A DNA stretch of 64,000 nt from Nitrosospira sp. (GTDB taxonomy: Bacteria > Pseudomonadota > Gammaproteobacteria > Burkholderiales > Nitrosomonadaceae). The stretch lies in contig DASZUL010000047.1 in NCBI GenBank assembly GCA_035547595.1, positions 27,160 through 91,159 on the forward strand, given 5' to 3'. Below are positions 1 to 64,000 of this stretch, piece by piece. A program made the translations under genes and the position numbers. Below the pieces are notes generated by a model. That model was not told the DNA's origin. It did not search any database and saw nothing but the letters and a program-made list of their open reading frames with translations. Numbering within the stretch: position 1 is the stretch's first letter; every line of letters starts with the position of its first letter.

Positions 1-828
1 ACCTGTCGAGAACGCGGCGCAACAAAGAGGCGCCGGCGAACCGTTGTTGCGGTAGACGGCGATAACATTGCCTGGGCCGCTGCCGGTATGTCCCGCGACC
101 AATGTTCCCCCTTCAACTTTTCCTGCCATGATGCCGAGCCCATACCCTGGCGATATCCATGGCCGGCCGGCCATGGCTTCACCAATACGCCGGCTATCAA
201 GCATGGCAGTCAATAAATCCCCGGGAAGCAAGGATCTAGCCATTAACCGGTCCAATAACAACGCAGCCTCATGAAGCGGTCCCACCAACAACCCGTGGTA
301 AACCCAGCCTGTTCGTAGTTGGCGGCGCTCCCCATCTCGACCTCTATCAGGTCTTGACGCGATGTAGCCCAGCCGCACATGGTTGAGTCCTAAGGGGCGA
401 AGGACTAATCGCCGTAGCGCAGCCTCGAACTCCTCGCCGGCCTCAAGCTCGATAAGATGCCGCACATATAGATACCCGATATTGGAATATGCCCAGCCAC
501 TGCCAGGCGGATAACGCAAGCTTTTCGCATTCGCTCGTGCCAGCATCTCTTCATCCGGCCAAGGCGGGTGATTCCGCTCAACCGCTAGATGGTAGTCAGG
601 TAGCTGCCCGTAGTCCGGAAGCCCTGCTTGATGGCGTAATAGCTGCCGAAGGGTGAACGGTTGATTTTCGATCGCTTTGTCCAGTGACAGCAGTTTGTCA
701 CGCACCAGGACGAGTGCCGCGGTAGCGATGACAGTTTTGCTGAAGTTCCACCAGGGCACCGTAATGGCTTTGCCTGTTTGCGAGATTACCTTGCCGTTCC
801 GGACAAATGCATGAAACATGAGCGGCAT
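1..828 (-). CDS. Beta-lactamase-family serine hydrolase, running off the left edge; possibly inactivated
   Basis: Missing from the ORF track because it has no stop in the window. Hand translation from ATG 828: MPLMFHAFVRNGKVISQTGKAITVPWWNFSKTVIAT...TLRQLLRHQAGLPDY...GWAYSNIGY...GYGLGIM...AGHTGSGPG. YxN and HTG motifs are present; SxxK reads NFSK. Confidence 0.8.
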   Translation of the reverse strand, partial: MPLMFHAFVRNGKVISQTGKAITVPWWNFSKTVIATAALVLVRDKLLSLDKAIENQPFTLRQLLRHQAGLPDYGQLPDYHLAVERNHPPWPDEEMLARANAKSLRYPPGSGWAYSNIGYLYVRHLIELEAGEEFEAALRRLVLRPLGLNHVRLGYIASRPDRGRDGERRQLRTGWVYHGLLVGPLHEAALLLDRLMARSLLPGDLLTAMLDSRRIGEAMAGRPWISPGYGLGIMAGKVEGGTLVAGHTGSGPGNVIAVYRNNGSPAPLCCAAFSTG

Positions 829-920
829 ATGGCATAAGCAGGCATTGTCCGCATCCGGGGCCTTCGACGCGTTTCTTTGACGCGCTCTTTTGGCGGATCC
901 TGGCCTGCCAACGCGCTTCC

Positions 921-1715
921 TTAGGGAACGGTATTCATTGCGGGAGCAGATTCCGGTTTCGTGGCTTCATCCCGCCTCTTCCTCAATTCCTTTGTGTCGA
1001 GATCGATGACCCTTGGATCCTTTGCGTCCCATTCCCCGCCTTGCAGATCCGGCGCCTGTTTATCCTTTTCCCTGTTCCTCGATGCGACAGTCCTGGCGCC
1101 GACAATTTTCGGGTCCTGACCCTTCACGTCGCCTTGCCTTGCCTCCCTGGTCCTGGAATCCTTGGGTTTGCCATCTTTACCCTTAGTCTGTTTTGCCTTT
1201 GCATCCCGTTCCCCCTTCGGGGCATTCGCATCACCGTATCTGTTCTTCAGGTCATGGGCGAGCGCGACATAGCTCCGATTTTCATTTTGCATCTGTCCAT
1301 GCAACTGGACATATTGCAGGTTATAGTTTGTACGCGCGCTCTCCAGTTGGCGTAATTTGTCCTCCAGCACGCGCTTGTTATGGGAACTGCTCTTTACTTC
1401 CACAGCCTTGGCCGCCACCATAACATCCTCGATTTTCTGGCTCAGCTGCTTGAATAGCTGGGCCGTGCCAGCAGCAGCGGCGCTATAGCGCCGATAGTGG
1501 AGCTCCATCTGTTCCAGCTCGGTCAGCTGTTCGTTGCCGGACGGGGCGGGCAGGGGGGTATTCTCCGCTGCCCCGGCATGCTCCGCCCGCGATGTTTTCT
1601 CCGCCTGTGCCGTGCTGGCACCCGGCAGGCATAGGCCATATGCCGATATCGCCAGTATGGCCAGCGTCACCGCGCTGGTTTTCCGGCGGGATGAAATTCT
1701 GCTATGGAAAGCCAT
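921..1715 (-). CDS. Hypothetical secreted protein with a helical/coiled-coil core and a charged, low-complexity C-terminal tail
   Basis: Signal-peptide-like N-terminus ending ASTAQA; amphipathic helices; Lys/Asp/Arg-rich tail. Confidence 0.7.
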   Translation of the reverse strand: MAFHSRISSRRKTSAVTLAILAISAYGLCLPGASTAQAEKTSRAEHAGAAENTPLPAPSGNEQLTELEQMELHYRRYSAAAAGTAQLFKQLSQKIEDVMVAAKAVEVKSSSHNKRVLEDKLRQLESARTNYNLQYVQLHGQMQNENRSYVALAHDLKNRYGDANAPKGERDAKAKQTKGKDGKPKDSRTREARQGDVKGQDPKIVGARTVASRNREKDKQAPDLQGGEWDAKDPRVIDLDTKELRKRRDEATKPESAPAMNTVP

Positions 1716-1891
1716 GATAAACTCCTGAATGTGACGTTCTTCGTGATCTGCGCTACCAACACATTGTGATCAAGGCGCTGGCAACATGGTATACCCATTC
1801 GCAATGCTGACCAAGGGCGCCACGATAATTCTAACCGGATCAGGATCCTGGCTGTACGCAAATCAAATATAGGATCTTTACGCCTACCAAA

Positions 1892-2524
1892 ATGACTTCG
1901 ACAACGTTTTTCGGCAAGTTCATTACCCTTGAGGGCATGGACGGAGCGGGCAAAAGTACGCAGCTGCAAAGGATCGAGAAGTTTTTGCTCGAAAAAGGGA
2001 AACCGGTGGTCATCACCCGCGAGCCGGGCGGCACGCCTCTTGGGGAAAAATTGCGGGAACTGCTGCTGGACACGGATCAGCCGATGCACCCGGAAACCGA
2101 GGCGCTGATGATGTTTGCGGCCCGCCGGGAGCATCTGGACAAGGTTATTTTTCCAGCCGTCGAAAGAGGCGACTGGGTAATCTCGGATCGATTCACGGAT
2201 GCGAGTTTTGCGTACCAAGGTGGCGGCAGGGGAATGTCCCTGCGCAAGCTCGAAGACCTGGAAGCATGGGTCCATGGAGAATTTCAACCCGACCTTACGC
2301 TTTATTTCGATGTGCCGGTAGAAGTGGGGAGGCAGCGTGTCCATGCCGCAAAGCCGCCAGACCGGTTTGAAAAAGAACGTGACGAGTTTTTTCGTGGGGT
2401 GCGGGCCGCCTATCTGGAGCGGGCAAGAAAATTCCCTTCGCGCATACGCGTGATCGACGCCAGCGTCCCGCTGGACGAAGTCACGAAATCGGTGGACGAT
2501 TTGCTTTCTTCCATTTTGCGATGA
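1892..2524 (+). CDS. tmk: Thymidylate kinase
   Basis: P-loop EGMDGAGKST, TREPGGT and SDRFTDASFAYQGGGRG motifs. Confidence 0.97.
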   Translation: MTSTTFFGKFITLEGMDGAGKSTQLQRIEKFLLEKGKPVVITREPGGTPLGEKLRELLLDTDQPMHPETEALMMFAARREHLDKVIFPAVERGDWVISDRFTDASFAYQGGGRGMSLRKLEDLEAWVHGEFQPDLTLYFDVPVEVGRQRVHAAKPPDRFEKERDEFFRGVRAAYLERARKFPSRIRVIDASVPLDEVTKSVDDLLSSILR

Positions 2525-3621
2525 ATGATATTTTTTCCTGGCAGCAGGATTTATGGCGACTGCTGGCAACCGGCGATCGACCAGGTCAGGGGAAGACCTC
2601 CCTGGGCCACGCGCTGCTCCTGAGGGGCAGGAAAGGCATCGGCAAATTCGCATTCGCTCGATGCCTGGCCAAGTCGCTGCTATGCCGCAACCCAGCGGCT
2701 GAATGCCTGCCATGCGGGACATGCGCGAGTTGCGTGTGGTTTGAAAGCGGCGGCCATCCCGATTTCCGTTTGATCGAACCCGAAATCTTTTCACAAGGGT
2801 CCGATTCATCGGATTCCGCGGAAGCCACCGGTGAAAAATCGGCTGCCGAGGATGAAATTACCGGCGGAAAGAAAGTGGCGAAAAAACCCAGCAAGCAGAT
2901 TATCGTGGAGCAGGTTCGGAATACGGTCGATTTCGTCAACATATCCAGCCACCAAAGCGGCTACAAGATCGTACTGATCCATCCGGCGGAGGCGATGAAT
3001 GCCGCCGCCGCCAATGCCCTGCTGAAAAACCTGGAGGAGCCGCCGGCACGCACCCTGTTCATCCTGGTAACGCATCAGGCGCAATATCTGCTCCCGACCA
3101 TACGCAGCCGCTGCCGCCAGGTCGCGATGCCTATGCCGGACCGCACTGTCGCACTCGACTGGCTCAGGCAGCAGGGAATTAAAAGTCCGGAAAGCTGCCT
3201 TGCCTCCGCCGGCTATGCACCGCTTGCGGCACTGGCATTCAGCGATCAGGATTACCTTGATCTGCATGACAGCTTCATACGGCAAGTCAGCACGCGGGAC
3301 CTCGATCCGGTGGGTCTCGCGGAGAAGATGCAGAAAGCAGACCTGGTGACGATCGTGAGCTGGCTGCAGAAATGGGGTTACGACCTGGTGAGCTTTCGCA
3401 TCACCGGGGAAATACGTTACCACCCCGATAGGGCGGGGACCATACAGTCCCTGGCCTATGGCGTCGATCTCCGGCAGCTGGGCGCCTACCTGCGCAGCTT
3501 GAACGATGCACAGCAGCTTGCAGCCCATTCTCTCAATCCGCGCCTGTTCCTCGAGGATCTGCTGTTTTCCTATCTCCAGGCGCTGTCCTCCCGCCCACCG
3601 GACGCAAGCGCATATGGGTAA
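2521..3621 (+). CDS. holB: DNA polymerase III subunit delta'
   Basis: GRKGIGK, Cys cluster CxxxxxxxxPCGxCxxC, HPDF, AANALLKNLEEPP, LLPTIRSRC; 4-nt overlap with tmk. Confidence 0.95.
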   Translation: MNDIFSWQQDLWRLLATGDRPGQGKTSLGHALLLRGRKGIGKFAFARCLAKSLLCRNPAAECLPCGTCASCVWFESGGHPDFRLIEPEIFSQGSDSSDSAEATGEKSAAEDEITGGKKVAKKPSKQIIVEQVRNTVDFVNISSHQSGYKIVLIHPAEAMNAAAANALLKNLEEPPARTLFILVTHQAQYLLPTIRSRCRQVAMPMPDRTVALDWLRQQGIKSPESCLASAGYAPLAALAFSDQDYLDLHDSFIRQVSTRDLDPVGLAEKMQKADLVTIVSWLQKWGYDLVSFRITGEIRYHPDRAGTIQSLAYGVDLRQLGAYLRSLNDAQQLAAHSLNPRLFLEDLLFSYLQALSSRPPDASAYG

Positions 3622-3664
3622 TGGGTAATCGATATTCGATAAGGAGACGCCAATAGAGCTTTAC

Positions 3665-4309
3665 ATGCCTGCCATGCGCCATCTTTCCGCAATCGACGAG
3701 GACTGGGCGCGCCTGGTCGAGCGCGTTGGCCCGTGCGGACACCGGCAACATCCGTCGCGGGAACCATACGAGGCACTGATCAGGGCGGTTGCGTACCAGC
3801 AATTGCACAGCCGGGCAGCGGACGCAATTATCGGGAGATTCCTGGATCTATACCCGGTCGCTGAGCCCGAAGGAATTTTTCCAGCTCCGCGCCAGATATT
3901 GGCGACGAGCCCGGAAGAGTTGCGGGCCTGCAGCTTTTCGGTGCGAAAGATCACGACCATCATGAGCATCGCCGAGGGCGTCCTGAGCGGGCTGGTCCCT
4001 TCGCTCGAAGAAGCCACCCGCATGGAAGACGATGAGTTGATCGTCCGGCTCACCGCGCTGCCGGGAATAGGCCGGTGGACCGTGGAAATATTCCTCATCT
4101 ATACGCTGGGACGCATCGATATCATGCCGGCGGACGATTTCGGGATACGGGAGGGATACCGGTTTCTGAAATCCCTGGAAATCCTTCCTACCCGCCGGGA
4201 GATGGAAGCGGCTGCCTTGCCGTGCAGCCCTTACCGGACGATAGCATCCTGGTACTTATGGCGCGCCGTTTCCTTGCCCGGCTACAGCAGAGTGAGGAAG
4301 AAAAGATAG
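3665..4309 (+). CDS. alkA: DNA-3-methyladenine glycosylase II (HhH-GPD family)
   Basis: HhH motif LTALPGIGRWT, catalytic-Asp region PADDFGIR, C-terminal PYRTIASWYLWR. Confidence 0.9.
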   Translation: MPAMRHLSAIDEDWARLVERVGPCGHRQHPSREPYEALIRAVAYQQLHSRAADAIIGRFLDLYPVAEPEGIFPAPRQILATSPEELRACSFSVRKITTIMSIAEGVLSGLVPSLEEATRMEDDELIVRLTALPGIGRWTVEIFLIYTLGRIDIMPADDFGIREGYRFLKSLEILPTRREMEAAALPCSPYRTIASWYLWRAVSLPGYSRVRKKR

Positions 4310-4630
4310 CCTGGAGCATAAACCAGCTGCTGAACCTGCCGTTCTTCGCCTGCCATTACGCGACATGCATCCGGAGGGAGATAAAACGGCCCGGGAGCCA
4401 CCCCGGCACCATTGAAGTAACGGGTGATATCGGATAAAGTGAACGAAGCGAAAAATGCCTTGTTAGCCATCCTTGGCCCATCCGGGCCGGATTTCAACAG
4501 ATGGAGTGGAATGCCATCACGTCTGCCTCATCAGTTTCGATTGTAAAGGATCGTGACATTCAGCCCGATCATCGCAAGCAAATACCGAGCTTCATTATCT
4601 TTCACTCAGGCAATATGAGGTTTTGTATCC

Positions 4631-5395
4631 ATGCTTGTTGACTCCCACTGTCACCTGGATTTTCCTGATCTGGCAAGCCGCCTCGACGACGTGATGGCAA
4701 GTATGCGGGACAACGAGGTCAGCCATGCCCTGTGCGTAAGCGTGAATCTCGAGAATTTTCCGCGCGTGCTTGCCCTGGCGGAAACTCATCCCAACCTCTT
4801 TGCCTCGGTAGGGGTTCATCCCGATTATGAGAACCTGGAGGAACCTCAAGCTGCGCAACTGGCGTCCCTGGCTAGGAACCCGAGAATTGTCGCTATCGGG
4901 GAAACGGGGCTGGATTACTTCCGCCTCAAGGGAGACCTGGAGTGGCAGCGCGAGCGTTTCCGCCAGCATATCCGTGCGGCAAGGGAGAGCGGCAAGCCGC
5001 TCATCATTCATACGCGCGCAGCCGCGGAGGACACGCTGCGTATCATGGCCGAGGAGGGCGCCGACCGAGTCGGCGGAGTCATGCACTGCTTTACCGAAAG
5101 CTGGGAAGTGGCGCAGCAGGCGATGGAAATGAATTTTTATATTTCGTTTTCTGGCATCGTTACCTTCAAGAACGCGGTAGCGCTAAAGGACGTAGCCAGA
5201 AAAATCAGGCTGGAGAGGGTGCTGATCGAAACCGATTCACCCTACCTCGCTCCTGTGCCGCACCGGGGTAAAATCAATCAGCCCGCCTTCGTACGCCACG
5301 TGGCGGAGGAAATAGCCGCGCTGCGGGGTATCGGGGTGGAGGAGGTTGCTGCTGTTACTACGGCCAATTTCTTTAATCTTTTCAAGGCAGTATGA
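4631..5395 (+). CDS. TatD-family hydrolase/DNase (YcfH-like)
   Basis: DSHCHL, GVHP, IGETGLDY, HTR, HCF and ETDSPYLAP motifs. Confidence 0.95.
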   Translation: MLVDSHCHLDFPDLASRLDDVMASMRDNEVSHALCVSVNLENFPRVLALAETHPNLFASVGVHPDYENLEEPQAAQLASLARNPRIVAIGETGLDYFRLKGDLEWQRERFRQHIRAARESGKPLIIHTRAAAEDTLRIMAEEGADRVGGVMHCFTESWEVAQQAMEMNFYISFSGIVTFKNAVALKDVARKIRLERVLIETDSPYLAPVPHRGKINQPAFVRHVAEEIAALRGIGVEEVAAVTTANFFNLFKAV

Positions 5396-6048
5396 TGATA
5401 TCTTCAACTAAATTCTGGTATTTTCCCCGCTTGCTGCTTGTCATCGGTTTTTTCCTGGCGCCCCCTGCCTCGGCAGGCGTGTATGAGGAGCTGCGCTCGG
5501 CAGTGGAATCTAATCATACGGGAGACATAGCGAAGCTGCTTGCCCGCGGCGCCGACCCCAATACGCCCGACGAGCAGGGAAATACGCTGCTGATGATCGC
5601 CGTCCGGAACAACAATCCCGAACTGGTGGACATCCTCATGAATTCTGGCGCCAAGCTCAACCTGCGCAACCGGTATGGCGAAACCGCTATAATGCTCGCG
5701 AGCTACAACGGACTGTATGACATCGTCGAAAAACTCTATGTCAAGGGAGCGGAAATCAAGCATGATGGCTGGAATCCGCTGCTCTATGCGGCGACCAACG
5801 GCCACACCCGGATAATCCAGTTGCTCCTGGATGGAGGCGTTCCCGTCAATTCGGCCTCGCCCAACGGCACCACGCCATTGATGATGGCGGCACGGGGAAA
5901 CCACACGGATGCCGTCAACGTCCTGCTGAAAAACGGAGCGGACCCCAATCTGAGAAATGATTCGGGAAAGACCGCCGTTGCGTTTGCGCTGGGACGGAAT
6001 CATTCGCAAGCCGCCGAGCTGTTGCGATCCAGCGGGGCGAAAGAATGA
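5392..6048 (+). CDS. Exported ankyrin-repeat protein
   Basis: Repeated GxT[PA]Lxx[AS]AxxG/N units; hydrophobic signal peptide; 4-nt overlap with the TatD-family gene. Confidence 0.9.
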   Translation: MMISSTKFWYFPRLLLVIGFFLAPPASAGVYEELRSAVESNHTGDIAKLLARGADPNTPDEQGNTLLMIAVRNNNPELVDILMNSGAKLNLRNRYGETAIMLASYNGLYDIVEKLYVKGAEIKHDGWNPLLYAATNGHTRIIQLLLDGGVPVNSASPNGTTPLMMAARGNHTDAVNVLLKNGADPNLRNDSGKTAVAFALGRNHSQAAELLRSSGAKE

Positions 6049-6074
6049 AAGCAGCGGCACCTTGACGAAAGCAT

Positions 6075-6461
6075 ATGGCGGCGATAGCCTTCAATCACTA
6101 CAATCTGCGCGCGCCCCGAGAACTCATGGACCGGCTCAGGGATTTCTATTGCGACATCATCGGCCTCCGGCTGGGCAAGCGGCCAGACCTGGGAAGCTTC
6201 GGATACTGGCTTTATGCGGGCAGCGACTGCGTTCTTCATCTAAGTCAGGCGAGGGCGGGTGAATCGCGCCTCACCCATGCCTCCACGACATTCGACCATG
6301 TCGCGTTTACCTGTACGGGCCGTCCGGAGATGGAAGCGCGCCTCGGCCGGCACAACATACCATTCTCCCGCGGCGAGGTGGCGGAGCTCGGAATCCATCA
6401 ACTTTTCTTGCAGGATCCGGCCGGGAATGGCGTGGAGTTGAGTTTTAAAGAGTCGTGCTAA
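6075..6461 (+). CDS. VOC/glyoxalase-family protein
   Basis: FNHYNL, LHL, FDHVAF and DPAGNGVEL metal-ligand motifs. Confidence 0.88.
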
Positions 6462-6519
6462 AAATCCGGATTTCAACTTCCGGATAAGCCATGCAACAGC
6501 CTATTTCGGGGAGGAAAAC

Positions 6520-7122
6520 ATGACAAAAATTCTTGTGCTTTATTACAGCATGTACGGCCATGTCGAAACCATGGCAGGGGCGGTCGCCGAAGGCGCCCGC
6601 AGCCTCGAGGGAACGGAAGTCGTTATCAAGCGGGTGCCGGAACTGATGGCGGAAGAGATCGCGCGCAAGGCAGGCGCCAAGCTGGAGCAGGTGGCGCCTA
6701 TCGCCACGGTGGACGAGCTGCCTTCCTACGATGGCATCATTTTTGGCACGCCGACCCGTTTCGGCAACATGTGCGCGCAAATGCGCAACTTCCTGGACCA
6801 GACAGGGAAATTATGGTTGAGCGGCGGATTGATCGGGAAGGTAGCCAGCGTTTTTACCTCGACGGCCACGCAGCATGGCGGCCAGGAAACCACCATCACG
6901 TCCTTTCACAACACATTGCTGCACCAGGGCATGATCATCGTGGGGGTGCCTTATTCCTGCCAGGGATTGCTCAATATGAGCGAGATCACGGGAGGATCGC
7001 CTTACGGCGCGGCCACGCTTGCCGGCGGCGACGGCAGCCGAAGGCCATCGGAGAATGAATTGACCATCGCCCGGTTTCAGGGCAGGCACGTTGCGGAGAT
7101 CACGAAAAGACAATGCACATGA
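6520..7122 (+). CDS. wrbA: NAD(P)H:quinone oxidoreductase type IV
   Basis: [24 protein letters not shown] and GGSPYGA motifs. Confidence 0.96.
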
Positions 7123-7156
7123 TTTTCCCGGCTGCTGAACGGATCGCGGGGATTGC

Positions 7157-7903
7157 ATGATGGGGAAACCGCTCGAAGGCAAGGTTGCCATCGTTACCGG
7201 CGCATCCCGCGGCATAGGTGCGGAAATTGCCCGTCTGCTGGCCGGCGCGGGTGCGAAGGTCATCATCAACTATTTCAGCAATCGCCAGGCTGCCGAAGTC
7301 GTCTGCAGCGAAATAATAGAGGCGGGGGGAGAGGCGCTTTCCGTCCGGGCGGACGTAAGCCACGCCGCAGAGGTGCGCATACTTTTTGATGCCGCTATCG
7401 GCCGGTTCGGGTGCGTGGATATCCTGGTCAACAACGCCGGTATCCTCCTCTCACGGGAAATTGCCGACATCCGCGACGAAGAGTTCGACCGCGTTTGGAG
7501 CATCAATACGCGCAGCGTGTTCTATGCCTTGCGGGAAGCCGCCACGCGGTTGGCGGACGGAGGACGGGTGGTCAGCCTGTCGAGCACGGTCACGCGGCTG
7601 ATGCTGCCCAATTATGCCGCCTATGCGGCAAGCAAAGGCGCGGTCGAGCAGTTGACGCGCATTTTTGCGAAAGAAGCAGGAGGTCGCGGCATTACGGCCA
7701 ATATCGTTTCTCCCGGTCCGGTGAATACAGAGATGTTCACCACGGGAAAAAGCGAAGAGACGATCAAGCGCATGGCTGCGATGTCGTTCCAGGGACGCGT
7801 CGGCGAACCGAGGGATGTCGCCAATCTGGTGCTTTTTCTGGTAAGCGACGAAGCGGCCTGGATTACCGGACAGAATATCAGTGTGAGCGGCGGGGCGGCA
7901 TGA
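7157..7903 (+). CDS. SDR-family oxidoreductase
   Basis: TGASRGIG, NNAG, YAASK and PGPVNT motifs. Confidence 0.92.
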   Translation: MMGKPLEGKVAIVTGASRGIGAEIARLLAGAGAKVIINYFSNRQAAEVVCSEIIEAGGEALSVRADVSHAAEVRILFDAAIGRFGCVDILVNNAGILLSREIADIRDEEFDRVWSINTRSVFYALREAATRLADGGRVVSLSSTVTRLMLPNYAAYAASKGAVEQLTRIFAKEAGGRGITANIVSPGPVNTEMFTTGKSEETIKRMAAMSFQGRVGEPRDVANLVLFLVSDEAAWITGQNISVSGGAA

Positions 7904-8058
7904 TCTTCGGCTCCTTCCCGTCTTGCTTTGCTGTTGCCTGCCGATTTTACGCGGAATAAACACGATGAAAACGTGTAAGCCTGGAATTTTTCCGGGGCAA
8001 TCCCGGAAATGGGCATAGCGATTTCCGCACTGACAATCCCCACTTTGGCCTGTGCCGT

Positions 8059-8748
8059 ATGAGCGACTATCCGATTATCGCGCTGAATCTGGCAACGGCG
8101 CTGGCGGCGGGCGCGGTGATAGGCCTGGAAAGGACGATCCACGGACATCCCGCCGGCTTCAGGACCCATGCGCTCGTATGCCTGGCCTGCAGTCTTCTCA
8201 TGGTGATGACCTCATACCAATCCCATTGGCTGCACGGTGCAACGGTCGGTTCGATAGGAGCGGATAGCAGCAGGATGGCGCAGGGGATAATGACGGGTGT
8301 CGGATTTCTGGGCGCGGGAGTTATTTTCAAGGAAGGAATGACCATCCGCGGCCTGACCACCGCCGCTTCCATCTGGACCACCGCAGCCATCGGTATTTTG
8401 CTGGGTCTGGGATTTTACTTTCCCGCGCTTTTGGGAACCGGCCTCATGCTTGGAGTGCTCACTTTGTTCAATTCGCTTGAAAGGACGCTTCCCCGAGAAT
8501 CTTATGCCCAATACCACGTGAGCTTCGACAGAAACGACATCATGCCGGAACACCAGGTCCGGAGGATGGTCGCCGACCATGGGTTTGAGATCGCGAACAT
8601 GAGCTATCGCATTACGTCGGAGGGATTGTTCGAATACCGCATGGATATCCGCACCAAGCGGAATCCGGCGACGACTGCCCACCTTGCGGAAACGTTGCGC
8701 AAATCCGAAATGGTGCGGGACTTCCGCATTTCCACGACCGGCAACTAA
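8059..8748 (+). CDS. MgtC/SapB-family membrane protein
   Basis: IGLER...AGFRTHALV, RMAQGIMTGVGFLGAGVI and GLTTAASIW motifs; C-terminal ACT-like region. Confidence 0.9.
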   Translation: MSDYPIIALNLATALAAGAVIGLERTIHGHPAGFRTHALVCLACSLLMVMTSYQSHWLHGATVGSIGADSSRMAQGIMTGVGFLGAGVIFKEGMTIRGLTTAASIWTTAAIGILLGLGFYFPALLGTGLMLGVLTLFNSLERTLPRESYAQYHVSFDRNDIMPEHQVRRMVADHGFEIANMSYRITSEGLFEYRMDIRTKRNPATTAHLAETLRKSEMVRDFRISTTGN

Positions 8749-8825
8749 GAAAATCCTTGAAACCCTGCGCGACCCGGCTTCCAAGGAGGACCCGGGATTC
8801 ATCTCGGTCTTTGCGGAGTGCTGCT

Positions 8826-9107
8826 TTACAAGGCGGCGATAACCACTCTCGCTCTTGCCGCTGCATTGCCGTCGCTGGCCTGGATCGCGTGAACGCCTTC
8901 GCTTTTCACCTTGTCCATGGCCATGCAAAAATCCCGTATTTCCATGCAATCCCTTGCCCATTCCCCGGGTTCGGTTTCATATGCCGCGTCGTCCATGGTC
9001 ATCGCCGCCGCTTCCCAGTGGCCATGGGCCATTTCCACCATGGCGATCTTGCATCGTGTGATTTGTTCGGGCGGCGCTGCCATCAGAAGTTCGAATATAT
9101 TTTTCAT
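8826..9107 (-). CDS. Small Met/Cys-rich hypothetical protein
   Basis: GGAGG RBS 6 nt before the ATG; ORF fills the intergenic gap; no family recognised. Confidence 0.6.
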   Translation of the reverse strand: MKNIFELLMAAPPEQITRCKIAMVEMAHGHWEAAAMTMDDAAYETEPGEWARDCMEIRDFCMAMDKVKSEGVHAIQASDGNAAARARVVIAAL

Positions 9108-9346
9108 GATGTACCTCCACGCTTTTCACTTTCCTTACATTAGTAAGACAGCAGCTTTTTATCGAGGTGCCCATCTTTTTTCCTGATTTTTTACGAGGAT
9201 CTGTTCAACAGCTCACCGGATGGGCGGGATAAGCGTAGCACAGGCTGTAGACCAGGATGGGCGGAGCAAAGGGTAACCCATCATTTTCCTGGTATTGGAA
9301 ATATTTTTTACGGGTGCGTTTTGCTCCGGCACTCCACGCAAGCAAG

Positions 9347-11305
9347 CTAGCGCCGATCCATTCTCTCCCGAAAGAATTTCTCCACTTCTCCCAGTTCACG
9401 CGTGCGCTTCATCGGCGGCAGGCTTTGCCAGATTTTCTTGCCGTAGGGTTTGGTGATGAGCCGCGGATCGCAAATCATCAGCACGCCGTGGTCTTTCTCG
9501 TCACGGATCAGCCGGCCCGCCCCCTGTTTGAGGTTGATGACGGCGCGCGGCAGCTGGTATTCCAGAAAGGCGTTGCGTCCCTCTTTATTGATCTTGTCGA
9601 TGCGTGCCGCGAGCACCGGGTCGTCGGGCGGCGCGAAGGGCAATTTGTCGATCACCACCAGCGACAAGGCTTCGCCGCGCACGTCCACGCCCTCCCAGAA
9701 GGATTGGCTGCCGATCAGCACCGCGTTGCCCATCTTGCGAAAGCGCTCCAGCATATGGGTGCGGGAGCCCTGGCCTTGCAGCAGCAGAGGATATTCCAGC
9801 TTTTCCCGCTCGAAAATGTTCGTCAGCAGGTCATGGGTGCGCTGCATGGCACGCAGGCTGGTGCACAGGAAGAAGGCGCGCCCACCGCTGGCTTTCAGCA
9901 CGGGGAGGGCGGCTTTAACCACTTCCTCGACGTATTGCCGGCTATTCGGGTCAGGCATGCCTGCCGGTACGTAAAGCAGAGCCTGGTTGGCGAAGTCGAA
10001 CGGACTCTCCCAGCAGGCGGATTGGGCCACATGGGGCGGCGCGCTCAAACCCATTTCTCCATGGTAGTGCGAGAAATCTCCTTTTACCGACAGGGTTGCG
10101 GAAGTAAAAATCCAGGCGCGCGGGGATCCGGCGAGATGCCTGCCGAATATTTCGGCGATGGATAGGGGAGTGGCGTTGAGCTGCAGCGCATGGCTGAATA
10201 CTTCGATCCAGCGCACGAATCCTTCGGCTTCTGCCTGGTCGCGCCAGCGCCTGATGCTGGCGGTTATTTCCCTGGTGCGCTGCCAGCAGCTTTGCAGCCC
10301 TTCCGAGCGTTCCGCCTGGCTTTCCAGAAGCTCGCCCAATGAATCGAGGCTGCCGAGCAGTGCGTCGAGCGCAACGCCAAACCTGGGATTCTGCTTCACC
10401 TCGGCAAGAGGCAACCGGACATTCTCGCCTTCAACGGCCAGGCGGAAATCACGCGCCGCTTTTTCCATCGCAGCGATTGCCGGGGGCAGGGCAGCAAAAT
10501 CCTTTGCGCCACGCAGCGCTTCCGCCTCGGCATCCCGCCCCAGTTCCAGCAACTGGCTGGTACTCACCGATTCTCCAAAAAAAAGACTGGCGGTTTCCGG
10601 GAGCTGGTGGGCTTCATCGAATATCACGGTATTGCAGGCAGGCAGCAGTTCCGATACGCCTTCGTCCCGCAGCATGACATCCGCAAAAAAGAGATGGTGG
10701 TTGACCACGACCACGTCCGAGAGAAGCGCCTGTTTGCGTGCCTCCATCACAAAGCAGTTTTTATGGTGCGGGCAATCCGAACCGAGGCAATTATCCCGGG
10801 TGGAAGTGACTTGCTGCCAGACCGCGGCATTTTCCGGCACCTCGCTCAGGTCGCTTTTGTCGCCGCTCCTGCTCGCGGCGGCATAGTGCTCGATCAGCTT
10901 CAGGTATTTAATTTCCTGGCGGCTGGCAAAGCTCAGCCGCTCATCGCGAAGCGTCCGTTCGAGGTGATAGTGACACACATAGTTGGCGCGGCCTTTCAAT
11001 AGCGAGACCGTCACCGGCGCCTTGAGCGCTGCCCGCACCGTAGGGATGTCGCGGTTGAAAAGCTGGTCCTGTAATGTTTTCGTGCCAGTGGAGATGATGA
11101 CCTTGCCGCCGGCCAGCAATGCCGGCACCAGGTAGGCAAACGTTTTTCCGGTACCGGTACCGGCTTCCGCCACGAGAATGCGATTTCCCGCTATGGTATC
11201 GGCTATCGCCCGCGCCATTTCCAGTTGCTGGGTGCGTGCGCTATAGCCGGGGACAGCGCGCGCAAGCGGGCCCTGGGCGGAGAAAAAGGAATCGATATCG
11301 GGCAT
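9347..11305 (-). CDS. DinG/YoaA-family Fe-S ATP-dependent DNA helicase
   Basis: EAGTGTGKT, KGRANYVC, Fe-S cysteines DNCLGSDCPHHKNCF, DEAH, SATL, FWEGVDV, LKQGAGRLIR. Confidence 0.93.
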   Translation of the reverse strand: MPDIDSFFSAQGPLARAVPGYSARTQQLEMARAIADTIAGNRILVAEAGTGTGKTFAYLVPALLAGGKVIISTGTKTLQDQLFNRDIPTVRAALKAPVTVSLLKGRANYVCHYHLERTLRDERLSFASRQEIKYLKLIEHYAAASRSGDKSDLSEVPENAAVWQQVTSTRDNCLGSDCPHHKNCFVMEARKQALLSDVVVVNHHLFFADVMLRDEGVSELLPACNTVIFDEAHQLPETASLFFGESVSTSQLLELGRDAEAEALRGAKDFAALPPAIAAMEKAARDFRLAVEGENVRLPLAEVKQNPRFGVALDALLGSLDSLGELLESQAERSEGLQSCWQRTREITASIRRWRDQAEAEGFVRWIEVFSHALQLNATPLSIAEIFGRHLAGSPRAWIFTSATLSVKGDFSHYHGEMGLSAPPHVAQSACWESPFDFANQALLYVPAGMPDPNSRQYVEEVVKAALPVLKASGGRAFFLCTSLRAMQRTHDLLTNIFEREKLEYPLLLQGQGSRTHMLERFRKMGNAVLIGSQSFWEGVDVRGEALSLVVIDKLPFAPPDDPVLAARIDKINKEGRNAFLEYQLPRAVINLKQGAGRLIRDEKDHGVLMICDPRLITKPYGKKIWQSLPPMKRTRELGEVEKFFRERMDRR

Positions 11306-11734
11306 GGGCGCCGTCGAAATAACGAGCTGCCATGATAACCCAGTACAGCCGCTACTTCACGTCGATCGATCCCGAGCCAGACCCGGGGCAGGGGTGGTTA
11401 TTCAGGTATTGCGGAAAAGCTTCTGCTTTTCAGTTTCTTCGACGGTGATCCGCTACGTCCCACTTGGTATGTCTTTTTCCATATCGTCTTGCATAGCGGA
11501 TCACCGAATATCGTCCTCTTCTGGGCGATATTTTTTGCCACGGCGCTTAATGTAGCCATGCTGATTACCGTCAATACCACAAGAAGTATCAGCGGAAGCC
11601 ATCTCTTTACCAATACAACCTCCCCGGCGGATAGCCGATTAGTTATACCGAGCAGTCTACGCATGATCGGCAAAAAAAATGGCGGGGATCGCCCCGCCAG
11701 AGGGGAATCGAATCACATTCTCAAGGTTGGAACT

Positions 11735-12208
11735 TCACCGCTCCCCCACGACGCGGCCGTTACGAGGATCGCTTATCATCGCTGGAACCGCAAGAGACTG
11801 GACTCTGGCGTGCGTCGGTCGCCCGGCAGAGGGATCGTTACGATGCCGGAGTTCTGCGGTGGTCTGCCGATGAAGAGCAGCCCTGCTCAAACTTGTCTTT
11901 GCAGCACGTTCGTACTTGATCATCAAAGCCCAGGTGTGGGATTGCCTGTCCTGTGCTTGCCGGCCATAGAAATAGCTTTTTTCCTGGTAATGCTCGAGCA
12001 GCTTCTGCTGTTCTTCAGCATTTGTCTGCATTTCCCTTGCGAGATTTTCATAGTGTTCCATCAGGGCAAGATGATCGCTTAGGGTCCTGGCGTTTTTTGA
12101 AGCCTGCTGCAACGAAGGATTATCTACGGCTTCGTAACGGCTCATAGGCGCACAAGAGGCAAGCAGGCAAGGGATAATCATGAATAACAAAAATCTTCCC
12201 GGTCTCAT
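11735..12208 (-). CDS. Helical lipoprotein of unknown family, paralog A (of 46831..47181 and 56985..57341)
   Basis: Lipobox LLASC; shares NAxTxxDHxALxxHYExxAxxM and YG[RK]xxxDxxxH motifs with the other two copies. Confidence 0.8.
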   Translation of the reverse strand: MRPGRFLLFMIIPCLLASCAPMSRYEAVDNPSLQQASKNARTLSDHLALMEHYENLAREMQTNAEEQQKLLEHYQEKSYFYGRQAQDRQSHTWALMIKYERAAKTSLSRAALHRQTTAELRHRNDPSAGRPTHARVQSLAVPAMISDPRNGRVVGER

Positions 12209-12281
12209 CCTGCACCTTCGCGATTCTGTCTGTATCCGTTATAGCCCTTTAAAGAATATGCAAAGCACCACGTATGGCTGC

Positions 12282-12310
12282 AGTTTACCGGCCATGGGGT
12301 ACTTTGTCAA
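12282..12310 (-). promoter_or_regulatory. Sigma70 promoter of lipoprotein A with a CsoR-like motif in the spacer
   Basis: Minus strand reads TTGACA-aagtaccccatggccgg (17 nt)-TAAACT. Confidence 0.6.
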
Positions 12311-12907
12311 CTTGTTTATGTCTAAAGTTATGTAATAACCGCAGGGACTCTCCCGACGCCAATTGCTCGAGCCATGTGGCTGACCCAGTGCCATAGATGC
12401 TAAAGACATTTCATCCTGCTGAAAAATAACGCGAATACAGATCCAAAATGAAATAGAGAGCAAATGGAGAGCGGGGGCGAATTTTTTGAAGAGGCATTTA
12501 CCCGGTATGTATTGCCGAAAAATACGGCTGTAACTCATGCGCGGCACATCGGCTCTTCCGGCAACAGGGGCGCAGGAGGCATTGAAGCATCAGGATATTT
12601 CAATGAGACGATGGAGATAGGTGGGCAATCCGATCAGCCCGGAAAGTGAAGGCAAGCAAAACTACAGGCCACTCGGCCAGGAATCCGGGCACTGCGGGGA
12701 AAACCGCCAGCTTGATGGCGAAGGGGAGACCCATGGCGGGAAGGACGGGAGGCGCACTGTCCGAACCGGGACTACCTCGGCATCCCTCCCGCCTCCTTTA
12801 TTTCTATACTGTATCCGATGGAACAAACGGATCCATTGCTGCATGGGTTGCAACATGCTTTTGCTCCCGCGGATTTGCCGCGGAGAGCGGTAACGTCGGG
12901 AAATATG

Positions 12908-13489
12908 CTATCGGCGGCGGGAACCCAGCCAGTTCTGCATCCGTTTCGACCTTATGACCTTGTACGCGAACAGGCTTAGCAGCATCATGGCGATAAGCGG
13001 CCCAATCGCGGAACGAAAAATGTTCGCGTAGTTGATCATGTGCACTCTCAAGGGGTACTGGTAACGCACGGGCGGTACCGCGTCCCCCGTGATGAAAACC
13101 GTATAGAGGCCCTTGTCCAGGATCGTTTCGCCTTTGATCACGCCATCCGGGTGGTAGCTGGGCCGGACATATGTCACGGTCTCATCTTCGGCCTCGTTGG
13201 TACCCCGTACGATGCGCATTCCCACGGGGATGTCCCGTAGCGCCTGATCGACCAGATCCACGACGAGAAACGTTTCGCCTTCCTTCGGAATTTCCGTACA
13301 GTATTGGTCGCCCGGCTCGTGTTGCGGCTGATAGGCGCTCAAATGCACCATGCTGTTGTCGCCCATCCGCCTCATGCAGGTGTCTTCTTCCATGGTTACT
13401 TTTCCATGCGCTCCGGCTGCGCCGCAGTAAAGCGTCGCCGCCAATCCCAGCACCGATATGCCGGTTTGCATCACTCGCTTTATCACCAT
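12908..13489 (-). CDS. Orphan AmoD/AmoE/PmoD-family periplasmic copper protein with C-terminal membrane anchor
   Basis: Signal peptide then HGKVTMEEDTCMRRMGDNSMVHLSAYQPQ...YCTEIPKEGETFLVVDLVD; Cx8MxH motif; C-terminal TM helix followed by a basic tail. Confidence 0.85.
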   Translation of the reverse strand: MVIKRVMQTGISVLGLAATLYCGAAGAHGKVTMEEDTCMRRMGDNSMVHLSAYQPQHEPGDQYCTEIPKEGETFLVVDLVDQALRDIPVGMRIVRGTNEAEDETVTYVRPSYHPDGVIKGETILDKGLYTVFITGDAVPPVRYQYPLRVHMINYANIFRSAIGPLIAMMLLSLFAYKVIRSKRMQNWLGSRRR

Positions 13490-13923
13490 TTATATCCTCT
13501 TTTTCACTATTGTCCGCCATGTTGTTTGCCAGGAACGGCAGACCCATACCCGCTCACTTGATACCTTGCCGGGGTTGGTAAACCGGTTCCAGCCGATTCC
13601 ATCCAGCGGGCTAGATAAAAACGCCTATTAATCACGTCAGCGCTTGCACAATGAAAGTATATTAAATCGATCACCAATGCAATCAAAATTTATAAATGGA
13701 TGAGCTGCGTTGCCTCCCTTGTCCAACCGCCGTGGTGGCATTCCCGTCTGCTTTTCCGGCAAAGCGCCACAGCCCGTCAATGCAGCCTCCCTCATGCGGG
13801 GAGAAACCGGGGATTCGCGGAGCCCTGGGCATGGATCTGCCACCATGGGCCACCATGGCTGATCGAAGCGCCCGATGGACATGATGCGAAGCAGGTTCCG
13901 GTTTTGCTTGCCAATGCCGCAGC

Positions 13924-14736
13924 CTAATGCGCCAGCAACCCTTCCTCGAGATAGGCGATATCGAACGGCATGATGATGCGCGGATCGGGTGAGATCAGCG
14001 ACCCATCCTTGCCGGCATAGTCGAGCCGGTTCAGCATATCCTTGATGACATTGAGCCGGGTGAGCGGCTTGTCGTCAGCGCGTACCACCGTCCAGGGGGT
14101 GATGAGATTATGGGTGCGCACCAGCATCTCGTTTCGCGCCCGCGTATATTGCTTCCATTTTTTAAGCGCTACCTCATCCAGCCCGCTGATTTTCCACTGC
14201 GTAAGCGGATTTTTTTTCCGGTCCTTCAGACGCTCCGCCTGCTCCAGTTTGCTGATGTCGAGATAGTATTTCAGGAGCTTGATGCCGGACCGGATCAGCA
14301 TATGTTCGAACTCCGGCACGGAGGTCATGAACTCCTCGTATTCATCGTCCGTGCAAAATCCCATTACCCGTTCCACCCCCGCCCGGTTGTACCAGCTTCG
14401 ATTGAACAGCACGAGTTCCTGTGACGCCGGCAAATGGGGAACGTAGCGCTGGAAATACCACGAGTTGCTGTCGCGGTCGGAAGGCTTGCCGAGTGCGACC
14501 ACCCGCGTTTCACGGGGACTGAGGTGCTCGATGATGCGCTTGATGGTTCCATCCTTTCCCGCGGCATCCCGGCCTTCGAAAATGACCAGTATCTTGTCGT
14601 TGCATTGAATAAAATGGCGCTGCAGCTTGACAAGCTCGATCTGAAGGCGGTAAAGCGTCTCTTCGTATTCCTTTTTCGAGATTTTTGGCATTTCCGTTTC
14701 GATGCCCATCCCGTTCTTCTTTGTCTTTTTACTCAT
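13924..14736 (-). CDS. ppk2: Polyphosphate kinase 2, copy 1
   Basis: FEGRDAAGKDG, WYFQRY and LFNRSWYNRAGVERVMGFC motifs; start placed at ATG 14736 (track extends to 14790). Confidence 0.95.
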   Translation of the reverse strand: MSKKTKKNGMGIETEMPKISKKEYEETLYRLQIELVKLQRHFIQCNDKILVIFEGRDAAGKDGTIKRIIEHLSPRETRVVALGKPSDRDSNSWYFQRYVPHLPASQELVLFNRSWYNRAGVERVMGFCTDDEYEEFMTSVPEFEHMLIRSGIKLLKYYLDISKLEQAERLKDRKKNPLTQWKISGLDEVALKKWKQYTRARNEMLVRTHNLITPWTVVRADDKPLTRLNVIKDMLNRLDYAGKDGSLISPDPRIIMPFDIAYLEEGLLAH

Positions 14737-14887
14737 GGCATGTCGATTCCTGTGTTGTTTGCCGCTTCGGTCTTCATTACGGGGATGCATATTAATCGCG
14801 GGAGGTCCATAGCCGGATCATACACTTCTTCCGCTTGTGCCCCGCGAAACGGGGATTGGGCAACGGCGGAAACCGCCTGAGTAATGC

Positions 14888-14989
14888 TCACGGAAGCGTT
14901 TTTTTGCCCAACATGCGCTCCAACTGGCGAATCCGCTCTTTCAATTCTCGCACCTCGACCGAAAATGGCACCGCATCGTCGCCATGTGC
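14888..14989 (-). mobile_element. Remnant of an IS3-family (IS2-like) transposase OrfA, fused in frame as the RND copy 1 tail
   Basis: Tail AHGDDAVPFSVEVRELKERIRQLERMLGKKTL resembles the IS2-type OrfA C-terminus as recalled (GEQVVPASE...IKELQRLLGKKTM); absent from RND copy 2. Confidence 0.6.
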
Positions 14990-17900
14990 GCCGGGAACGC
15001 TTTCCTGGTCTTTAGGAGCGCTTCGCGGGCGGTAGATAATCGCATACATGCACGGGACGAAAAACAGGGTATATACCGTTGCAAACATCAAGCCGCCGAT
15101 GACTGCATGACCCAGCGGCGCATTGGTGGATCCTCCCAGCGCCATCGGAAGCATGCCCATGATCATGGCCGACGCGGTCATGAGAACAGGACGGATCCGG
15201 GCTTTGCCGGCCTCGATGGCGGATAGCTGCGGGTCGCCATGCTCCGCGATGCGCTCCAGCGCATAGGATACGACAAGTATGGAATTCGCCGTGGCCGTCC
15301 CCATGGCCATGATGGCGCCCGTGAGGGCCGGGACGGAAATATTCGTCTGGGTCAGGAACAGGGCCCAGGCAATGCCCGCCAGAGCGCCGGGCAGGGCGGT
15401 GATGATGATGAAGGGGATCAGCCATGACTGAAAATTGATGACGAGCATCAGATAGATCAGCACCACCGCCGCTATAAGGCCAACGATCAGTTCGCCATAG
15501 GTACTGACCATGGTCTCCGCCTGGCCGGCGATTTCAACTTCGGAGCCGCGGGGAAGTTCTTTTTTCACCTCTTCGACAATTTTCCTGACGTCCTCCAGCA
15601 CCCCGCCAAGCCCCCGCCCTTCGGCGGACACGTACACTTCGATCAGCGGCCTGACACCCTTATGGGTCACCAGGCCGGGGGTGCCTACCGGCGATTCCTT
15701 CGCCAGATTGCCCAGGAGCTGGTAATCCTGATCGAGACCGGCATCCCCTACCGGCTTGACAGGAATCGTGTTCAAGTCGTTGATGCTGGCGACTTGAGGT
15801 TGAGGATCATATATATTGACCTGGTACGACATGCCCGTCTTCAGATCCAGCCAGTATTTCTGGTCGATCTGCTGGCTTCCGCTGGTCGTGATCAGCATAT
15901 TCAGGGCAATATCCGCCTCACTCCTGTTGACATCGAGCCCATAGGTCCTTTGGCCTTCAACAAACAGGGTTGGCGTGCGCATGGTTTGCTGGATCACCAC
16001 GCCGGAGGAACCGGGGATCCTACGCAGCTTATTGGCCAATTTACGCGCGAATTCATAGTTACCGTAGATGTCCATCCCCTTGACCTGAACATCGATCGGA
16101 GAGGGGGAGCCGAAATTCAGGATTTTCGCTATCAGGTCGGCTGGCTGAAAAGTGAACTCAGTCCCCGGATAGCGCTCTTTCAGACCATCGTGGAGAATTT
16201 TCCGGAGATCCCACACCGCCGATTTCTCGTTGAACAGGTTGATCGTCAGGTCGCAGTCCTGCGATCCGATGGTGGGCGTCGGAATAAACGCCAGGTTATG
16301 CGGGCCGACGGGGATGCCGCAATTGCTGATGATGCCTTCCACCTGACCGGGAAGCATCTGCTTGATATCGTTCGAGACGAGGGTGGTGATGCGGTTCGTG
16401 GCTTCCATCCGCGTGCCAAGCGGCCCCCGCATGTGCATCTGTATGGTTCCCGACCTGACCTCGGGAAAAAAGTCGCGGCCGTTGAAGTAGAACAGGGCAA
16501 GGGATACGAGCGCGAAAGCCAGCATGACCGTGGCAAACCGGCGGCGATTTGCAATCGTTTGTTCGAGCAGCCCGCCATACCAGCCGCAGAACTGAAGGAA
16601 ACGGGTCTCGAATCCCTGCTGGAAGCGGGAGAAAACCCCCAGGTGATACTTTAGCTTCTGCTGAAGAGCGCTAAACCTTCCTCCCGGCTTTTCCTCGCCA
16701 TGGGGTTTTTCATCGTCATGGGGTTTTTCCCTATTCCCGCCGCTTCCCTTTTCGTGTTCTTTCGCGTGAGGGTGCACCAGGATATATTTCGCCAGGGTCG
16801 GCACGAGCGTAAATGACAACATGAACGATGCCAGCATGGCAAATATCACTGCCAGCGCCATCGGCTTGAACAGATAGCCCGACACGCCGGAAAGCGTGAA
16901 CAGCGGCAGCCAGACAATGGATATGCACAATGTGGCAAGCAGTGTCGGAACAACGATCTGGTTTGCCGCATCGATGATTGCCTCGTCGAGTTCCTTACCC
17001 ATTTGCAGGTGAGTGTCGATGTTCTCGGTCATCACCGTCGCGTTGTCGACAAGAATCCCTACCGCCAGCGCCAGCCCTCCCAGGGTCATGACATTCAACG
17101 ATTCGCCCAGCACTTGCAGGCCGATGAGGGAAGTCAGAATGCACAACGGAATGGAAGCCGTCACGACGATCATGGGGCGCCATGAGCCGAGCAGAAGCAT
17201 GGCGATCAAACCGACAAGCAGGCCCGCGATCAGCATCTCACGCGTCACCTCCTCGATGGATTCCCGCACGAAGACCGATGCATCGTTGAGAACCTTGACC
17301 TTCACGCTGGGTGGCACGATCTCCTTGATAAGCGGAAGGGCTGCCTTGACGCCGGCGACTACGTCCAGGGTCGATGCATCACCACCCTTCATGACGACGA
17401 TCATGACGGCCTGTTTACCGTCCACGATGATGGAGTTTGTTTGCGGCGGGCCCGCGAGCTGGACATCGGCGACGTCGCGCAAAAAGACGAAGGAATTTCC
17501 TTCCCTCTTTATCGGGATATTGTTGAATTCCTCGATATCCGGCGGCATCGCGTTTGTCTCGACCATCCAGTCGGTCTGCTTGATCTTCATATCGCCCGCG
17601 GGCAGCACGATATTCTGGCGATCGAAAGCCGCATGGACATCGGTCGGCGATATGTTGCGATCCAGCATTTTCTCTCTGTCGAGGGATACCAGAAGCTGTT
17701 TGGGCTTTCCACCGTAGGGATGCGGAACAATCGCCCCGGGGATCACGACAATCAGGGGCCTGATTTGCGTATAGGCGAGGTTGTAGAGCGCTGCCGGCGT
17801 CATCTCTTCCGAGGTAAACTGCAGGCTGACAACCGGCACGGACGAGGCTTCCAGGCGCATGATCATGGGTGGCGAAATGTCCGGGGGCAACGCCTTGACG

Positions 17901-18250
17901 ATTGTCTGGCTTATCGCTGCGACTTCCGCCTCTGCGCCGGGAAGGCTGGTTTCGGGCTGGAGAAAAATATTGGTGATGCTGATGCCGTAGTACGCCTGGC
18001 TGACGATGTCCGAAATGCCTTCCACCGTCGAGGTCAATGCGCGTTCAAAGTAAAAAGTGATACGACCGGACACGTCCAGCGGCAACATGCCGGCGTAGGC
18101 CCAGACCACGGAGATCACGGGGATTTTGATGGCAGGGAAAACGTCTGTCGGCGAGTGCCGTATCGCCCTGATTCCGAATATGACGATCAGGATCGAAAGA
18201 ACCACGAAGGTATAAGGCCTGCGTAACGCGATAAGTACTATCTGGTTCAT
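14888..18250 (-). CDS. RND efflux permease (AcrB/AcrD/AcrF superfamily), copy 1
   Basis: About 1120 aa with RND TM pattern; LNVMTLGGLALAVGILVDNA and RIRPVLMT motifs; near-duplicate of 22019..25288. Confidence 0.95.
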   Translation of the reverse strand: MNQIVLIALRRPYTFVVLSILIVIFGIRAIRHSPTDVFPAIKIPVISVVWAYAGMLPLDVSGRITFYFERALTSTVEGISDIVSQAYYGISITNIFLQPETSLPGAEAEVAAISQTIVKALPPDISPPMIMRLEASSVPVVSLQFTSEEMTPAALYNLAYTQIRPLIVVIPGAIVPHPYGGKPKQLLVSLDREKMLDRNISPTDVHAAFDRQNIVLPAGDMKIKQTDWMVETNAMPPDIEEFNNIPIKREGNSFVFLRDVADVQLAGPPQTNSIIVDGKQAVMIVVMKGGDASTLDVVAGVKAALPLIKEIVPPSVKVKVLNDASVFVRESIEEVTREMLIAGLLVGLIAMLLLGSWRPMIVVTASIPLCILTSLIGLQVLGESLNVMTLGGLALAVGILVDNATVMTENIDTHLQMGKELDEAIIDAANQIVVPTLLATLCISIVWLPLFTLSGVSGYLFKPMALAVIFAMLASFMLSFTLVPTLAKYILVHPHAKEHEKGSGGNREKPHDDEKPHGEEKPGGRFSALQQKLKYHLGVFSRFQQGFETRFLQFCGWYGGLLEQTIANRRRFATVMLAFALVSLALFYFNGRDFFPEVRSGTIQMHMRGPLGTRMEATNRITTLVSNDIKQMLPGQVEGIISNCGIPVGPHNLAFIPTPTIGSQDCDLTINLFNEKSAVWDLRKILHDGLKERYPGTEFTFQPADLIAKILNFGSPSPIDVQVKGMDIYGNYEFARKLANKLRRIPGSSGVVIQQTMRTPTLFVEGQRTYGLDVNRSEADIALNMLITTSGSQQIDQKYWLDLKTGMSYQVNIYDPQPQVASINDLNTIPVKPVGDAGLDQDYQLLGNLAKESPVGTPGLVTHKGVRPLIEVYVSAEGRGLGGVLEDVRKIVEEVKKELPRGSEVEIAGQAETMVSTYGELIVGLIAAVVLIYLMLVINFQSWLIPFIIITALPGALAGIAWALFLTQTNISVPALTGAIMAMGTATANSILVVSYALERIAEHGDPQLSAIEAGKARIRPVLMTASAMIMGMLPMALGGSTNAPLGHAVIGGLMFATVYTLFFVPCMYAIIYRPRSAPKDQESVPGAHGDDAVPFSVEVRELKERIRQLERMLGKKTLP

Positions 18251-18326
18251 ACCATGTTTCCTCTCATACCTTCGGTAAGAAATTCATTTACCTACAATAT
18301 TGCACGCAGGGATGAGGCGATTCTTT
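18251..18326. repeat. 76-nt upstream leader duplicated together with the RND gene (second copy 25289..25364)
   Basis: Both copies share atgtttcctct...cggtaa...cattt.cctacaatattgc.cg.a.ggatgaggcgattcttt and then diverge abruptly. Confidence 0.9.
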
Positions 18327-18979
18327 TGCAAACCAGTAAGCCTTAGACACGGAAGTGACCCCGGAAATTCGGTGTTTTGCTCCAAAATCTCGGCCGGAAG
18401 GCCAACAAGGCGAGAGCAGGGCTGGCGCCGCTGCGCATGGATAAAATCCCGATGGAGGATTGCGCGGCAGGATGAAGTTCGCCCGAATCGAGTTGCTGAA
18501 TGGAAGCGGCAGCCGCCGGAGTGGGCTGCGGAAGTGCGTGATGGCAGGCGGCGGCGGGAAAAAGAATGGTTCGGATTTCGGGGAAGCGCTCAGCAAGGTG
18601 GAATTGCTGGGTGAAGGGGGATGACAGGCTGTATGCACGCTCAGCCGGTTACCCGGCAATATCAGGTATTGCCGCTGGCGCGCCAGGCCACCTATTGCCG
18701 GGCACAGGAAGTCAGCGAAACCGGCCTGGTATTGATATGCCGGATCGGCGCGCTGTATCTGGTACCCCCAATTCTGGAACCCCGCGATGTCACATGCAAA
18801 TAACGCACCTTGCTACAAGCATACTTTTACAATTCACTGGCTTTCAGCCAGCCCCGCCCCAAGAGGCGGGAGCTAAACCCTGATAGATCAACAGTTCATC
18901 ATTCACCTCGCAGGCCAGGCACCCCCAGGAGCTACCCTCGGGCATCAGGATTTTTGGCAATGAGCCTCCTGCAATGCAG

Positions 18980-20749
18980 TTATGGAACCAGGACCTGTGT
19001 CAAATTATCAATTTTGTAGTTTCTATCGCTAAGATCCAGATACGGGGTCAGGGGTTTTATCAAGTTATTGTTTTTGCTGCCCGTAGAACTCTGATTCATA
19101 TTGTTTTCCATCGGAACCAGGGGTTTTGTCAAATTATTGTTTTTGACTTTTCTATCTTCGGGATCCGCATTGACATCGATTCCTCCGGCCGGTACCGGCT
19201 TATCGAGATCGGTATATTGCAATATGCCAAAGGGTTGAATTTCATTGTCGGCGGGTAGCTGTTCGCGGTTCCACCCCCCTCCAAGCGCACGAATAAGCGC
19301 CACCGATGCCCTCAGCAGATCGGTCTTGATCTGCACGGAATCGATGCTTGCCGTCAGCGTGCCGAGCTGGGAATAAATGAGTTCAAGGCTGGAGGCCAGG
19401 CCGCCCTTGTAGAGTTCCATTGTGAGGTTTTGTGTCGTACGCGCGGCTCCGACGGCGGCATCCTGCCTTTCGGCAGCAAGAGTCATCCAGCGAGTCTTGG
19501 TCAGGTTGTTTTCAACTTCGCGAAAGGCATTCAATACCGTCGAACGATATGAATTTTCCGTCTCTCGATAGGCCGACCATGATTGCTGCAATTGAGCCCG
19601 GCGATATCCACCCTGGAAAAGCGGAATGGAAAAAGAAGAGCCATAGGCCCAGAAACTGTTAGCCAACGCGAGCAGATTGAGTCCGGAATCCTCCATTCCT
19701 CCTCCGAGCCGGAAGGATACATCCGGAAAAAAAGCGGCGCGTGCTATGCCGATGCTGCGGTTGGCCTGTGCCATGCGGCGCTCCATTGCGGCAATATCGG
19801 GCCGGCGCTCGAGCAAGGTGGATGGAACTGTCTGCGGAAGACTGAATTTCGCGCTGAGGAGAATATCCACCGGCGCGATCTTGAAGCTGGCTGGAGCGAG
19901 ATTGAGCAGAATCGCGATGGCCTGCTCCGTCACCTGGCGTTCACTATTCATCAGGGCCAGCTTCGACTCGGTGGCGAACAGCAGCGACTGGGCCCGTGCT
20001 ACGTCGAGAGCGGAAGCGATCTTGCCCTCGAACTGGGTCTGCACGACAGTTAACGAATAGTTATAAAGATCGATCGACTGTTTGTAAATCGCGATTTGCG
20101 CATCCAGTCCACGCAGCGTGAAATAATTCGATGTCACTTCCGCCTGCAGGATAAGGCGTGCAAGCCCATAGTCGGCCGCGCGTTCTTCCGCACGATAGAT
20201 TTTGGCTTGCGCCGCATTCCGGAGTTTCGACCAGAAATCCGGTTCCCAGGATGCAATTCCATCCATCAGAACCTGGGTATCGCTGTCAGGTTCTCCGGGT
20301 GCACGAAAGAGAGTGTGGTCGGATTGCCTGTTGTTACTGCCGCCGAACCCAAAGCCGAGTTGCGGGAAATATCGGGACCGTGCCTTCATCATCGCATTGC
20401 GCGCCTGAATGAAGCGTTCAGCTGCTGCCTGCAGATCCGGGTTGGCTGCCAGCGCCTGTTCCACGAGATTGTTCAGGACAGGATCCTCATACAGTTTCCA
20501 CCAGTCTGGCCGGACCGCGTCATCCGACGGATTGGCCTTGACGAAATCGCTCGTTCCCTCCCAGGAGTCCGGAACAACGAATTCCGTCGGTTGATAATTG
20601 GGCGACAGATCGAATGCCGGAAAAGGAAGGGAGGCGCAACCCCCTAAGGCTGCCAGAAATATGAAAGCACCGAATCTGGCGCCGAGACGGCAGAGATTTG
20701 AAATATGGATTCCTTTTTTACGCCCCAAGTCTGTCATAGTCTGTGTCAT
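18980..20749 (-). CDS. Outer-membrane efflux lipoprotein (NodT/OprM family)
   Basis: Lipobox LGGC; SWEPDFW, LLERRPDIAAMERR, AAFFP and ALIRALGGGW motifs. Confidence 0.95.
   Translation of the reverse strand: MTQTMTDLGRKKGIHISNLCRLGARFGAFIFLAALGGCASLPFPAFDLSPNYQPTEFVVPDSWEGTSDFVKANPSDDAVRPDWWKLYEDPVLNNLVEQALAANPDLQAAAERFIQARNAMMKARSRYFPQLGFGFGGSNNRQSDHTLFRAPGEPDSDTQVLMDGIASWEPDFWSKLRNAAQAKIYRAEERAADYGLARLILQAEVTSNYFTLRGLDAQIAIYKQSIDLYNYSLTVVQTQFEGKIASALDVARAQSLLFATESKLALMNSERQVTEQAIAILLNLAPASFKIAPVDILLSAKFSLPQTVPSTLLERRPDIAAMERRMAQANRSIGIARAAFFPDVSFRLGGGMEDSGLNLLALANSFWAYGSSFSIPLFQGGYRRAQLQQSWSAYRETENSYRSTVLNAFREVENNLTKTRWMTLAAERQDAAVGAARTTQNLTMELYKGGLASSLELIYSQLGTLTASIDSVQIKTDLLRASVALIRALGGGWNREQLPADNEIQPFGILQYTDLDKPVPAGGIDVNADPEDRKVKNNNLTKPLVPMENNMNQSSTGSKNNNLIKPLTPYLDLSDRNYKIDNLTQVLVP
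18984..19144. repeat. Three imperfect 32-nt direct repeats with unique 28- and 37-nt spacers, in the outer-membrane factor tail
   Basis: Units at 18984-19015, 19044-19075 and 19113-19144 (consensus GGAACCAGGGGTTTTGTCAAATTATTGTTTTT), encoding KNNNLTKPLVP-like peptides. Confidence 0.85.
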
Positions 20750-22017
20750 GGCGCATATGATCCATTTAATGCTTGTTTTAACCCCGCATCCGGCATTTCC
20801 GAATGAGAGGCTGGTTTCGATGACTCCGGAGCCTGCTCTTTCGGCTTGTTGATCAGGTCATATCCCGGTGCGGGTGTTACGATGGTCACCTTGTCACCAT
20901 CGAGTATGGCAGCGCTGGGATTGTTTATGATCCGGTCCTCTGTCGTGACGCCCTCGCTTAATTCGACAGTAGCATCGAGGATCCTGGTTATTTTGATCGG
21001 CTTGAAGTGAACGATGTTGTTGTCATCCACCACGGCGACGCGCGTCCCCATCTCATCAAATACCAGTGAGCTCGATGGAATGGAGAGGTGTCTATTCGCT
21101 ACATCCACGGTCAGGTTGACAGATGCATAGGAACCCGGCCACAGATCCTTCTCTTCATTTTCAATCACGAACTGGGTGACCACCGTACGTGTATTCACAT
21201 CAAAACCGCGGGCAGTGGTCAGAAACTCGGCGGTGAAATGCCGATTGGGAAATTGCGGCACTGTCAGATCGGCTTTCAGGCCATCATGCATCAGGGCGCC
21301 GAACCGCTCGGGCACGCTGACAAACAGACGCAATTTGCTGATATCCGCGACGGTATAAAGATTGCGGACTTCACCCTCCGGGGTACTGATCGTGCCTTCC
21401 TTGTTGATGAAGTCCCCCACGTTAATGGCGCGGTTGATGACCACGCCGTCATACGGCGCAATAATCGTTTTAAACCCGATCAGTGCCTCGAAGTTGCGGA
21501 CATTCTGCATGGCGGCGTTGACCTTTGCCTGTTGGGCTTTTGCCTCGGCCACCTTTACCGAAATCGCCTGCTCGGATACCGCCTGGTTTTTGCGCAAGGC
21601 CAGCCACCGGTCCGCGGTAAGTATGGCAAGCTCATTAAGGGCTACCTCCGATGCCAGGTCTGCCTTGGCTTGCCGGTATTGGGCATCGAGCGCCGGCGCG
21701 TAGATTTCGGCGAGGACATCTCCTTTCTTGACTCTCGCCCCCCAATCCTTATGCCACATCTTGACGTAGCCGGATACCTGGGCATAGATCGGCGCCTGGA
21801 ACCATGCCTCGATGGTGCCTGGAAGCTTGATGGTTTCCTGGGCGGGCAGGTGTTCGGCGTGGACGATAGCCACCGACGGAACATCATTTTCCATCGCCAG
21901 TTTTGTTAAAGAAGCCGTATCCTTCCTGGATTCAACGACCCGGTAACCCAGATAGATAACAGAAACAAGCAGGGCGATCGCAATAATTACCGTACTTTTT
22001 TTACGTGATTTTTCCAT
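20746..22017 (-). CDS. RND periplasmic adaptor (membrane fusion protein)
   Basis: IYAQVSGYVKMW lipoyl-like motif, APYDGVVINR, LWPGSYASV; ATG 22017 lies just after the RND copy 2 stop. Confidence 0.93.
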   Translation of the reverse strand: MEKSRKKSTVIIAIALLVSVIYLGYRVVESRKDTASLTKLAMENDVPSVAIVHAEHLPAQETIKLPGTIEAWFQAPIYAQVSGYVKMWHKDWGARVKKGDVLAEIYAPALDAQYRQAKADLASEVALNELAILTADRWLALRKNQAVSEQAISVKVAEAKAQQAKVNAAMQNVRNFEALIGFKTIIAPYDGVVINRAINVGDFINKEGTISTPEGEVRNLYTVADISKLRLFVSVPERFGALMHDGLKADLTVPQFPNRHFTAEFLTTARGFDVNTRTVVTQFVIENEEKDLWPGSYASVNLTVDVANRHLSIPSSSLVFDEMGTRVAVVDDNNIVHFKPIKITRILDATVELSEGVTTEDRIINNPSAAILDGDKVTIVTPAPGYDLINKPKEQAPESSKPASHSEMPDAGLKQALNGSYAP

Positions 22018-22018
22018 A

Positions 22019-25000
22019 TCAGGAATTTCCGAGTTGAGGAGCGATTTCCTTGTGGCCAGGAATGGGTTCCTGGTCGTTAGGAGCGCTTCGTGCGTAATAC
22101 ATGATGGCGTATACAGCCGGAACAAAGAACAGCGTATATATCGTTGCAAACGTCAAGCCGCCAATGACTGCACGGCCCAGCGGCGCGTTGGTGGATCCCC
22201 CCAGCGCCATCGGAAGCATGCCCATGATCATGGCCGCTGCCGTCATGAGAACAGGGCGAATCCGGGCTTTGCCAGCCTCGATGGCGGCTAGCAGCGGGTT
22301 GCCATGTATTTCGATGCGCTCCAGCGCATAGGACACGACCAGTATGGAATTCGCCGTGGCCGTTCCCATGGCCATGATGGCGCCCGTGAGGGCCGGGACG
22401 GAAATATTCGTCTGGGTCAGGAACAGGGCCCAGGCAATGCCCGCCAGAGCGCCGGGCAGGGCGGTGATGATGATGAAGGGAACCAGCCATGACTGAAAAT
22501 TGATGACAAGGAAGAGATAGATCAGCACCACGGCCGCCAGAAGGCCGACAAGCAGTTCGCCGTAGGTGACGACCATATTCGCGGCCTGGCCGGCGATTTT
22601 GACTTCGGAGCCGCGGGGAACTTCCTCGTCCATCCCCTCGACGATTTTCTCGACGTCTGCCAGCACCCCTCCAAGCCCCCGCCCTTCGGCGGACACGTAC
22701 ACTTCAATCAACGGCATGATGCCCCTGTGGGTGACCAGGCCGGGCGTGCCTACCGGCGATTTCTGCGTCAGGTTGCCCAGGAGCTGGTAATCCTGGTCCA
22801 GGCCGCCTTCCCCTATCGGCTTGACAGGAATCTTGTTCAACTCACTGATGCTTGTGACTTGAGGTTGAGGCTGGTATATGTTGATCTGGTATGACATGCC
22901 GGTCCTTAGATCCAGCCAGTATTTCTGGTCGATCTGCTGGGTTCCGTTAGTCGTTATCAGCATATTCAAGGCGATATCCGCTTCGCTCCTGTCAACACCG
23001 AGTCCATATGCCCTTTGGCCTTCAATGAACATGGTGGGCGTGCGCATGGTCTGCTGGATCACCACATCGGAGGAGCCTGGGATCTTGCGCAGCTTGCCTT
23101 GCAATTTGCGCGCGTATTCGTAGTTGCCGTAGATATCCATCCCGTTGATCTGAACGGTAATCGGAGAAGGAGCGCCGAAATTCAGGATTTTCGCTATCAG
23201 GTCGGCTGGCTGAAAGGTGAATTCACTTCCTGGATAGCGCGCTTTCAGGCCGTCATGGAGAATTTTCCGGATATCCCACACCGCGGATTTATCGTCGAAC
23301 AGCGTGATCGTCAGATCGCAGTCCTGCGTTCCGATGGTGGGCGTCGGAATAAACGCCAGGTTATGCGGGCCGACGGGCAAGCCGCAATTGCTGATGATGC
23401 CTTCGACCTGCCCGGGAAGCAGCCGGTGGATATCGTTCGAGACGAGGGTGGTGATGCGGTTTATGGATTCCATCCGCGTGCCGAGCGGTCCGCGCATGTG
23501 CATCTGGATGGTCCCCGACCTGACCTCGGGGAAAAAGTCGCGGCCGTTGAAGTAGAAGAGGATAAGGGAGAGGAGCGCGAAAGCCAGCATGATCGTGGCA
23601 AACCGGCGGCGGTTTTCAATCGTTTGTTCGAGCAGTCCGCCATACCAGCCACAGAATCGAAGAAAGCGGGCCTCGAATCCCTGCTGAAAACGGGAGAAAA
23701 CCCCCATATGATATTGTAACCTCTCCTTGAAACCGAGGGCCTGCCCCGCTGGCTTTCCGTCACTATGCTCGCCATGGTGGCCTTCCTTTTCGTGCTCTTC
23801 CGCGTGAGGATGCTTGATGAGATATTTCGCCATGGTCGGCACGAGCGTACGCGACAGGATGAAGGACGCCAGCATGGCGAATATCACCGCCAGCGCCATC
23901 GGCTTGAACAGATAGCCCGACACGCCGGAAAGCGTGAACAGCGGCAGCCAGACAATGCATATGCACAAGGTGGCGAGCAGCGTCGGAATGACGATCTGGT
24001 TTGCCGCGTCGATGATGGCTTCATCGAGTTCCTTGCCCATTTCCAGGTGAGTATCGATGTTCTCGATCATCACTGTCGCGTCGTCGACAAGAATTCCTAC
24101 CGCCAGCGCCAATCCCCCCAGCGTCATGACGTTCATTGACTCGCCCAGCGCGTGCAGGCCGATGAGGGAGGTGAGAATGCACAGCGGAATGGAAGTCGTC
24201 ACGACGACCATGGGGCGCCATGAGCCGAGCATGAGCATGACGATGAAACCGACAAGCAGGCCCGCGATCAGCATCTCGTGCAACACCTCGTCGATGGATT
24301 CCCGCACGAAGACCGACGCATCGGTGATGATTCTGACGTCCACATGGGACGGCACGATCTCCTTGATGCGCGGAAGGGTTGCCCTGATGCCGTCGACCAC
24401 ATCCAGGGTCGACGCTTCGCCGCCTTTCATGACGACAATAATGACCGCCTGCTTCCCGTCCACCATGACCGAGTTCGTCTGCGGCGGACCGGCGAGCTGG
24501 ACGTCGGCGACGTCACGCAAAAAGACGAAGGAATTTCCCACTCTTTTAATCGGAATATCGTTGAATTCCGGAATTTCCGGCGGCATCGCGTTTGTCTGGA
24601 CCATCCAGTCGGTCTGCTTGATCTTCATATCACCCGCGGGCAGCACGAGATTCTGGCGATCGAAGGCCGCATGGACATCGGTCGGCGATATATTGCGGGC
24701 CAGCATCTTGTCCTGATCGAGGGATACCAGAAGCTGCTTGGGTTTTCCACCGTAAGGATGCGGAACAATCGCCCCGGGGATCACGACAATCAGGGGCCTG
24801 AGCTGGTTATAAGAAAGGTTATAGAGGTCTGCCGGTGTCATCTCGTCCGAGGTAACCTGCAGGCTGGCTACCGCTACCTGGGAGGCCTCCAGGCGCATGA
24901 TCATGGGCGGGGAAATATCCGGCGGCAACTGCTTGACGATCGTCTGGGCTATGGCCGTAACTTCCGCTTCTGCGCCAGGGAGGTTGGTGTGGGGCTGAAG

Positions 25001-25288
25001 AAAAATATTGGTAATGCTGATGCCATAGTACGCCTGGCTTACGATGTCGGCGATGCCTTCCACCGTCGAGGTCAGGAAGCGTTCGAAGTAAAAAGTGATA
25101 CGACCGGAGACATCCAGCGGCAACATGCCGGCGTAGGCCCAGACCACGGAGATCACCGGAATCTTGATAGTGGGAAAGACGTCCGTCGGCGCGTGCCGTA
25201 TCGCCCTGACCCCGAATATGACGATCAGGATCGAAAGGACCACGAAGGTATAAGGCCTGCGTAACGCGATGAGTACTATCTGGTTCAT
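22019..25288 (-). CDS. RND efflux permease, copy 2
   Basis: As copy 1, but TM4 reads VDDA; directly upstream of the adaptor and outer-membrane factor genes. Confidence 0.95.
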   Translation of the reverse strand: MNQIVLIALRRPYTFVVLSILIVIFGVRAIRHAPTDVFPTIKIPVISVVWAYAGMLPLDVSGRITFYFERFLTSTVEGIADIVSQAYYGISITNIFLQPHTNLPGAEAEVTAIAQTIVKQLPPDISPPMIMRLEASQVAVASLQVTSDEMTPADLYNLSYNQLRPLIVVIPGAIVPHPYGGKPKQLLVSLDQDKMLARNISPTDVHAAFDRQNLVLPAGDMKIKQTDWMVQTNAMPPEIPEFNDIPIKRVGNSFVFLRDVADVQLAGPPQTNSVMVDGKQAVIIVVMKGGEASTLDVVDGIRATLPRIKEIVPSHVDVRIITDASVFVRESIDEVLHEMLIAGLLVGFIVMLMLGSWRPMVVVTTSIPLCILTSLIGLHALGESMNVMTLGGLALAVGILVDDATVMIENIDTHLEMGKELDEAIIDAANQIVIPTLLATLCICIVWLPLFTLSGVSGYLFKPMALAVIFAMLASFILSRTLVPTMAKYLIKHPHAEEHEKEGHHGEHSDGKPAGQALGFKERLQYHMGVFSRFQQGFEARFLRFCGWYGGLLEQTIENRRRFATIMLAFALLSLILFYFNGRDFFPEVRSGTIQMHMRGPLGTRMESINRITTLVSNDIHRLLPGQVEGIISNCGLPVGPHNLAFIPTPTIGTQDCDLTITLFDDKSAVWDIRKILHDGLKARYPGSEFTFQPADLIAKILNFGAPSPITVQINGMDIYGNYEYARKLQGKLRKIPGSSDVVIQQTMRTPTMFIEGQRAYGLGVDRSEADIALNMLITTNGTQQIDQKYWLDLRTGMSYQINIYQPQPQVTSISELNKIPVKPIGEGGLDQDYQLLGNLTQKSPVGTPGLVTHRGIMPLIEVYVSAEGRGLGGVLADVEKIVEGMDEEVPRGSEVKIAGQAANMVVTYGELLVGLLAAVVLIYLFLVINFQSWLVPFIIITALPGALAGIAWALFLTQTNISVPALTGAIMAMGTATANSILVVSYALERIEIHGNPLLAAIEAGKARIRPVLMTAAAMIMGMLPMALGGSTNAPLGRAVIGGLTFATIYTLFFVPAVYAIMYYARSAPNDQEPIPGHKEIAPQLGNS

Positions 25289-25329
25289 ACTATGTTTCCT
25301 CTTTTACCCTCGGTAAAAAAACCCATTTC

Positions 25330-26280
25330 CTACAATATTGCGCGTAAGGATGAGGCGATTCTTTCGAGCTTGGACATGCAGCTTCCAGCCTTGCGCCTCC
25401 AGACGGTCTGGACGGGGTTATTGCCGATCCCTTGCCAAACCCAGGAGTTGATCGCCATGCAGAATATCGCAGGAATCCGATTCGCCTTCGCTATGTGCCC
25501 GATTGCCGGGTCCGTGTATATCTCGGCGGATTGTGATGGCCAGATTGGCTGTCCGATATCGATAAGGTGGACATTGCAGTATCGGCCGCCGGTATCGAAT
25601 CGCAGCTGATTAGGAAGTGTCTGATTAGGAAGCGTTCTGGCAATCAGGAGAAAGATGGCGCCGAAGGCTGCAGTAGCCGGATTGTTTCCCGATGCGATGG
25701 CGATCGCTGCTGCGACCGAGGATATTTTTGCGATGCTTCTCCCGGTTTCGCTAACTTGAAGAGTAGGAAAACTTTGAAGCTTGCTGGTATGCTCCAGGGC
25801 ATAGTTGAATCCAATCTCGGCGGCCTCATCGTCCGTTTTCCCGATAGCCGCGGGAAAAACAGCCTGGCACATCGCCAGGATCTGGTTCACGTTCAGGCCC
25901 CAGGCTCCGAGGATGGTTGCTGCTGCGGCCACTGCTCCGCAAGCGATCTGCTGGGGGCGGGTGCCTGCTGCGGCCCATTGCGCCGCATATGCCACTGCGT
26001 TGGAGATGGCTTCGCTCACGACCCGCATGTTGTCTGCATTAAGAAGTCCTATGACTCCCCCCGAATGATCCTTGTCGTAGTGGCTGACGAGAATGTGATC
26101 GAGAGGATCGTCATCCCTGAGGATGGGATCGATAAAGTTTTGCACTGTCTCCGCATACCCGAGCAGTCCGCCATCGATCAATATCGTCCGGTGACGCCCG
26201 GCTGCCACGTCTGCCGCAACAACGAGCGCGCTTTCTTCCTGCTCGACGTCAATCGTATGGATGGTGAGTTGCAGGGCCAT
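25330..26280 (-). pseudogene. Truncated/degenerate MBL-fold (ComEC/Rec2-like) metallo-hydrolase
   Basis: IHTIDVEQEESAL (canonical DVGQGD), ILIDGG, SHYDKDHSGG; later MBL motifs absent; last codons come from the duplicated RND leader. Confidence 0.6.
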
Positions 26281-26370
26281 AAGCTTGCAAGTTTTCCCTT
26301 CCAGGATAAACATGTGATCCGCACACCCGAGAGTGTGTGTGATCAGGGTGAAATCAAGTTACCACAGCTT

Positions 26371-26453
26371 TTGTCATGGGAATATGATATATCGGTGGTC
26401 ATTTTGTGAATCTTGTCAAGGGAATATGATGGTTTGGTGGTCATTTTGTGAAT
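26371..26453. repeat. Imperfect tandem direct repeat, 2 x 41 nt, period 42
   Basis: ttgtcatgggaatatgatatatcggtggtcattttgtgaat versus ttgtcaagggaatatgatggtttggtggtcattttgtgaat. Confidence 0.9.
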
Positions 26454-27101
26454 ACATGCGGCCTGAATCATTCAGGAAGCGTTGGAGAGTATAGAAATTA
26501 TGGGAGGAGGATGCGCTGACCGACGCGCAGATTTCTATTCTGGAGAAGAAGCAGGACGATCCATTTTTTGCCACCGGAAATATCGAAATTTCAACGGTTC
26601 GACAGGCTGCAGGTTCGTTCGACACGGGATATGAAGAGAGATCGGCCGTAAAAAACACCCATACTCTCTCCGTTTCGCTCCAGAGACGATCGGAGCGGGA
26701 GAAAACCGTTTTCCCCGCGGAGAATGGGGAAAACAGGCGGGTTGAGGGCAGACTTTATCGCCACCGTGTTCATGCTATCGGCAAAATTCGATGGCGACGC
26801 CGGGTTAATGGTTATCTTGGCGGCAGTTCTGCGCGAGCGATTGGGCGCAGCCGGGTGCTACAACTGCGCAAGCTTTACGGGAATGAAATTACAAATTCCA
26901 GCAGGTCGCTATCGCTGTCACTATGAAGGTCAAGGTTCAGCACCGGGCTGCATTCATGGCATCTCGAAACCCTGCATGGGGTGCGCAATCTGGCCGAATT
27001 ATGGCACAACTCGGAAAATTGCGGATGTCATAGTATGGAATAAAGACAATCGCATAATTGGAACCAGAATCGATAGCTGGAAATCGCGATGCGTCAGGAA
27101 T

Positions 27102-27764
27102 TCAGGGGTAGGGATCAATCTGCTCGGCTTTCAACTGGTAGCCTGCCTGGCCGAACTCGGATTCCACGCTTCGGACCTGCATGACGCCGCTGACCCACAT
27201 GGTATCCATGGTTCGCATGCCCGCCACCGGTTTGGCCGTCTTGACATGGATGATCTGGTTTGGTGGCGGCGGGGGCGTGTGAATGCAGGCACCGAAATAG
27301 GGGACCAGTAAAAATTCCCTGACCTTGTTGCCTGACTTCTCCAGGGGAATAACGAAACCGGGAATGCGGATGCGTTCGCCATTCAGCGATGGCTCGACTG
27401 GCGCATTGGCCCACGCCTCGCGCATTTTTTCCAGCGCTTCCATGGCGCGCGGATCGCTGTCTTTCAAGTTTTCCAGCTTCAACCCTTTCAGGGGGGCCAT
27501 GGGATCCCAATTCCTGGGCATCAGGTCGTCCCAGTTCTTCTCCTTGTATGCGGCGGCGGACCCGGACGCGGATGGAGCGGTAGATTTGGTTTTTGCTTTG
27601 CCAGGATCCGGCGTCAACTGGTCCCCAACCTTATAATCCCGGTTTCCGGAAGGCGCGGAGGACCCGGCGGAAAATACCGGCGACGCGAGCCAGAAGAAAG
27701 CGAAGAGCGGAAGGAAGCCGGGCAGAAAGGAAACAGTTGAACGGAATTTCGCCATGCGGCACAT
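27102..27764 (-). CDS. DUF3299-family protein
   Basis: WDDLMP, RIPGFVIPLE and EFLLVPYFGACIHTPPPPPNQII motifs. Confidence 0.92.
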   Translation of the reverse strand: MCRMAKFRSTVSFLPGFLPLFAFFWLASPVFSAGSSAPSGNRDYKVGDQLTPDPGKAKTKSTAPSASGSAAAYKEKNWDDLMPRNWDPMAPLKGLKLENLKDSDPRAMEALEKMREAWANAPVEPSLNGERIRIPGFVIPLEKSGNKVREFLLVPYFGACIHTPPPPPNQIIHVKTAKPVAGMRTMDTMWVSGVMQVRSVESEFGQAGYQLKAEQIDPYP

Positions 27765-27768
27765 TCTC

Positions 27769-29028
27769 CTATAGTCTTGGCGTCAATCCATCGGCGAGGG
27801 ACAGCCGGTAAGCGCGGTAGCCCGGTATCAGACTGGCCAGAAATCCCGTCGCCATGACGAGCAGCAACAGTTGAAGCGTCTCGGCGGATAATCCGGCGTG
27901 CAGTGAAATGCCCAGGTGCGCTTCAAGCACAGGTGCGGCGAAGAGGCTGGCGGCAAACAAACCCGACAACCCCAGCAATGAACCTGCCAGCACCACCATC
28001 GCTCCCTCGATGGCAAGCAGAATCAGGACGATGCGCGGACCCGCTCCCACGGAGCGGAGGATCGCCAGTTCGCGCCGGCGCTCGCCCAGGCCGGCAAGCA
28101 CTACCGCCACCAATCCGCTCAACCCGACGGCGACCACCAACACGGAAATCGCCAGGAGCGATTTTTCCACGATGCTGACGATGGACCAGAGCTCATCCAG
28201 CGCAACGCCCGGCAATACGGCCAGCAGCGGCTCTCCTTTATATTGATTGATGAACCGCTGCACCTGGAACACGCCAGCCCGGCTTTTCAGTCCTACCAGG
28301 GCGGCTGTTATTTCCTTGGGTGCGAGGTCGAATTTGCGTACATATTCCGCAGGTATGGACAAGCCGGGGAGGGGAGCGCCGCCCTGCCAGTCGAGATGAA
28401 GCGCTTCGATGGCCTGGAGGCTGACATGGATGCTGCGATCGACGGGCAATCCTGTGCGTGCGAGTATGCCCGCTACCTTGAACGGCTTGTCGGAATGCTC
28501 CGCCAGGCCCAGGGCGCCGGTTCCATGATTGAGTATGATGCGATCTCCGGCGTGGTAGCCCAGCTGGCTGGCAACCTCGGCGCCGATTACCGCATCGAAA
28601 ATATCGGCAAAGGGATGCCCGGCGGTAAAAGCCAGCGACCGGCCATCTCCGTAGTGAAAATGCTCGAAATAATCCAGGTTGGTTCCCACCACCGCGAAGC
28701 CGCGGTGCGAGTCTCCCAGCGAAATGGGAACTGTCCATGCAACCGCAGGGTGGCCTGCGACCGCCTGGAAGCTCGACCAGCGGATATTGTGCGTCGCGTC
28801 GCCAAGGCGAAACACGGCATAAAGCATGAGCTGGATGGGGCTCGTCCGCGCCCCTACCACCAGATCGGTTCCCGATATGGATTGGGCGAAGCTTTCCCGC
28901 ACCTGTGTCCGCAATTGTTCCACGCCCAGCAGCAATATGACGGAAAGCGCGATGCTGGCCGCCATCAGGCCGAGGGTGGCGCGCCGGTTCCATGCGCTGG
29001 CAAGCGCAAGTGAAAGCAGCGGCTTCAG
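27769..29028 (-). CDS. ABC transporter permease (MacB/FtsX-like) of the DUF2796-DUF3299 operon; start codon anomalous
   Basis: xKPLLSLALASAWNRRATL...SGTDLVVGAR...ERRRELAILRSVGA; the Met position is CTG (29028) and the track starts at the internal ATG 28965. Confidence 0.88.
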   Translation of the reverse strand: MKPLLSLALASAWNRRATLGLMAASIALSVILLLGVEQLRTQVRESFAQSISGTDLVVGARTSPIQLMLYAVFRLGDATHNIRWSSFQAVAGHPAVAWTVPISLGDSHRGFAVVGTNLDYFEHFHYGDGRSLAFTAGHPFADIFDAVIGAEVASQLGYHAGDRIILNHGTGALGLAEHSDKPFKVAGILARTGLPVDRSIHVSLQAIEALHLDWQGGAPLPGLSIPAEYVRKFDLAPKEITAALVGLKSRAGVFQVQRFINQYKGEPLLAVLPGVALDELWSIVSIVEKSLLAISVLVVAVGLSGLVAVVLAGLGERRRELAILRSVGAGPRIVLILLAIEGAMVVLAGSLLGLSGLFAASLFAAPVLEAHLGISLHAGLSAETLQLLLLVMATGFLASLIPGYRAYRLSLADGLTPRL

Positions 29029-29083
29029 CCCGCCCTCCCGGCGGCTTCATTTTTTTTCTTTGTCTTTGCCGCTGCGTCTGTCG

Positions 29084-30103
29084 TCAATTTTCGTAAAAAC
29101 GGGCTTCCCGCTTGAGCAGGTCGTCGATTGTCAGGCCTTCGGGCACGAACCCGTCGAACACCGTTCCCAGGCGTTTGGTTTTGAAAAATTCCAGGTTGGC
29201 CCGGTAGGCACGCGGCGGCAGCGGAAAATAATGGGTTCCCCGCGCCATCGCCGACGCATTTTTCATGTAGAACTCGACGAATTCCTTGACCACCGGCCTT
29301 TCCGCTGCCTTCATGTTCACATAGATGAAGATGGGACGGGATAAAGGCTGATAGGTTCCATCCTCGACCGTTTCGACCGATGGCATGATCGCTTCGCCGG
29401 TATCGTTATCGATGGCAACTGCCGCCACCTTATCCTTGTTCTGTGCATAATATCCAAAACCTAGGAAACCGAGTGCATATTTGTCGCCCTCTACACCCTG
29501 AAGCACGACGTTGACGTCATCCTCCTTGGAGGCCGTAAAATCGCTGCGGCTTGCTTTGGGTTTGCCCATGATGACGGTAGTGAAGTAATCGAAGGTGCCC
29601 GATCCCGGCCCCGCGGCGTAAAGCTTGAGCTTCTGGTCGGGCCACGCTGGATTCACCTGGCTCCATTTGGTGATTTTGTTCGTTGCGGCGGGCTGCCAGA
29701 TTTTCCTCAACTCGTCGACGGTCATGGTTCTGCTCCAGTCATTCTTGGGATTGACCACCACGGTCAGCGCATCGAAGGCCACCGGCAACTCCACGTATCG
29801 CACGCCGGCTTTACTGCAGGCCCGCATTTCTTTTCCCAGGATGGGGCGCGAAGCATTGACGATATCTATTTCCTGGCGGCAGAATTTTGCAAACCCTCCG
29901 CCTGTTCCGGATATACCGATTTTTATGCCGACTTTTTCCTTTTTTGCTTCCTGAAAATCTTTTGCCACGTTATCGGTAATGGGATACATCGTGCTGGAAC
30001 CATCGATCCTTATCTCTGCATTGGCGGCTGGAACGTTGGCCATGACCAACGGGACAAGCGCGGCAGTTAGAACAAATACTTTAAGGGTGCGGGATTTAAA
30101 CAT
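29084..30103 (-). CDS. pstS: Phosphate ABC transporter substrate-binding protein (PstS family)
   Basis: IRIDGSSTMYP, SGTGGGF, ASRPI, SGTFDYF and YQPLSRPIFIY motifs; AAGGAG RBS before ATG 30103. Confidence 0.92.
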   Translation of the reverse strand: MFKSRTLKVFVLTAALVPLVMANVPAANAEIRIDGSSTMYPITDNVAKDFQEAKKEKVGIKIGISGTGGGFAKFCRQEIDIVNASRPILGKEMRACSKAGVRYVELPVAFDALTVVVNPKNDWSRTMTVDELRKIWQPAATNKITKWSQVNPAWPDQKLKLYAAGPGSGTFDYFTTVIMGKPKASRSDFTASKEDDVNVVLQGVEGDKYALGFLGFGYYAQNKDKVAAVAIDNDTGEAIMPSVETVEDGTYQPLSRPIFIYVNMKAAERPVVKEFVEFYMKNASAMARGTHYFPLPPRAYRANLEFFKTKRLGTVFDGFVPEGLTIDDLLKREARFYEN

Positions 30104-30581
30104 TTTTTTCTCCTTTTTTAAAACTATTGAACCCGGTGGATGAAAATTTGCATACCGATCTACCACCGATTCAGGCTGTATTTCCTGCAATGCCATCCGG
30201 AACACCCCGCCGTTCCCGCGGGGGTTATCTGAATTCATATCGAGACCGGCGAACACCTGTTCAGGGTTTCCTTAAGTATGGTCTATTCCACCGCGGATAA
30301 ATATCTTCAGGTGGAATATGCATCTCATCTTTCCGATGCAATCGAATCTGTTCTTTAAATGGCTGGTTCCAGCGTTCATGGCGTAACTCATGGCGCACGC
30401 ATCCTCCTCGTCCACGGAATGCCTGAGCAACGAAGATCAGTCCCCGGAACCGCGGGGTGGAGAAAAGCCGATGTTTCCGGGATCGTATCGAGGGCGCGAC
30501 GCGCAGAATCGCCATAACGCGACAGCACGGTTTTGATGGATAACTGCTGAGCAAAATCCGGATTTACAATCGCATCATGGA

Positions 30582-31508
30582 TCAATACACGCTTGGCACA
30601 AACATTTGCTTGGGCACCGGATGCCGCAAATAGTCGGGATTATGGACCCGGTCCGGAAGTACGATCGACTCATGCTCGATTTCACCGTAGGGGATCTGCG
30701 CCAGGAAATGATGAATACAGTTGAGGCGCGCTTTTTTCTTGTCCACGGCCTCGACTATCCACCAGGGAGCCTCATGGATATGGGTGCGTTCCAGCATGGT
30801 TTCCTTGGCCTTGGTGTATTGCTCCCAAAGGCGGCGTGATTCAAGGTCCATGGAGCTTAGCTTCCACTGCTTCAGGGGGTCGCGGATCCGCATCAGGAAG
30901 CGCGTGAACTGTTCGTCATCGGTGATCGAAAACCAGTATTTGATCAGGATGATGCCGGAACGAACCAGCATCTTTTCAAACTCGGGGACGCTGCGGAAGA
31001 ACTCTTCATATTCTTCCTCGCTGCAAAACCCCATGACCTTTTCCACGCCCGCGCGGTTATACCAGCTCCGGTCAAAAAGAACGATTTCCCCGCCGGACGG
31101 CAAATGCGACACGTAGCGTTGAAAATACCACTGGGTGCGTTCCCTCTCGCTCGGAGCGGGAAGTGCGGCTACCCGGCATACGCGAGGATTCAGGCGCTGG
31201 GAGAAACGTTTTATCACGCCCCCTTTTCCCGCGGCATCCCGGCCTTCGAACAGCACCACCACCTTCAACTTTTCGTGTACGACCCAGTCCTGCAGCTTGA
31301 CCAATTCTCCCTGAAGGCGAAAAAGCTCCTTGAAATAGAATTGTCTTTCCGCATGCATCTCGTGAACCGGCTTCGTAGCCTCGGCCACCAGTTCATTCAT
31401 GTGGAAATCGTCGATTTCCATTTCCAGTTCCTCGTCGAGGCTGTCCATCATGTCTGCATGGATATGACGTTCCAGTTGCGAGGAATTATCGTCGTGATCC
31501 GGATTCAT
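30582..31508 (-). CDS. ppk2: Polyphosphate kinase 2, copy 2
   Basis: FEGRDAAGKGG and LFDRSWYNRAGVEKVMGFC motifs; start at 31508 or 31544. Confidence 0.95.
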   Translation of the reverse strand: MNPDHDDNSSQLERHIHADMMDSLDEELEMEIDDFHMNELVAEATKPVHEMHAERQFYFKELFRLQGELVKLQDWVVHEKLKVVVLFEGRDAAGKGGVIKRFSQRLNPRVCRVAALPAPSERERTQWYFQRYVSHLPSGGEIVLFDRSWYNRAGVEKVMGFCSEEEYEEFFRSVPEFEKMLVRSGIILIKYWFSITDDEQFTRFLMRIRDPLKQWKLSSMDLESRRLWEQYTKAKETMLERTHIHEAPWWIVEAVDKKKARLNCIHHFLAQIPYGEIEHESIVLPDRVHNPDYLRHPVPKQMFVPSVY

Positions 31509-31527
31509 TCGAGTTCTGACATCGATT

Positions 31528-33135
31528 TCAAAATACCCTTGCAAACAGCCAATACAGGGATCCGGAAAGTATCATGGAAGCGGGAAGTGTCAGTACCCAG
31601 GCCATGGCCAGGTTGCGCACGGTGCCCCATTGCAGGCCGGATTTATTGGCGGCCATAGTGCCTGCCGCGCCCGATGACAGAACCTGGGTGGTGGAAACCG
31701 GCAGGCCATAGAGATCGGCGACCCCGATAGTGGTCATAGCGACCAGCTCCGCGGATGCTCCCTGGGCATAGGTGAGGTGGGATTTTCCGATCTTCTCGCC
31801 CACTGTCACCACGATGCGCTTCCATCCCACCATCGTGCCCAGGCCCAGGAATATGGCTACCGCAACCTTCACCCAAAGCGGAATGAATTTGGTCGCTTCA
31901 TCGATATTCTTCTTGAAAGCCTTGAGGTTATTTTTGGTATCGTCATCGAATTTCACCGCATCGCTCTTTTCCAGGAAACGGATGGTCTCCGAGGTCAGAT
32001 ACATATCGTTGCGTACATTCCCGACCGCTTCCATCGGCACATGCTTAAGGCTTCCGTGTTGCCTGATCTGATTGCCGATATCCTCGACCATGGCGGCCAG
32101 GGCGGAGAGCACTTCGGGCCTGTACTCCTTGGTGCGCACATACTCGGAAAGCACCGCGCGAGGCTCTTCGGGAACTACTGTCGTAACGGCCCTGAGCAGG
32201 GATTCGTGGGTGACATGCGAAACCGCCGCAAACTGGGTCATTTGGTCGGCCGGCATGGCCCGATTCAAGGCATACGCCATGGGTACGGTGCCGATCAGGA
32301 TCAGCATGATCAATCCCATGCCTTTTTGGCCGTCATTGGAACCATGCGCGAAAGAAACGCCTGTGCAGGTCAGGATCAGCAGGTCGCGTATCCAGAAAGG
32401 CGGCGGCGTATTTCCCTTGGGTTCCCGGTATAAAGCCTGGTTCTTTATCAAGGCTCGCATCGTCCACAAGAGCAGCGCGGCGCAGAAAAATCCGATCATC
32501 GGCGAGAGCAGCAGGGAATATCCGACCTTGCTCGCCTGGCCCCAATCCACGCCGCTGGTTCCGTCCCGTCCATTCATGAGCGCGTTGGCGAGGCCGACCC
32601 CGATGATCGAACCTATCAGGGTATGGGATGAAGAAGCCGGCAGCCCCAGCAGCCATGTGCCCAGGTTCCAGAGAATAGCGGCGATCAGCAGGGCAAAGAC
32701 CATGGCGAAACCGGGCTTGGATCCCACCTGCAGAATCAGCTCGACCGGAAGCAGGGAAATGATGCCGAAGGCAACGGCACCGCTCGAAAACATGACGCCG
32801 AGAAAATTGAACAAACCGGACCACACAACGGCAAAATTGGCGGGAAGCGCGTGTGTGTATATCACGGTCGCAACCGCGTTGGCGGTATCGTGGAAACCGT
32901 TGACGAATTCGAAACCAAGAGCGATAAGCAACGCTACCGCCAGAAGAATATAGGGCAGCCAGGTGACGGCGACATCTCCCGCTTCGTTGATATCTCTCAT
33001 CAGGCTGAAAACGGTATATCCCAGCGCCCCCGTAAGCATGCACGCAAAGATGAAAGCGGTGAGAAGCCCGGGGTTTTGATCCAGATTCGGACGGGAACCC
33101 AGGGAAGGCCGCGTCGCTGACAGAATCGAATTCAT
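31528..33135 (-). CDS. PiT-family low-affinity inorganic phosphate transporter
   Basis: FEFVNGFHDTANAVATVI, PASSSHTLIG, SFAHGSNDGQKGMGL and PVSTTQVLSS motifs. Confidence 0.95.
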   Translation of the reverse strand: MNSILSATRPSLGSRPNLDQNPGLLTAFIFACMLTGALGYTVFSLMRDINEAGDVAVTWLPYILLAVALLIALGFEFVNGFHDTANAVATVIYTHALPANFAVVWSGLFNFLGVMFSSGAVAFGIISLLPVELILQVGSKPGFAMVFALLIAAILWNLGTWLLGLPASSSHTLIGSIIGVGLANALMNGRDGTSGVDWGQASKVGYSLLLSPMIGFFCAALLLWTMRALIKNQALYREPKGNTPPPFWIRDLLILTCTGVSFAHGSNDGQKGMGLIMLILIGTVPMAYALNRAMPADQMTQFAAVSHVTHESLLRAVTTVVPEEPRAVLSEYVRTKEYRPEVLSALAAMVEDIGNQIRQHGSLKHVPMEAVGNVRNDMYLTSETIRFLEKSDAVKFDDDTKNNLKAFKKNIDEATKFIPLWVKVAVAIFLGLGTMVGWKRIVVTVGEKIGKSHLTYAQGASAELVAMTTIGVADLYGLPVSTTQVLSSGAAGTMAANKSGLQWGTVRNLAMAWVLTLPASMILSGSLYWLFARVF

Positions 33136-33163
33136 CGCATGGACCGGTTGTGGGAACCCAAAA

Positions 33164-33197
33164 AGGCTAGCAAATGTTTATTGCAGAAAAATTACAA
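33164..33197 (-). promoter_or_regulatory. Putative Pho box plus -10 element upstream of the pit-ppk2 cassette
   Basis: Minus strand TTGTAAT-TTTT-CTGCAAT, then exactly 10 nt, then TAGCCT; this is the E. coli phoA-type geometry. Confidence 0.55.
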
Positions 33198-33344
33198 ACC
33201 GAACTGCGTATCGGCCCGGCTGTGCCATCCATGATCGCGGAAAGGCTTTTTAGCCTGGAGGATGATACGATCCCGGAGAGCTGCACCGGGACGAGTGAAG
33301 GCGGTAAGTCGAGCGATGATTCGATGGGATCGCGGTCTTTTCTC

Positions 33345-34043
33345 TTAGGATTGGTCTTCGCAAAGCTCGGCCAGGTCCACTGCCCGGCTGAAATGCGACC
33401 CCAAACGTTCGTCATGGCTGACGAAGATCAGCGTGACGTGCTCATCCTCGCAGCGCTCGAGCAGCAGGTCGAGAAATTCCGCCTGCCGGGCTGCATCCAA
33501 TGCGGAAGTAGGTTCGTCGGCGATGATCAGTTCAGGGTGTCCGATCAATGCGCGTGCGGCGGCCACGCGCTGCTGCTGCCCCACGGAAAGGGAGGTCACG
33601 GGCTGGCGCGCCAATGCCGTGTCCAGGCCCAGCTGGTCGAGCAGCCGCTCCACCGATTGCTCCAGCGAACCTGCGTTTTCCAGTGCGCTGTCGCGCCGGC
33701 GCCGGGAGAAACGGCAGGGCAGGAGCACATTCTCACGCACCGAGAGATAAGGCACCAGGTTGAATTGCTGGAACAGAAAGCCGATGTGGTCGACGCGAAA
33801 CCGGTCGCGTGCGCTGGATGACAACGCGGTAAGGTCGGTATCGAGAACGCGCAGGTGGCAGGGCCGGGGCAGCAGCACCCCGCCCAGCAGGCCAAGCAAT
33901 GTGCTTTTGCCGCTGCCGCTTGCGCCCTGGAGGAAAATGCGCTCCCCGCGCCGCACCAGAAACTGCGGAATCGAAAGGCGAAAGCCATGCCTGCCGGGCC
34001 ATTGATAAACGAGATTCTGGATCTCGATTACAAAAGGGTTCAT
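33345..34043 (-). CDS. ABC transporter ATP-binding protein of the DUF2796-DUF3299 operon
   Basis: Walker A GASGSGKST, signature LSVGQQQR, ADEPTSALD and VSHD motifs. Confidence 0.95.
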   Translation of the reverse strand: MNPFVIEIQNLVYQWPGRHGFRLSIPQFLVRRGERIFLQGASGSGKSTLLGLLGGVLLPRPCHLRVLDTDLTALSSSARDRFRVDHIGFLFQQFNLVPYLSVRENVLLPCRFSRRRRDSALENAGSLEQSVERLLDQLGLDTALARQPVTSLSVGQQQRVAAARALIGHPELIIADEPTSALDAARQAEFLDLLLERCEDEHVTLIFVSHDERLGSHFSRAVDLAELCEDQS

Positions 34044-34067
34044 GAATGGGCCCGCACCTTCACGGTT

Positions 34068-34772
34068 TCATCGCCATTGCACGCGGGTGGACCGGGGCGT
34101 GAGCCGCACGCTCGACTGCTTTTTCGGCCCCGCCACGGCGGCATCCAGCCGCCGCAGGCCAGGAAATGCCCGGAATAGCCCCACGTCGAATTCCTGCAAT
34201 TCCTGCGGTGCGGAACAGTGGAAGACCCAGGCCGCTTCCAGTTCCCCGTGAAGCTCATGCGTTTCATCGACACCGTGAGCCTCGTGAGCGTCGGAAGGAG
34301 GGGAGGATAGGGAGAAGGCAGGCTTCGATGCTTCATCTTTCCGCTCGCGGGAGTTCGAACCCTGGTTTTTGCCGGATGGCGGAACAACCGCCAGCAGTTC
34401 CGGGGAAAGCGCGGCGGATTGCAGGTGCGTCGATTCCAGCCGGCATCCAGCCGAGGGCGTGAAGACGAACAGGGTATCGCCCCGATGCAATTTCGCCGCC
34501 ATCGCCCGGATAGCCCGATGCTCCTCCGCGGTTCGCGGCGCATGTTCGAATCCCACCAGATTATCCAGTGGGGTGTAGAGATTGATCTGCACCGTGCCGC
34601 CATCCACTGCTGCTTCCAGGGCAGCCTGTCCATGAACATGCACCCCGGGGGATTGGGCCGAAGCAGGGGCTGCAAGTCCCATTGCCAGGCCTGCGGCAAG
34701 CATGGTTTTCTTTGAAAAATCCAGAAAATCTGAAAAACCCGACCAGCGGAGCGATTGTCTCATCCCTGGCAT
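34068..34772 (-). CDS. DUF2796 (ZrgA-like) periplasmic His-rich zinc-binding protein
   Basis: HVHG, NLVGFEHAPRT and His-rich loop DAHEAHGVDETHELHGE; start uncertain (34772 or 34703). Confidence 0.88.
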   Translation of the reverse strand: MPGMRQSLRWSGFSDFLDFSKKTMLAAGLAMGLAAPASAQSPGVHVHGQAALEAAVDGGTVQINLYTPLDNLVGFEHAPRTAEEHRAIRAMAAKLHRGDTLFVFTPSAGCRLESTHLQSAALSPELLAVVPPSGKNQGSNSRERKDEASKPAFSLSSPPSDAHEAHGVDETHELHGELEAAWVFHCSAPQELQEFDVGLFRAFPGLRRLDAAVAGPKKQSSVRLTPRSTRVQWR

Positions 34773-35266
34773 TCCCTTCGACGCAAAAAGAACTTGTCAG
34801 TTTCGGCCTCCGGCGCCGCCAGGCTGGTCTGATGATACCCATTCGATGCCCATTCCCGCTCGGCTTCGATCTGCGGCATCGGACGGAAATCCGGTCAGGG
34901 CCGGCAAATCACTCCGCAGTATCCAGGACAGCACCCATAGGCTGTTACAAAAGTGGGTCGATGCGGGAAGCTCGGCATATTTATAACATTTTTTATGGTT
35001 CGGGAACGCTCGTATTCTCCCATTACCCGCGGTTAACTCTGATTTTGCACGACTGCAGTGCTGGGGCGCGAGAAGTGCGGTGCCATTTCGGCCATGGCGG
35101 AGAGGTGATCGAAGTCTGGTGAACCCGAACACATGGGTACAAAAGACAGATGAAGAATCCTCGGGCTTGAGATGGCTGCCGGGCAATATCGAGGCGGGAA
35201 AGCGGAAGGATAGCAAGGATCAGGTGCTGCAAGCCCGGAAATGGGCCTGCAGCATTGCCTAAAATT

Positions 35267-35557
35267 CTAGTGTTTTTGTTCAAAACGATCATGCATTTTT
35301 TTTACCATTTCGTGCAGGTTTCTCATTTCAGCGGGTTCAAGCTTGCCGTTATGGTTTTTGTCGTTCTGGTCAAACATCCACTCGTGGTGCTTCATGAATT
35401 CTGTTTTACTGACGCTGCCGTCCGCTTCTTTTTTCATCACGGAAGCATCATTTTCCCCTTCATTTCCAGCCGCATTGGCGCTGACTGCAAAATTGGCTAT
35501 GGCCATTAAAAAAGGAACGAGCGCAACAATAAAACCCATTTTTCGTTTTTGCATCAT
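35267..35557 (-). CDS. Small secreted EF-hand-like, His/Met-rich protein
   Basis: Signal peptide; canonical loop DKNHNGKLEPAE and a degenerate loop ADGSVSKTEF. Confidence 0.8.
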   Translation of the reverse strand: MMQKRKMGFIVALVPFLMAIANFAVSANAAGNEGENDASVMKKEADGSVSKTEFMKHHEWMFDQNDKNHNGKLEPAEMRNLHEMVKKMHDRFEQKH

Positions 35558-35695
35558 GATGGCATCTCCTTGGTTTGGTTTCCGATGGCTGTTGACGACT
35601 TCAAAGGATTACGACCTGTAACGACATGGTTTTGCTGGTTTAATCATCCAGTACCGGATCTATGAGCAATGGGTTCAGAGACGGCTTCCCGGTTG

Positions 35696-36196
35696 TCAGT
35701 GCTGCATGTGGTGGTGATGTTCCTCACTGTTGTTTTCCATTTGTGATTTCGCATCGCCTTTCATAACGACCTTGGTCTTGGCTTTGGTCTTGGATGGAAC
35801 GAACCGTGCCGCGGTCACTTCCTGTCCTGGCAGCTCAACGAATACCGTTACTGCTGTCTCCGGGGTAACGGCGAAGTCTCCGGTTCCCTTGAGGATATTG
35901 CCGCCCGCCGGTTCCAGCCTGATCGGAGTCTTGGCTTTAGCCTTGCCAACTTGGATGGTCGCTTTTCCCATACCGCCTACGGTACTGAGGGCCTGGTCGG
36001 CATGATCCATTACATAGAGCACGATTTCCTTATCCTTGGCGACGAGTTCCAGGTGATATGGCCCGGCCATGCGCATTTGTCCGCCATGCGCAGATTCCCT
36101 GGAATCGAAATATGCTTCTGTGTGCGCAGCAGCAAACGAGGATGCGGCGGCGAGGGTGGCACTGATGAGAAACGTAACGACTCGTAAGATATTCAT
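35696..36196 (-). CDS. Periplasmic His-rich hypothetical protein (putative metal-binding)
   Basis: AAGGAG RBS; signal peptide; HGGQMRMAGPYHLELV and VMDH motifs; C-terminal HHHHMQH. Confidence 0.85.
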   Translation of the reverse strand: MNILRVVTFLISATLAAASSFAAAHTEAYFDSRESAHGGQMRMAGPYHLELVAKDKEIVLYVMDHADQALSTVGGMGKATIQVGKAKAKTPIRLEPAGGNILKGTGDFAVTPETAVTVFVELPGQEVTAARFVPSKTKAKTKVVMKGDAKSQMENNSEEHHHHMQH

Positions 36197-36302
36197 TTTA
36201 GGTCTCCTTGGACATACATAAAGACTGGGGCTTGATTGATATTCATGAAGGAGCATGAATATTTTATGTTTTATACGATAATTCATGATCCTTCATGGCT
36301 GC

Positions 36303-36347
36303 ATCATATACCCCACTAGGGTATATGTCAATACCTTATTGAGGTAT
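36303..36347 (-). promoter_or_regulatory. Sigma70 promoter with tandem CsoR/RcnR-type operators
   Basis: Minus strand TTGACA-17 nt-TATGAT; inverted repeat ATATACCC-CACTA-GGGTATAT (36306-36326) fills the spacer; second repeat ATACC-TTATTGA-GGTAT at 36331-36347. Confidence 0.75.
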
Positions 36348-36873
36348 ATTAGAATACTGGAAATAGTTTTATATTCCCGACTCCTGTTATATGCCCTGCA
36401 GCATTTTGTATGGCCTCCTTACAACCGGAACGGCGCATGAATTTATTGTATATATAATTGATTTTAGGATAATTTATCGCTTAAAGAAGCTATTGATGAT
36501 GGTGCCGGCAAACTCGCCTCGCCCTTCACAAGCATCGGCCGAACATTCATAAGCTCGGTTGGTCTTGTTTCACATGGCGTAAGGCAAATACTTATACAGG
36601 GTATGTATATGAGAGGGTGAGGGCATCTATGGGACCAGAATCCATACAGAGGGGACGATGGAGAGGGTGGGGAATATCCGACCCCGGTGTCGGTGCCCTG
36701 CTGTCGGCTGGCCTGGAGGCCAGGGATTTATGGTTGGCCGTTTACCGCGACGCGGCTCAAGGACGCATACGCGCGGCCTCATGATTGGCGGAACACCGGG
36801 GGGGGGTTGCCTGGATCAAGTCACGCTGTTCATGCCTGTAACCAGTTGCGGAAAATGCCTGGTTTTCCAGCGT

Positions 36874-37362
36874 CTAATCAAGAGTTTTATCGTAGTGCAA
36901 CCCTGGTATTTTTTTCAAGCTGAACTCGGTATCGAAGCACTCCGGCACTGTTCCCGTGAATGTATCAAACGCGGAATTAACTTTTCCTTTCAGGCTTATC
37001 GGTATATAACCCTCGGGTTTTTCTACCCAGGCGCCGCTATCCAGAATGAGGGAGCCGTCATAATAATAGGAGCCGGTAAGAACGAAACGGCCCGTAGCCG
37101 TCTTGGGATTTGATGACGTAGGGTAAAACGAAAAACTGCCTTCGACATACCCGGTCTTATGGCCGGTAAGTATCAAGGTAGCCCCGTTCTTTCCCTGAAA
37201 GCATTCATAGCTGCCGACCCATTTTCCTGAAACACGCTTCGCGTTTCCGCGCATCGGGGGGTCGATCGACGGTTCACCCGCGCCTGCTGAAAGAAACATG
37301 ATTATTCCCAGCATCGGTCTCAGGCAATCGCTCAATTTCCCAAGCAATAGGCGGATATTCAT
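36874..37362 (-). CDS. Hypothetical secreted beta-rich protein
   Basis: Hydrophobic N-terminus; WxGxYxCxQG...NP...W...PxGY pattern; two Cys. Confidence 0.65.
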   Translation of the reverse strand: MNIRLLLGKLSDCLRPMLGIIMFLSAGAGEPSIDPPMRGNAKRVSGKWVGSYECFQGKNGATLILTGHKTGYVEGSFSFYPTSSNPKTATGRFVLTGSYYYDGSLILDSGAWVEKPEGYIPISLKGKVNSAFDTFTGTVPECFDTEFSLKKIPGLHYDKTLD

Positions 37363-37712
37363 ATCCGGTAATTATACTCTTATGGAATTATTTGAATATC
37401 GCCGGTCCAGCATCACATCTCTTCCAAGATCAGGTTTACCGCGATTTCACGGGTGAGTCTCAAGTGCATCCTGAGCCGGTTTCCTGAAGCAGAGCAGGCG
37501 GCGAGAGAACCTCATCAATTCCGTTTTTACCAAACACCATAATATTGATTTACTGCTTAATGCGTTTTGTATGACTGTGCATCACGTTGAAGAGCAGGAG
37601 GAGAGGGGGAGGATAGCGGTGGTCGCTTGATAAGCTTTCCATTTTTTATTGGTTCGGGTAAGCATGCAATGGTGCTAGATTCCCTCCTTGATTGTTCTCG
37701 GAGGAAATTGAA

Positions 37713-38807
37713 ATGCTATTCAATAATTCGCGTTTTGCTGTTGGAATATTTATAGCGCTTGCAAGCCTGGGTGTTGCCTACGCCACCCTGAGTAATTTCC
37801 CCGGTCGTTCTCCAGCGGGCTCTGTGGAGCGGTTGTACGAGGATTTGAATGCCGGTTTTGCCTCTTTATGGAAAGCCCGGACGGGCCTCGATATCAAGGT
37901 CGAGCACGCGCTGAGCAAGTCTGGGAAGCCCGTGCATATTACGGTCGACGGGCTTTATGTTCCCTCTCTTGCATTATCCTACGATGTGGACAAGTTGCAT
38001 GACCGGGAACGATTTATTGCTCCTGGTGCCCGCGAGCTGCTGGCGCAGGATTTTCGGCCCGGCTCTCTTCCTTCGGCCTATACCTCGACTATCGTGTTTC
38101 TCGTAAGGAAAGGCAATCCGAAAGAATTGCGGGATTGGAGCGATCTGGTGCGCCCCGATATAAAAGTGGTTACCCCGAACCCAAAGCGTTCTGAAAACGG
38201 CCGCTGGAATTATCTTGCCGCTTGGGGGTCCGCGATGAAGCAATCGGGAGGGAGTGAACAAGCCGCGCGTGAGTTTGTCGGTCGATTATTCGCCAATGCC
38301 CAAATAGTGGATTACGAGGACGGAAAGCCCCAAGATCAAGCCGTTGATTTCATCTCCAATGGCGTGGGCGACGTATTCCTCATCTGGGAAAATGAAGCGC
38401 ACCTGATTGTCCACAATAGTGGAAACGAGAAGTTTGAAATCGTTACTCCGTCCATATCGATAGTGGCTGAACCTGTTATAAGCGTAGTGGACACCGTTGC
38501 GCGAGGGAAAGATGCGCGCGGCGTAGGAGCTTCATATATCGAATATCTTTATACACCCCAGGCGCAGCATATCGCCGCCCAGCATTATTACCGTCCCCGG
38601 GATCCATCGGTGGGTGCCCGATACGAGGACCGATTTCCTCATCTTGAGCTGTTTACCGTCGACGAGGTGGCTGGTGGCTGGCAGAAAGCCCAGAAAATAC
38701 ATTTTGCCAACGGTGGTGTTTTTGATCGGATTGCGGGCGATAAACCGGCTTCCGTCGCGGAAAATGGTTCGATTAGCGCCACTTTGCGGGATGAAAGCGA
38801 TGGATGA
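37713..38807 (+). CDS. Divergent sulfate/thiosulfate ABC substrate-binding protein (Sbp/CysP family), orphan
   Basis: YTSTIVFLVRKGNPK, TPNPKxS..RWNYLAAWG, WENEA and HYYRP motifs; no permease genes nearby. Confidence 0.88.
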   Translation: MLFNNSRFAVGIFIALASLGVAYATLSNFPGRSPAGSVERLYEDLNAGFASLWKARTGLDIKVEHALSKSGKPVHITVDGLYVPSLALSYDVDKLHDRERFIAPGARELLAQDFRPGSLPSAYTSTIVFLVRKGNPKELRDWSDLVRPDIKVVTPNPKRSENGRWNYLAAWGSAMKQSGGSEQAAREFVGRLFANAQIVDYEDGKPQDQAVDFISNGVGDVFLIWENEAHLIVHNSGNEKFEIVTPSISIVAEPVISVVDTVARGKDARGVGASYIEYLYTPQAQHIAAQHYYRPRDPSVGARYEDRFPHLELFTVDEVAGGWQKAQKIHFANGGVFDRIAGDKPASVAENGSISATLRDESDG

Positions 38808-38932
38808 TTTATCCGCTTGAAGCCAGGCGCTGCAACCTCATGTTCGATTCCGCCTTCAAACCTTCAAGATATAAGAGGGTATTGAAGAGACTGGGATTGA
38901 TGCATGGGGGCGACCATCCCTGCTTCGTGCCG

Positions 38933-39358
38933 CTACTTTCCGCGGGACCGCTCCTGGAACTCGTGGCGCTCCTGTGCTTCGATGCATAGGGTGGCGGTGG
39001 GCCGCGCCAGCAGACGGGGAATCCCGATTGGCTCGCCTGTTTCCTCGCACCAGCCATACGTTCCGTTTTCGATGCGTTCGAGCGCATCCGCAATTTTTCG
39101 CAGCAGCTTGCGTTCGCGGTCCCTTACCCGGAATTCAAGCGAGAAATTTTCTTCGGTGCTTGCCCGATCATTGGGATCGGGCTCCGAAACGATCGCATGC
39201 ATACTGTCAAGCGTGCCCTGGGCATTCTCCAGCAATTTGCGCCGCTCATCTTCGAGCAGGGCGCGAAAGAATTGCAGTTGCTCCATGGACATGTATTCGC
39301 CCGGCGGAACCTGGGCAACCGTTTTCTCTGCGGGAGAAGGAATTTGCTCTTTTTCCAT
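38933..39358 (-). CDS. dksA: RNA polymerase-binding protein DksA, two-Cys (CxxT...CxxA) type
   Basis: YMSMEQLQFF, DPNDRA, RDRERKLLRKI and YGWCEETGEPIGIPRLLARPTATLCIEAQE motifs. Confidence 0.93.
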   Translation of the reverse strand: MEKEQIPSPAEKTVAQVPPGEYMSMEQLQFFRALLEDERRKLLENAQGTLDSMHAIVSEPDPNDRASTEENFSLEFRVRDRERKLLRKIADALERIENGTYGWCEETGEPIGIPRLLARPTATLCIEAQERHEFQERSRGK

Positions 39359-39642
39359 GGCATCTCGCGAATATGAAATGGATCGGACATTGGGAACAGC
39401 ACCGAAAAGGCGCAATCCGGTTCCTTTTTGTTGCCGCCTTTTCTTTTTTAAAAACTCGGTACATAATAGGGTTATTTACGGATTTGATAAAGCATTTGTG
39501 CGCATTTGTACAGCATGATTCCCTCAGTCCATAAAAGTGTCGCGATGGAAATCCGGGTACCATCCGGACATGGGTTCATTCCTTGTCTTTTTTATCGGCG
39601 ATCAGGTTGCTCATCATGGGCAAAACGCCCGTACTGACCGAT

Positions 39643-40056
39643 ATGAAGTCACGAAGCCGCCTGTTTGTCGTTGTCCTGGTCATGCTGGGACTGCCGCTGC
39701 AGGGTGCGTTGGCCGCCATCATGCCGCTTTGCGCCCAGGTTTCCCAATCTCCCCAAACCCATCCGGCGCTCAACCCGTTCCCCGGCTTCGAGGCGCAAAG
39801 CCACTCGTCCAGCCTGGCTTCGCCCTGTTCCCAGCATGATATGGACGATACGGACGAATCCGCGCCTGAAACCGTCGACCAGCCGGACGAAATGGCGCTG
39901 ACATGCGATGGATCCGTCTGCCATATAAGCGGCAGCAGTTTGCCTGCTTTTACTCCTCAAATAAACTCGACCGGCGGGTTTTCCTATCTTGCCGCGTCAA
40001 ATGTCCGCTTCACCTCGCTTATCCTGAACCAGCCGCAACGCCCCCCTCTCTCCTGA
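39643..40056 (+). CDS. Small exported Cys/His protein (DUF2946/CopL-like) leading the cus operon
   Basis: LPLQGALAAIMPLC N-terminus, CDGSVCH, and terminal PQRPP typical of these leader proteins. Confidence 0.65.
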   Translation: MKSRSRLFVVVLVMLGLPLQGALAAIMPLCAQVSQSPQTHPALNPFPGFEAQSHSSSLASPCSQHDMDDTDESAPETVDQPDEMALTCDGSVCHISGSSLPAFTPQINSTGGFSYLAASNVRFTSLILNQPQRPPLS

Positions 40057-40335
40057 TTCCTTTTTCCGGGATGCGCTGAACAAACCCTCTCGCCTGCGCG
40101 AAGGGCTTGCTCCACAGCGTTTTCCGGCCGGCAAATCCGGTTGCCCGGTTGCGTACCCTTGTCGTCAGCCATCGCCGTACCGGCTGTCACCCGCTGCCCC
40201 GGCTTCATGCGGCGGCAGCCATTCCGGCAATAGTCCCGCAACCGCTCGCCCGGAATCCGGCGATCAGGCTGGCTGCATCGCTCCTGTTCCAGCGATGTTT
40301 CCTTCCAGTTACGAACGATTTTCAGGGGAATCAGG

Positions 40336-41808
40336 ATGATTACCTTGCTCTCATTTTCCACGGGTTTGCCGCTGGCCATGGGCCAGCGATTTAAGCAGGC
40401 GCAAGATTGCTTGCCTTCATGTTTGCCGGCGCCGTTCCGGCATGCAGTCCGGTCTTGTGCCGGAGCTCTCGCGCTATTGGCGAGCGCCGTTTTTCAGGCG
40501 CACGCTGCAGATGTGCTTCCGAACTGGGGAAGCGCAACAGCGCACCGGTATGCCAGCGCCATGCATAAGGAGGAAGCACCTGCCGGAGCGTTCGCAAAAG
40601 CCGCGGACGACCACGTTACTCCGTTGCAGACGTTGATTGCGGAAGCGCTGGAGAAAAATCCGGAAATCCAGGCCGCGCGTCACGAGCGCGAGGCGGCCAG
40701 CCAGAGAGTGGCGCCAGCCGGGGCACTGGATGACCCGGTGCTGGAAGCAGGAATTATCAATGCGCCCCTGGCTTCGTCAACCTTCAATCGGGAAGACATG
40801 ACGATGAAAATGATCGGCTTGTCCCAGCGCTTGCCCTTTCCGGGCAAGCGCGGCCTACGCAGGGAAGTCGCCGCCCGCGATGCGGAGAGCATCGGCCACG
40901 GCTATCAGGAAACCGTGAATCGCGTGGTACGCGACATCAAGGCCGCCTATTTCGATCTGGGGCTGATACTTGAAAGAACCCGCATCGTCGAGAAAAACAA
41001 GCTGATCCTGGAAGACCTTCTCCACATTGCCGAGCGCCACTATGGGGTAGGCATAGGCAGCCTGGCCGACGCGCTGAAGGCGCAAACGCAGGTATCCAGG
41101 ATGGCGGACGAACTGCTCAGGCTGGCGCGGGAAAAGCCGGTCATGGAAGCAGAGCTCATCCGCTCGCTCAACCGTAGCGCGACAGCGGCGGCGCCAATAC
41201 CGAAACCGCCGCAACTGGGGGAAGAGGTCCTGAGCCTGGAGTCCCTGCGCGAAGCAGCTCTTGCGCAGCGCCCGCAATTGCTGGCGCTGCAAAGCATCGT
41301 CGCCCGCAACGACAAGGCGCTGGAACTGACCCGGAAAAATTACTATCCCGACCTCGACGTGCGTTTGTCGTATGGCCAGCGCGACAACATGCTGGATGGC
41401 AGCAGGCGCCCCGACATGGTGACCCTGACCGTGGCGATGAACCTCCCCATATGGCGCGAGAACAAGCTCGAACCGCGGGTGATGGAGACATTGGCGCTGC
41501 GCGACCAGGCGCTGGACCTGTACCAGGCGCAGCGCAACGAAGTGGACGCAAGGTTGCGGCAGCAGGTGGAGATGGCTGAACAAAACCTGAGATCGGCGCG
41601 GCTTTACCAGACCGCCATCCTGCCGCAGGCGCGGCTCACGGTCGAGGCTTCGTTGAGCGCCTATCGCGTCAATCGCGTCGATTTCCTGACATTGCTCGAT
41701 AGCCAGATGACCGTGTTCAACTATGAAATCGGTCTTGCCACGGCCATTGCCGGCTACAACAAGGCGCTTGCGGAAATCGATTTGCTCGCCGGCAAGCCGC
41801 CCCGGTAA
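40336..41808 (+). CDS. TolC-family outer-membrane heavy-metal efflux protein (CusC-like)
   Basis: LSQRLPFPGKRGLR, YYPDLDV, MNLPIW and YRVNRVDFLTLLDSQ motifs; start uncertain. Confidence 0.9.
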   Translation: MITLLSFSTGLPLAMGQRFKQAQDCLPSCLPAPFRHAVRSCAGALALLASAVFQAHAADVLPNWGSATAHRYASAMHKEEAPAGAFAKAADDHVTPLQTLIAEALEKNPEIQAARHEREAASQRVAPAGALDDPVLEAGIINAPLASSTFNREDMTMKMIGLSQRLPFPGKRGLRREVAARDAESIGHGYQETVNRVVRDIKAAYFDLGLILERTRIVEKNKLILEDLLHIAERHYGVGIGSLADALKAQTQVSRMADELLRLAREKPVMEAELIRSLNRSATAAAPIPKPPQLGEEVLSLESLREAALAQRPQLLALQSIVARNDKALELTRKNYYPDLDVRLSYGQRDNMLDGSRRPDMVTLTVAMNLPIWRENKLEPRVMETLALRDQALDLYQAQRNEVDARLRQQVEMAEQNLRSARLYQTAILPQARLTVEASLSAYRVNRVDFLTLLDSQMTVFNYEIGLATAIAGYNKALAEIDLLAGKPPR

Positions 41809-41828
41809 AACCACCCAGTCGATAATGG

Positions 41829-43445
41829 ATGAAACCGATGAACCCGATTGCCAGATTGATCATTGTTACCGCCCTGATAGCGGGCGCGCTCGCCGCCGGA
41901 TACTGGTGGGGCAGCGCCAGGCCGGCGGCGCCAGCGGCGAATCCGCCGGAAGCCGTGACGCCAGCAGGTAAAGGCAGGATCCTCTATTACCGTAATCCGA
42001 TGGGGCATCGCGACACCTCGCCGGTGCCGAAGAAAGATTCGATGGGCATGGACTACATCCCCGTCCATGAAGGCGAAGAATCCTCGTCCGGCACTTCGGT
42101 AGTGAAGATCAGTAACGAAAAAATACAAAAGCTCGGGGTAAAAACGGAGGCAGTCGCGCTGCGTGAGCTCACCCGCACGGTGCGGGCCATGGCAACCGTG
42201 CAGCCGGACGAGCGCCGGCTGTACACCGTGGCGCCCAAGTTCGAGGGCTGGATCCATAAGCTCTACGTAAACGCCACTGGGCAGGCGGTAAGAAAAGGCG
42301 AGGCGTTGATGGATGTATACAGTCCAGAGCTGATCACGGCGCAGCACGAATATCTGATCGGAAGAAAAGGGATGCAGCATGCGATTGCGGAAGGCAATCC
42401 GGAGGGGGGAGGGGCAATGCAGCGGCTGGCCGAGAGCACCTTGAGCAGGCTGCGCAATTGGGATATCTCGGAGGCGGACCTGCGGGCGCTGCAGCAGGAA
42501 GGCCAGGTCAAGCATTATGTCACCTTGCGTTCCGGGACCGGTGGCATCGTACTGGAGAAACCCGCTATCGAAGGCAGGCGCTTCATGCCCGGCGAGATGC
42601 TGTACCAGATTGCCGACCTGTCCAGCGTGTGGATGCTGGCCGATGTGTTCGAGCAGGATCTCGGCCTGGTTGGTCGGGGCCAGAACGCCACTATCAGGAT
42701 GGTTGCCTATCCGGACAAGGTGTTCAGTGGGACGGTGACATTCATCTATCCCACGGTGGCGCCGGAAACGCGGACCGCAAAGGTGCGGATTGAGCTCCCC
42801 AACAAGGAAGGCTTGCTCAAGCCGGACATGTACGGAAGGGTTGAGCTGGCTTCGCTTCAGGGCAAACATAAGGTGCTGGCGGTGCCCGACTCGGCAGTGC
42901 TCGATACAGGAACGCGGCGCCTGGCGCTGGTGGAACGGGGCGAGGGCCGGTACGAGCCGCGCGAGGTCACGCTCGGCATGCACGGCGATGGCTACGTTGA
43001 GGTATTGGGCGGGCTTGCGGCGGGAGAAGCGGTGGTGGTCAGCGCAAACTTCCTGATCGATGCCGAGAGCAACCTCAAGGCGGCGCTGGACGGATTCACT
43101 CGCGATGCTTCCAGTCCGAGACCTGACGGGACTGCGCACGATGAACACCGCGCATCCGGGCAAACCGTGGTTCAAGGCCATCACGGCGAGGGAAGCATCG
43201 AGGCGATGGATTGGGCGCGCTCGACGGTAACGATCAGCCACGGTCCGATTGCCAGTCTCGGTTGGCCGCCGATGACCATGGATTTCCGTGTCACGGAACC
43301 GGCCTTGCTGCGCGCCTTGAAGCCCGGGCAGAAGGTCGGTTTCGACATGGTCGAGGAACCGGCCGGCGAGTATGTCGTCGTCCGCATCCGGCCGGCTAAC
43401 GGCAGCCTTCCCGCCAGTTCCGCCGGCGGCAGGGGAGAACGCTGA
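41829..43445 (+). CDS. cusB: CusB-type adaptor with N-terminal Met-rich metal-binding domain and C-terminal fused CusF domain
   Basis: YYRNPMG...KKDSMGMDYIPV, GWIHKLY, NFLIDAESNL; tail HGPIASLGWPPMTMDF. Confidence 0.92.
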   Translation: MKPMNPIARLIIVTALIAGALAAGYWWGSARPAAPAANPPEAVTPAGKGRILYYRNPMGHRDTSPVPKKDSMGMDYIPVHEGEESSSGTSVVKISNEKIQKLGVKTEAVALRELTRTVRAMATVQPDERRLYTVAPKFEGWIHKLYVNATGQAVRKGEALMDVYSPELITAQHEYLIGRKGMQHAIAEGNPEGGGAMQRLAESTLSRLRNWDISEADLRALQQEGQVKHYVTLRSGTGGIVLEKPAIEGRRFMPGEMLYQIADLSSVWMLADVFEQDLGLVGRGQNATIRMVAYPDKVFSGTVTFIYPTVAPETRTAKVRIELPNKEGLLKPDMYGRVELASLQGKHKVLAVPDSAVLDTGTRRLALVERGEGRYEPREVTLGMHGDGYVEVLGGLAAGEAVVVSANFLIDAESNLKAALDGFTRDASSPRPDGTAHDEHRASGQTVVQGHHGEGSIEAMDWARSTVTISHGPIASLGWPPMTMDFRVTEPALLRALKPGQKVGFDMVEEPAGEYVVVRIRPANGSLPASSAGGRGER

Positions 43446-46400
43446 TGCTCGGCCGGATCATCGAATGGTCTGCCCGCAATATATTCCTGGTGCTGCTGGG
43501 CACGGCCTTCATTGTCGGCCTCGGCATCTACTCCACGGTCCGCACGCCACTGGACGCGATTCCCGATCTCTCGGATGCGCAGGTCATCATCTACACAGAA
43601 TACCCGGGGCAGGCGCCGCAGGTCGTCGAAGACCAGGTCACCTATCCCTTGAGCACGGCCATGCTGGCGGTGCCGAAATCCAGGGTGGTGCGCGGCCTTT
43701 CGGTATTCGGCGCCTCCTTCATCTACATCATCTTCGAGGATGACACCGATATCTACTGGGCCCGAAGCCGCGTGCTCGAATACCTTAATTTCGCGGCTGG
43801 GCGCATGCCGCGAGGCGTCACGCCGACCCTGGGGCCGGACGCGACGGGTGTTGGCTGGGTGTATCAGTATGTGGTCTTGGCCGCCCGGCATACGCTTGCG
43901 GAATTGCGCACCATCCAGGACTGGTTCGTGCGCTATCAGCTCACCAAGGCGCACGGCGTGGCCGAAGTGGCGAGCGTGGGCGGATTCGTCCAGACCTACC
44001 AGGTCACGGTCGAGCCGCGCAAGTTGCAGGCTTATGGCATTCCCCTCGGCCGGATCGCCGCCGTGATCCGCGCCAGCAACCGCGACGTGGGAGGACGCGT
44101 GCTCGAAATGGCCGAGACGGAATATGTGGTGCGCGGGCGCGGTTACCTGCACGGCATAGCCGACATCGAAAATCTCGTTCTCAAGGCGGAAAAAGGCACG
44201 CCGGTGCTGATCCGCGATGTGGCCCGGGTCGAATTGGCGCCGGATGAACGGCGCGGGATCGCGGAGTTGAACGGCGAGGGTGAGGTGGTCTCCGGCATTG
44301 CCGTAGCGCGCTACGGACAGAATGCGCTGACCGTCATCGACAACGTCAAAAGAAGGATTGAAGAAATATCCAGCGGTTTGCCGGAGGGAGTGTGGCTGCA
44401 GACCGTCTATGACCGTTCCGACCTGATCTATCGGGCAATCGATAACCTGAAACGGGTGCTGGTCGAAGAAAGCCTCATCGTAGCCGCCGTCTGCATGGTG
44501 TTTCTCATGCATGCGAGGAGCGCGCTGGTGGCTATCGTCATGCTGCCTATCGGCGTGCTCATCGCGATGATCGCCATGCACATGCTGGGGCTCAATTCAA
44601 ACATCATGAGCCTGGGCGGCATCGCCATTGCCATCGGCGCCATGGTGGATGCGGCCATCGTGATGATCGAGAATACCCACAAGCACCTGGAGCGGGCGCC
44701 GCCGGATGCGCCCCGCCTGCAAATCGTGATCGATGCCTGCCGCGAGGTGGGTCCCGCCCTGTTTTTCAGCCTCCTCATTATTACCGTTTCATTCCTGCCG
44801 GTATTCACGCTGGAAGCGCAGGAGGGACGAATGTTCGCACCGCTGGCTTATACCAAGACGTTCGCGATGGCGGGCGCGGCGCTGCTGTCCATCACGCTGG
44901 TGCCAGTGCTGATGTTCCTGTTTATCCGCGGCAGGATCCTGCCCGAGCAAAGAAATCCGGTCAACCGCTTTCTGATATGGATTTACCGTCCTGTCATCGC
45001 CTGGGTGATGCGATGGAAGAAGCTCACCATAGCGCTTGCTGCGATTACGCTCGCTGTTTCGATATTCCCGGCAACAAAGCTGGGCAGCGAGTTCATGCCG
45101 GTGCTGAACGAGGGAAGCCTGCTGTATATGCCCATCACCTTGCCGGCATTGTCGGTCACCAAATCCGCCGAAATGTTGCAGACCCAGGACAAGATCATCA
45201 AGATGTTTCCCGAGGTCGAGTCGGTGTTCGGAAAGGCGGGGCGCGCCAATACCGCGACCGACCCTGCGCCGCTGGAGATGGCCGAAACGGTGATCAACCT
45301 CAAGCCCGAAAGCGAATGGCGGCCAGGCATGACTGTCGATAAGCTGATAGCCGATCTGGACCAGGCGCTGCAAATACCCGGAGTCAGCAATGCGTGGACC
45401 ATGCCGATCAAGAACAGGATAGACATGCTTGCCACAGGCATCCGCACGCCGATCGGCATCAAGGTGTTCGGCAAGGACCTAGAGGAAATCGAGGAACTCG
45501 CCAGGCATATCGAGGCTGTCGTAAAAACGGTGCCGGGCACCACCAGCGCCTACGCGGAACGCCTTACCAGTGGCTACTATCTCGACATCGAACCCGACCG
45601 GCTGGCGCTGGCTCGCTACGGCTTGGCAGTGGGCGACCTCTTGGAAGCGGTCTCGCTGGCGCTGGGCGGCGAGACGCTGACGACCACCGTGGAAGGCCGC
45701 GAGCGCTTCGCCGTCACCATGCGCTATCCGCGCGAGCTGCGCCAGGATCCGATGGCGATCGCCAACCAGGTCCTGATACCGGTCATGAACGACGCCATGA
45801 TCCCGCTAGGGCAGGTGGCCAGCGTTAAAACGGTCAGGGCACCTCCCGCCATACGCACCGAGAATGCGCTGCTGTCGGCGTACATCTTTGTCGATATCCG
45901 CAACCGCGACATGGGAGGCTATGTCGCCGATGCCCAAAAAGCGGTGACGGAGCAGGTGAAATTCCCGCCCGGATACTATGCTACGTGGAGCGGCCAGTTC
46001 GAATACATGGAGCGGGCCAAGCAGAAGCTGAAGGTGATCGTGCCCCTCACCCTGGCGATCATTTTCCTGCTTCTCTATCTCAATTTCAGGCGATTTACCG
46101 AAACCTTCATCGTCATGCTTTCGGTGCCGTTTTCGCTGGTGGGTGGAATCTGGCTGCTCTGGCTGCTTGGCTACAACCTCAGCGTCGCGGTGGTCGTGGG
46201 CTTCATTGCGCTCGCCGGCGTCGCCGCCGAGACAGGCGTCGTCATGCTGATCTATCTCGACCACGCCTGGGAAGCCATGGAGAAAAAGCGCGCGGCCGCG
46301 GGCGGCCAGCCAACGGCGGCCGATCTGTATGCCGCGGTAATGGATGGAGCCGTCGAGCGCGTACGCCCGAAAATGATGACCGTGGTGGCAATTATGGCAG

Positions 46401-46570
46401 GGCTGCTGCCGATCATGTGGGGCAGCGGCACGGGCTCCGAAGTAATGCGGCGCATCGCAGCGCCCATGGTGGGCGGCATGGTGTCGTCCACGATACTGAC
46501 ATTGATCGTGATTCCCGCCATCTATGCCCTGATCAAGGAGTGGGGCCTGCGCGATCGGAAGGGAAACTGA
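43445..46570 (+). CDS. cusA: Cu(I)/Ag(I) RND efflux permease
   Basis: DAIPDLSDAQVI, GAMVDAAIV, three-Met site (LYMP, LEMAET, AWTMPI) and RVRPKMMT motifs. Confidence 0.96.
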   Translation: MLGRIIEWSARNIFLVLLGTAFIVGLGIYSTVRTPLDAIPDLSDAQVIIYTEYPGQAPQVVEDQVTYPLSTAMLAVPKSRVVRGLSVFGASFIYIIFEDDTDIYWARSRVLEYLNFAAGRMPRGVTPTLGPDATGVGWVYQYVVLAARHTLAELRTIQDWFVRYQLTKAHGVAEVASVGGFVQTYQVTVEPRKLQAYGIPLGRIAAVIRASNRDVGGRVLEMAETEYVVRGRGYLHGIADIENLVLKAEKGTPVLIRDVARVELAPDERRGIAELNGEGEVVSGIAVARYGQNALTVIDNVKRRIEEISSGLPEGVWLQTVYDRSDLIYRAIDNLKRVLVEESLIVAAVCMVFLMHARSALVAIVMLPIGVLIAMIAMHMLGLNSNIMSLGGIAIAIGAMVDAAIVMIENTHKHLERAPPDAPRLQIVIDACREVGPALFFSLLIITVSFLPVFTLEAQEGRMFAPLAYTKTFAMAGAALLSITLVPVLMFLFIRGRILPEQRNPVNRFLIWIYRPVIAWVMRWKKLTIALAAITLAVSIFPATKLGSEFMPVLNEGSLLYMPITLPALSVTKSAEMLQTQDKIIKMFPEVESVFGKAGRANTATDPAPLEMAETVINLKPESEWRPGMTVDKLIADLDQALQIPGVSNAWTMPIKNRIDMLATGIRTPIGIKVFGKDLEEIEELARHIEAVVKTVPGTTSAYAERLTSGYYLDIEPDRLALARYGLAVGDLLEAVSLALGGETLTTTVEGRERFAVTMRYPRELRQDPMAIANQVLIPVMNDAMIPLGQVASVKTVRAPPAIRTENALLSAYIFVDIRNRDMGGYVADAQKAVTEQVKFPPGYYATWSGQFEYMERAKQKLKVIVPLTLAIIFLLLYLNFRRFTETFIVMLSVPFSLVGGIWLLWLLGYNLSVAVVVGFIALAGVAAETGVVMLIYLDHAWEAMEKKRAAAGGQPTAADLYAAVMDGAVERVRPKMMTVVAIMAGLLPIMWGSGTGSEVMRRIAAPMVGGMVSSTILTLIVIPAIYALIKEWGLRDRKGN

Positions 46571-46830
46571 AATGCTGTTGTTTCTTAAGGAACGCTGCGG
46601 GAATGCTGCGCAAGTCTCCAAAGATGGCCTGGGGGAGGGGATGCGCGAGGATGCGAATGGTCCGGCCTGGTGTCGCCGCCGCTGCCCGATCCGCCAGTAG
46701 GATCACTCGGCTGCGCTCCGGGGAGCGATGTGTTGCGCTTCTCGTCATCGCAGGCCAGGAACGCCATGCCGGGTTGCAGGGCTACGATAATATATTTTCA
46801 TTTATTAACTCAACCATCAGGAGAAACATC

Positions 46831-47181
46831 ATGAAAACAAAGAGTTTTACTACGATTTTGGTCGCCCTTGGCTTATTGACCTCGTGCGCGCAAATGAATC
46901 CACATCCGATGGACATGACAAGCGCGGTCCGGAATGCTAAAACCAGTGGAGACCACAATGCATTGGCCAAACACTATGAAGACGTGGCCAGGGATATGGA
47001 TGCGAAGGTGCAGGAACATAAAAAATTACTCTACGAATACGAAACACACCCTTACTACGGAAAGCGCGCGCAAGATCTCAAGGCGCATTGCGAGGTCCTA
47101 ATCAGGAGTTATAAGCGGGCAGCGGAGGCAAACATGAGCATGGCGAAAATCCACCACCAAATGGCAGAGGAAACTAAATAG
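46831..47181 (+). CDS. Helical lipoprotein of unknown family, paralog B
   Basis: AGGAG RBS, lipobox LLTSC, HPMDM, DHNALAKHYE, YYGKRAQDLKAHC and KIHHQM; the track fused it to a spurious upstream frame. Confidence 0.88.
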   Translation: MKTKSFTTILVALGLLTSCAQMNPHPMDMTSAVRNAKTSGDHNALAKHYEDVARDMDAKVQEHKKLLYEYETHPYYGKRAQDLKAHCEVLIRSYKRAAEANMSMAKIHHQMAEETK

Positions 47182-47298
47182 TCCTAGTAAACAAGCGTGA
47201 AGGGATACACGGGGCGAAGCACGCCGTGCCAAAACCAGTGGGACACACCAAGTCACGAATCATCTACGATCAACTCCATGTAAAAAAGGGGCAACATA

Positions 47299-47625
47299 AT
47301 GAAATTCACTCCGATTCTTGTCTTAATTCTCGCCTTTTCGGCTTCTGGCGTCGCCACTGCGCAATCCGGCGCTGCGCGTGACAAGGCCGCCACGAGCTCA
47401 GAGGCGACCAGGCACCGGACCACTGCAGTAGTCAAAGCCGTGGATATCGCCAATGGAAAAGTCAAGCTTGCGCATGAACCAGTCAAAAGCCTGAACTGGC
47501 CTGCGATGACCATGAATTTCTTCGTCAAGGATCCCGCGCTGTTCGACCAGCTCTCGATCGGCAAAAAAGTGGAAGTCGAGTTCATCCAGGAAGACTCTGC
47601 GTCCGTCATAACAGCGGTAAAGTAA
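47299..47625 (+). CDS. cusF: Periplasmic copper chaperone
   Basis: Signal peptide; HEPVKSLNWPAMTMNF (His, Trp, Met, Met site). Confidence 0.93.
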   Translation: MKFTPILVLILAFSASGVATAQSGAARDKAATSSEATRHRTTAVVKAVDIANGKVKLAHEPVKSLNWPAMTMNFFVKDPALFDQLSIGKKVEVEFIQEDSASVITAVK

Positions 47626-47721
47626 ATGGTCCAAAAGCAGGGGTTAAAATCATGGCGGCGATGGTGGAAGCAGAGGACGGATTCGACCAGGAGGATCGGC
47701 TAAATTTCATGGGAGGATTTC

Positions 47722-49947
47722 ATGGAAGCAGAAACGAAAGCAGATCGTCATCCTTCCACCCTGCCGCAGGTTAGCCATCCCTCCGGTGAAGATGGGGCAA
47801 CATTCGTCCAAACCGGCGTGAAACCCGGTCCTCAATGGACCTGCCCCATGCATCCCGAAGTCTTGCGCGGCGCGCCAGGAGATTGCCCTATCTGTGGCAT
47901 GGCGCTGGTGCCTGTTGCAGGTACTGGCGCCACCGGAACTGAAGACAGCGAAGCCGAACTGCGTGATCTTGCACGCCGGTTGCGCGTCGGGGTCGGGTTG
48001 TCAATCCCGCTGGTCGCGATCGCGATGTTGCCCATGATCGGCGTCCATGAGCCGCTCGGGCTCAAGGCGCATGCACGCGGCTGGGTCGAGTTCCTGTTCG
48101 GCACGCCCGCCGTGTTATGGGCCGGCTGGCCGATCTTGCGTAAATTTTGGTTTTCGCTCATGCATCGCGCACCCAATATGTACACCCTTATCGGCCTGGG
48201 GGTAGGATGCGCCTATCTGTTCAGCCTTGCCGCCGTGTTTATGCCCGGCTGGTTCCCGCTGGAATTCCGCACACATGACGGAGCCGTAGGCACCTATTTC
48301 GAGGCGGCGGCGGTTATCGTGACGCTGGTCATGCTGGGCGACTACCTTCAAACACGCGCAATGGGACAGACCGGCCGGGCAATCCAGCAATTACTGAAGC
48401 TCGCGCCCAACCTGGCATGGCGTCTGCGCAACGATGGGACCGAGGAACAGGCGCCGCTTGAGGCGATCGCAGTGGGCGATCGGCTGCGCGTGAAACCGGG
48501 TGAGAAAATCCCGGTTGACGGAACGGTGCTCGAGGGGTCGAGCCGGGTGGATGAATCCATGATAACGGGCGAGCCGGTTCCGGTAGTCAAGTCTGCCAAG
48601 GATAAGGTGACTGGCGCGACCGTCAACGGCAACGGTGCCCTGGTCATTCGGGCCGAACGTGTAGGCGTCGACACGCTGCTGGCGCGCATCGTTCATATGG
48701 TCGGCGAGGCGCAACGCACGCGCGCGCCTATTCAGCGGCTTGCGGATGTCATTGCCGCCTATTTCGTCCAGGTTGTTATCGCCATCGCGATCATCACAGC
48801 TCTTGCATGGTGGTTTCTCGGACCGGAGCCGAAATTTGCCTATGCCTTCGTCAATGCCATTGCCGTTCTCATCATTGCCTGCCCGTGCGCTGTAGGTCTC
48901 GCCACACCCATATCGATGACTGTCGCCATGGGGCAGGGCGCTCGTGCCGGTATCCTGTTTCGCAACGCGGACGCTATCGAGCGCATGCGCGATATCGATA
49001 CCGTAGTGGTGGACAAGACTGGCACACTGACGCTGGGGCGCCCCGAGTTGACAGATTTCGCCGTAGACGGCATACCGCTGCAGGAAGCCCTTGCTCTGCT
49101 TGCAGGAGTGGAACAATTTTCCGAGCACCCTATCGCGCATGCCATCGTCGAGGGCGCCAGGTCGCGCAGCGCGGCGCCCTTGGCAGCGGAAGCTTTTGCA
49201 GCCGTCAACGGCATGGGAGTGCAGGGTCAAATCAACCGCAAGCGAGTGCTGGTGGGCAGCCGTGATTTTCTCCGGCAGGAGAGTATCGACACGCAGCGCT
49301 GGGAAGCGCGCGCGGAAACCTGGCGCAGTGAAGCCAAGACTGTGGTGTTTTTCGCAATCGACGGCAGTGCCACCGGTATCGCGGCAGTGGCTGATCCGAT
49401 CAAGGAAAATACGGCGGAAGCCATTGCCTCGCTACGGAACCAGGGCGTTCACATTGTCATGCTTACCGGGGACGCACAGCGCACCGCCGAGGTCGTTGCC
49501 GGGAAACTGGGCATCGATGAGGTGCTGGCCGAAGTCCTGCCGGAGGATAAAGCCGGCCACGTCAAGCGCCTCCAGGCCGAAGGACGCAAAATCGGGATGG
49601 CGGGTGATGGCATCAACGACGCTCCTGCACTGGCACAGGCGGATGTGGGGATCGCGATGGGAACGGGAACCGATGTAGCGATGGAAAGCGCGGGCGTCAC
49701 CCTGGTCAAGGGCGACCTGCGCGGCATTGCGCGGGCCATCATTCTGTCCCGCGCCACCATGCGCAACATCCGCCAGAATCTCATCTTCGCATTTGGCTAT
49801 AATGCGCTCGGCATTCCCCTTGCCGCAGGGTTGTTATATCCCCCTTTCGGGCTGTTGCTTTCACCGATGTTCGCTGGCGCGGCCATGGCGATGAGTTCGG
49901 TGTCCGTCGTTACCAATGCCTTGCGGCTCAACCGCGTTAGGCTATGA
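47722..49947 (+). CDS. copA: P1B-1 Cu(I)-translocating ATPase
   Basis: WTCPMHP...CPICGM, TGEP, CPC, DKTGT, HP, GDGIND, YN and MAMSS motifs. Confidence 0.95.
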
Positions 49948-51237
49948 GGGATAGCCCGGCGGCAGTTGCCCCGAACGGCGGCGTGCAATCGAGCCGAGCA
50001 GCACCAGCCCCGCGGCGAAGAGCGCCCAGCTTTCCGGCTCGGGGACGGGCGCAGCCTGAAGCCTGCCGAAGAGGCCCTCGGTCTCGCCATGCGGCCCAGC
50101 CGCGAAATAGAGCGCGTTAGCCATGCCCAGGCTGGCGCCGTTGCCGAATTGCAACCCCCACAGCCCATCGATCGAAATGATATTGCCCTGGTCGTCGCGC
50201 AGGTAGTCGATCGCCCGGTGAGTCGCAGGATCGAAAGCGACGATGGTGCCGTCGCCAAAATTGCCTACCAGCAGCTTTCCGCCATATATGCCAAAATCGT
50301 CAGGAGCGAAAGCGACGCCCCAGGGCGCATTCAACAGGCCGCGGTCATCCCAGGTATGCATGAGGGCGCCGGATGAGTCGAATTGCGCGAGCCGGCCCAG
50401 CCCTGGACCGCTGGCTTCTTCACCGCCAAGAATATGTCCCGGCGCTGAGGGATCCTCCTGGGTCTTGGCATAGGGCACGAACAGGCTGGTCCCCTCAGGG
50501 CCGGCCAGGGCCTGAATATTGAAGGGCTCATAATCGCCGGGCCGGGGGGCAGCCGATGCGGAAAAAGGGTTTGCGAATGCGCCCGGCTTGCTGACCTCGG
50601 CAAAATTGCCGTCGAAGCTCTGGATGCCTGCATCGGCGCCGAAATTCGCCACATGGATGCGATTATCGCCCGGTCCCATCGCAATGCCGAAATAGTGTGC
50701 GCCAGCGGATGACCGATCGATCATGAGTTTGGCAAAGGCAGGGCGATCGAAACTGCCATCCGGATTCTTGCGTTCCGTCCAGGCTGAAATAGTGCCGGTA
50801 TCCGTGACAAACAGGAATTTTGCCGAATTGGTAATGGAGCCTTGGGTGATCGTGAAGTCATTGCCGGGGTTGAATACCACGCCTGTAGGCGTGCCGGTGG
50901 ATACGGCCGGACCCGCCGGGGAGCCCGGAACAGTCACCAGCCTGAGATCGTCCGAGTACAACGGCGTGCCCCCGACGTCCCCAATATACTGGTTGCTTGT
51001 CCCCCCGCCATTGCTTTCCACCCAGAAATGGCCGCCCAGGCCTGCGGGACGAATCGCGATTCCCCAGGCATTGATGAGGCTTGGGTCGACGATGCCGGCG
51101 CCGTAGGCATCGGTGCTCGCGACAAGATTGGTTTGCGTGTACCCGGCCGCATGGAGCGCAGGCGTAACGGAAAGTGCAAACGCAAGCATGCAATTGCGTA
51201 ATGCGTCCAGGCTTCTGTTGCTGGTGATCAGATTCAT
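49942..51237 (-). CDS. TIGR03118-family protein with C-terminal PEP-CTERM sorting signal
   Basis: [40 protein letters not shown] and LWGLQFGNG motifs; [24 protein letters not shown]. Confidence 0.92.
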
Positions 51238-51549
51238 ATGACTTCCTCCTCCGTTGTTTTGTTGTAAAACAATTCCAGGACGCTGCCTGCATTGCCTGTT
51301 TTTTCATTGTCCGCATGGCAATGCGCGAAATGAGAAAAACGGGCAGGGGGATTGCCGGGGAGGAAACGGGAACTTGCCGCCTGGCGACCAGAAGGCCGAA
51401 GCATGCGGACCGAAGCAAACGGCGCGCGATATCCTGGCCGATTGCCAGGCACAGAGCCCATCCCCGACAAATTCTGTTTCAAACAGGCTGGCTTGCCGGG
51501 TGGGCTGGCGGGCGTTTAGCTGCGGGGCGGAAAAGCCCCGCGGGATAAG

Positions 51550-52014
51550 TTACATCTGGCTTTGCAGCCAGTTCTGGAGACCGACCTTCGGCATGACATC
51601 GAGCTGGGTTTCCAGCCAGTCGATATGCTTTTCGGTATCTTCCAGGATTTCTTTCAGAAGTTCGCGGGATACGTAATCTTTCGCGGCTTCGCAGGCCGCG
51701 ATGCCTGCAAGCAGTGTTTCCCTCGAAGCCATCTCCAGCCTGAGGTCGCATGCGACGCATTCTTCCGCTTTTTCGCCGATCATGAGCTTGCCGAGTTCCT
51801 GAAGGTTGGGCAGCCCTTCAAGAAACAGGATACGCTTGATCAGCGAATCGGCATGCTTCATTTCCTCTATGGATTCTTCATACTCGCGCTTGCCTAGGTC
51901 ATCGAAACCCCAGTTTTCGTACATCCGGGCGTGAAGAAAATACTGGTTGATGGCCGTCAGCTCGTGCTGCAGCTGGCGGTTCAGCCACTGGATGATATCT
52001 GCATTGCTTTTCAT
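51550..52014 (-). CDS. bfr: Bacterioferritin, heme-binding subunit
   Basis: [21 protein letters not shown] (Met52) and [10 protein letters not shown] motifs. Confidence 0.96.
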
Positions 52015-52024
52015 GTTTGCCTCC

Positions 52025-52249
52025 TCAGGCGGAATCTCGAATCAACGAGTGGGTATGTGTGAGATGGCGTTGCGCCACGGCTTTTTGCATCAGCGCCTGT
52101 TCCAGCACCTCCTTGGCATGGCAGGCGCATATCCCGCATTGCTCGCTCACGCCAAGGTTGGCTTTCAAATCCCGCATCCGGTCGGCGCCCCTGCGGACGG
52201 CATCGCGGATCGCGGTATCGGTGACACCTCTGCATACGCAAATATACAC
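52025..52249 (-). CDS. bfd: Bacterioferritin-associated ferredoxin
   Basis: [11 protein letters not shown]...CGICAC. Confidence 0.93.
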
Positions 52250-52268
52250 GATTAACGTCCCCGAGTCT

Positions 52269-52484
52269 TCATTTTGTCAGGATCAGCTTGCCATTGCGGG
52301 TCCGGCGCAGGAGATATTGCTCGCCGCGGTGCTGAATAAAGACCTGATCCCCATCCGAAAAAAGGGCATCGCTATTGATTGACCGGATCCGGTTGAGCAT
52401 CACGAATTTGCGCTGTGATTGATCGTCGCCCCCTTCAATGCTTCTGCTCGATGCTTCCATTATTGAATTCGCTATTGAATTCAT
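52269..52484 (-). CDS. hemP: Hemin uptake protein
   Basis: INSDALF...IQHRGEQYLLRRTRNGKLILTK; start placed at ATG 52484. Confidence 0.9.
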   Translation of the reverse strand: MNSIANSIMEASSRSIEGGDDQSQRKFVMLNRIRSINSDALFSDGDQVFIQHRGEQYLLRRTRNGKLILTK

Positions 52485-52507
52485 GATAGAGCCTCTTTGC
52501 GATAATG

Positions 52508-52526
52508 AATGATAATGATTCGTAAT
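52508..52526. promoter_or_regulatory. Fur box upstream of hemP-bfd-bfr
   Basis: AATGATAATGATTCGTAAT, embedded in GATAAT hexamer repeats. Confidence 0.75.
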
Positions 52527-52638
52527 TATATTTGAGTTGGAGCGAAATGCAAGAATAAATCGCGGTGGCGTTGCCATCTCGTACACATGCCGGCTGCAGC
52601 AGCAAGTATTCATCCCGTGAACCGGTGCGCACCCGGCG

Positions 52639-53004
52639 CTAGCGCATTTGCACGGCCGCCCTGTAGGTGGTCAGCCTGTCAAAATCCGTCCAGGCATACA
52701 CAGGGTCAACCATGGAACTGGTGGGAATCATGAAGGTCGCCATGTCCACGACTCCATACACCGTGCGCCCGATCGTGTGCAGGACTCCCGCTACCACTCC
52801 GGCTGTCATGCCATAGAGCGGCCCTTTCTCGGCGCTGGCTATCTTTATGTTTTTCGGGATTTCCAGGAGCGCTCCGGCGGCATTGGCGGCGCCGTCCGCC
52901 AATTTTCCACCCGCGTTTTCGACATAACTGTCCGCCATGGCCGCACTTGGCAGCAAAAGGCATGATACGGCCAGCATCCACAGCCACATTCCCAGGTTTT
53001 TCAT
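52639..53004 (-). CDS. Exosortase-system-associated protein (TIGR04073-like)
   Basis: Signal peptide; KLADGAANAAGALLEIPKNI...GRTVYGVVDMATFMIP; GGAGG RBS before ATG 53004. Confidence 0.75.
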   Translation of the reverse strand: MKNLGMWLWMLAVSCLLLPSAAMADSYVENAGGKLADGAANAAGALLEIPKNIKIASAEKGPLYGMTAGVVAGVLHTIGRTVYGVVDMATFMIPTSSMVDPVYAWTDFDRLTTYRAAVQMR

Positions 53005-53103
53005 GATTTCCTCCAAATTGAACCAGTTAAAGCAGGCCCCATGTCCTATGAAACCTCCCCATACTTTTTTCTTCCACCGGAATTAACCCACGTGCGGGGG
53101 AGT

Positions 53104-53922
53104 TCAATCCCATATGTATCCTCTTCCTCCGCCAAAGGAAAAGTTGGCCTTGAGGATTATTCGATCCGAACCGTGCGTTTGGCCAAAGCCGATGCCGACA
53201 GTGCTTCGAACTTCGCCGGGAGCGACAAAATGGACCACAGGCATTACGTAATGCTGCTGCTCGCGCAAGGGATCGATATTCCTGACCCCGCCCGGACCGC
53301 CAATGAATTGAATGCCATAGCGCAACCGCTTGTTTTTCTGATAGCTCAACTCGGTGAGATAGCCGACCTCGAACAGTTGCTCTTTCGCGCTTTCGCCCCG
53401 TATCACTTTTTCGAATGGAAAGTTGGCGATAATGCTGAAAGGGCCGAAATCCTTCTGCAACGTTGGTTTGAATTCCAGCTCAAGCGTGTCATCATTGATT
53501 TTCGGGGTCCATTGCTCGACCTCGAAATACCACCCCAGGTCCACCGGCAGGACGCCTTGCTCCGCGATTCGTCCACGGAACCGAAGCTTTGAACCGGCGT
53601 ATTGCACATCCCCCCCGGCCGGGCGCGCAAAATTGATGTAGTACGCCACATCTATCTTGTTGGTGAGGCCATATTCCAATTCAATGGCGGTGCGCATCAT
53701 GCTCTGGCTGGCAAAGGTTGGGGAAGTGCCGCCTTCTCCTTCCTTGCGCCCATAGGGAACGAAACTATTCAGAAGCTGCGGGCTGAAATTGCCTTTCCCC
53801 TGGGTGGCATATCCATAAATCTGGAATTCGAAAGGGTCGACCGCTTTCGCAAGGGAGGAAAACAGCATGACGGGCAACGCAACCAGGATCATGCAAAACT
53901 TGCTGGATTTCATTTTCCCCAA
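53104..53922 (-). CDS. Putative outer-membrane beta-barrel protein of unknown function
   Basis: Signal peptide ending AKA; alternating beta-strand pattern; ELEYGLT motif; aromatic C-terminus. Confidence 0.7.
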   Translation of the reverse strand: MGKMKSSKFCMILVALPVMLFSSLAKAVDPFEFQIYGYATQGKGNFSPQLLNSFVPYGRKEGEGGTSPTFASQSMMRTAIELEYGLTNKIDVAYYINFARPAGGDVQYAGSKLRFRGRIAEQGVLPVDLGWYFEVEQWTPKINDDTLELEFKPTLQKDFGPFSIIANFPFEKVIRGESAKEQLFEVGYLTELSYQKNKRLRYGIQFIGGPGGVRNIDPLREQQHYVMPVVHFVAPGEVRSTVGIGFGQTHGSDRIILKANFSFGGGRGYIWD

Positions 53923-54232
53923 TCTCCATCACGCAGCTTTCCACTACGAAACGAACAGGAAAAAGAAACGAAATCCGGCGCATAGGGCGCTCTTCTTTTT
54001 TTAACTGGTGTCACAAACCTTACTCCCATGACAAGTCAGATAATGATTGGCTGGCTTGACCGGGGATGGGATCGGCTGGCTGAAATGCCGCTGATGCAAG
54101 AGAACTCGGCGGCGATGGACATTCACACCGGATTAATTGCGGGGAAGAAAAAACTTTCCGCACCCCACAGGATAAGTAACATCCGGTGTTTGTGAATTTT
54201 TTGTTATGCTTTTGTCAATTTATTGTTAATGT

Positions 54233-54277
54233 TAATAAGAATGATTCTTATTATACACTATTCCCTATCTTGGACAA
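54233..54277 (-). promoter_or_regulatory. Perfect Fur-type palindrome overlapping a sigma70 promoter
   Basis: TAATAAGAAT-G-ATTCTTATTA (54233-54253); minus strand TTGTCC-16 nt-TATAAT. Confidence 0.8.
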
Positions 54278-54366
54278 GGATATTTTATGGTTGACCTTGG
54301 AACCGAGGGCGGGGAAATGACGGGGAAATAGCTTGCAAGGGCGCCGGCCGGAATGACTGACCGAAC

Positions 54367-55599
54367 TTATCTGTCGCTGGAAGAAGCGGCCGGAGTGATG
54401 GGAATCAGCCGGTAGCCTTCCTTTTTACTGTTCCACGATATGAAAATACCCTGCGGGCCGGTCAGCAGAAATGGAAAATCACTGCTGGCCCGGCTTTCCG
54501 CAACCTGAACGGGAGTGGACCAGCTTTCGCCTCCATCGCCGGATCGCATGAGGAGGAGATGGCTTCTCTCGGCATCGAATTCCATCCATGTGAGGAAGAC
54601 GTTTCTGCCGCTGGCCAAGACGTCGGGGTGGCTTGGCATTCTTCCGGGTGTGCCAAAGGGCTGGGGTTGCGAAAAGCGTTGGCTGCCATCGGATGAAAAG
54701 GCATAGAACAAGCCTTGCCTGGCGCTTCCCTGGGTGAACCATGCGATATGGTAGTGGTTATCGCCGCCTATCGACAATGCAGGTCCATGCTCGGGGCAGC
54801 CCTTGAGTTCCCATTGGTCATGCGTGGCGCGCGACGAAAACGGCCTTCCATCCGATCCAAGCTGGACCAGCCCTAAATCCCGCATGTCGCCCGGATAAAC
54901 AAATCGGGCGAGCACGACAGGATGTCCTGCGCTATCGAAAGACACGGCAATACGGCAACATTCGCAAACGGTATCGGCAAGCTTCCGGTCAACGGAACGA
55001 TTGCCACCTCCGGGGCCAAGCTCCCGGAAATAGATGGCATTGCCTGGCTGCCTCCAGTCGGTGCGGTCGCGTTCATCAAGCCAGAATGCATAAGGTTGGC
55101 CGGAAGGCCCGATCGCGAGGCGGCCTTCGAAGGAGTTTGCCTCCGAAGACATGCCGCTCAGGGGCATGGGAGTCGAAAAACTGCGGCCACCGTCGGTGGA
55201 GATGCTGAAAACCTGTTCTATCGGCTGCGTACCTTCCGCGGCAAAGGTAACGTAGATTTTGCCTGTGCCATCCACCACGATGCCAGGACGGTTCTCGCCG
55301 CTCGCCTTGATGCGCAGTGCATCATTGTTCACGCGCGCGGGCGCGCTGAACGTTTTGCCGAGATCCGTCGAGTAGTCGACATATACGTATTGTTTCTCAG
55401 GCACGATCCGCCAGAGCCGGCCATCCGGACCAAAAAAGGCGCCCACAAACAAACTCCCGCCTTGCGGATAGTGCGAGTAGTCGTTCCGGCCTGCTTCCAG
55501 GTGGTCGTGATCTCCATAACTGACGGGACTGAACGCAAGTGTGCCGAGCAGCAGGAGGCAAATCGGAAGAAATCCAAATCTGTTATTTCCGCTGTGCAT
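54367..55599 (-). CDS. Exported BNR/Asp-box (sialidase-like) beta-propeller protein
   Basis: Asp boxes STDLGKTF, STDGGRSF, SSDGSQRF and SGDGGESW; CECCR and CPEHGP motifs. Confidence 0.85.
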   Translation of the reverse strand: MHSGNNRFGFLPICLLLLGTLAFSPVSYGDHDHLEAGRNDYSHYPQGGSLFVGAFFGPDGRLWRIVPEKQYVYVDYSTDLGKTFSAPARVNNDALRIKASGENRPGIVVDGTGKIYVTFAAEGTQPIEQVFSISTDGGRSFSTPMPLSGMSSEANSFEGRLAIGPSGQPYAFWLDERDRTDWRQPGNAIYFRELGPGGGNRSVDRKLADTVCECCRIAVSFDSAGHPVVLARFVYPGDMRDLGLVQLGSDGRPFSSRATHDQWELKGCPEHGPALSIGGDNHYHIAWFTQGSARQGLFYAFSSDGSQRFSQPQPFGTPGRMPSHPDVLASGRNVFLTWMEFDAERSHLLLMRSGDGGESWSTPVQVAESRASSDFPFLLTGPQGIFISWNSKKEGYRLIPITPAASSSDR

Positions 55600-55676
55600 G
55601 ATAGCTACACCCTGGGAAAAAGTGCCATACGGAGATTGGCGGGATACTCCGCGATCATTCTACTGCACGCCATTCG

Positions 55677-56681
55677 CTAGTATGCGAAAACCAGACGGTA
55701 GGTGATGCGGTAATCAGGCGGGCTTTGGTAACCATTGCGGTCCTTGACTATCGGCGTGCCTATCGACAATGCGGTATTCCAGTGCTTGCCTCCGGCATAG
55801 CGTATGCCGGGAGAAATATAAACGGTATTGCTACCCGAATTGGGATCAACCAGACCGGCAGTTTTCTGGCGATCCTGCCACATGCCGTTGAGCTCCAGTA
55901 CGGCTGTCCATGGCGCATTGTTGCTGCCAACAAAAAGATTGTTTCTGGCCACACCTACGAAAGCGTAGGAAAGTGCGAGGTTATAGTCAAAAGTATCGCC
56001 CAGGTCGGTTTGTTGCGCTCCGCGGGTCGCTACCGTGTAAAGCACGCTGCTATCCAGCGAAAACTTTCCCATCGCGCGGGTGAAGGAAAAGCCGACCGCC
56101 GGGTTCCAGGACCCGCTGCTGGGCTGATGGTGCGTTTCGAAGCGCTCGCCCTGGCTAGTCTGGACGTGGGTCGCGCCGGATGGGGTCTTGAGCGCAACCA
56201 CCAGGGATAAATGATTCAGCTGATCCGGGGTATGAAAAAAACGGTACTGGCCGAACAGGGAGACACCGCTAAAACCTCCCGGATTGCCCAGTTTATCCAC
56301 GGCATCCCCATCTTCATTGGGCGAACGTACGCCAAAACGCTGAACATAAGGAAGCCTGATGCCCAGGGTCAGGTTGTCGGTCACCCCGTAAGCCGCAAAC
56401 ACGGATGGGATCAAAAGGGATTTCACGCTGTGAACGTCCCCATGGGCATCATCAATCGCGTTATTTTTCAAATTGAGAAGCAGGGAATCCGAAGCGCTGT
56501 TGAAACTCGTAAATTGCGTAATGAGGCCTCCGGCCCACATTCCGGCAGGAAGCGTTATGCCAGTCTGGGTAATGATCGGGGAGGCGGTACCGATGCCGAA
56601 GCCCAGGGAGCCGTGATCCGCCTCCGCACTGGTGCAAAGAGCAAAAGCGGAGATTGCAAGCAGGGTTTTCGACTGATTCAT
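55677..56681 (-). CDS. Putative outer-membrane beta-barrel transporter (SphA/MetA-pathway-like)
   Basis: Signal peptide, mature N-terminus DHG; YGVTDNLTLGIRLPY, LKTPSG and ISPGIRY motifs; terminal aromatic residue. Confidence 0.75.
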   Translation of the reverse strand: MNQSKTLLAISAFALCTSAEADHGSLGFGIGTASPIITQTGITLPAGMWAGGLITQFTSFNSASDSLLLNLKNNAIDDAHGDVHSVKSLLIPSVFAAYGVTDNLTLGIRLPYVQRFGVRSPNEDGDAVDKLGNPGGFSGVSLFGQYRFFHTPDQLNHLSLVVALKTPSGATHVQTSQGERFETHHQPSSGSWNPAVGFSFTRAMGKFSLDSSVLYTVATRGAQQTDLGDTFDYNLALSYAFVGVARNNLFVGSNNAPWTAVLELNGMWQDRQKTAGLVDPNSGSNTVYISPGIRYAGGKHWNTALSIGTPIVKDRNGYQSPPDYRITYRLVFAY

Positions 56682-56984
56682 CCGTCACGCTCCGAAAATT
56701 TTCTTTTTTTCAAACTATAATTCAGTGTAAAAAACCACACTCGATATATAGTTATTTGCCTAGTGTAATATAATTTATGACGTTTATATGCGACAAATTG
56801 CCGCACCTGCAGGAATCGGCACGATGAGTTGGACCGAGAGTTCCAGTTGTAAACATCCCTGCAAAACCGTGCCGCGACGGCGGTGGGCAATGGGACCGGC
56901 ATCGGAGTGCAGGTTATTTTCAGTGCTGCGGCATTGTCGAAACCGGTCATGAAGTTATCTTGTCAGCTGTCCTTGGAGATTGAT

Positions 56985-57341
56985 ATGAAATCGAAAAGCC
57001 TTATCGCAACCTTGTTCGCTCTCGGCGTGCTTGTTTCCTGCGCGCATACCGATCCTCATTCCATGGACATGAGCAGTGCGATCCGTAACGCCAAGACCCG
57101 GGCTGACCACAACGCCCTGGCCCAGTACTACGAGAATGCGGCGAAGAGAATGCAGGCGAGAGCGCAGGCGGAGAGGAACATGATGAATGAATACACGCGG
57201 CACGGCTACTACTATGGACGCAGCACGGAAGACCTGCAGGAACATACCGAAGCCCTGGTGCGTGTGTACGAGCAAGGCGCGGAGGCAAACAGGACTATGG
57301 CGAAGTTTCATCATCGGCTCGCGGAGGATGCGAGCGAGTAG
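56985..57341 (+). CDS. Helical lipoprotein of unknown family, paralog C
   Basis: GGAG RBS, lipobox LVSC, HSMDM, DHNALAQYYE, YYGRSTEDLQEH and KFHHRL. Confidence 0.88.
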   Translation: MKSKSLIATLFALGVLVSCAHTDPHSMDMSSAIRNAKTRADHNALAQYYENAAKRMQARAQAERNMMNEYTRHGYYYGRSTEDLQEHTEALVRVYEQGAEANRTMAKFHHRLAEDASE

Positions 57342-57592
57342 CGGCGTCAACACGAAACGGATATCCGTTTGGAGGATTGGGTCTGATGGGGTGGCCGTTC
57401 GTTTTGAAACATGCGTTTCCGCACAAATTTTGCGGACCCCATCCCTCCAGGCAATCATTGCGCCAGCGGAGCTTGTACGGAATTCGCTGACTGCCATTTC
57501 GCCGAATTAGCTTTACTGTTCCAGCCGCCTGGCGGAGATTCGGTGAAGCCTCCACCTATCCCCCCGTTGAATGGTGAAACGACCTCAATGAG

Positions 57593-58324
57593 TCATGCCT
57601 CAGGCTTGCTGCCAGCCTCGAGTTCCAGCAGGAAAATATATTCCGCCAGCCGGCTCAGGCCGCGCTCCCGGAAGCGCGGACTCTCTTCCAGCACATCCTC
57701 GTGCAGAAGCAGGCGGATATCCGCATGCGCATTGCCTTCCCTGTAGAGCGCTTCCACTTCTTCCGGGGGAACCGCGAAGGGCGGCCCCTCCATTTCCGCG
57801 ACAGGATAATCGAGCGTGACCAGCAGCATTTTGATGGCGGAAGGTACCAACGGGGCGGGGGAAATGGCGGGCCGCACGGTTGGCAGGGGCAGGATGCCGA
57901 GCAGGTGCGCCACATAGCGCTTGCGCATTTCGGACGGCAGGGCGATCAGCGCTGCCCGATCATAAACGCCACGGACGCTCGCGAGTTCCGCTTTATCCAG
58001 GTCAAAAAAATCGCCGCACAGGATGCGGACGCCACCCGCCTCGTAGCAGTCGAATTTTTCGCTGTGAAATCGCTTCGGCGCCAAGCCGCTTTCTTCGAAA
58101 AATGCCTCGACCGCCATGCTGCTCAGTTCGATGCCCAAAACGCGGTGGCCCTGTTCCCGCAGCCACAGCATGTCCCGGCTTTTCCCGCACAGCGGCACGA
58201 AAACCGTGCTCCCGGGCGCGAGGCCCAGTTCACCCCAACATCGGCGTAGATACAGGTTGATCTCGTCCTGGTGAAACGCGATTTCGCCCCGCTTCCAGCG
58301 CCCCAGCCAATAATCTTCCGTCAT
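57593..58324 (-). CDS. tpm: Thiopurine S-methyltransferase
   Basis: W..RW..GEIAFH, FVPLCGKS.DM.WL, GDFF and YDRAALIALP motifs. Confidence 0.93.
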   Translation of the reverse strand: MTEDYWLGRWKRGEIAFHQDEINLYLRRCWGELGLAPGSTVFVPLCGKSRDMLWLREQGHRVLGIELSSMAVEAFFEESGLAPKRFHSEKFDCYEAGGVRILCGDFFDLDKAELASVRGVYDRAALIALPSEMRKRYVAHLLGILPLPTVRPAISPAPLVPSAIKMLLVTLDYPVAEMEGPPFAVPPEEVEALYREGNAHADIRLLLHEDVLEESPRFRERGLSRLAEYIFLLELEAGSKPEA

Positions 58325-58403
58325 TCAGTTTTCACCCGCATCATGGCCGCCACCGCTGGTTACGGCTAACGCTGGACCACTCCTATCGCTTTCAGGAAAT
58401 CTA

Positions 58404-59344
58404 TCAAATGGTAAACGACAACCCTTCAATGAAGTGAGACCAGGCATCCACGTTATGGATGGCATCGACCAGCGGGCATTTTTCATCCTTGGTTGCCCCC
58501 TGGAAGCAATAGAATTCCTCGTTGAGGCTGCTATTCCGGTCCAGGTTTGCCAGGTGGCTGGCCTCGTGTATCAACATACGTGGGGTCAGGGATAGCTTGG
58601 TCATGCCGCTGTTGAAGAACAGGGGGCACAAAACCAAGAGGGTCCGCGCCTCGTCCACATGCGCAATGGCACCGCCATTGCAGTGCTTGTCCTGGCAGTT
58701 GCCGCATTCGATGGGCGACTGGCTCAGCTTGTCCGCAACCGCCTGGATGCTGCGGATGAATGTTTTTTTAGTTTATCGCTCAGCTTGACGTCCAGGTTGA
58801 AATAATCCCTGGCGAGTTTCTTCACCTGATCTTCGTTGCCGGGCATGTTGATGGCGGAAATCGCCCGTGCGCACCTGCGCAGGGCATGCTCCTTGATAAT
58901 CCTGACCATGCTCGACTGCTCATTGGTGAATTGGCAGCGTGAGTGCGCATCGTCTATGGGCTCGTTCACGCACAGGGCCTTCGTCAATTTTTCGCGATCC
59001 GCTGATTTGCTTTCCGGCCTGGGGTCGTCGCCTTTATTGGCGGGACCGGATTGTTGACGCATGACCGTAGCGGGTGACTTTGCCAGAAAACTGCCTTGAA
59101 TGTCTGATTTCCCAACCAATTGAGCCAGATCGTTTGCCACAAGTCGCCGGCCAGCCGATTTGCTCCAAGGCGATTCAGCATGCGAGCCCAACATGCGCCG
59201 CACCGTCTGATTGCCCATCGCGCGCTGCAGGCGCAGGATGAGATCGCGAGGTTCATGAGAGGCCACTGCCGCGGGAGAAGGACGAGAAAAGGAAGAGGGA
59301 AGGGGCTGTCGAAGCGCGGCCTGTTTTTGAGTGAAAATTCTCAT
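58404..59344 (-). pseudogene. Frameshifted eCIS-effector-like gene: degenerate DUF4157-type leader plus M35-like HEXXH metallopeptidase
   Basis: LRLQRAMGNQTVRRML, GRRLVANDLAQLV; a shift at A7 (58763-58769) continues TFIRSIQAV...LCPLFF...LIHEASH...NVDAW. Confidence 0.7.
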
Positions 59345-59582
59345 CTCCGTTCCCCGTATTTTTGCAGCAAAATTGCAGTGGAATGATTCCCCCCGCACTG
59401 AGTTGGATCATTATTCTGGACGGGATAGGACGGATTATCTAAATTGACTCCACAGGCCGTTTCACCGGCGAGCAGCCTATTTATCTCTTACGCTATCCAT
59501 GATAGCGGAGATGATGAGATTTGTGGATTTCAGAGATTTCAGATATTGAAGAGATGGCTTCGAATCGTCGACATAGCATATC

Positions 59583-59852
59583 ATGTCTCAAGACCATCAC
59601 CTGAATGCCGCCATCCTGGCATCCGTACTGACATGTCCTCGCTGCGGATATGCGAAGAAAGAACTGATGCCGACGGACGCATGCCAGTACTATTATGAAT
59701 GCAGCGGCTGCAGGACGCTATTGCGCCCCCGCCCCGGTGACTGCTGCGTTTTTTGTTCCTTCGGTTCGGTCAAGTGCCCTCCGGTCCAGGCGCAATCCGC
59801 CTGCTGCGAATGGAATGCCATCGGCGGGAACGCCGCTCCTCATTTGGGCTGA
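59583..59852 (+). CDS. GDCCVxC domain-containing protein
   Basis: LTCPRCG...MPTDACQYYYECSGC...LRPRPGDCCVFCSFGSVKCPP. Confidence 0.92.
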   Translation: MSQDHHLNAAILASVLTCPRCGYAKKELMPTDACQYYYECSGCRTLLRPRPGDCCVFCSFGSVKCPPVQAQSACCEWNAIGGNAAPHLG

Positions 59853-60038
59853 AGCTTATGCCGATGAATAACAAGCTATACAAGGGCAAAGCGGTAGCCG
59901 GAATCCGGGCGATAATGGGTGTGTAGCGTACACAGGCTGGATACCTGCTTTCGCAGGTATGACGATTGTTCGGCCTGCTGTTGGACCGCGCATTTTACCG
60001 CCAGCAGATAGTCGAAGGAAACAGGAAAGCACCCTAAA

Positions 60039-61043
60039 ATGAAAATCGCCGTGTGCAGCGCCCAGTCTTATGACCGCCAGTTTCTGTCGGACGCCAATCG
60101 CGACTTCGGGCATGAGTTGACGTTCTTCGACTCGCACCTATGCCAGGAGACGCGGCAGATGGTGGCGGGATTTCCCGCGGTGTGCGCGTTCGTCAACGAC
60201 ACACTGGATGCCCTGGTGCTGGAAGCGCTGGCAGGGCAGGGCACGCGCCTGATCGCGTTGCGCTGCGCAGGGTTCAACAATGTTGATATCCCGGCAGCTT
60301 GCAAACTCGGCATCCAGGTGGTGAGGGTGCCGGCATATTCGCCGTATTCCGTCGCGGAACATACAGTCTCCCTGATGCTGGCGCTCAATCGCCACCTGCA
60401 TCAGGCTTACAACCGCGTGCGCAACGGCAATTTCGCGCTGCAGGGATTGCTTGGCGTCGAACTGCACGGAAAGACCGTCGGTATCATCGGCACCGGGCGC
60501 ATTGGGAGCGCGGTAGCACAAATACTGCGGGGTTTTGGATGTCGCCTGATCGCCCACGATCCCGAGCAGAGCATCGATTGCATCAGCCTGGGCGTCGAGT
60601 ATGTGCCGCTGGAACAGCTTTATGCCGGAAGCGACATCATTACCCTGCATTGCCCGCTCAATCCGCAAACACATCATCTGATCGACGCTGCGGCGGTTGC
60701 GCGCATGAAGCCCGGCGTGATGCTGATCAATACAAGCCGTGGCGCGGTCATCGATACCCGTGCGGTGATAGAGGCACTGAAAGCATGCAGGATCGGCTAC
60801 CTCGGCCTGGATGTTTATGAGCAGGAAGGTGATTTGTTCTTCCAGGATCTATCCGACCGGGTGCGGCAAGATGACGTGTTCGAGCGCCTGCTGACCTTTC
60901 CCAATGTGGTGATTACCGGGCATCAGGGATTTTTTACGGTTGAAGCGCTTGCCAGCATCGCTCATACCACCTTGCAGAATATCAGCCTGTTCGAGGCCGG
61001 AAAGTCGTGCCAGAATGAGGTGACAACCAGACTGGTCGGTTAA
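60039..61043 (+). CDS. ldhA: D-lactate dehydrogenase / D-2-hydroxyacid dehydrogenase
   Basis: RCAGFNNVD, RVPAYSPYSVAEH, GTGRIG, INTSRG, LDVYEQE and TGHQGF motifs. Confidence 0.93.
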   Translation: MKIAVCSAQSYDRQFLSDANRDFGHELTFFDSHLCQETRQMVAGFPAVCAFVNDTLDALVLEALAGQGTRLIALRCAGFNNVDIPAACKLGIQVVRVPAYSPYSVAEHTVSLMLALNRHLHQAYNRVRNGNFALQGLLGVELHGKTVGIIGTGRIGSAVAQILRGFGCRLIAHDPEQSIDCISLGVEYVPLEQLYAGSDIITLHCPLNPQTHHLIDAAAVARMKPGVMLINTSRGAVIDTRAVIEALKACRIGYLGLDVYEQEGDLFFQDLSDRVRQDDVFERLLTFPNVVITGHQGFFTVEALASIAHTTLQNISLFEAGKSCQNEVTTRLVG

Positions 61044-61152
61044 TATTTATTATTATCAGTATATTAATCAATTATATTGATAATTAACTTTAATATATTT
61101 CTGGCGCCAGACCAGCGGATCACCTGTGATTCAGGAAGCAAACGGCCCGGAT

Positions 61153-61656
61153 TCAAAGAATGATGATATTCGAGACCACCCGGCACCGCCAGTCGAAGGG
61201 AATGTTTGGCGCGGGCTCCCCATCCGGCTTCCAGGTAAAGGCAGTAATCTGCAGGTCGTTGAAAATCGGGCTGTTCGGATTCTTTACCAGCTCGTGCATC
61301 AGAGTCACATAGCAAGGCGTCGCCGTTTTTGGCGTTGCCTGCAGGAATATCGGTTCCGCAAAGGAATTGGTATCGCTGCATATGAAATCGCTCAAGAGAA
61401 AGACACGCTTTCCGTCCGCGCCGGTCGAAGTGCGGCCGGTCGTATCGAGGAGCCTGACCGGACTATTGCAGAATTTTCCTTCGAATATGATTCGCCGCCA
61501 CGTGGTCTGGCTGTTTTCCTCATAAAAGCTCGAACCGACAGGGAACGAAAAGAACGCCAGCTGCTCGGCATCGACATCGATTTCTTTGCCGGTGGCCTTC
61601 TCCAGTTGCGCCTTGACGTCGGCAAGTGCTGCCGATATCTTGTCGTCTATTGCCAT
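61153..61656 (-). CDS. Hypothetical protein
   Basis: GGAG RBS before ATG 61656; globular-like composition; no family recognised. Confidence 0.7.
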   Translation of the reverse strand: MAIDDKISAALADVKAQLEKATGKEIDVDAEQLAFFSFPVGSSFYEENSQTTWRRIIFEGKFCNSPVRLLDTTGRTSTGADGKRVFLLSDFICSDTNSFAEPIFLQATPKTATPCYVTLMHELVKNPNSPIFNDLQITAFTWKPDGEPAPNIPFDWRCRVVSNIIIL

Positions 61657-62006
61657 TTTGTTCTCCTCTATTCCAGAATAACGGAAATTCAAACCAGTTT
61701 TATCCTTCCGGCGTGTTCCATAAGCTCGTGATTCCGAATCTTCCCGATACTTACTTATGATCTGCTGGACCTGTTCTGCGGCCTCTCAATCAGACTAGTA
61801 CCGGGACGAGGCAAATCAAGCTGAGCAGATGCGTTTTTTATCGAGGCAAACGGAAAACGGGAATAGTGTTCGCCAGCGAACGGAATAACCATGCCCATGG
61901 CAGAAAATAGCCGGCTGGCACTCTCGCGCCTTGAAATACCAGCCTGATATGAGTTGCGGAGTGCCGTTGCCGATCTCTCCAATGCAATCATCACAGGAGG
62001 CATGCC

Positions 62007-62192
62007 ATGCCGCGAGGAGACAAATCGTCCTATACGGACAAGCAGAAGCGCCAGACGCGCCACATCGAAGAAGGATACGAAGAGAAAGGTGTTTCAAAAG
62101 AGGAGGCGGAGCGCCGTGCATGGGCGACCGAAAACAAGATATCCGGCGGAGGCAAGAAATCCGGCTCGGGCAAGGATTCGAAGAAATCCTGA
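62007..62192 (+). CDS. Small conserved basic protein (MPRGDKS..TDKQKR family)
   Basis: GGAGG RBS; HIEEGYE..GVS..EAERRAWAT.NK.SGGGKKSGSG motif. Confidence 0.8.
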   Translation: MPRGDKSSYTDKQKRQTRHIEEGYEEKGVSKEEAERRAWATENKISGGGKKSGSGKDSKKS

Positions 62193-62447
62193 TATTCGGC
62201 TTGATGGACCGGTTTCTTTAGTCGCGTAAATCCGGCAACAGGCATTGCTACGCTTAATCCGCCTTGCTGCCTGCGCAATGTTTCAGTAAAAAATCGCCGT
62301 TCGACTCCTGCAAGCAAAGGGGGCGCGGGGATTTGTTTTTTCCAATTATGTGTACGGTCCCTGCCGGTCGATTCTCCCGCAATCCGCGCTGTTCGGAGAA
62401 TTTGACCAGGATCAGGTAAGGAGCGCAGCCTGAGCAGCCAGCCATCA

Positions 62448-63740
62448 TTGCCGCGCATTGTCATCCTGGGCGCCGGGTTCGGCGGGCTGGCCTGCGCCCG
62501 GGCATTACGGCATGCGGCGGCCGAAGTAATCCTGGTGGACCAGCGCAATTTCCACCTGTTCCAGCCTTTGCTCTACCAGGTCGCGACCGCGGCCCTGTCG
62601 CCCGCTGATATTGCAACACCTATCCGGCGAATCGTGCGGAATCAGCCCAACGCGAAAGTGATGCTCGGCCATATCGAAGGAATCGACCGGCGGGCACGTA
62701 CCGTGCGCCTGCGTGAAACCGCACGCCCTATCCCTTATGATGTTCTCGTCGTGGCCACCGGTGCCGGGCATGCCTATTTCGGGCATGAAGACTGGGAAAA
62801 ATTCGCGCCCGGGCTTAAGCTGGTGGAAGATGCGCTGGATATCCGCAACCATATGCTGGATGCGTTCGAGCGCGCGGAACGGGTGGAGGATGCCGGGGAA
62901 CGGCAGCGTATGTTGAGCTTCGCCATTATCGGTGGCGGCCCTACAGGGGTGGAAGTGGCGGGAGCCATCGCGGAACTGGCAAGGATCGAACTGGCGCAGG
63001 CGTCGCGCGCGCTGCATGGGCTGGCTCCCCGCGTCGTCCTGATCGAAGCCGGCCCGCAGATCCTGCCCACTTTTGCTCCGCCGCTCGCGGCGAAGGCCCG
63101 GCACTCGCTTGAACAGCTTGGCGTCGAGGTGCGCACCAATTCCAGGGTCGAGCGCTGCGATGCCGAAGGGGTTATCGCGGCCGGCGAGCGCATCCAGGCG
63201 AACACCCTCGTCTGGGCCGCCGGAGTCGCCGCATCCCCGGCTGCCCAATGGCTTCAGGTCGAGCCGGACCGTGCGGGGCGCGTCCCTGTCAACAATAAGC
63301 TGATGCTGGCGGACGATCCTCGCGTTTTCGTCATCGGCGACACAGCTGCGGTCGCCTGGGAAGACGGAAAACTCGTTCCCGGCATCGCGCCGGCCGCCAA
63401 GCAGGAAGGCCAATATGTGGCAAGGCTCCTGTTACGGCGAATACAGGAAACAGGCGAAATACAGGGGCCGGGACCAGGGGGAGCAGAAGCGCGGCTGGAA
63501 CCCGGTTTTCGTTATCATCACGCCGGCGACCTCGCCACCATCGGCCACAAAGCCGCAGTGGTCGATTTCGGCTGGATCCGGCTCAGCGGCCTGCCCGCAT
63601 GGCTGCTGTGGGGTATCGTGCATATTTTTTTCCTGATCGGTTTTCGCAACCGCCTAATCGTAATGGTCGGCTGGCTGTGGTCATATTTCACTTCCGATCG
63701 CGGCGCCCGCCTGATCACCGGCACCGGCCGCGATCTCTGA
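62448..63740 (+). CDS. ndh: Type II NADH:quinone oxidoreductase
   Basis: GAGFGG, FQPLLYQVATA, GGGPTGVE, WAAGV and VFVIGD motifs; TTG start. Confidence 0.93.
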   Translation: MPRIVILGAGFGGLACARALRHAAAEVILVDQRNFHLFQPLLYQVATAALSPADIATPIRRIVRNQPNAKVMLGHIEGIDRRARTVRLRETARPIPYDVLVVATGAGHAYFGHEDWEKFAPGLKLVEDALDIRNHMLDAFERAERVEDAGERQRMLSFAIIGGGPTGVEVAGAIAELARIELAQASRALHGLAPRVVLIEAGPQILPTFAPPLAAKARHSLEQLGVEVRTNSRVERCDAEGVIAAGERIQANTLVWAAGVAASPAAQWLQVEPDRAGRVPVNNKLMLADDPRVFVIGDTAAVAWEDGKLVPGIAPAAKQEGQYVARLLLRRIQETGEIQGPGPGGAEARLEPGFRYHHAGDLATIGHKAAVVDFGWIRLSGLPAWLLWGIVHIFFLIGFRNRLIVMVGWLWSYFTSDRGARLITGTGRDL

Positions 63741-63776
63741 GCACATACCCGCAAATCTCTCCGGGACTCGAGCCCT

Positions 63777-64000
63777 ATGGAAAAACAGGTCATTCGCCCC
63801 ATGCAGTCCGCTGTTTCCGGGGAGTTGATCGCAGCCTACCGTTCCACCCACTATCGGGTTGCGCCACAAGCCGTGCAAGGTGCAGAAGCGGCTTCCGCGC
63901 CGGACCGGGGTCGCGCATTCGTTCTGCGCATCGACGAACATTCCGAACCGTTATCGCGGCTTTTCGCTGCTTCCGGCTACCGATGCGCCGCATTCATCAC
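63777..64000 (+). CDS. DUF3293-family protein, running off the right edge
   Basis: Hand translation MEKQVIRPMQSAVSGELIAAYRSTHYRV...LRIDEHSEPLSRLFAASGYRCAAFI; absent from the track because it has no stop. Confidence 0.75.
   Translation, partial: MEKQVIRPMQSAVSGELIAAYRSTHYRVAPQAVQGAEAASAPDRGRAFVLRIDEHSEPLSRLFAASGYRCAAFI

Follow-up and report, generated by a model that had tools for sequence, protein, structure and literature searches.

The window analysed here, a 64,000-nucleotide stretch of a Nitrosospira contig, contains three genes for small lipoproteins, termed A, B and C. Lipoprotein A (11735..12208, minus strand) is 157 amino acids long, lipoprotein B (46831..47181, plus strand) 116 and lipoprotein C (56985..57341, plus strand) 118. 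Each begins with a signal peptide, composed of a basic n-region and a hydrophobic h-region, that ends in a lipobox at residues 16-19 (LASC in A, LTSC in B, LVSC in C), in agreement with the definition of bacterial lipoproteins by a Sec signal followed by [LVI][ASTVI][GAS]-Cys. Pairwise BLASTP gives 37% identity between A and B (E 2e-25) and 52% between B and C (E 6e-46), and the alignment shows NA[KR]T..DH.AL..[HY]YE..A..M, YG[RK]...D...H and a C-terminal His to be common to all three. A first-pass annotation had described them as three paralogous lipoproteins with these motifs; the reading frames, the motifs and the relationship are confirmed by the ORFs, BLASTP and the alignment, while the family proves larger than supposed, with 15 paralogs in this genome, A, B and C among them. 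Also confirmed is an HxMDM motif shortly after the lipid Cys of B and C. It begins six residues past that Cys, as H25-x-M27-D28-M29, and is encoded at 46903..46917 (plus strand) in B, where it reads H25-P-M27-D-M29, and at 57057..57071 (plus strand) in C, where translation and alignment give H25-S-M27-D-M29; in B it is a candidate Cu(I) ligand motif within a flexible N-terminal segment. Further residues of note in B are the lipid Cys19, D41-H42, H63, H86-C87 and H108-H109..M111. D41-H42 and H108-H109 are present in C, which has E63 and T87 where B-type proteins have H63 and C87. The mature part of B contains one Cys, and those of A and C none.

Around B, on the plus strand, are located genes for a cusC-like outer-membrane factor of the TolC family (40336..41808; PF02321), a cusB-like adaptor to which a CusF domain is fused at the C-terminus (41829..43445; PF16576, PF11604 and NF007303), the heavy-metal efflux RND permease CusA (43445..46570; TIGR00914 at 1232 bits, cut-off 701), a stand-alone CusF (47299..47625; PF11604, E 3.7e-25) and a copper-translocating P1B-type ATPase with an HMBD N-terminus (47722..49947; TIGR01511 at 585 bits, cut-off 397, with PF19335 on an identical gene), so that the gene order is cusA, B, cusF and then the copper P1B-ATPase. 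A promoter and terminator scan made no call between B and cusA or cusF, and no copies of the CsoR-type operator (36308-36604) were found near A, B or C. C lies 7 kb from the ATPase gene. Its conserved downstream neighbour encodes a thiopurine S-methyltransferase (TPMT; 57593..58324, minus strand; PF05724), and a related contig keeps the order hemP-C-TPMT. Divergent from C is a gene for a 334-aa secreted protein (55677..56681, minus strand), for which a role in metal handling was considered and rejected: the protein itself matches no Pfam or NCBIfam model, its homologues are PF13557-type proteins labelled 'transporter', and it is absent from 80 of 80 related loci and from the contig that carries the C orthologue. 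The gene order first reported for A, B and C is correct throughout, except that the protein beside C is no recognised metal gene.

A lies 0.7 kb downstream of an orphan PmoD/AmoD-like gene (12908..13489, minus strand; PDB 6CPD, PmoD, E 3.4e-8). Upstream of A is a promoter-like site, a match to consensus only (TTGACA-17-TAAACT; 12282..12310, minus strand), and a terminator-like hairpin with a T-run (11680..11699, minus strand; 8-bp stem with 7 GC pairs), located 36 nt past the stop codon, suggests that A may form a monocistronic unit. In other Nitrosospira, tblastn synteny places the A orthologues directly between a dinG-like helicase gene (9347..11305 in the window, minus strand; named from its sequence, not from a family scan) and ppk2, encoding polyphosphate kinase 2 (13924..14790, minus strand; PF03976, E 7e-96). 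At least 10 other Nitrosospira genomes lack the PmoD-like gene in the interval from A to ppk2. The gene is a neighbour specific to this genome, and its place beside A was discarded as a functional sign because the orthologues lie directly between dinG and ppk2.

Nitrosospira genomes carry 6 to 24 copies of this family, which is rare outside the Nitrosomonadaceae. In the present genome six of the 15 paralogs possess a plain signal peptide without lipobox, and five family paralogs form a tandem array. When A, B and C (hmmscan, E up to 10) and 42 diverse members (E up to 0.1) were compared with Pfam and NCBIfam, and in a PDB sequence profile search, only chance-level matches such as HAUS6_N and FadA were obtained, and literature searches found no paper on this hairpin lipoprotein family. 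The initial impression that no characterised family is represented here has thus held up against Pfam, NCBIfam and PDB sequences. UniRef labels one Nitrosomonas oligotropha homologue DUF4398 (PF14346); the PF14346 model (cut-off 27.9 bits) matches no protein of the complete genome at E 10, none of the 42 family members at E 0.1 and not even the labelled homologue at E 0.01. PF27661 is precomputed on one homologue (P0079) and is unlikely to define the family because it is carried by only 1 of 120 listed homologues. The 15-copy Nitrosospira family is one of hairpin proteins of the periplasm that no database names.

The phylogenetic tree sets a clade formed by B, C and proteins from methanotrophs and Nitrotoga, named here the PHPMDM clade for the motif that follows its lipid Cys, apart from A and the other 12 paralogs. 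B is assigned to the B-type members of this clade by its placement and its conserved residues; C belongs to a C-type subclade with 99% SH-aLRT support. Across 185,579 species genomes 80 clade loci were found, 40 in ammonia oxidisers and 25 in methanotrophs, and the hosts also include Nitrotoga, Methylophilus, one Syntrophobacteraceae MAG and one Rokubacteria MAG. Among 94 clade members, H25 is conserved in 86, M27 in 92, M29 in 93, D41 in all 94, H42 in 92, H108 in 92 and M111 in 75; position 86 is occupied by His in 80 and by Met in 12, and the lipobox is found in 85. In 69 of the 94 both H63 and C87 are present, in 21 both are missing, and only four are exceptions; this covariation is confounded by phylogeny since the C-type proteins form a single subclade. 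The clade proteins of methanotrophs end in M-H-R-Q-M.

A and the other 12 paralogs keep the hairpin and His42/His108; the Met, His and Cys additions of the clade are missing from them. Their neighbours include redox and stress genes as well as genes for two-component systems, an ECF sigma factor and a porin. Two paralogs directly follow NarL-type two-component systems (contigs C19 and C46), and further ones lie near genes for the ECF sigma factor, HxlR, Usp, DoxX, a peroxiredoxin and an old-yellow-enzyme. They are regarded as periplasmic hairpin proteins, possibly with a stress-related role, and not as copper proteins. The proposal of a copper function for A in particular is not supported, as A lies outside the PHPMDM clade, lacks the Met/His motif and has dinG and ppk2 as conserved neighbours. 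The presence of His42 and His108 in paralogs without any metal context indicates that this pair may be structural.

AlphaFold2 (AF2) predicts a two-helix hairpin for B (pLDDT 86.6), with the turn at residues 73-77, and for A (pLDDT 80.7) helices at residues 43-76 and 83-124 followed by a disordered tail (residues 130-157, pLDDT about 55). The PHPMDM segment of B (residues 21-30) is predicted at low confidence (pLDDT about 62). A helical bundle, as originally envisaged, is not what the prediction gives, and a bundle would arise only by pairing; we infer that hairpins may pair into a four-helix bundle. The facing of ligand residues was judged from the hairpin register and heptad reasoning, not from measured distances: 63+87 and 42+108 both equal 150, as expected for a hairpin that turns at residues 73-77, where AF2 places the turn. 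Of the three conserved His whose convergence had been raised as a check, His42 and His108 face each other by this register, but His86 is displaced along the helix by about 22 residues, and conservation of all three does not extend to the family, since among the 15 paralogs His42 is found in 15, His108 in 13 and His86 in 7. The best structural matches are the WXG100/EsxA-EsxB hairpins, with Foldseek E of about 0.2-1, identity of 8-15%, TM-scores of 0.58-0.61 (query-normalised) and 0.72-0.86 (target-normalised) and rmsd of 1.4-2.5 A over about 78 residues.

Genes of the clade are frequently associated with copper exporters. In 50 of the 80 loci cusA, cusB, cusC, cusF or a P1B-ATPase gene is located no more than 1.5 kb away and in most cases shares the strand; within a flank of roughly 8 kb an exporter gene is present in 63 loci and absent from 17. 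An exporter neighbour is found in 31 of the 40 ammonia-oxidiser loci and 12 of the 25 methanotroph loci, the commonest partner being the exporter cusCBA. B is the only one of the 15 paralogs in its own genome with an exporter within 1.5 kb. One 112-aa Methylobacter protein is found unchanged in three records, the genes downstream of it being likewise the same; two of these records have an HMBD-P1B-ATPase gene ahead of it, and the other has cusCBA. In Methylomonas and Methylobacter the clade gene is also carried on plasmids, within a metal-resistance island that contains TolC, an adaptor, CusA/CzcA, a cation transporter, chrBA and a MerR regulator. PF11604 (CusF) was found in none of 12 methanotroph genomes carrying a clade protein, while the E. 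coli and Caulobacter controls match. CusF and the clade lipoprotein coexist in ammonia oxidisers, this window included, and the two are not simply interchangeable, because ammonia oxidisers keep CusF too.

A role as copper carrier or buffer is likely for the B/C clade because of its conserved Met, His and Cys residues and its conserved position beside Cu(I) exporters; the copper buffer or chaperone function once assigned to all three proteins is accordingly retained for B and C and withdrawn for A. With a probability of roughly 0.6, and judging from sequence and gene order, we consider the B/C clade to be lipid-anchored Cu(I)/Ag(I) carriers that serve copper export as functional analogues of CusF. 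For these proteins we infer metal binding, ligand residues, a direction of transfer and an anchoring membrane, as follows. A clade protein of about 95 amino acids, a two-helix hairpin behind a flexible Pro-His-Pro-Met-Asp-Met segment, would have one or two sites for Cu(I), and probably for Ag(I), and would cooperate with copper exporters. Site 1, where the hairpin is open, would be formed by His25, Met27 and Met29 and by Asp41-His42 of helix 2, facing His108 with Met104 and Met111 of helix 3. Site 2, restricted to B-type members and located mid-hairpin, would place His63 of helix 2 opposite Cys87 and His/Met86 of helix 3. His and Met, which alternate at position 86, are both Cu(I) ligands, and this soft-ligand pattern points to direct Cu(I) coordination. 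The Ala at +2 suggests, by the E. coli rule, that the lipid anchor may be held in the outer membrane. The tethered protein would take up periplasmic Cu(I), either released by the P1B-ATPase or already present, and would hold it or hand it over to CusB/CusA (or CusF) for expulsion. In gamma-methanotrophs without CusF, the clade lipoprotein may be the sole carrier of this kind.

Copper supply rather than copper export has also to be weighed, with B and C holding or delivering copper for AMO/pMMO or PmoD-type accessories and the P1B-ATPase acting as a metallation pump instead of a detoxification pump. The clade occurs almost only in AMO/pMMO lineages, to which the 40 ammonia-oxidiser and 25 methanotroph loci among the 80 belong; at least six genomes of Nitrosospira/Nitrosovibrio show a C-type copy behind the P1B-ATPase gene and, 150-1150 bp from that copy, a PmoD-like gene in convergent orientation (loci L022, L035, L037, L055, L056 and L062); and the PmoD-like gene of the window is a true PmoD homologue. 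The latter gene, however, adjoins A, which has no Met/His motif, in an adjacency that is not conserved, and clade members are present in Nitrotoga, Methylophilus, the Syntrophobacteraceae MAG and the Rokubacteria MAG, groups in which we know of no AMO/pMMO. No match to amoA was obtained in this draft assembly, which probably reflects the dropout of multi-copy amo operons from draft assemblies, and linkage was therefore examined in five complete Nitrosospira genomes. All family copies there are at least 37 kb from the 15 amoA genes, the nearest copy to any amoA being 37-81 kb away. With this distance, and with exporters and plasmid resistance islands as the partners of the gene, the suggestion that these proteins serve the copper demand of AMO is not borne out, and copper supply appears quite improbable.

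An accessory function in signaling or stress, like that of CpxP, Spy, ZraP or CnrX, seems unlikely too, though less so. B and C would then sense copper, and other members other stresses, and would modulate a sensor kinase or anti-sigma factor or chaperone damaged envelope proteins, carrying no metal to a pump. The paralogs that follow NarL-type two-component systems or lie near the ECF sigma factor and stress genes fit such a role, as do the 6-24 copies per Nitrosospira genome, which recall small stress proteins of the periplasm that exist in multiple copies, for instance the CopQ group of Cupriavidus, and the fold, since CnrX and Spy protomers are helical hairpins of the same general kind. 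Hmmscan nevertheless gives no LTXXQ or Metal_resist match and no LTXXQ motif is visible; the identified genes adjacent to the clade are pumps, with no two-component system noticed among the Pfam-annotated neighbours; and the Met, His and Cys pattern, with His or Met at 86, favours direct Cu(I) coordination. Least probable of all, in our estimate, is a structural lipoprotein that binds no metal, for example a factor for pump assembly or an outer-membrane tether that travels with efflux islands, whose His and Met would be packing or pairing residues. It would account for the positions invariant throughout the family, most of which are core residues with small or aromatic side chains (A53, A105, Y70, Y76), for the a/d heptad core positions of His42, His108 and Met111, inferred from sequence spacing, and for fold matches limited to generic pairing hairpins of the WXG100 type (E about 0.2). 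Against it, the clade-specific additions are residue types of periplasmic Cu(I) sites and lie on a flexible segment outside the core, and position 86 alternates only between His and Met. The protein is also kept where the neighbouring pump type is swapped, and the swap beside the unchanged Methylobacter protein speaks against its being an assembly factor for one specific pump.

The carrier reading can be extended, although the extension is tentative and, taken as a whole, rather doubtful. The PHPMDM clade might represent unrecognised all-helical Cu(I)/Ag(I) metallochaperones that replace CusF in gammaproteobacterial methanotrophs, link the output of CopA-type ATPases to CusCBA and have spread horizontally, partly on plasmids, among nitrifiers and methanotrophs, while the wider family of 6-24 copies might pair combinatorially into four-helix bundles like WXG100 proteins, with different ligand sets. 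Ammonia oxidisers and methanotrophs need copper enzymes yet must escape copper poisoning, and how they handle copper in the periplasm is understood only in part. Should this reading hold, a new protein fold would be added to the periplasmic Cu(I) carriers, the operation of methanotroph Cus pumps without CusF would be explained, and a gene that many genomes and plasmids of nitrifiers and methanotrophs now carry under the label 'hypothetical' would receive a name and a testable role. The 15-copy expansion flags an unstudied family of periplasmic hairpins in Nitrosospira, a genus important for soil nitrification.

Several known groups resemble these proteins in part. DUF4398 (PF14346) comprises small bacterial lipoproteins of similar length, but its model gives no match. 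WXG100 proteins (EsxA-EsxB), the best fold matches, function as paired hairpins forming four-helix bundles, and this likeness suggests, by analogy, that the family hairpins may pair as well, an idea with which the five paralogs arranged in tandem are consistent; any helical hairpin would show such a resemblance, and the family differs in having Y-x-Y-G or Y-(Y)-G-K/R in place of the W-x-G turn and a Sec/lipobox signal instead of type VII secretion. Csp copper storage proteins are four-helix bundles with many Cys, as against 0-1 Cys and a predicted two-helix hairpin here. CnrX, ZraP, CpxP and Spy are likewise small periplasmic helical hairpins, some of which bind metal via His, Glu or Met, and some paralogs of this genome adjoin two-component systems; neither PF07813 (LTXXQ) nor PF13801 (Metal_resist) is matched, however, by hmmscan, and the LTXXQ motif is missing. 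CopM (DUF305, PF03713) and SilE/PcoE are periplasmic proteins with a high content of His and Met, and their genes belong to copper or silver resistance loci. A, B, C and the 42 members give no DUF305 match, B and C have a lipobox, and the PHPMDM lipoprotein is one short hairpin with few fixed ligand positions rather than many repeated motifs. SilE and PcoE, moreover, are disordered until metal-bound and contain multiple HxxM/MxxH motifs, whereas B is predicted to be folded and has, by eye, one HxxM (H108..M111). A parallel in genomic position is CusF, the periplasmic Cu(I)/Ag(I) chaperone of E. coli cusCFBA, a small beta-barrel with a His-Met-Met(-Trp) site. A, B and C do not match PF11604 at E 10, and the PHPMDM lipoprotein differs from CusF in its predicted all-alpha hairpin, in being lipid-anchored instead of soluble and, in B-type members, in an additional His/Cys site. 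Like CusF, it is small and periplasmic, offers His and Met as candidate ligands and is encoded within or beside cusCBA and next to CopA-type ATPases, and in the operons of methanotrophs whose genomes have no CusF it holds the CusF position after cusA.

The three lipoprotein genes A (11735-12208, minus strand), B (46831-47181, plus strand) and C (56985-57341, plus strand) encode proteins of 157, 116 and 118 amino acids, each beginning with a basic and hydrophobic signal peptide that ends in a lipobox (LASC, LTSC and LVSC, respectively). All three ORFs lie where the first-pass annotation placed them, and the motifs it quoted are present in their alignment, including the HxMDM of B and C (His25-x-Met27-Asp28-Met29 in B numbering, used throughout), six residues past the lipidated Cys. 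Identity is 37% between A and B (E 2e-25) and 52% between B and C (E 6e-46) in pairwise comparison, and judged by sequence the three are clearly homologous. A has its own promoter-like site and a strong terminator-like hairpin; in the gaps between cusA and B and between B and cusF no plus-strand terminator-like or promoter-like site was found. The pump genes in the window were confirmed as encoding a CusA/CzcA family member, a CusB-like protein with a fused CusF domain, CusF and a copper P1B-ATPase. Just upstream of cusC, a 157-amino-acid ORF (39583-40056, plus strand) weakly resembles the CzcI family (NF045614, E 9e-6, far short of the cut-off) and may encode a small periplasmic pump regulator. 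CsoR-type palindromes (ATACC-N7-GGTAT) number 5 in the window against 0.68 expected; three, two of them perfect, are clustered at 36308-36604 (plus strand), and this cluster is near neither the cus operon nor the three lipoprotein genes.

The homology of the three paralogs stands but their number does not: a profile built from A, B and C identifies a family of 15 intact copies in the source genome, nine with a lipobox and six with an ordinary signal peptide. Only His42, Ala53, Tyr70, Tyr76 and Ala105 are invariant among the 15; His108 is found in 13 and His86 in seven. Five of the paralogs form a tandem array on one strand of another contig (C2:70739-76443), with an O-methyltransferase gene before it and a gene for a 504-amino-acid OmpL-like beta-barrel porin (PF07642 BBP2, E 3e-82) directly after. 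Sampled Nitrosospira genomes carry 6 to 24 copies and other Nitrosomonadaceae 0 to 12, and a member is present in only four of about 147 other genomes of the same order. Of 1.84 billion cluster representatives searched with the profile, 997 matched at E <= 1e-3. The family had been thought uncharacterised, which agrees with the lack of any match at a useful level to Pfam and NCBIfam models or PDB sequences; no paper on it was found in the literature. One homologue bears a DUF4398 label in UniRef, which the PF14346 model does not reproduce, and PF27661 is precomputed on one homologue only.

In the maximum-likelihood tree, B and C group with methanotroph, Nitrotoga and other sequences, and A falls among the other 12 paralogs and motif-less distant members. 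The first group, termed here the PHPMDM clade for the Pro-His-Pro-Met-Asp-Met-type segment after the lipidated Cys, comprises B-type proteins, with His63 and Cys87, and C-type proteins, without them; the latter form a subclade (support 99) nested within B-type sequences of ammonia oxidisers. When 185,579 species genomes were scanned for the core motif of the B/C type, 80 loci emerged, a motif-based sample biased to close relatives of B. They are distributed amongst Nitrosospira, Nitrosomonas, Nitrosovibrio and other Nitrosomonadaceae (40), gamma-methanotrophs (25; Methylobacter, Methylomonas, Methylovulum, Methyloglobulus, Crenothrix and Methylococcaceae), Nitrotoga (3), Methylophilus (1), one MAG each of Syntrophobacteraceae and Rokubacteria, and unlabelled MAGs. 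The lipoproteins of Nitrotoga (loci L013/L025) and a Methylophilus MAG (L017) are near-identical (branch lengths 0.04-0.06), and a 74%-identical cusA lies about 4 kb upstream of each copy, which suggests either recent transfer of a cus island or a mis-binned MAG.

Members of this clade are commonly neighbours of Cu(I) exporter genes. A tblastn search with the window's own proteins placed cusA, cusB, cusC, cusF or a P1B-ATPase gene within 1.5 kb at 50 loci out of 80, with few exceptions on the strand of the lipoprotein gene; at 63 loci one of these genes lay somewhere within the flank. By group, the link holds for 31 of the 40 loci of ammonia oxidisers and for 12 of the 25 of methanotrophs (18 of 25 within the flank). 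The lipoprotein gene typically comes after cusCBA, before cusF-cusCBA or after the ATPase gene. One identical Methylobacter protein of 112 amino acids, its downstream genes unchanged, stands behind an HMBD-type P1B-ATPase in two records; in a third, cusCBA takes the place of the ATPase. The gene, annotated 'hypothetical protein', also occurs on plasmids of Methylomonas and Methylobacter, one copy lying in an island with TolC, an adaptor, CusA/CzcA, a cation transporter, chrBA and a MerR regulator. CusF (PF11604) gave no match in any of 12 methanotroph genomes carrying the lipoprotein gene; control genomes match. Nitrosomonas of the oligotropha group (L011-L016) have a second, diverged copy after the P1B-ATPase, in which Tyr-Gln/Lys-Met-Asp-Met replaces His-Pro-Met-Asp-Met and positions 85-87 read 'Ser-Met-Cys'; to judge from its sequence, it is a natural variant with candidate His ligands swapped for Tyr and Met.

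In the source genome, B is the only one of the 15 paralogs within 1.5 kb of cus or P1B-ATPase genes. C lies 7 kb from the ATPase gene, between a 334-amino-acid secreted protein (55677-56681, minus strand) and a TPMT gene. The former had been counted as a putative metal gene, but it is not a recognised one; it has no family match of its own, is absent from all 80 related loci, and its homologues carry PF13557 and are labelled 'transporter'. A related metagenome contig reads cusCBA, bfr, hemP, C, TPMT, which makes C part of a wider cus neighbourhood in which the genes now lying between look inserted. Homologues of the 334-amino-acid protein (60-75% identity, many with PF13557) occur in Nitrotoga and, among gamma-methanotrophs, in Methylobacter, Methylovulum, Methylomicrobium and Methyloglobulus. 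This distribution is as unusual as that of the lipoprotein clade and matches it, which hints at a mobile gene pool common to nitrifiers and methanotrophs.

The position of A is of another kind. Its orthologues (55-79% identical) adjoin ppk2 in 10 or more further Nitrosospira genomes, eight of which have the orthologue immediately flanked by dinG and ppk2 without an intervening PmoD-like gene, so the adjacency of A and the PmoD-like gene is specific to the source genome. The idea that the place of A beside this neighbour reflects its function is thus rejected, and A lacks the PHPMDM segment, His63 and Cys87. The PmoD-like gene itself (12908-13489, minus strand) is genuinely homologous to PmoD (6CPD, E 3.4e-8; the alignment includes the Cys…Met-x-His region) and has in this genome moved to between A and ppk2; at no fewer than six loci of Nitrosospira and Nitrosovibrio (L022, L035, L037, L055, L056 and L062) it is convergent with a C-type copy directly after the P1B-ATPase. 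The identified neighbours of the other 12 paralogs include no metal gene: they are NarL-type two-component systems (twice), a BBP2 porin, an ECF sigma factor with a TPR protein, an old-yellow-enzyme gene, a peroxiredoxin, an SMR pump, DoxX, HxlR and Usp. A and these 12 are taken to be periplasmic hairpins, with a role that is possibly stress-related. The paralogs directly after NarL-type systems lie at C19:3683-6844 and C46:1245-8133; on C46 one is flanked by two near-duplicate kinase/regulator pairs, and in the C19 kinase a module of about 120 amino acids (…ERLKEITCLYEIRRGMG…) without a Pfam name occurs three times in tandem.

The AlphaFold2 model of B (mean pLDDT 86.6) has a short helix at 29-35 and two long antiparallel helices at 39-72 and 78-115 joined by a tight Tyr-Gly turn, with the PHPMDM motif inside a low-confidence segment; A is modelled as the same hairpin plus a disordered tail. 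The protomer is therefore predicted to be a two-helix hairpin rather than the helical bundle first proposed. A bundle would need pairing of hairpins, which is plausible and which the tandem gene array fits. Foldseek returned generic hairpins only (WXG100/EsxA; E about 0.2; query-normalised TM about 0.6). With the turn at 73-77, residue i of helix 2 should face approximately residue 150-i of helix 3, which would put His42 opposite His108 and His63 opposite Cys87. Convergence of the three His within one chain, raised earlier as a check, does not agree with this register, His86 being about 22 residues from His108.

Among 94 PHPMDM-clade members, the conserved residues are His25 (86), Met27 (92), Met29 (93), Asp41 (94), His42 (92), His48 (92), Glu50 (93), His108 (92) and Met111 (75), and methanotroph proteins end in ...Met-His-Arg-Gln-Met. 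At position 86, 80 sequences have His and 12 have Met. His63 and Cys87 are both present in 69 and both absent in 21, with four exceptions, a covariation that falls exactly on the predicted cross-helix register and is partly phylogenetic, C-type being one subclade. His, Met and Cys are the Cu(I) ligands of the oxidising periplasm, as in CusF, CusB, CusA and CopC.

Taken together, the homology, conservation and covariation of the sequences, the predicted fold, the gene neighbourhood and the phyletic pattern favour, with a probability of roughly 0.58, a lipid-anchored hairpin that would bind Cu(I)/Ag(I) at two candidate sites and work with copper exporters. At the open hairpin end, the N-terminal His/Met/Met segment would close over Asp41-His42 and His108, with Met104 and Met111; a mid-hairpin site, in B-type proteins only, would consist of His63, His/Met86 and Cys87. 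Ala at +2 suggests, by the E. coli rule, sorting to the outer membrane. Such a lipoprotein would capture Cu(I), either at the ATPase outlet or in the periplasm, and then act as a buffer or hand the metal to CusB/CusA or CusF. The first-pass annotation had instead the lipoproteins plausibly serving the copper demand of ammonia monooxygenase, and supply of copper to this and pMMO-type enzymes would suit a clade confined almost wholly to organisms using copper monooxygenases and the pairing of the C-type lipoprotein with the PmoD-like gene. However, the clade is present in Nitrotoga and Methylophilus too, its partners are exporters and resistance islands, and in five complete Nitrosospira genomes, each with amoA in three identical copies, all 73 family copies lie at least 37-81 kb away from amoA; such a role is quite unlikely. 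The lack of an amoA (PF02461) match in the 81-contig draft of the source genome is uninformative, since its amo operons were probably lost as collapsed repeats.

For the exporter-linked carrier, the closest functional analogue is CusF, which the lipoprotein would replace in methanotrophs. By the membership tests the lipoprotein belongs to none of CusF, DUF4398, LTXXQ/Metal_resist, DUF305, Csp and WXG100, and it is unlike CusF in predicted fold, anchor and sequence. From sequence and model, it is a candidate periplasmic Cu(I) carrier for Cus and CopA, built on a fold unrelated to that of CusF.
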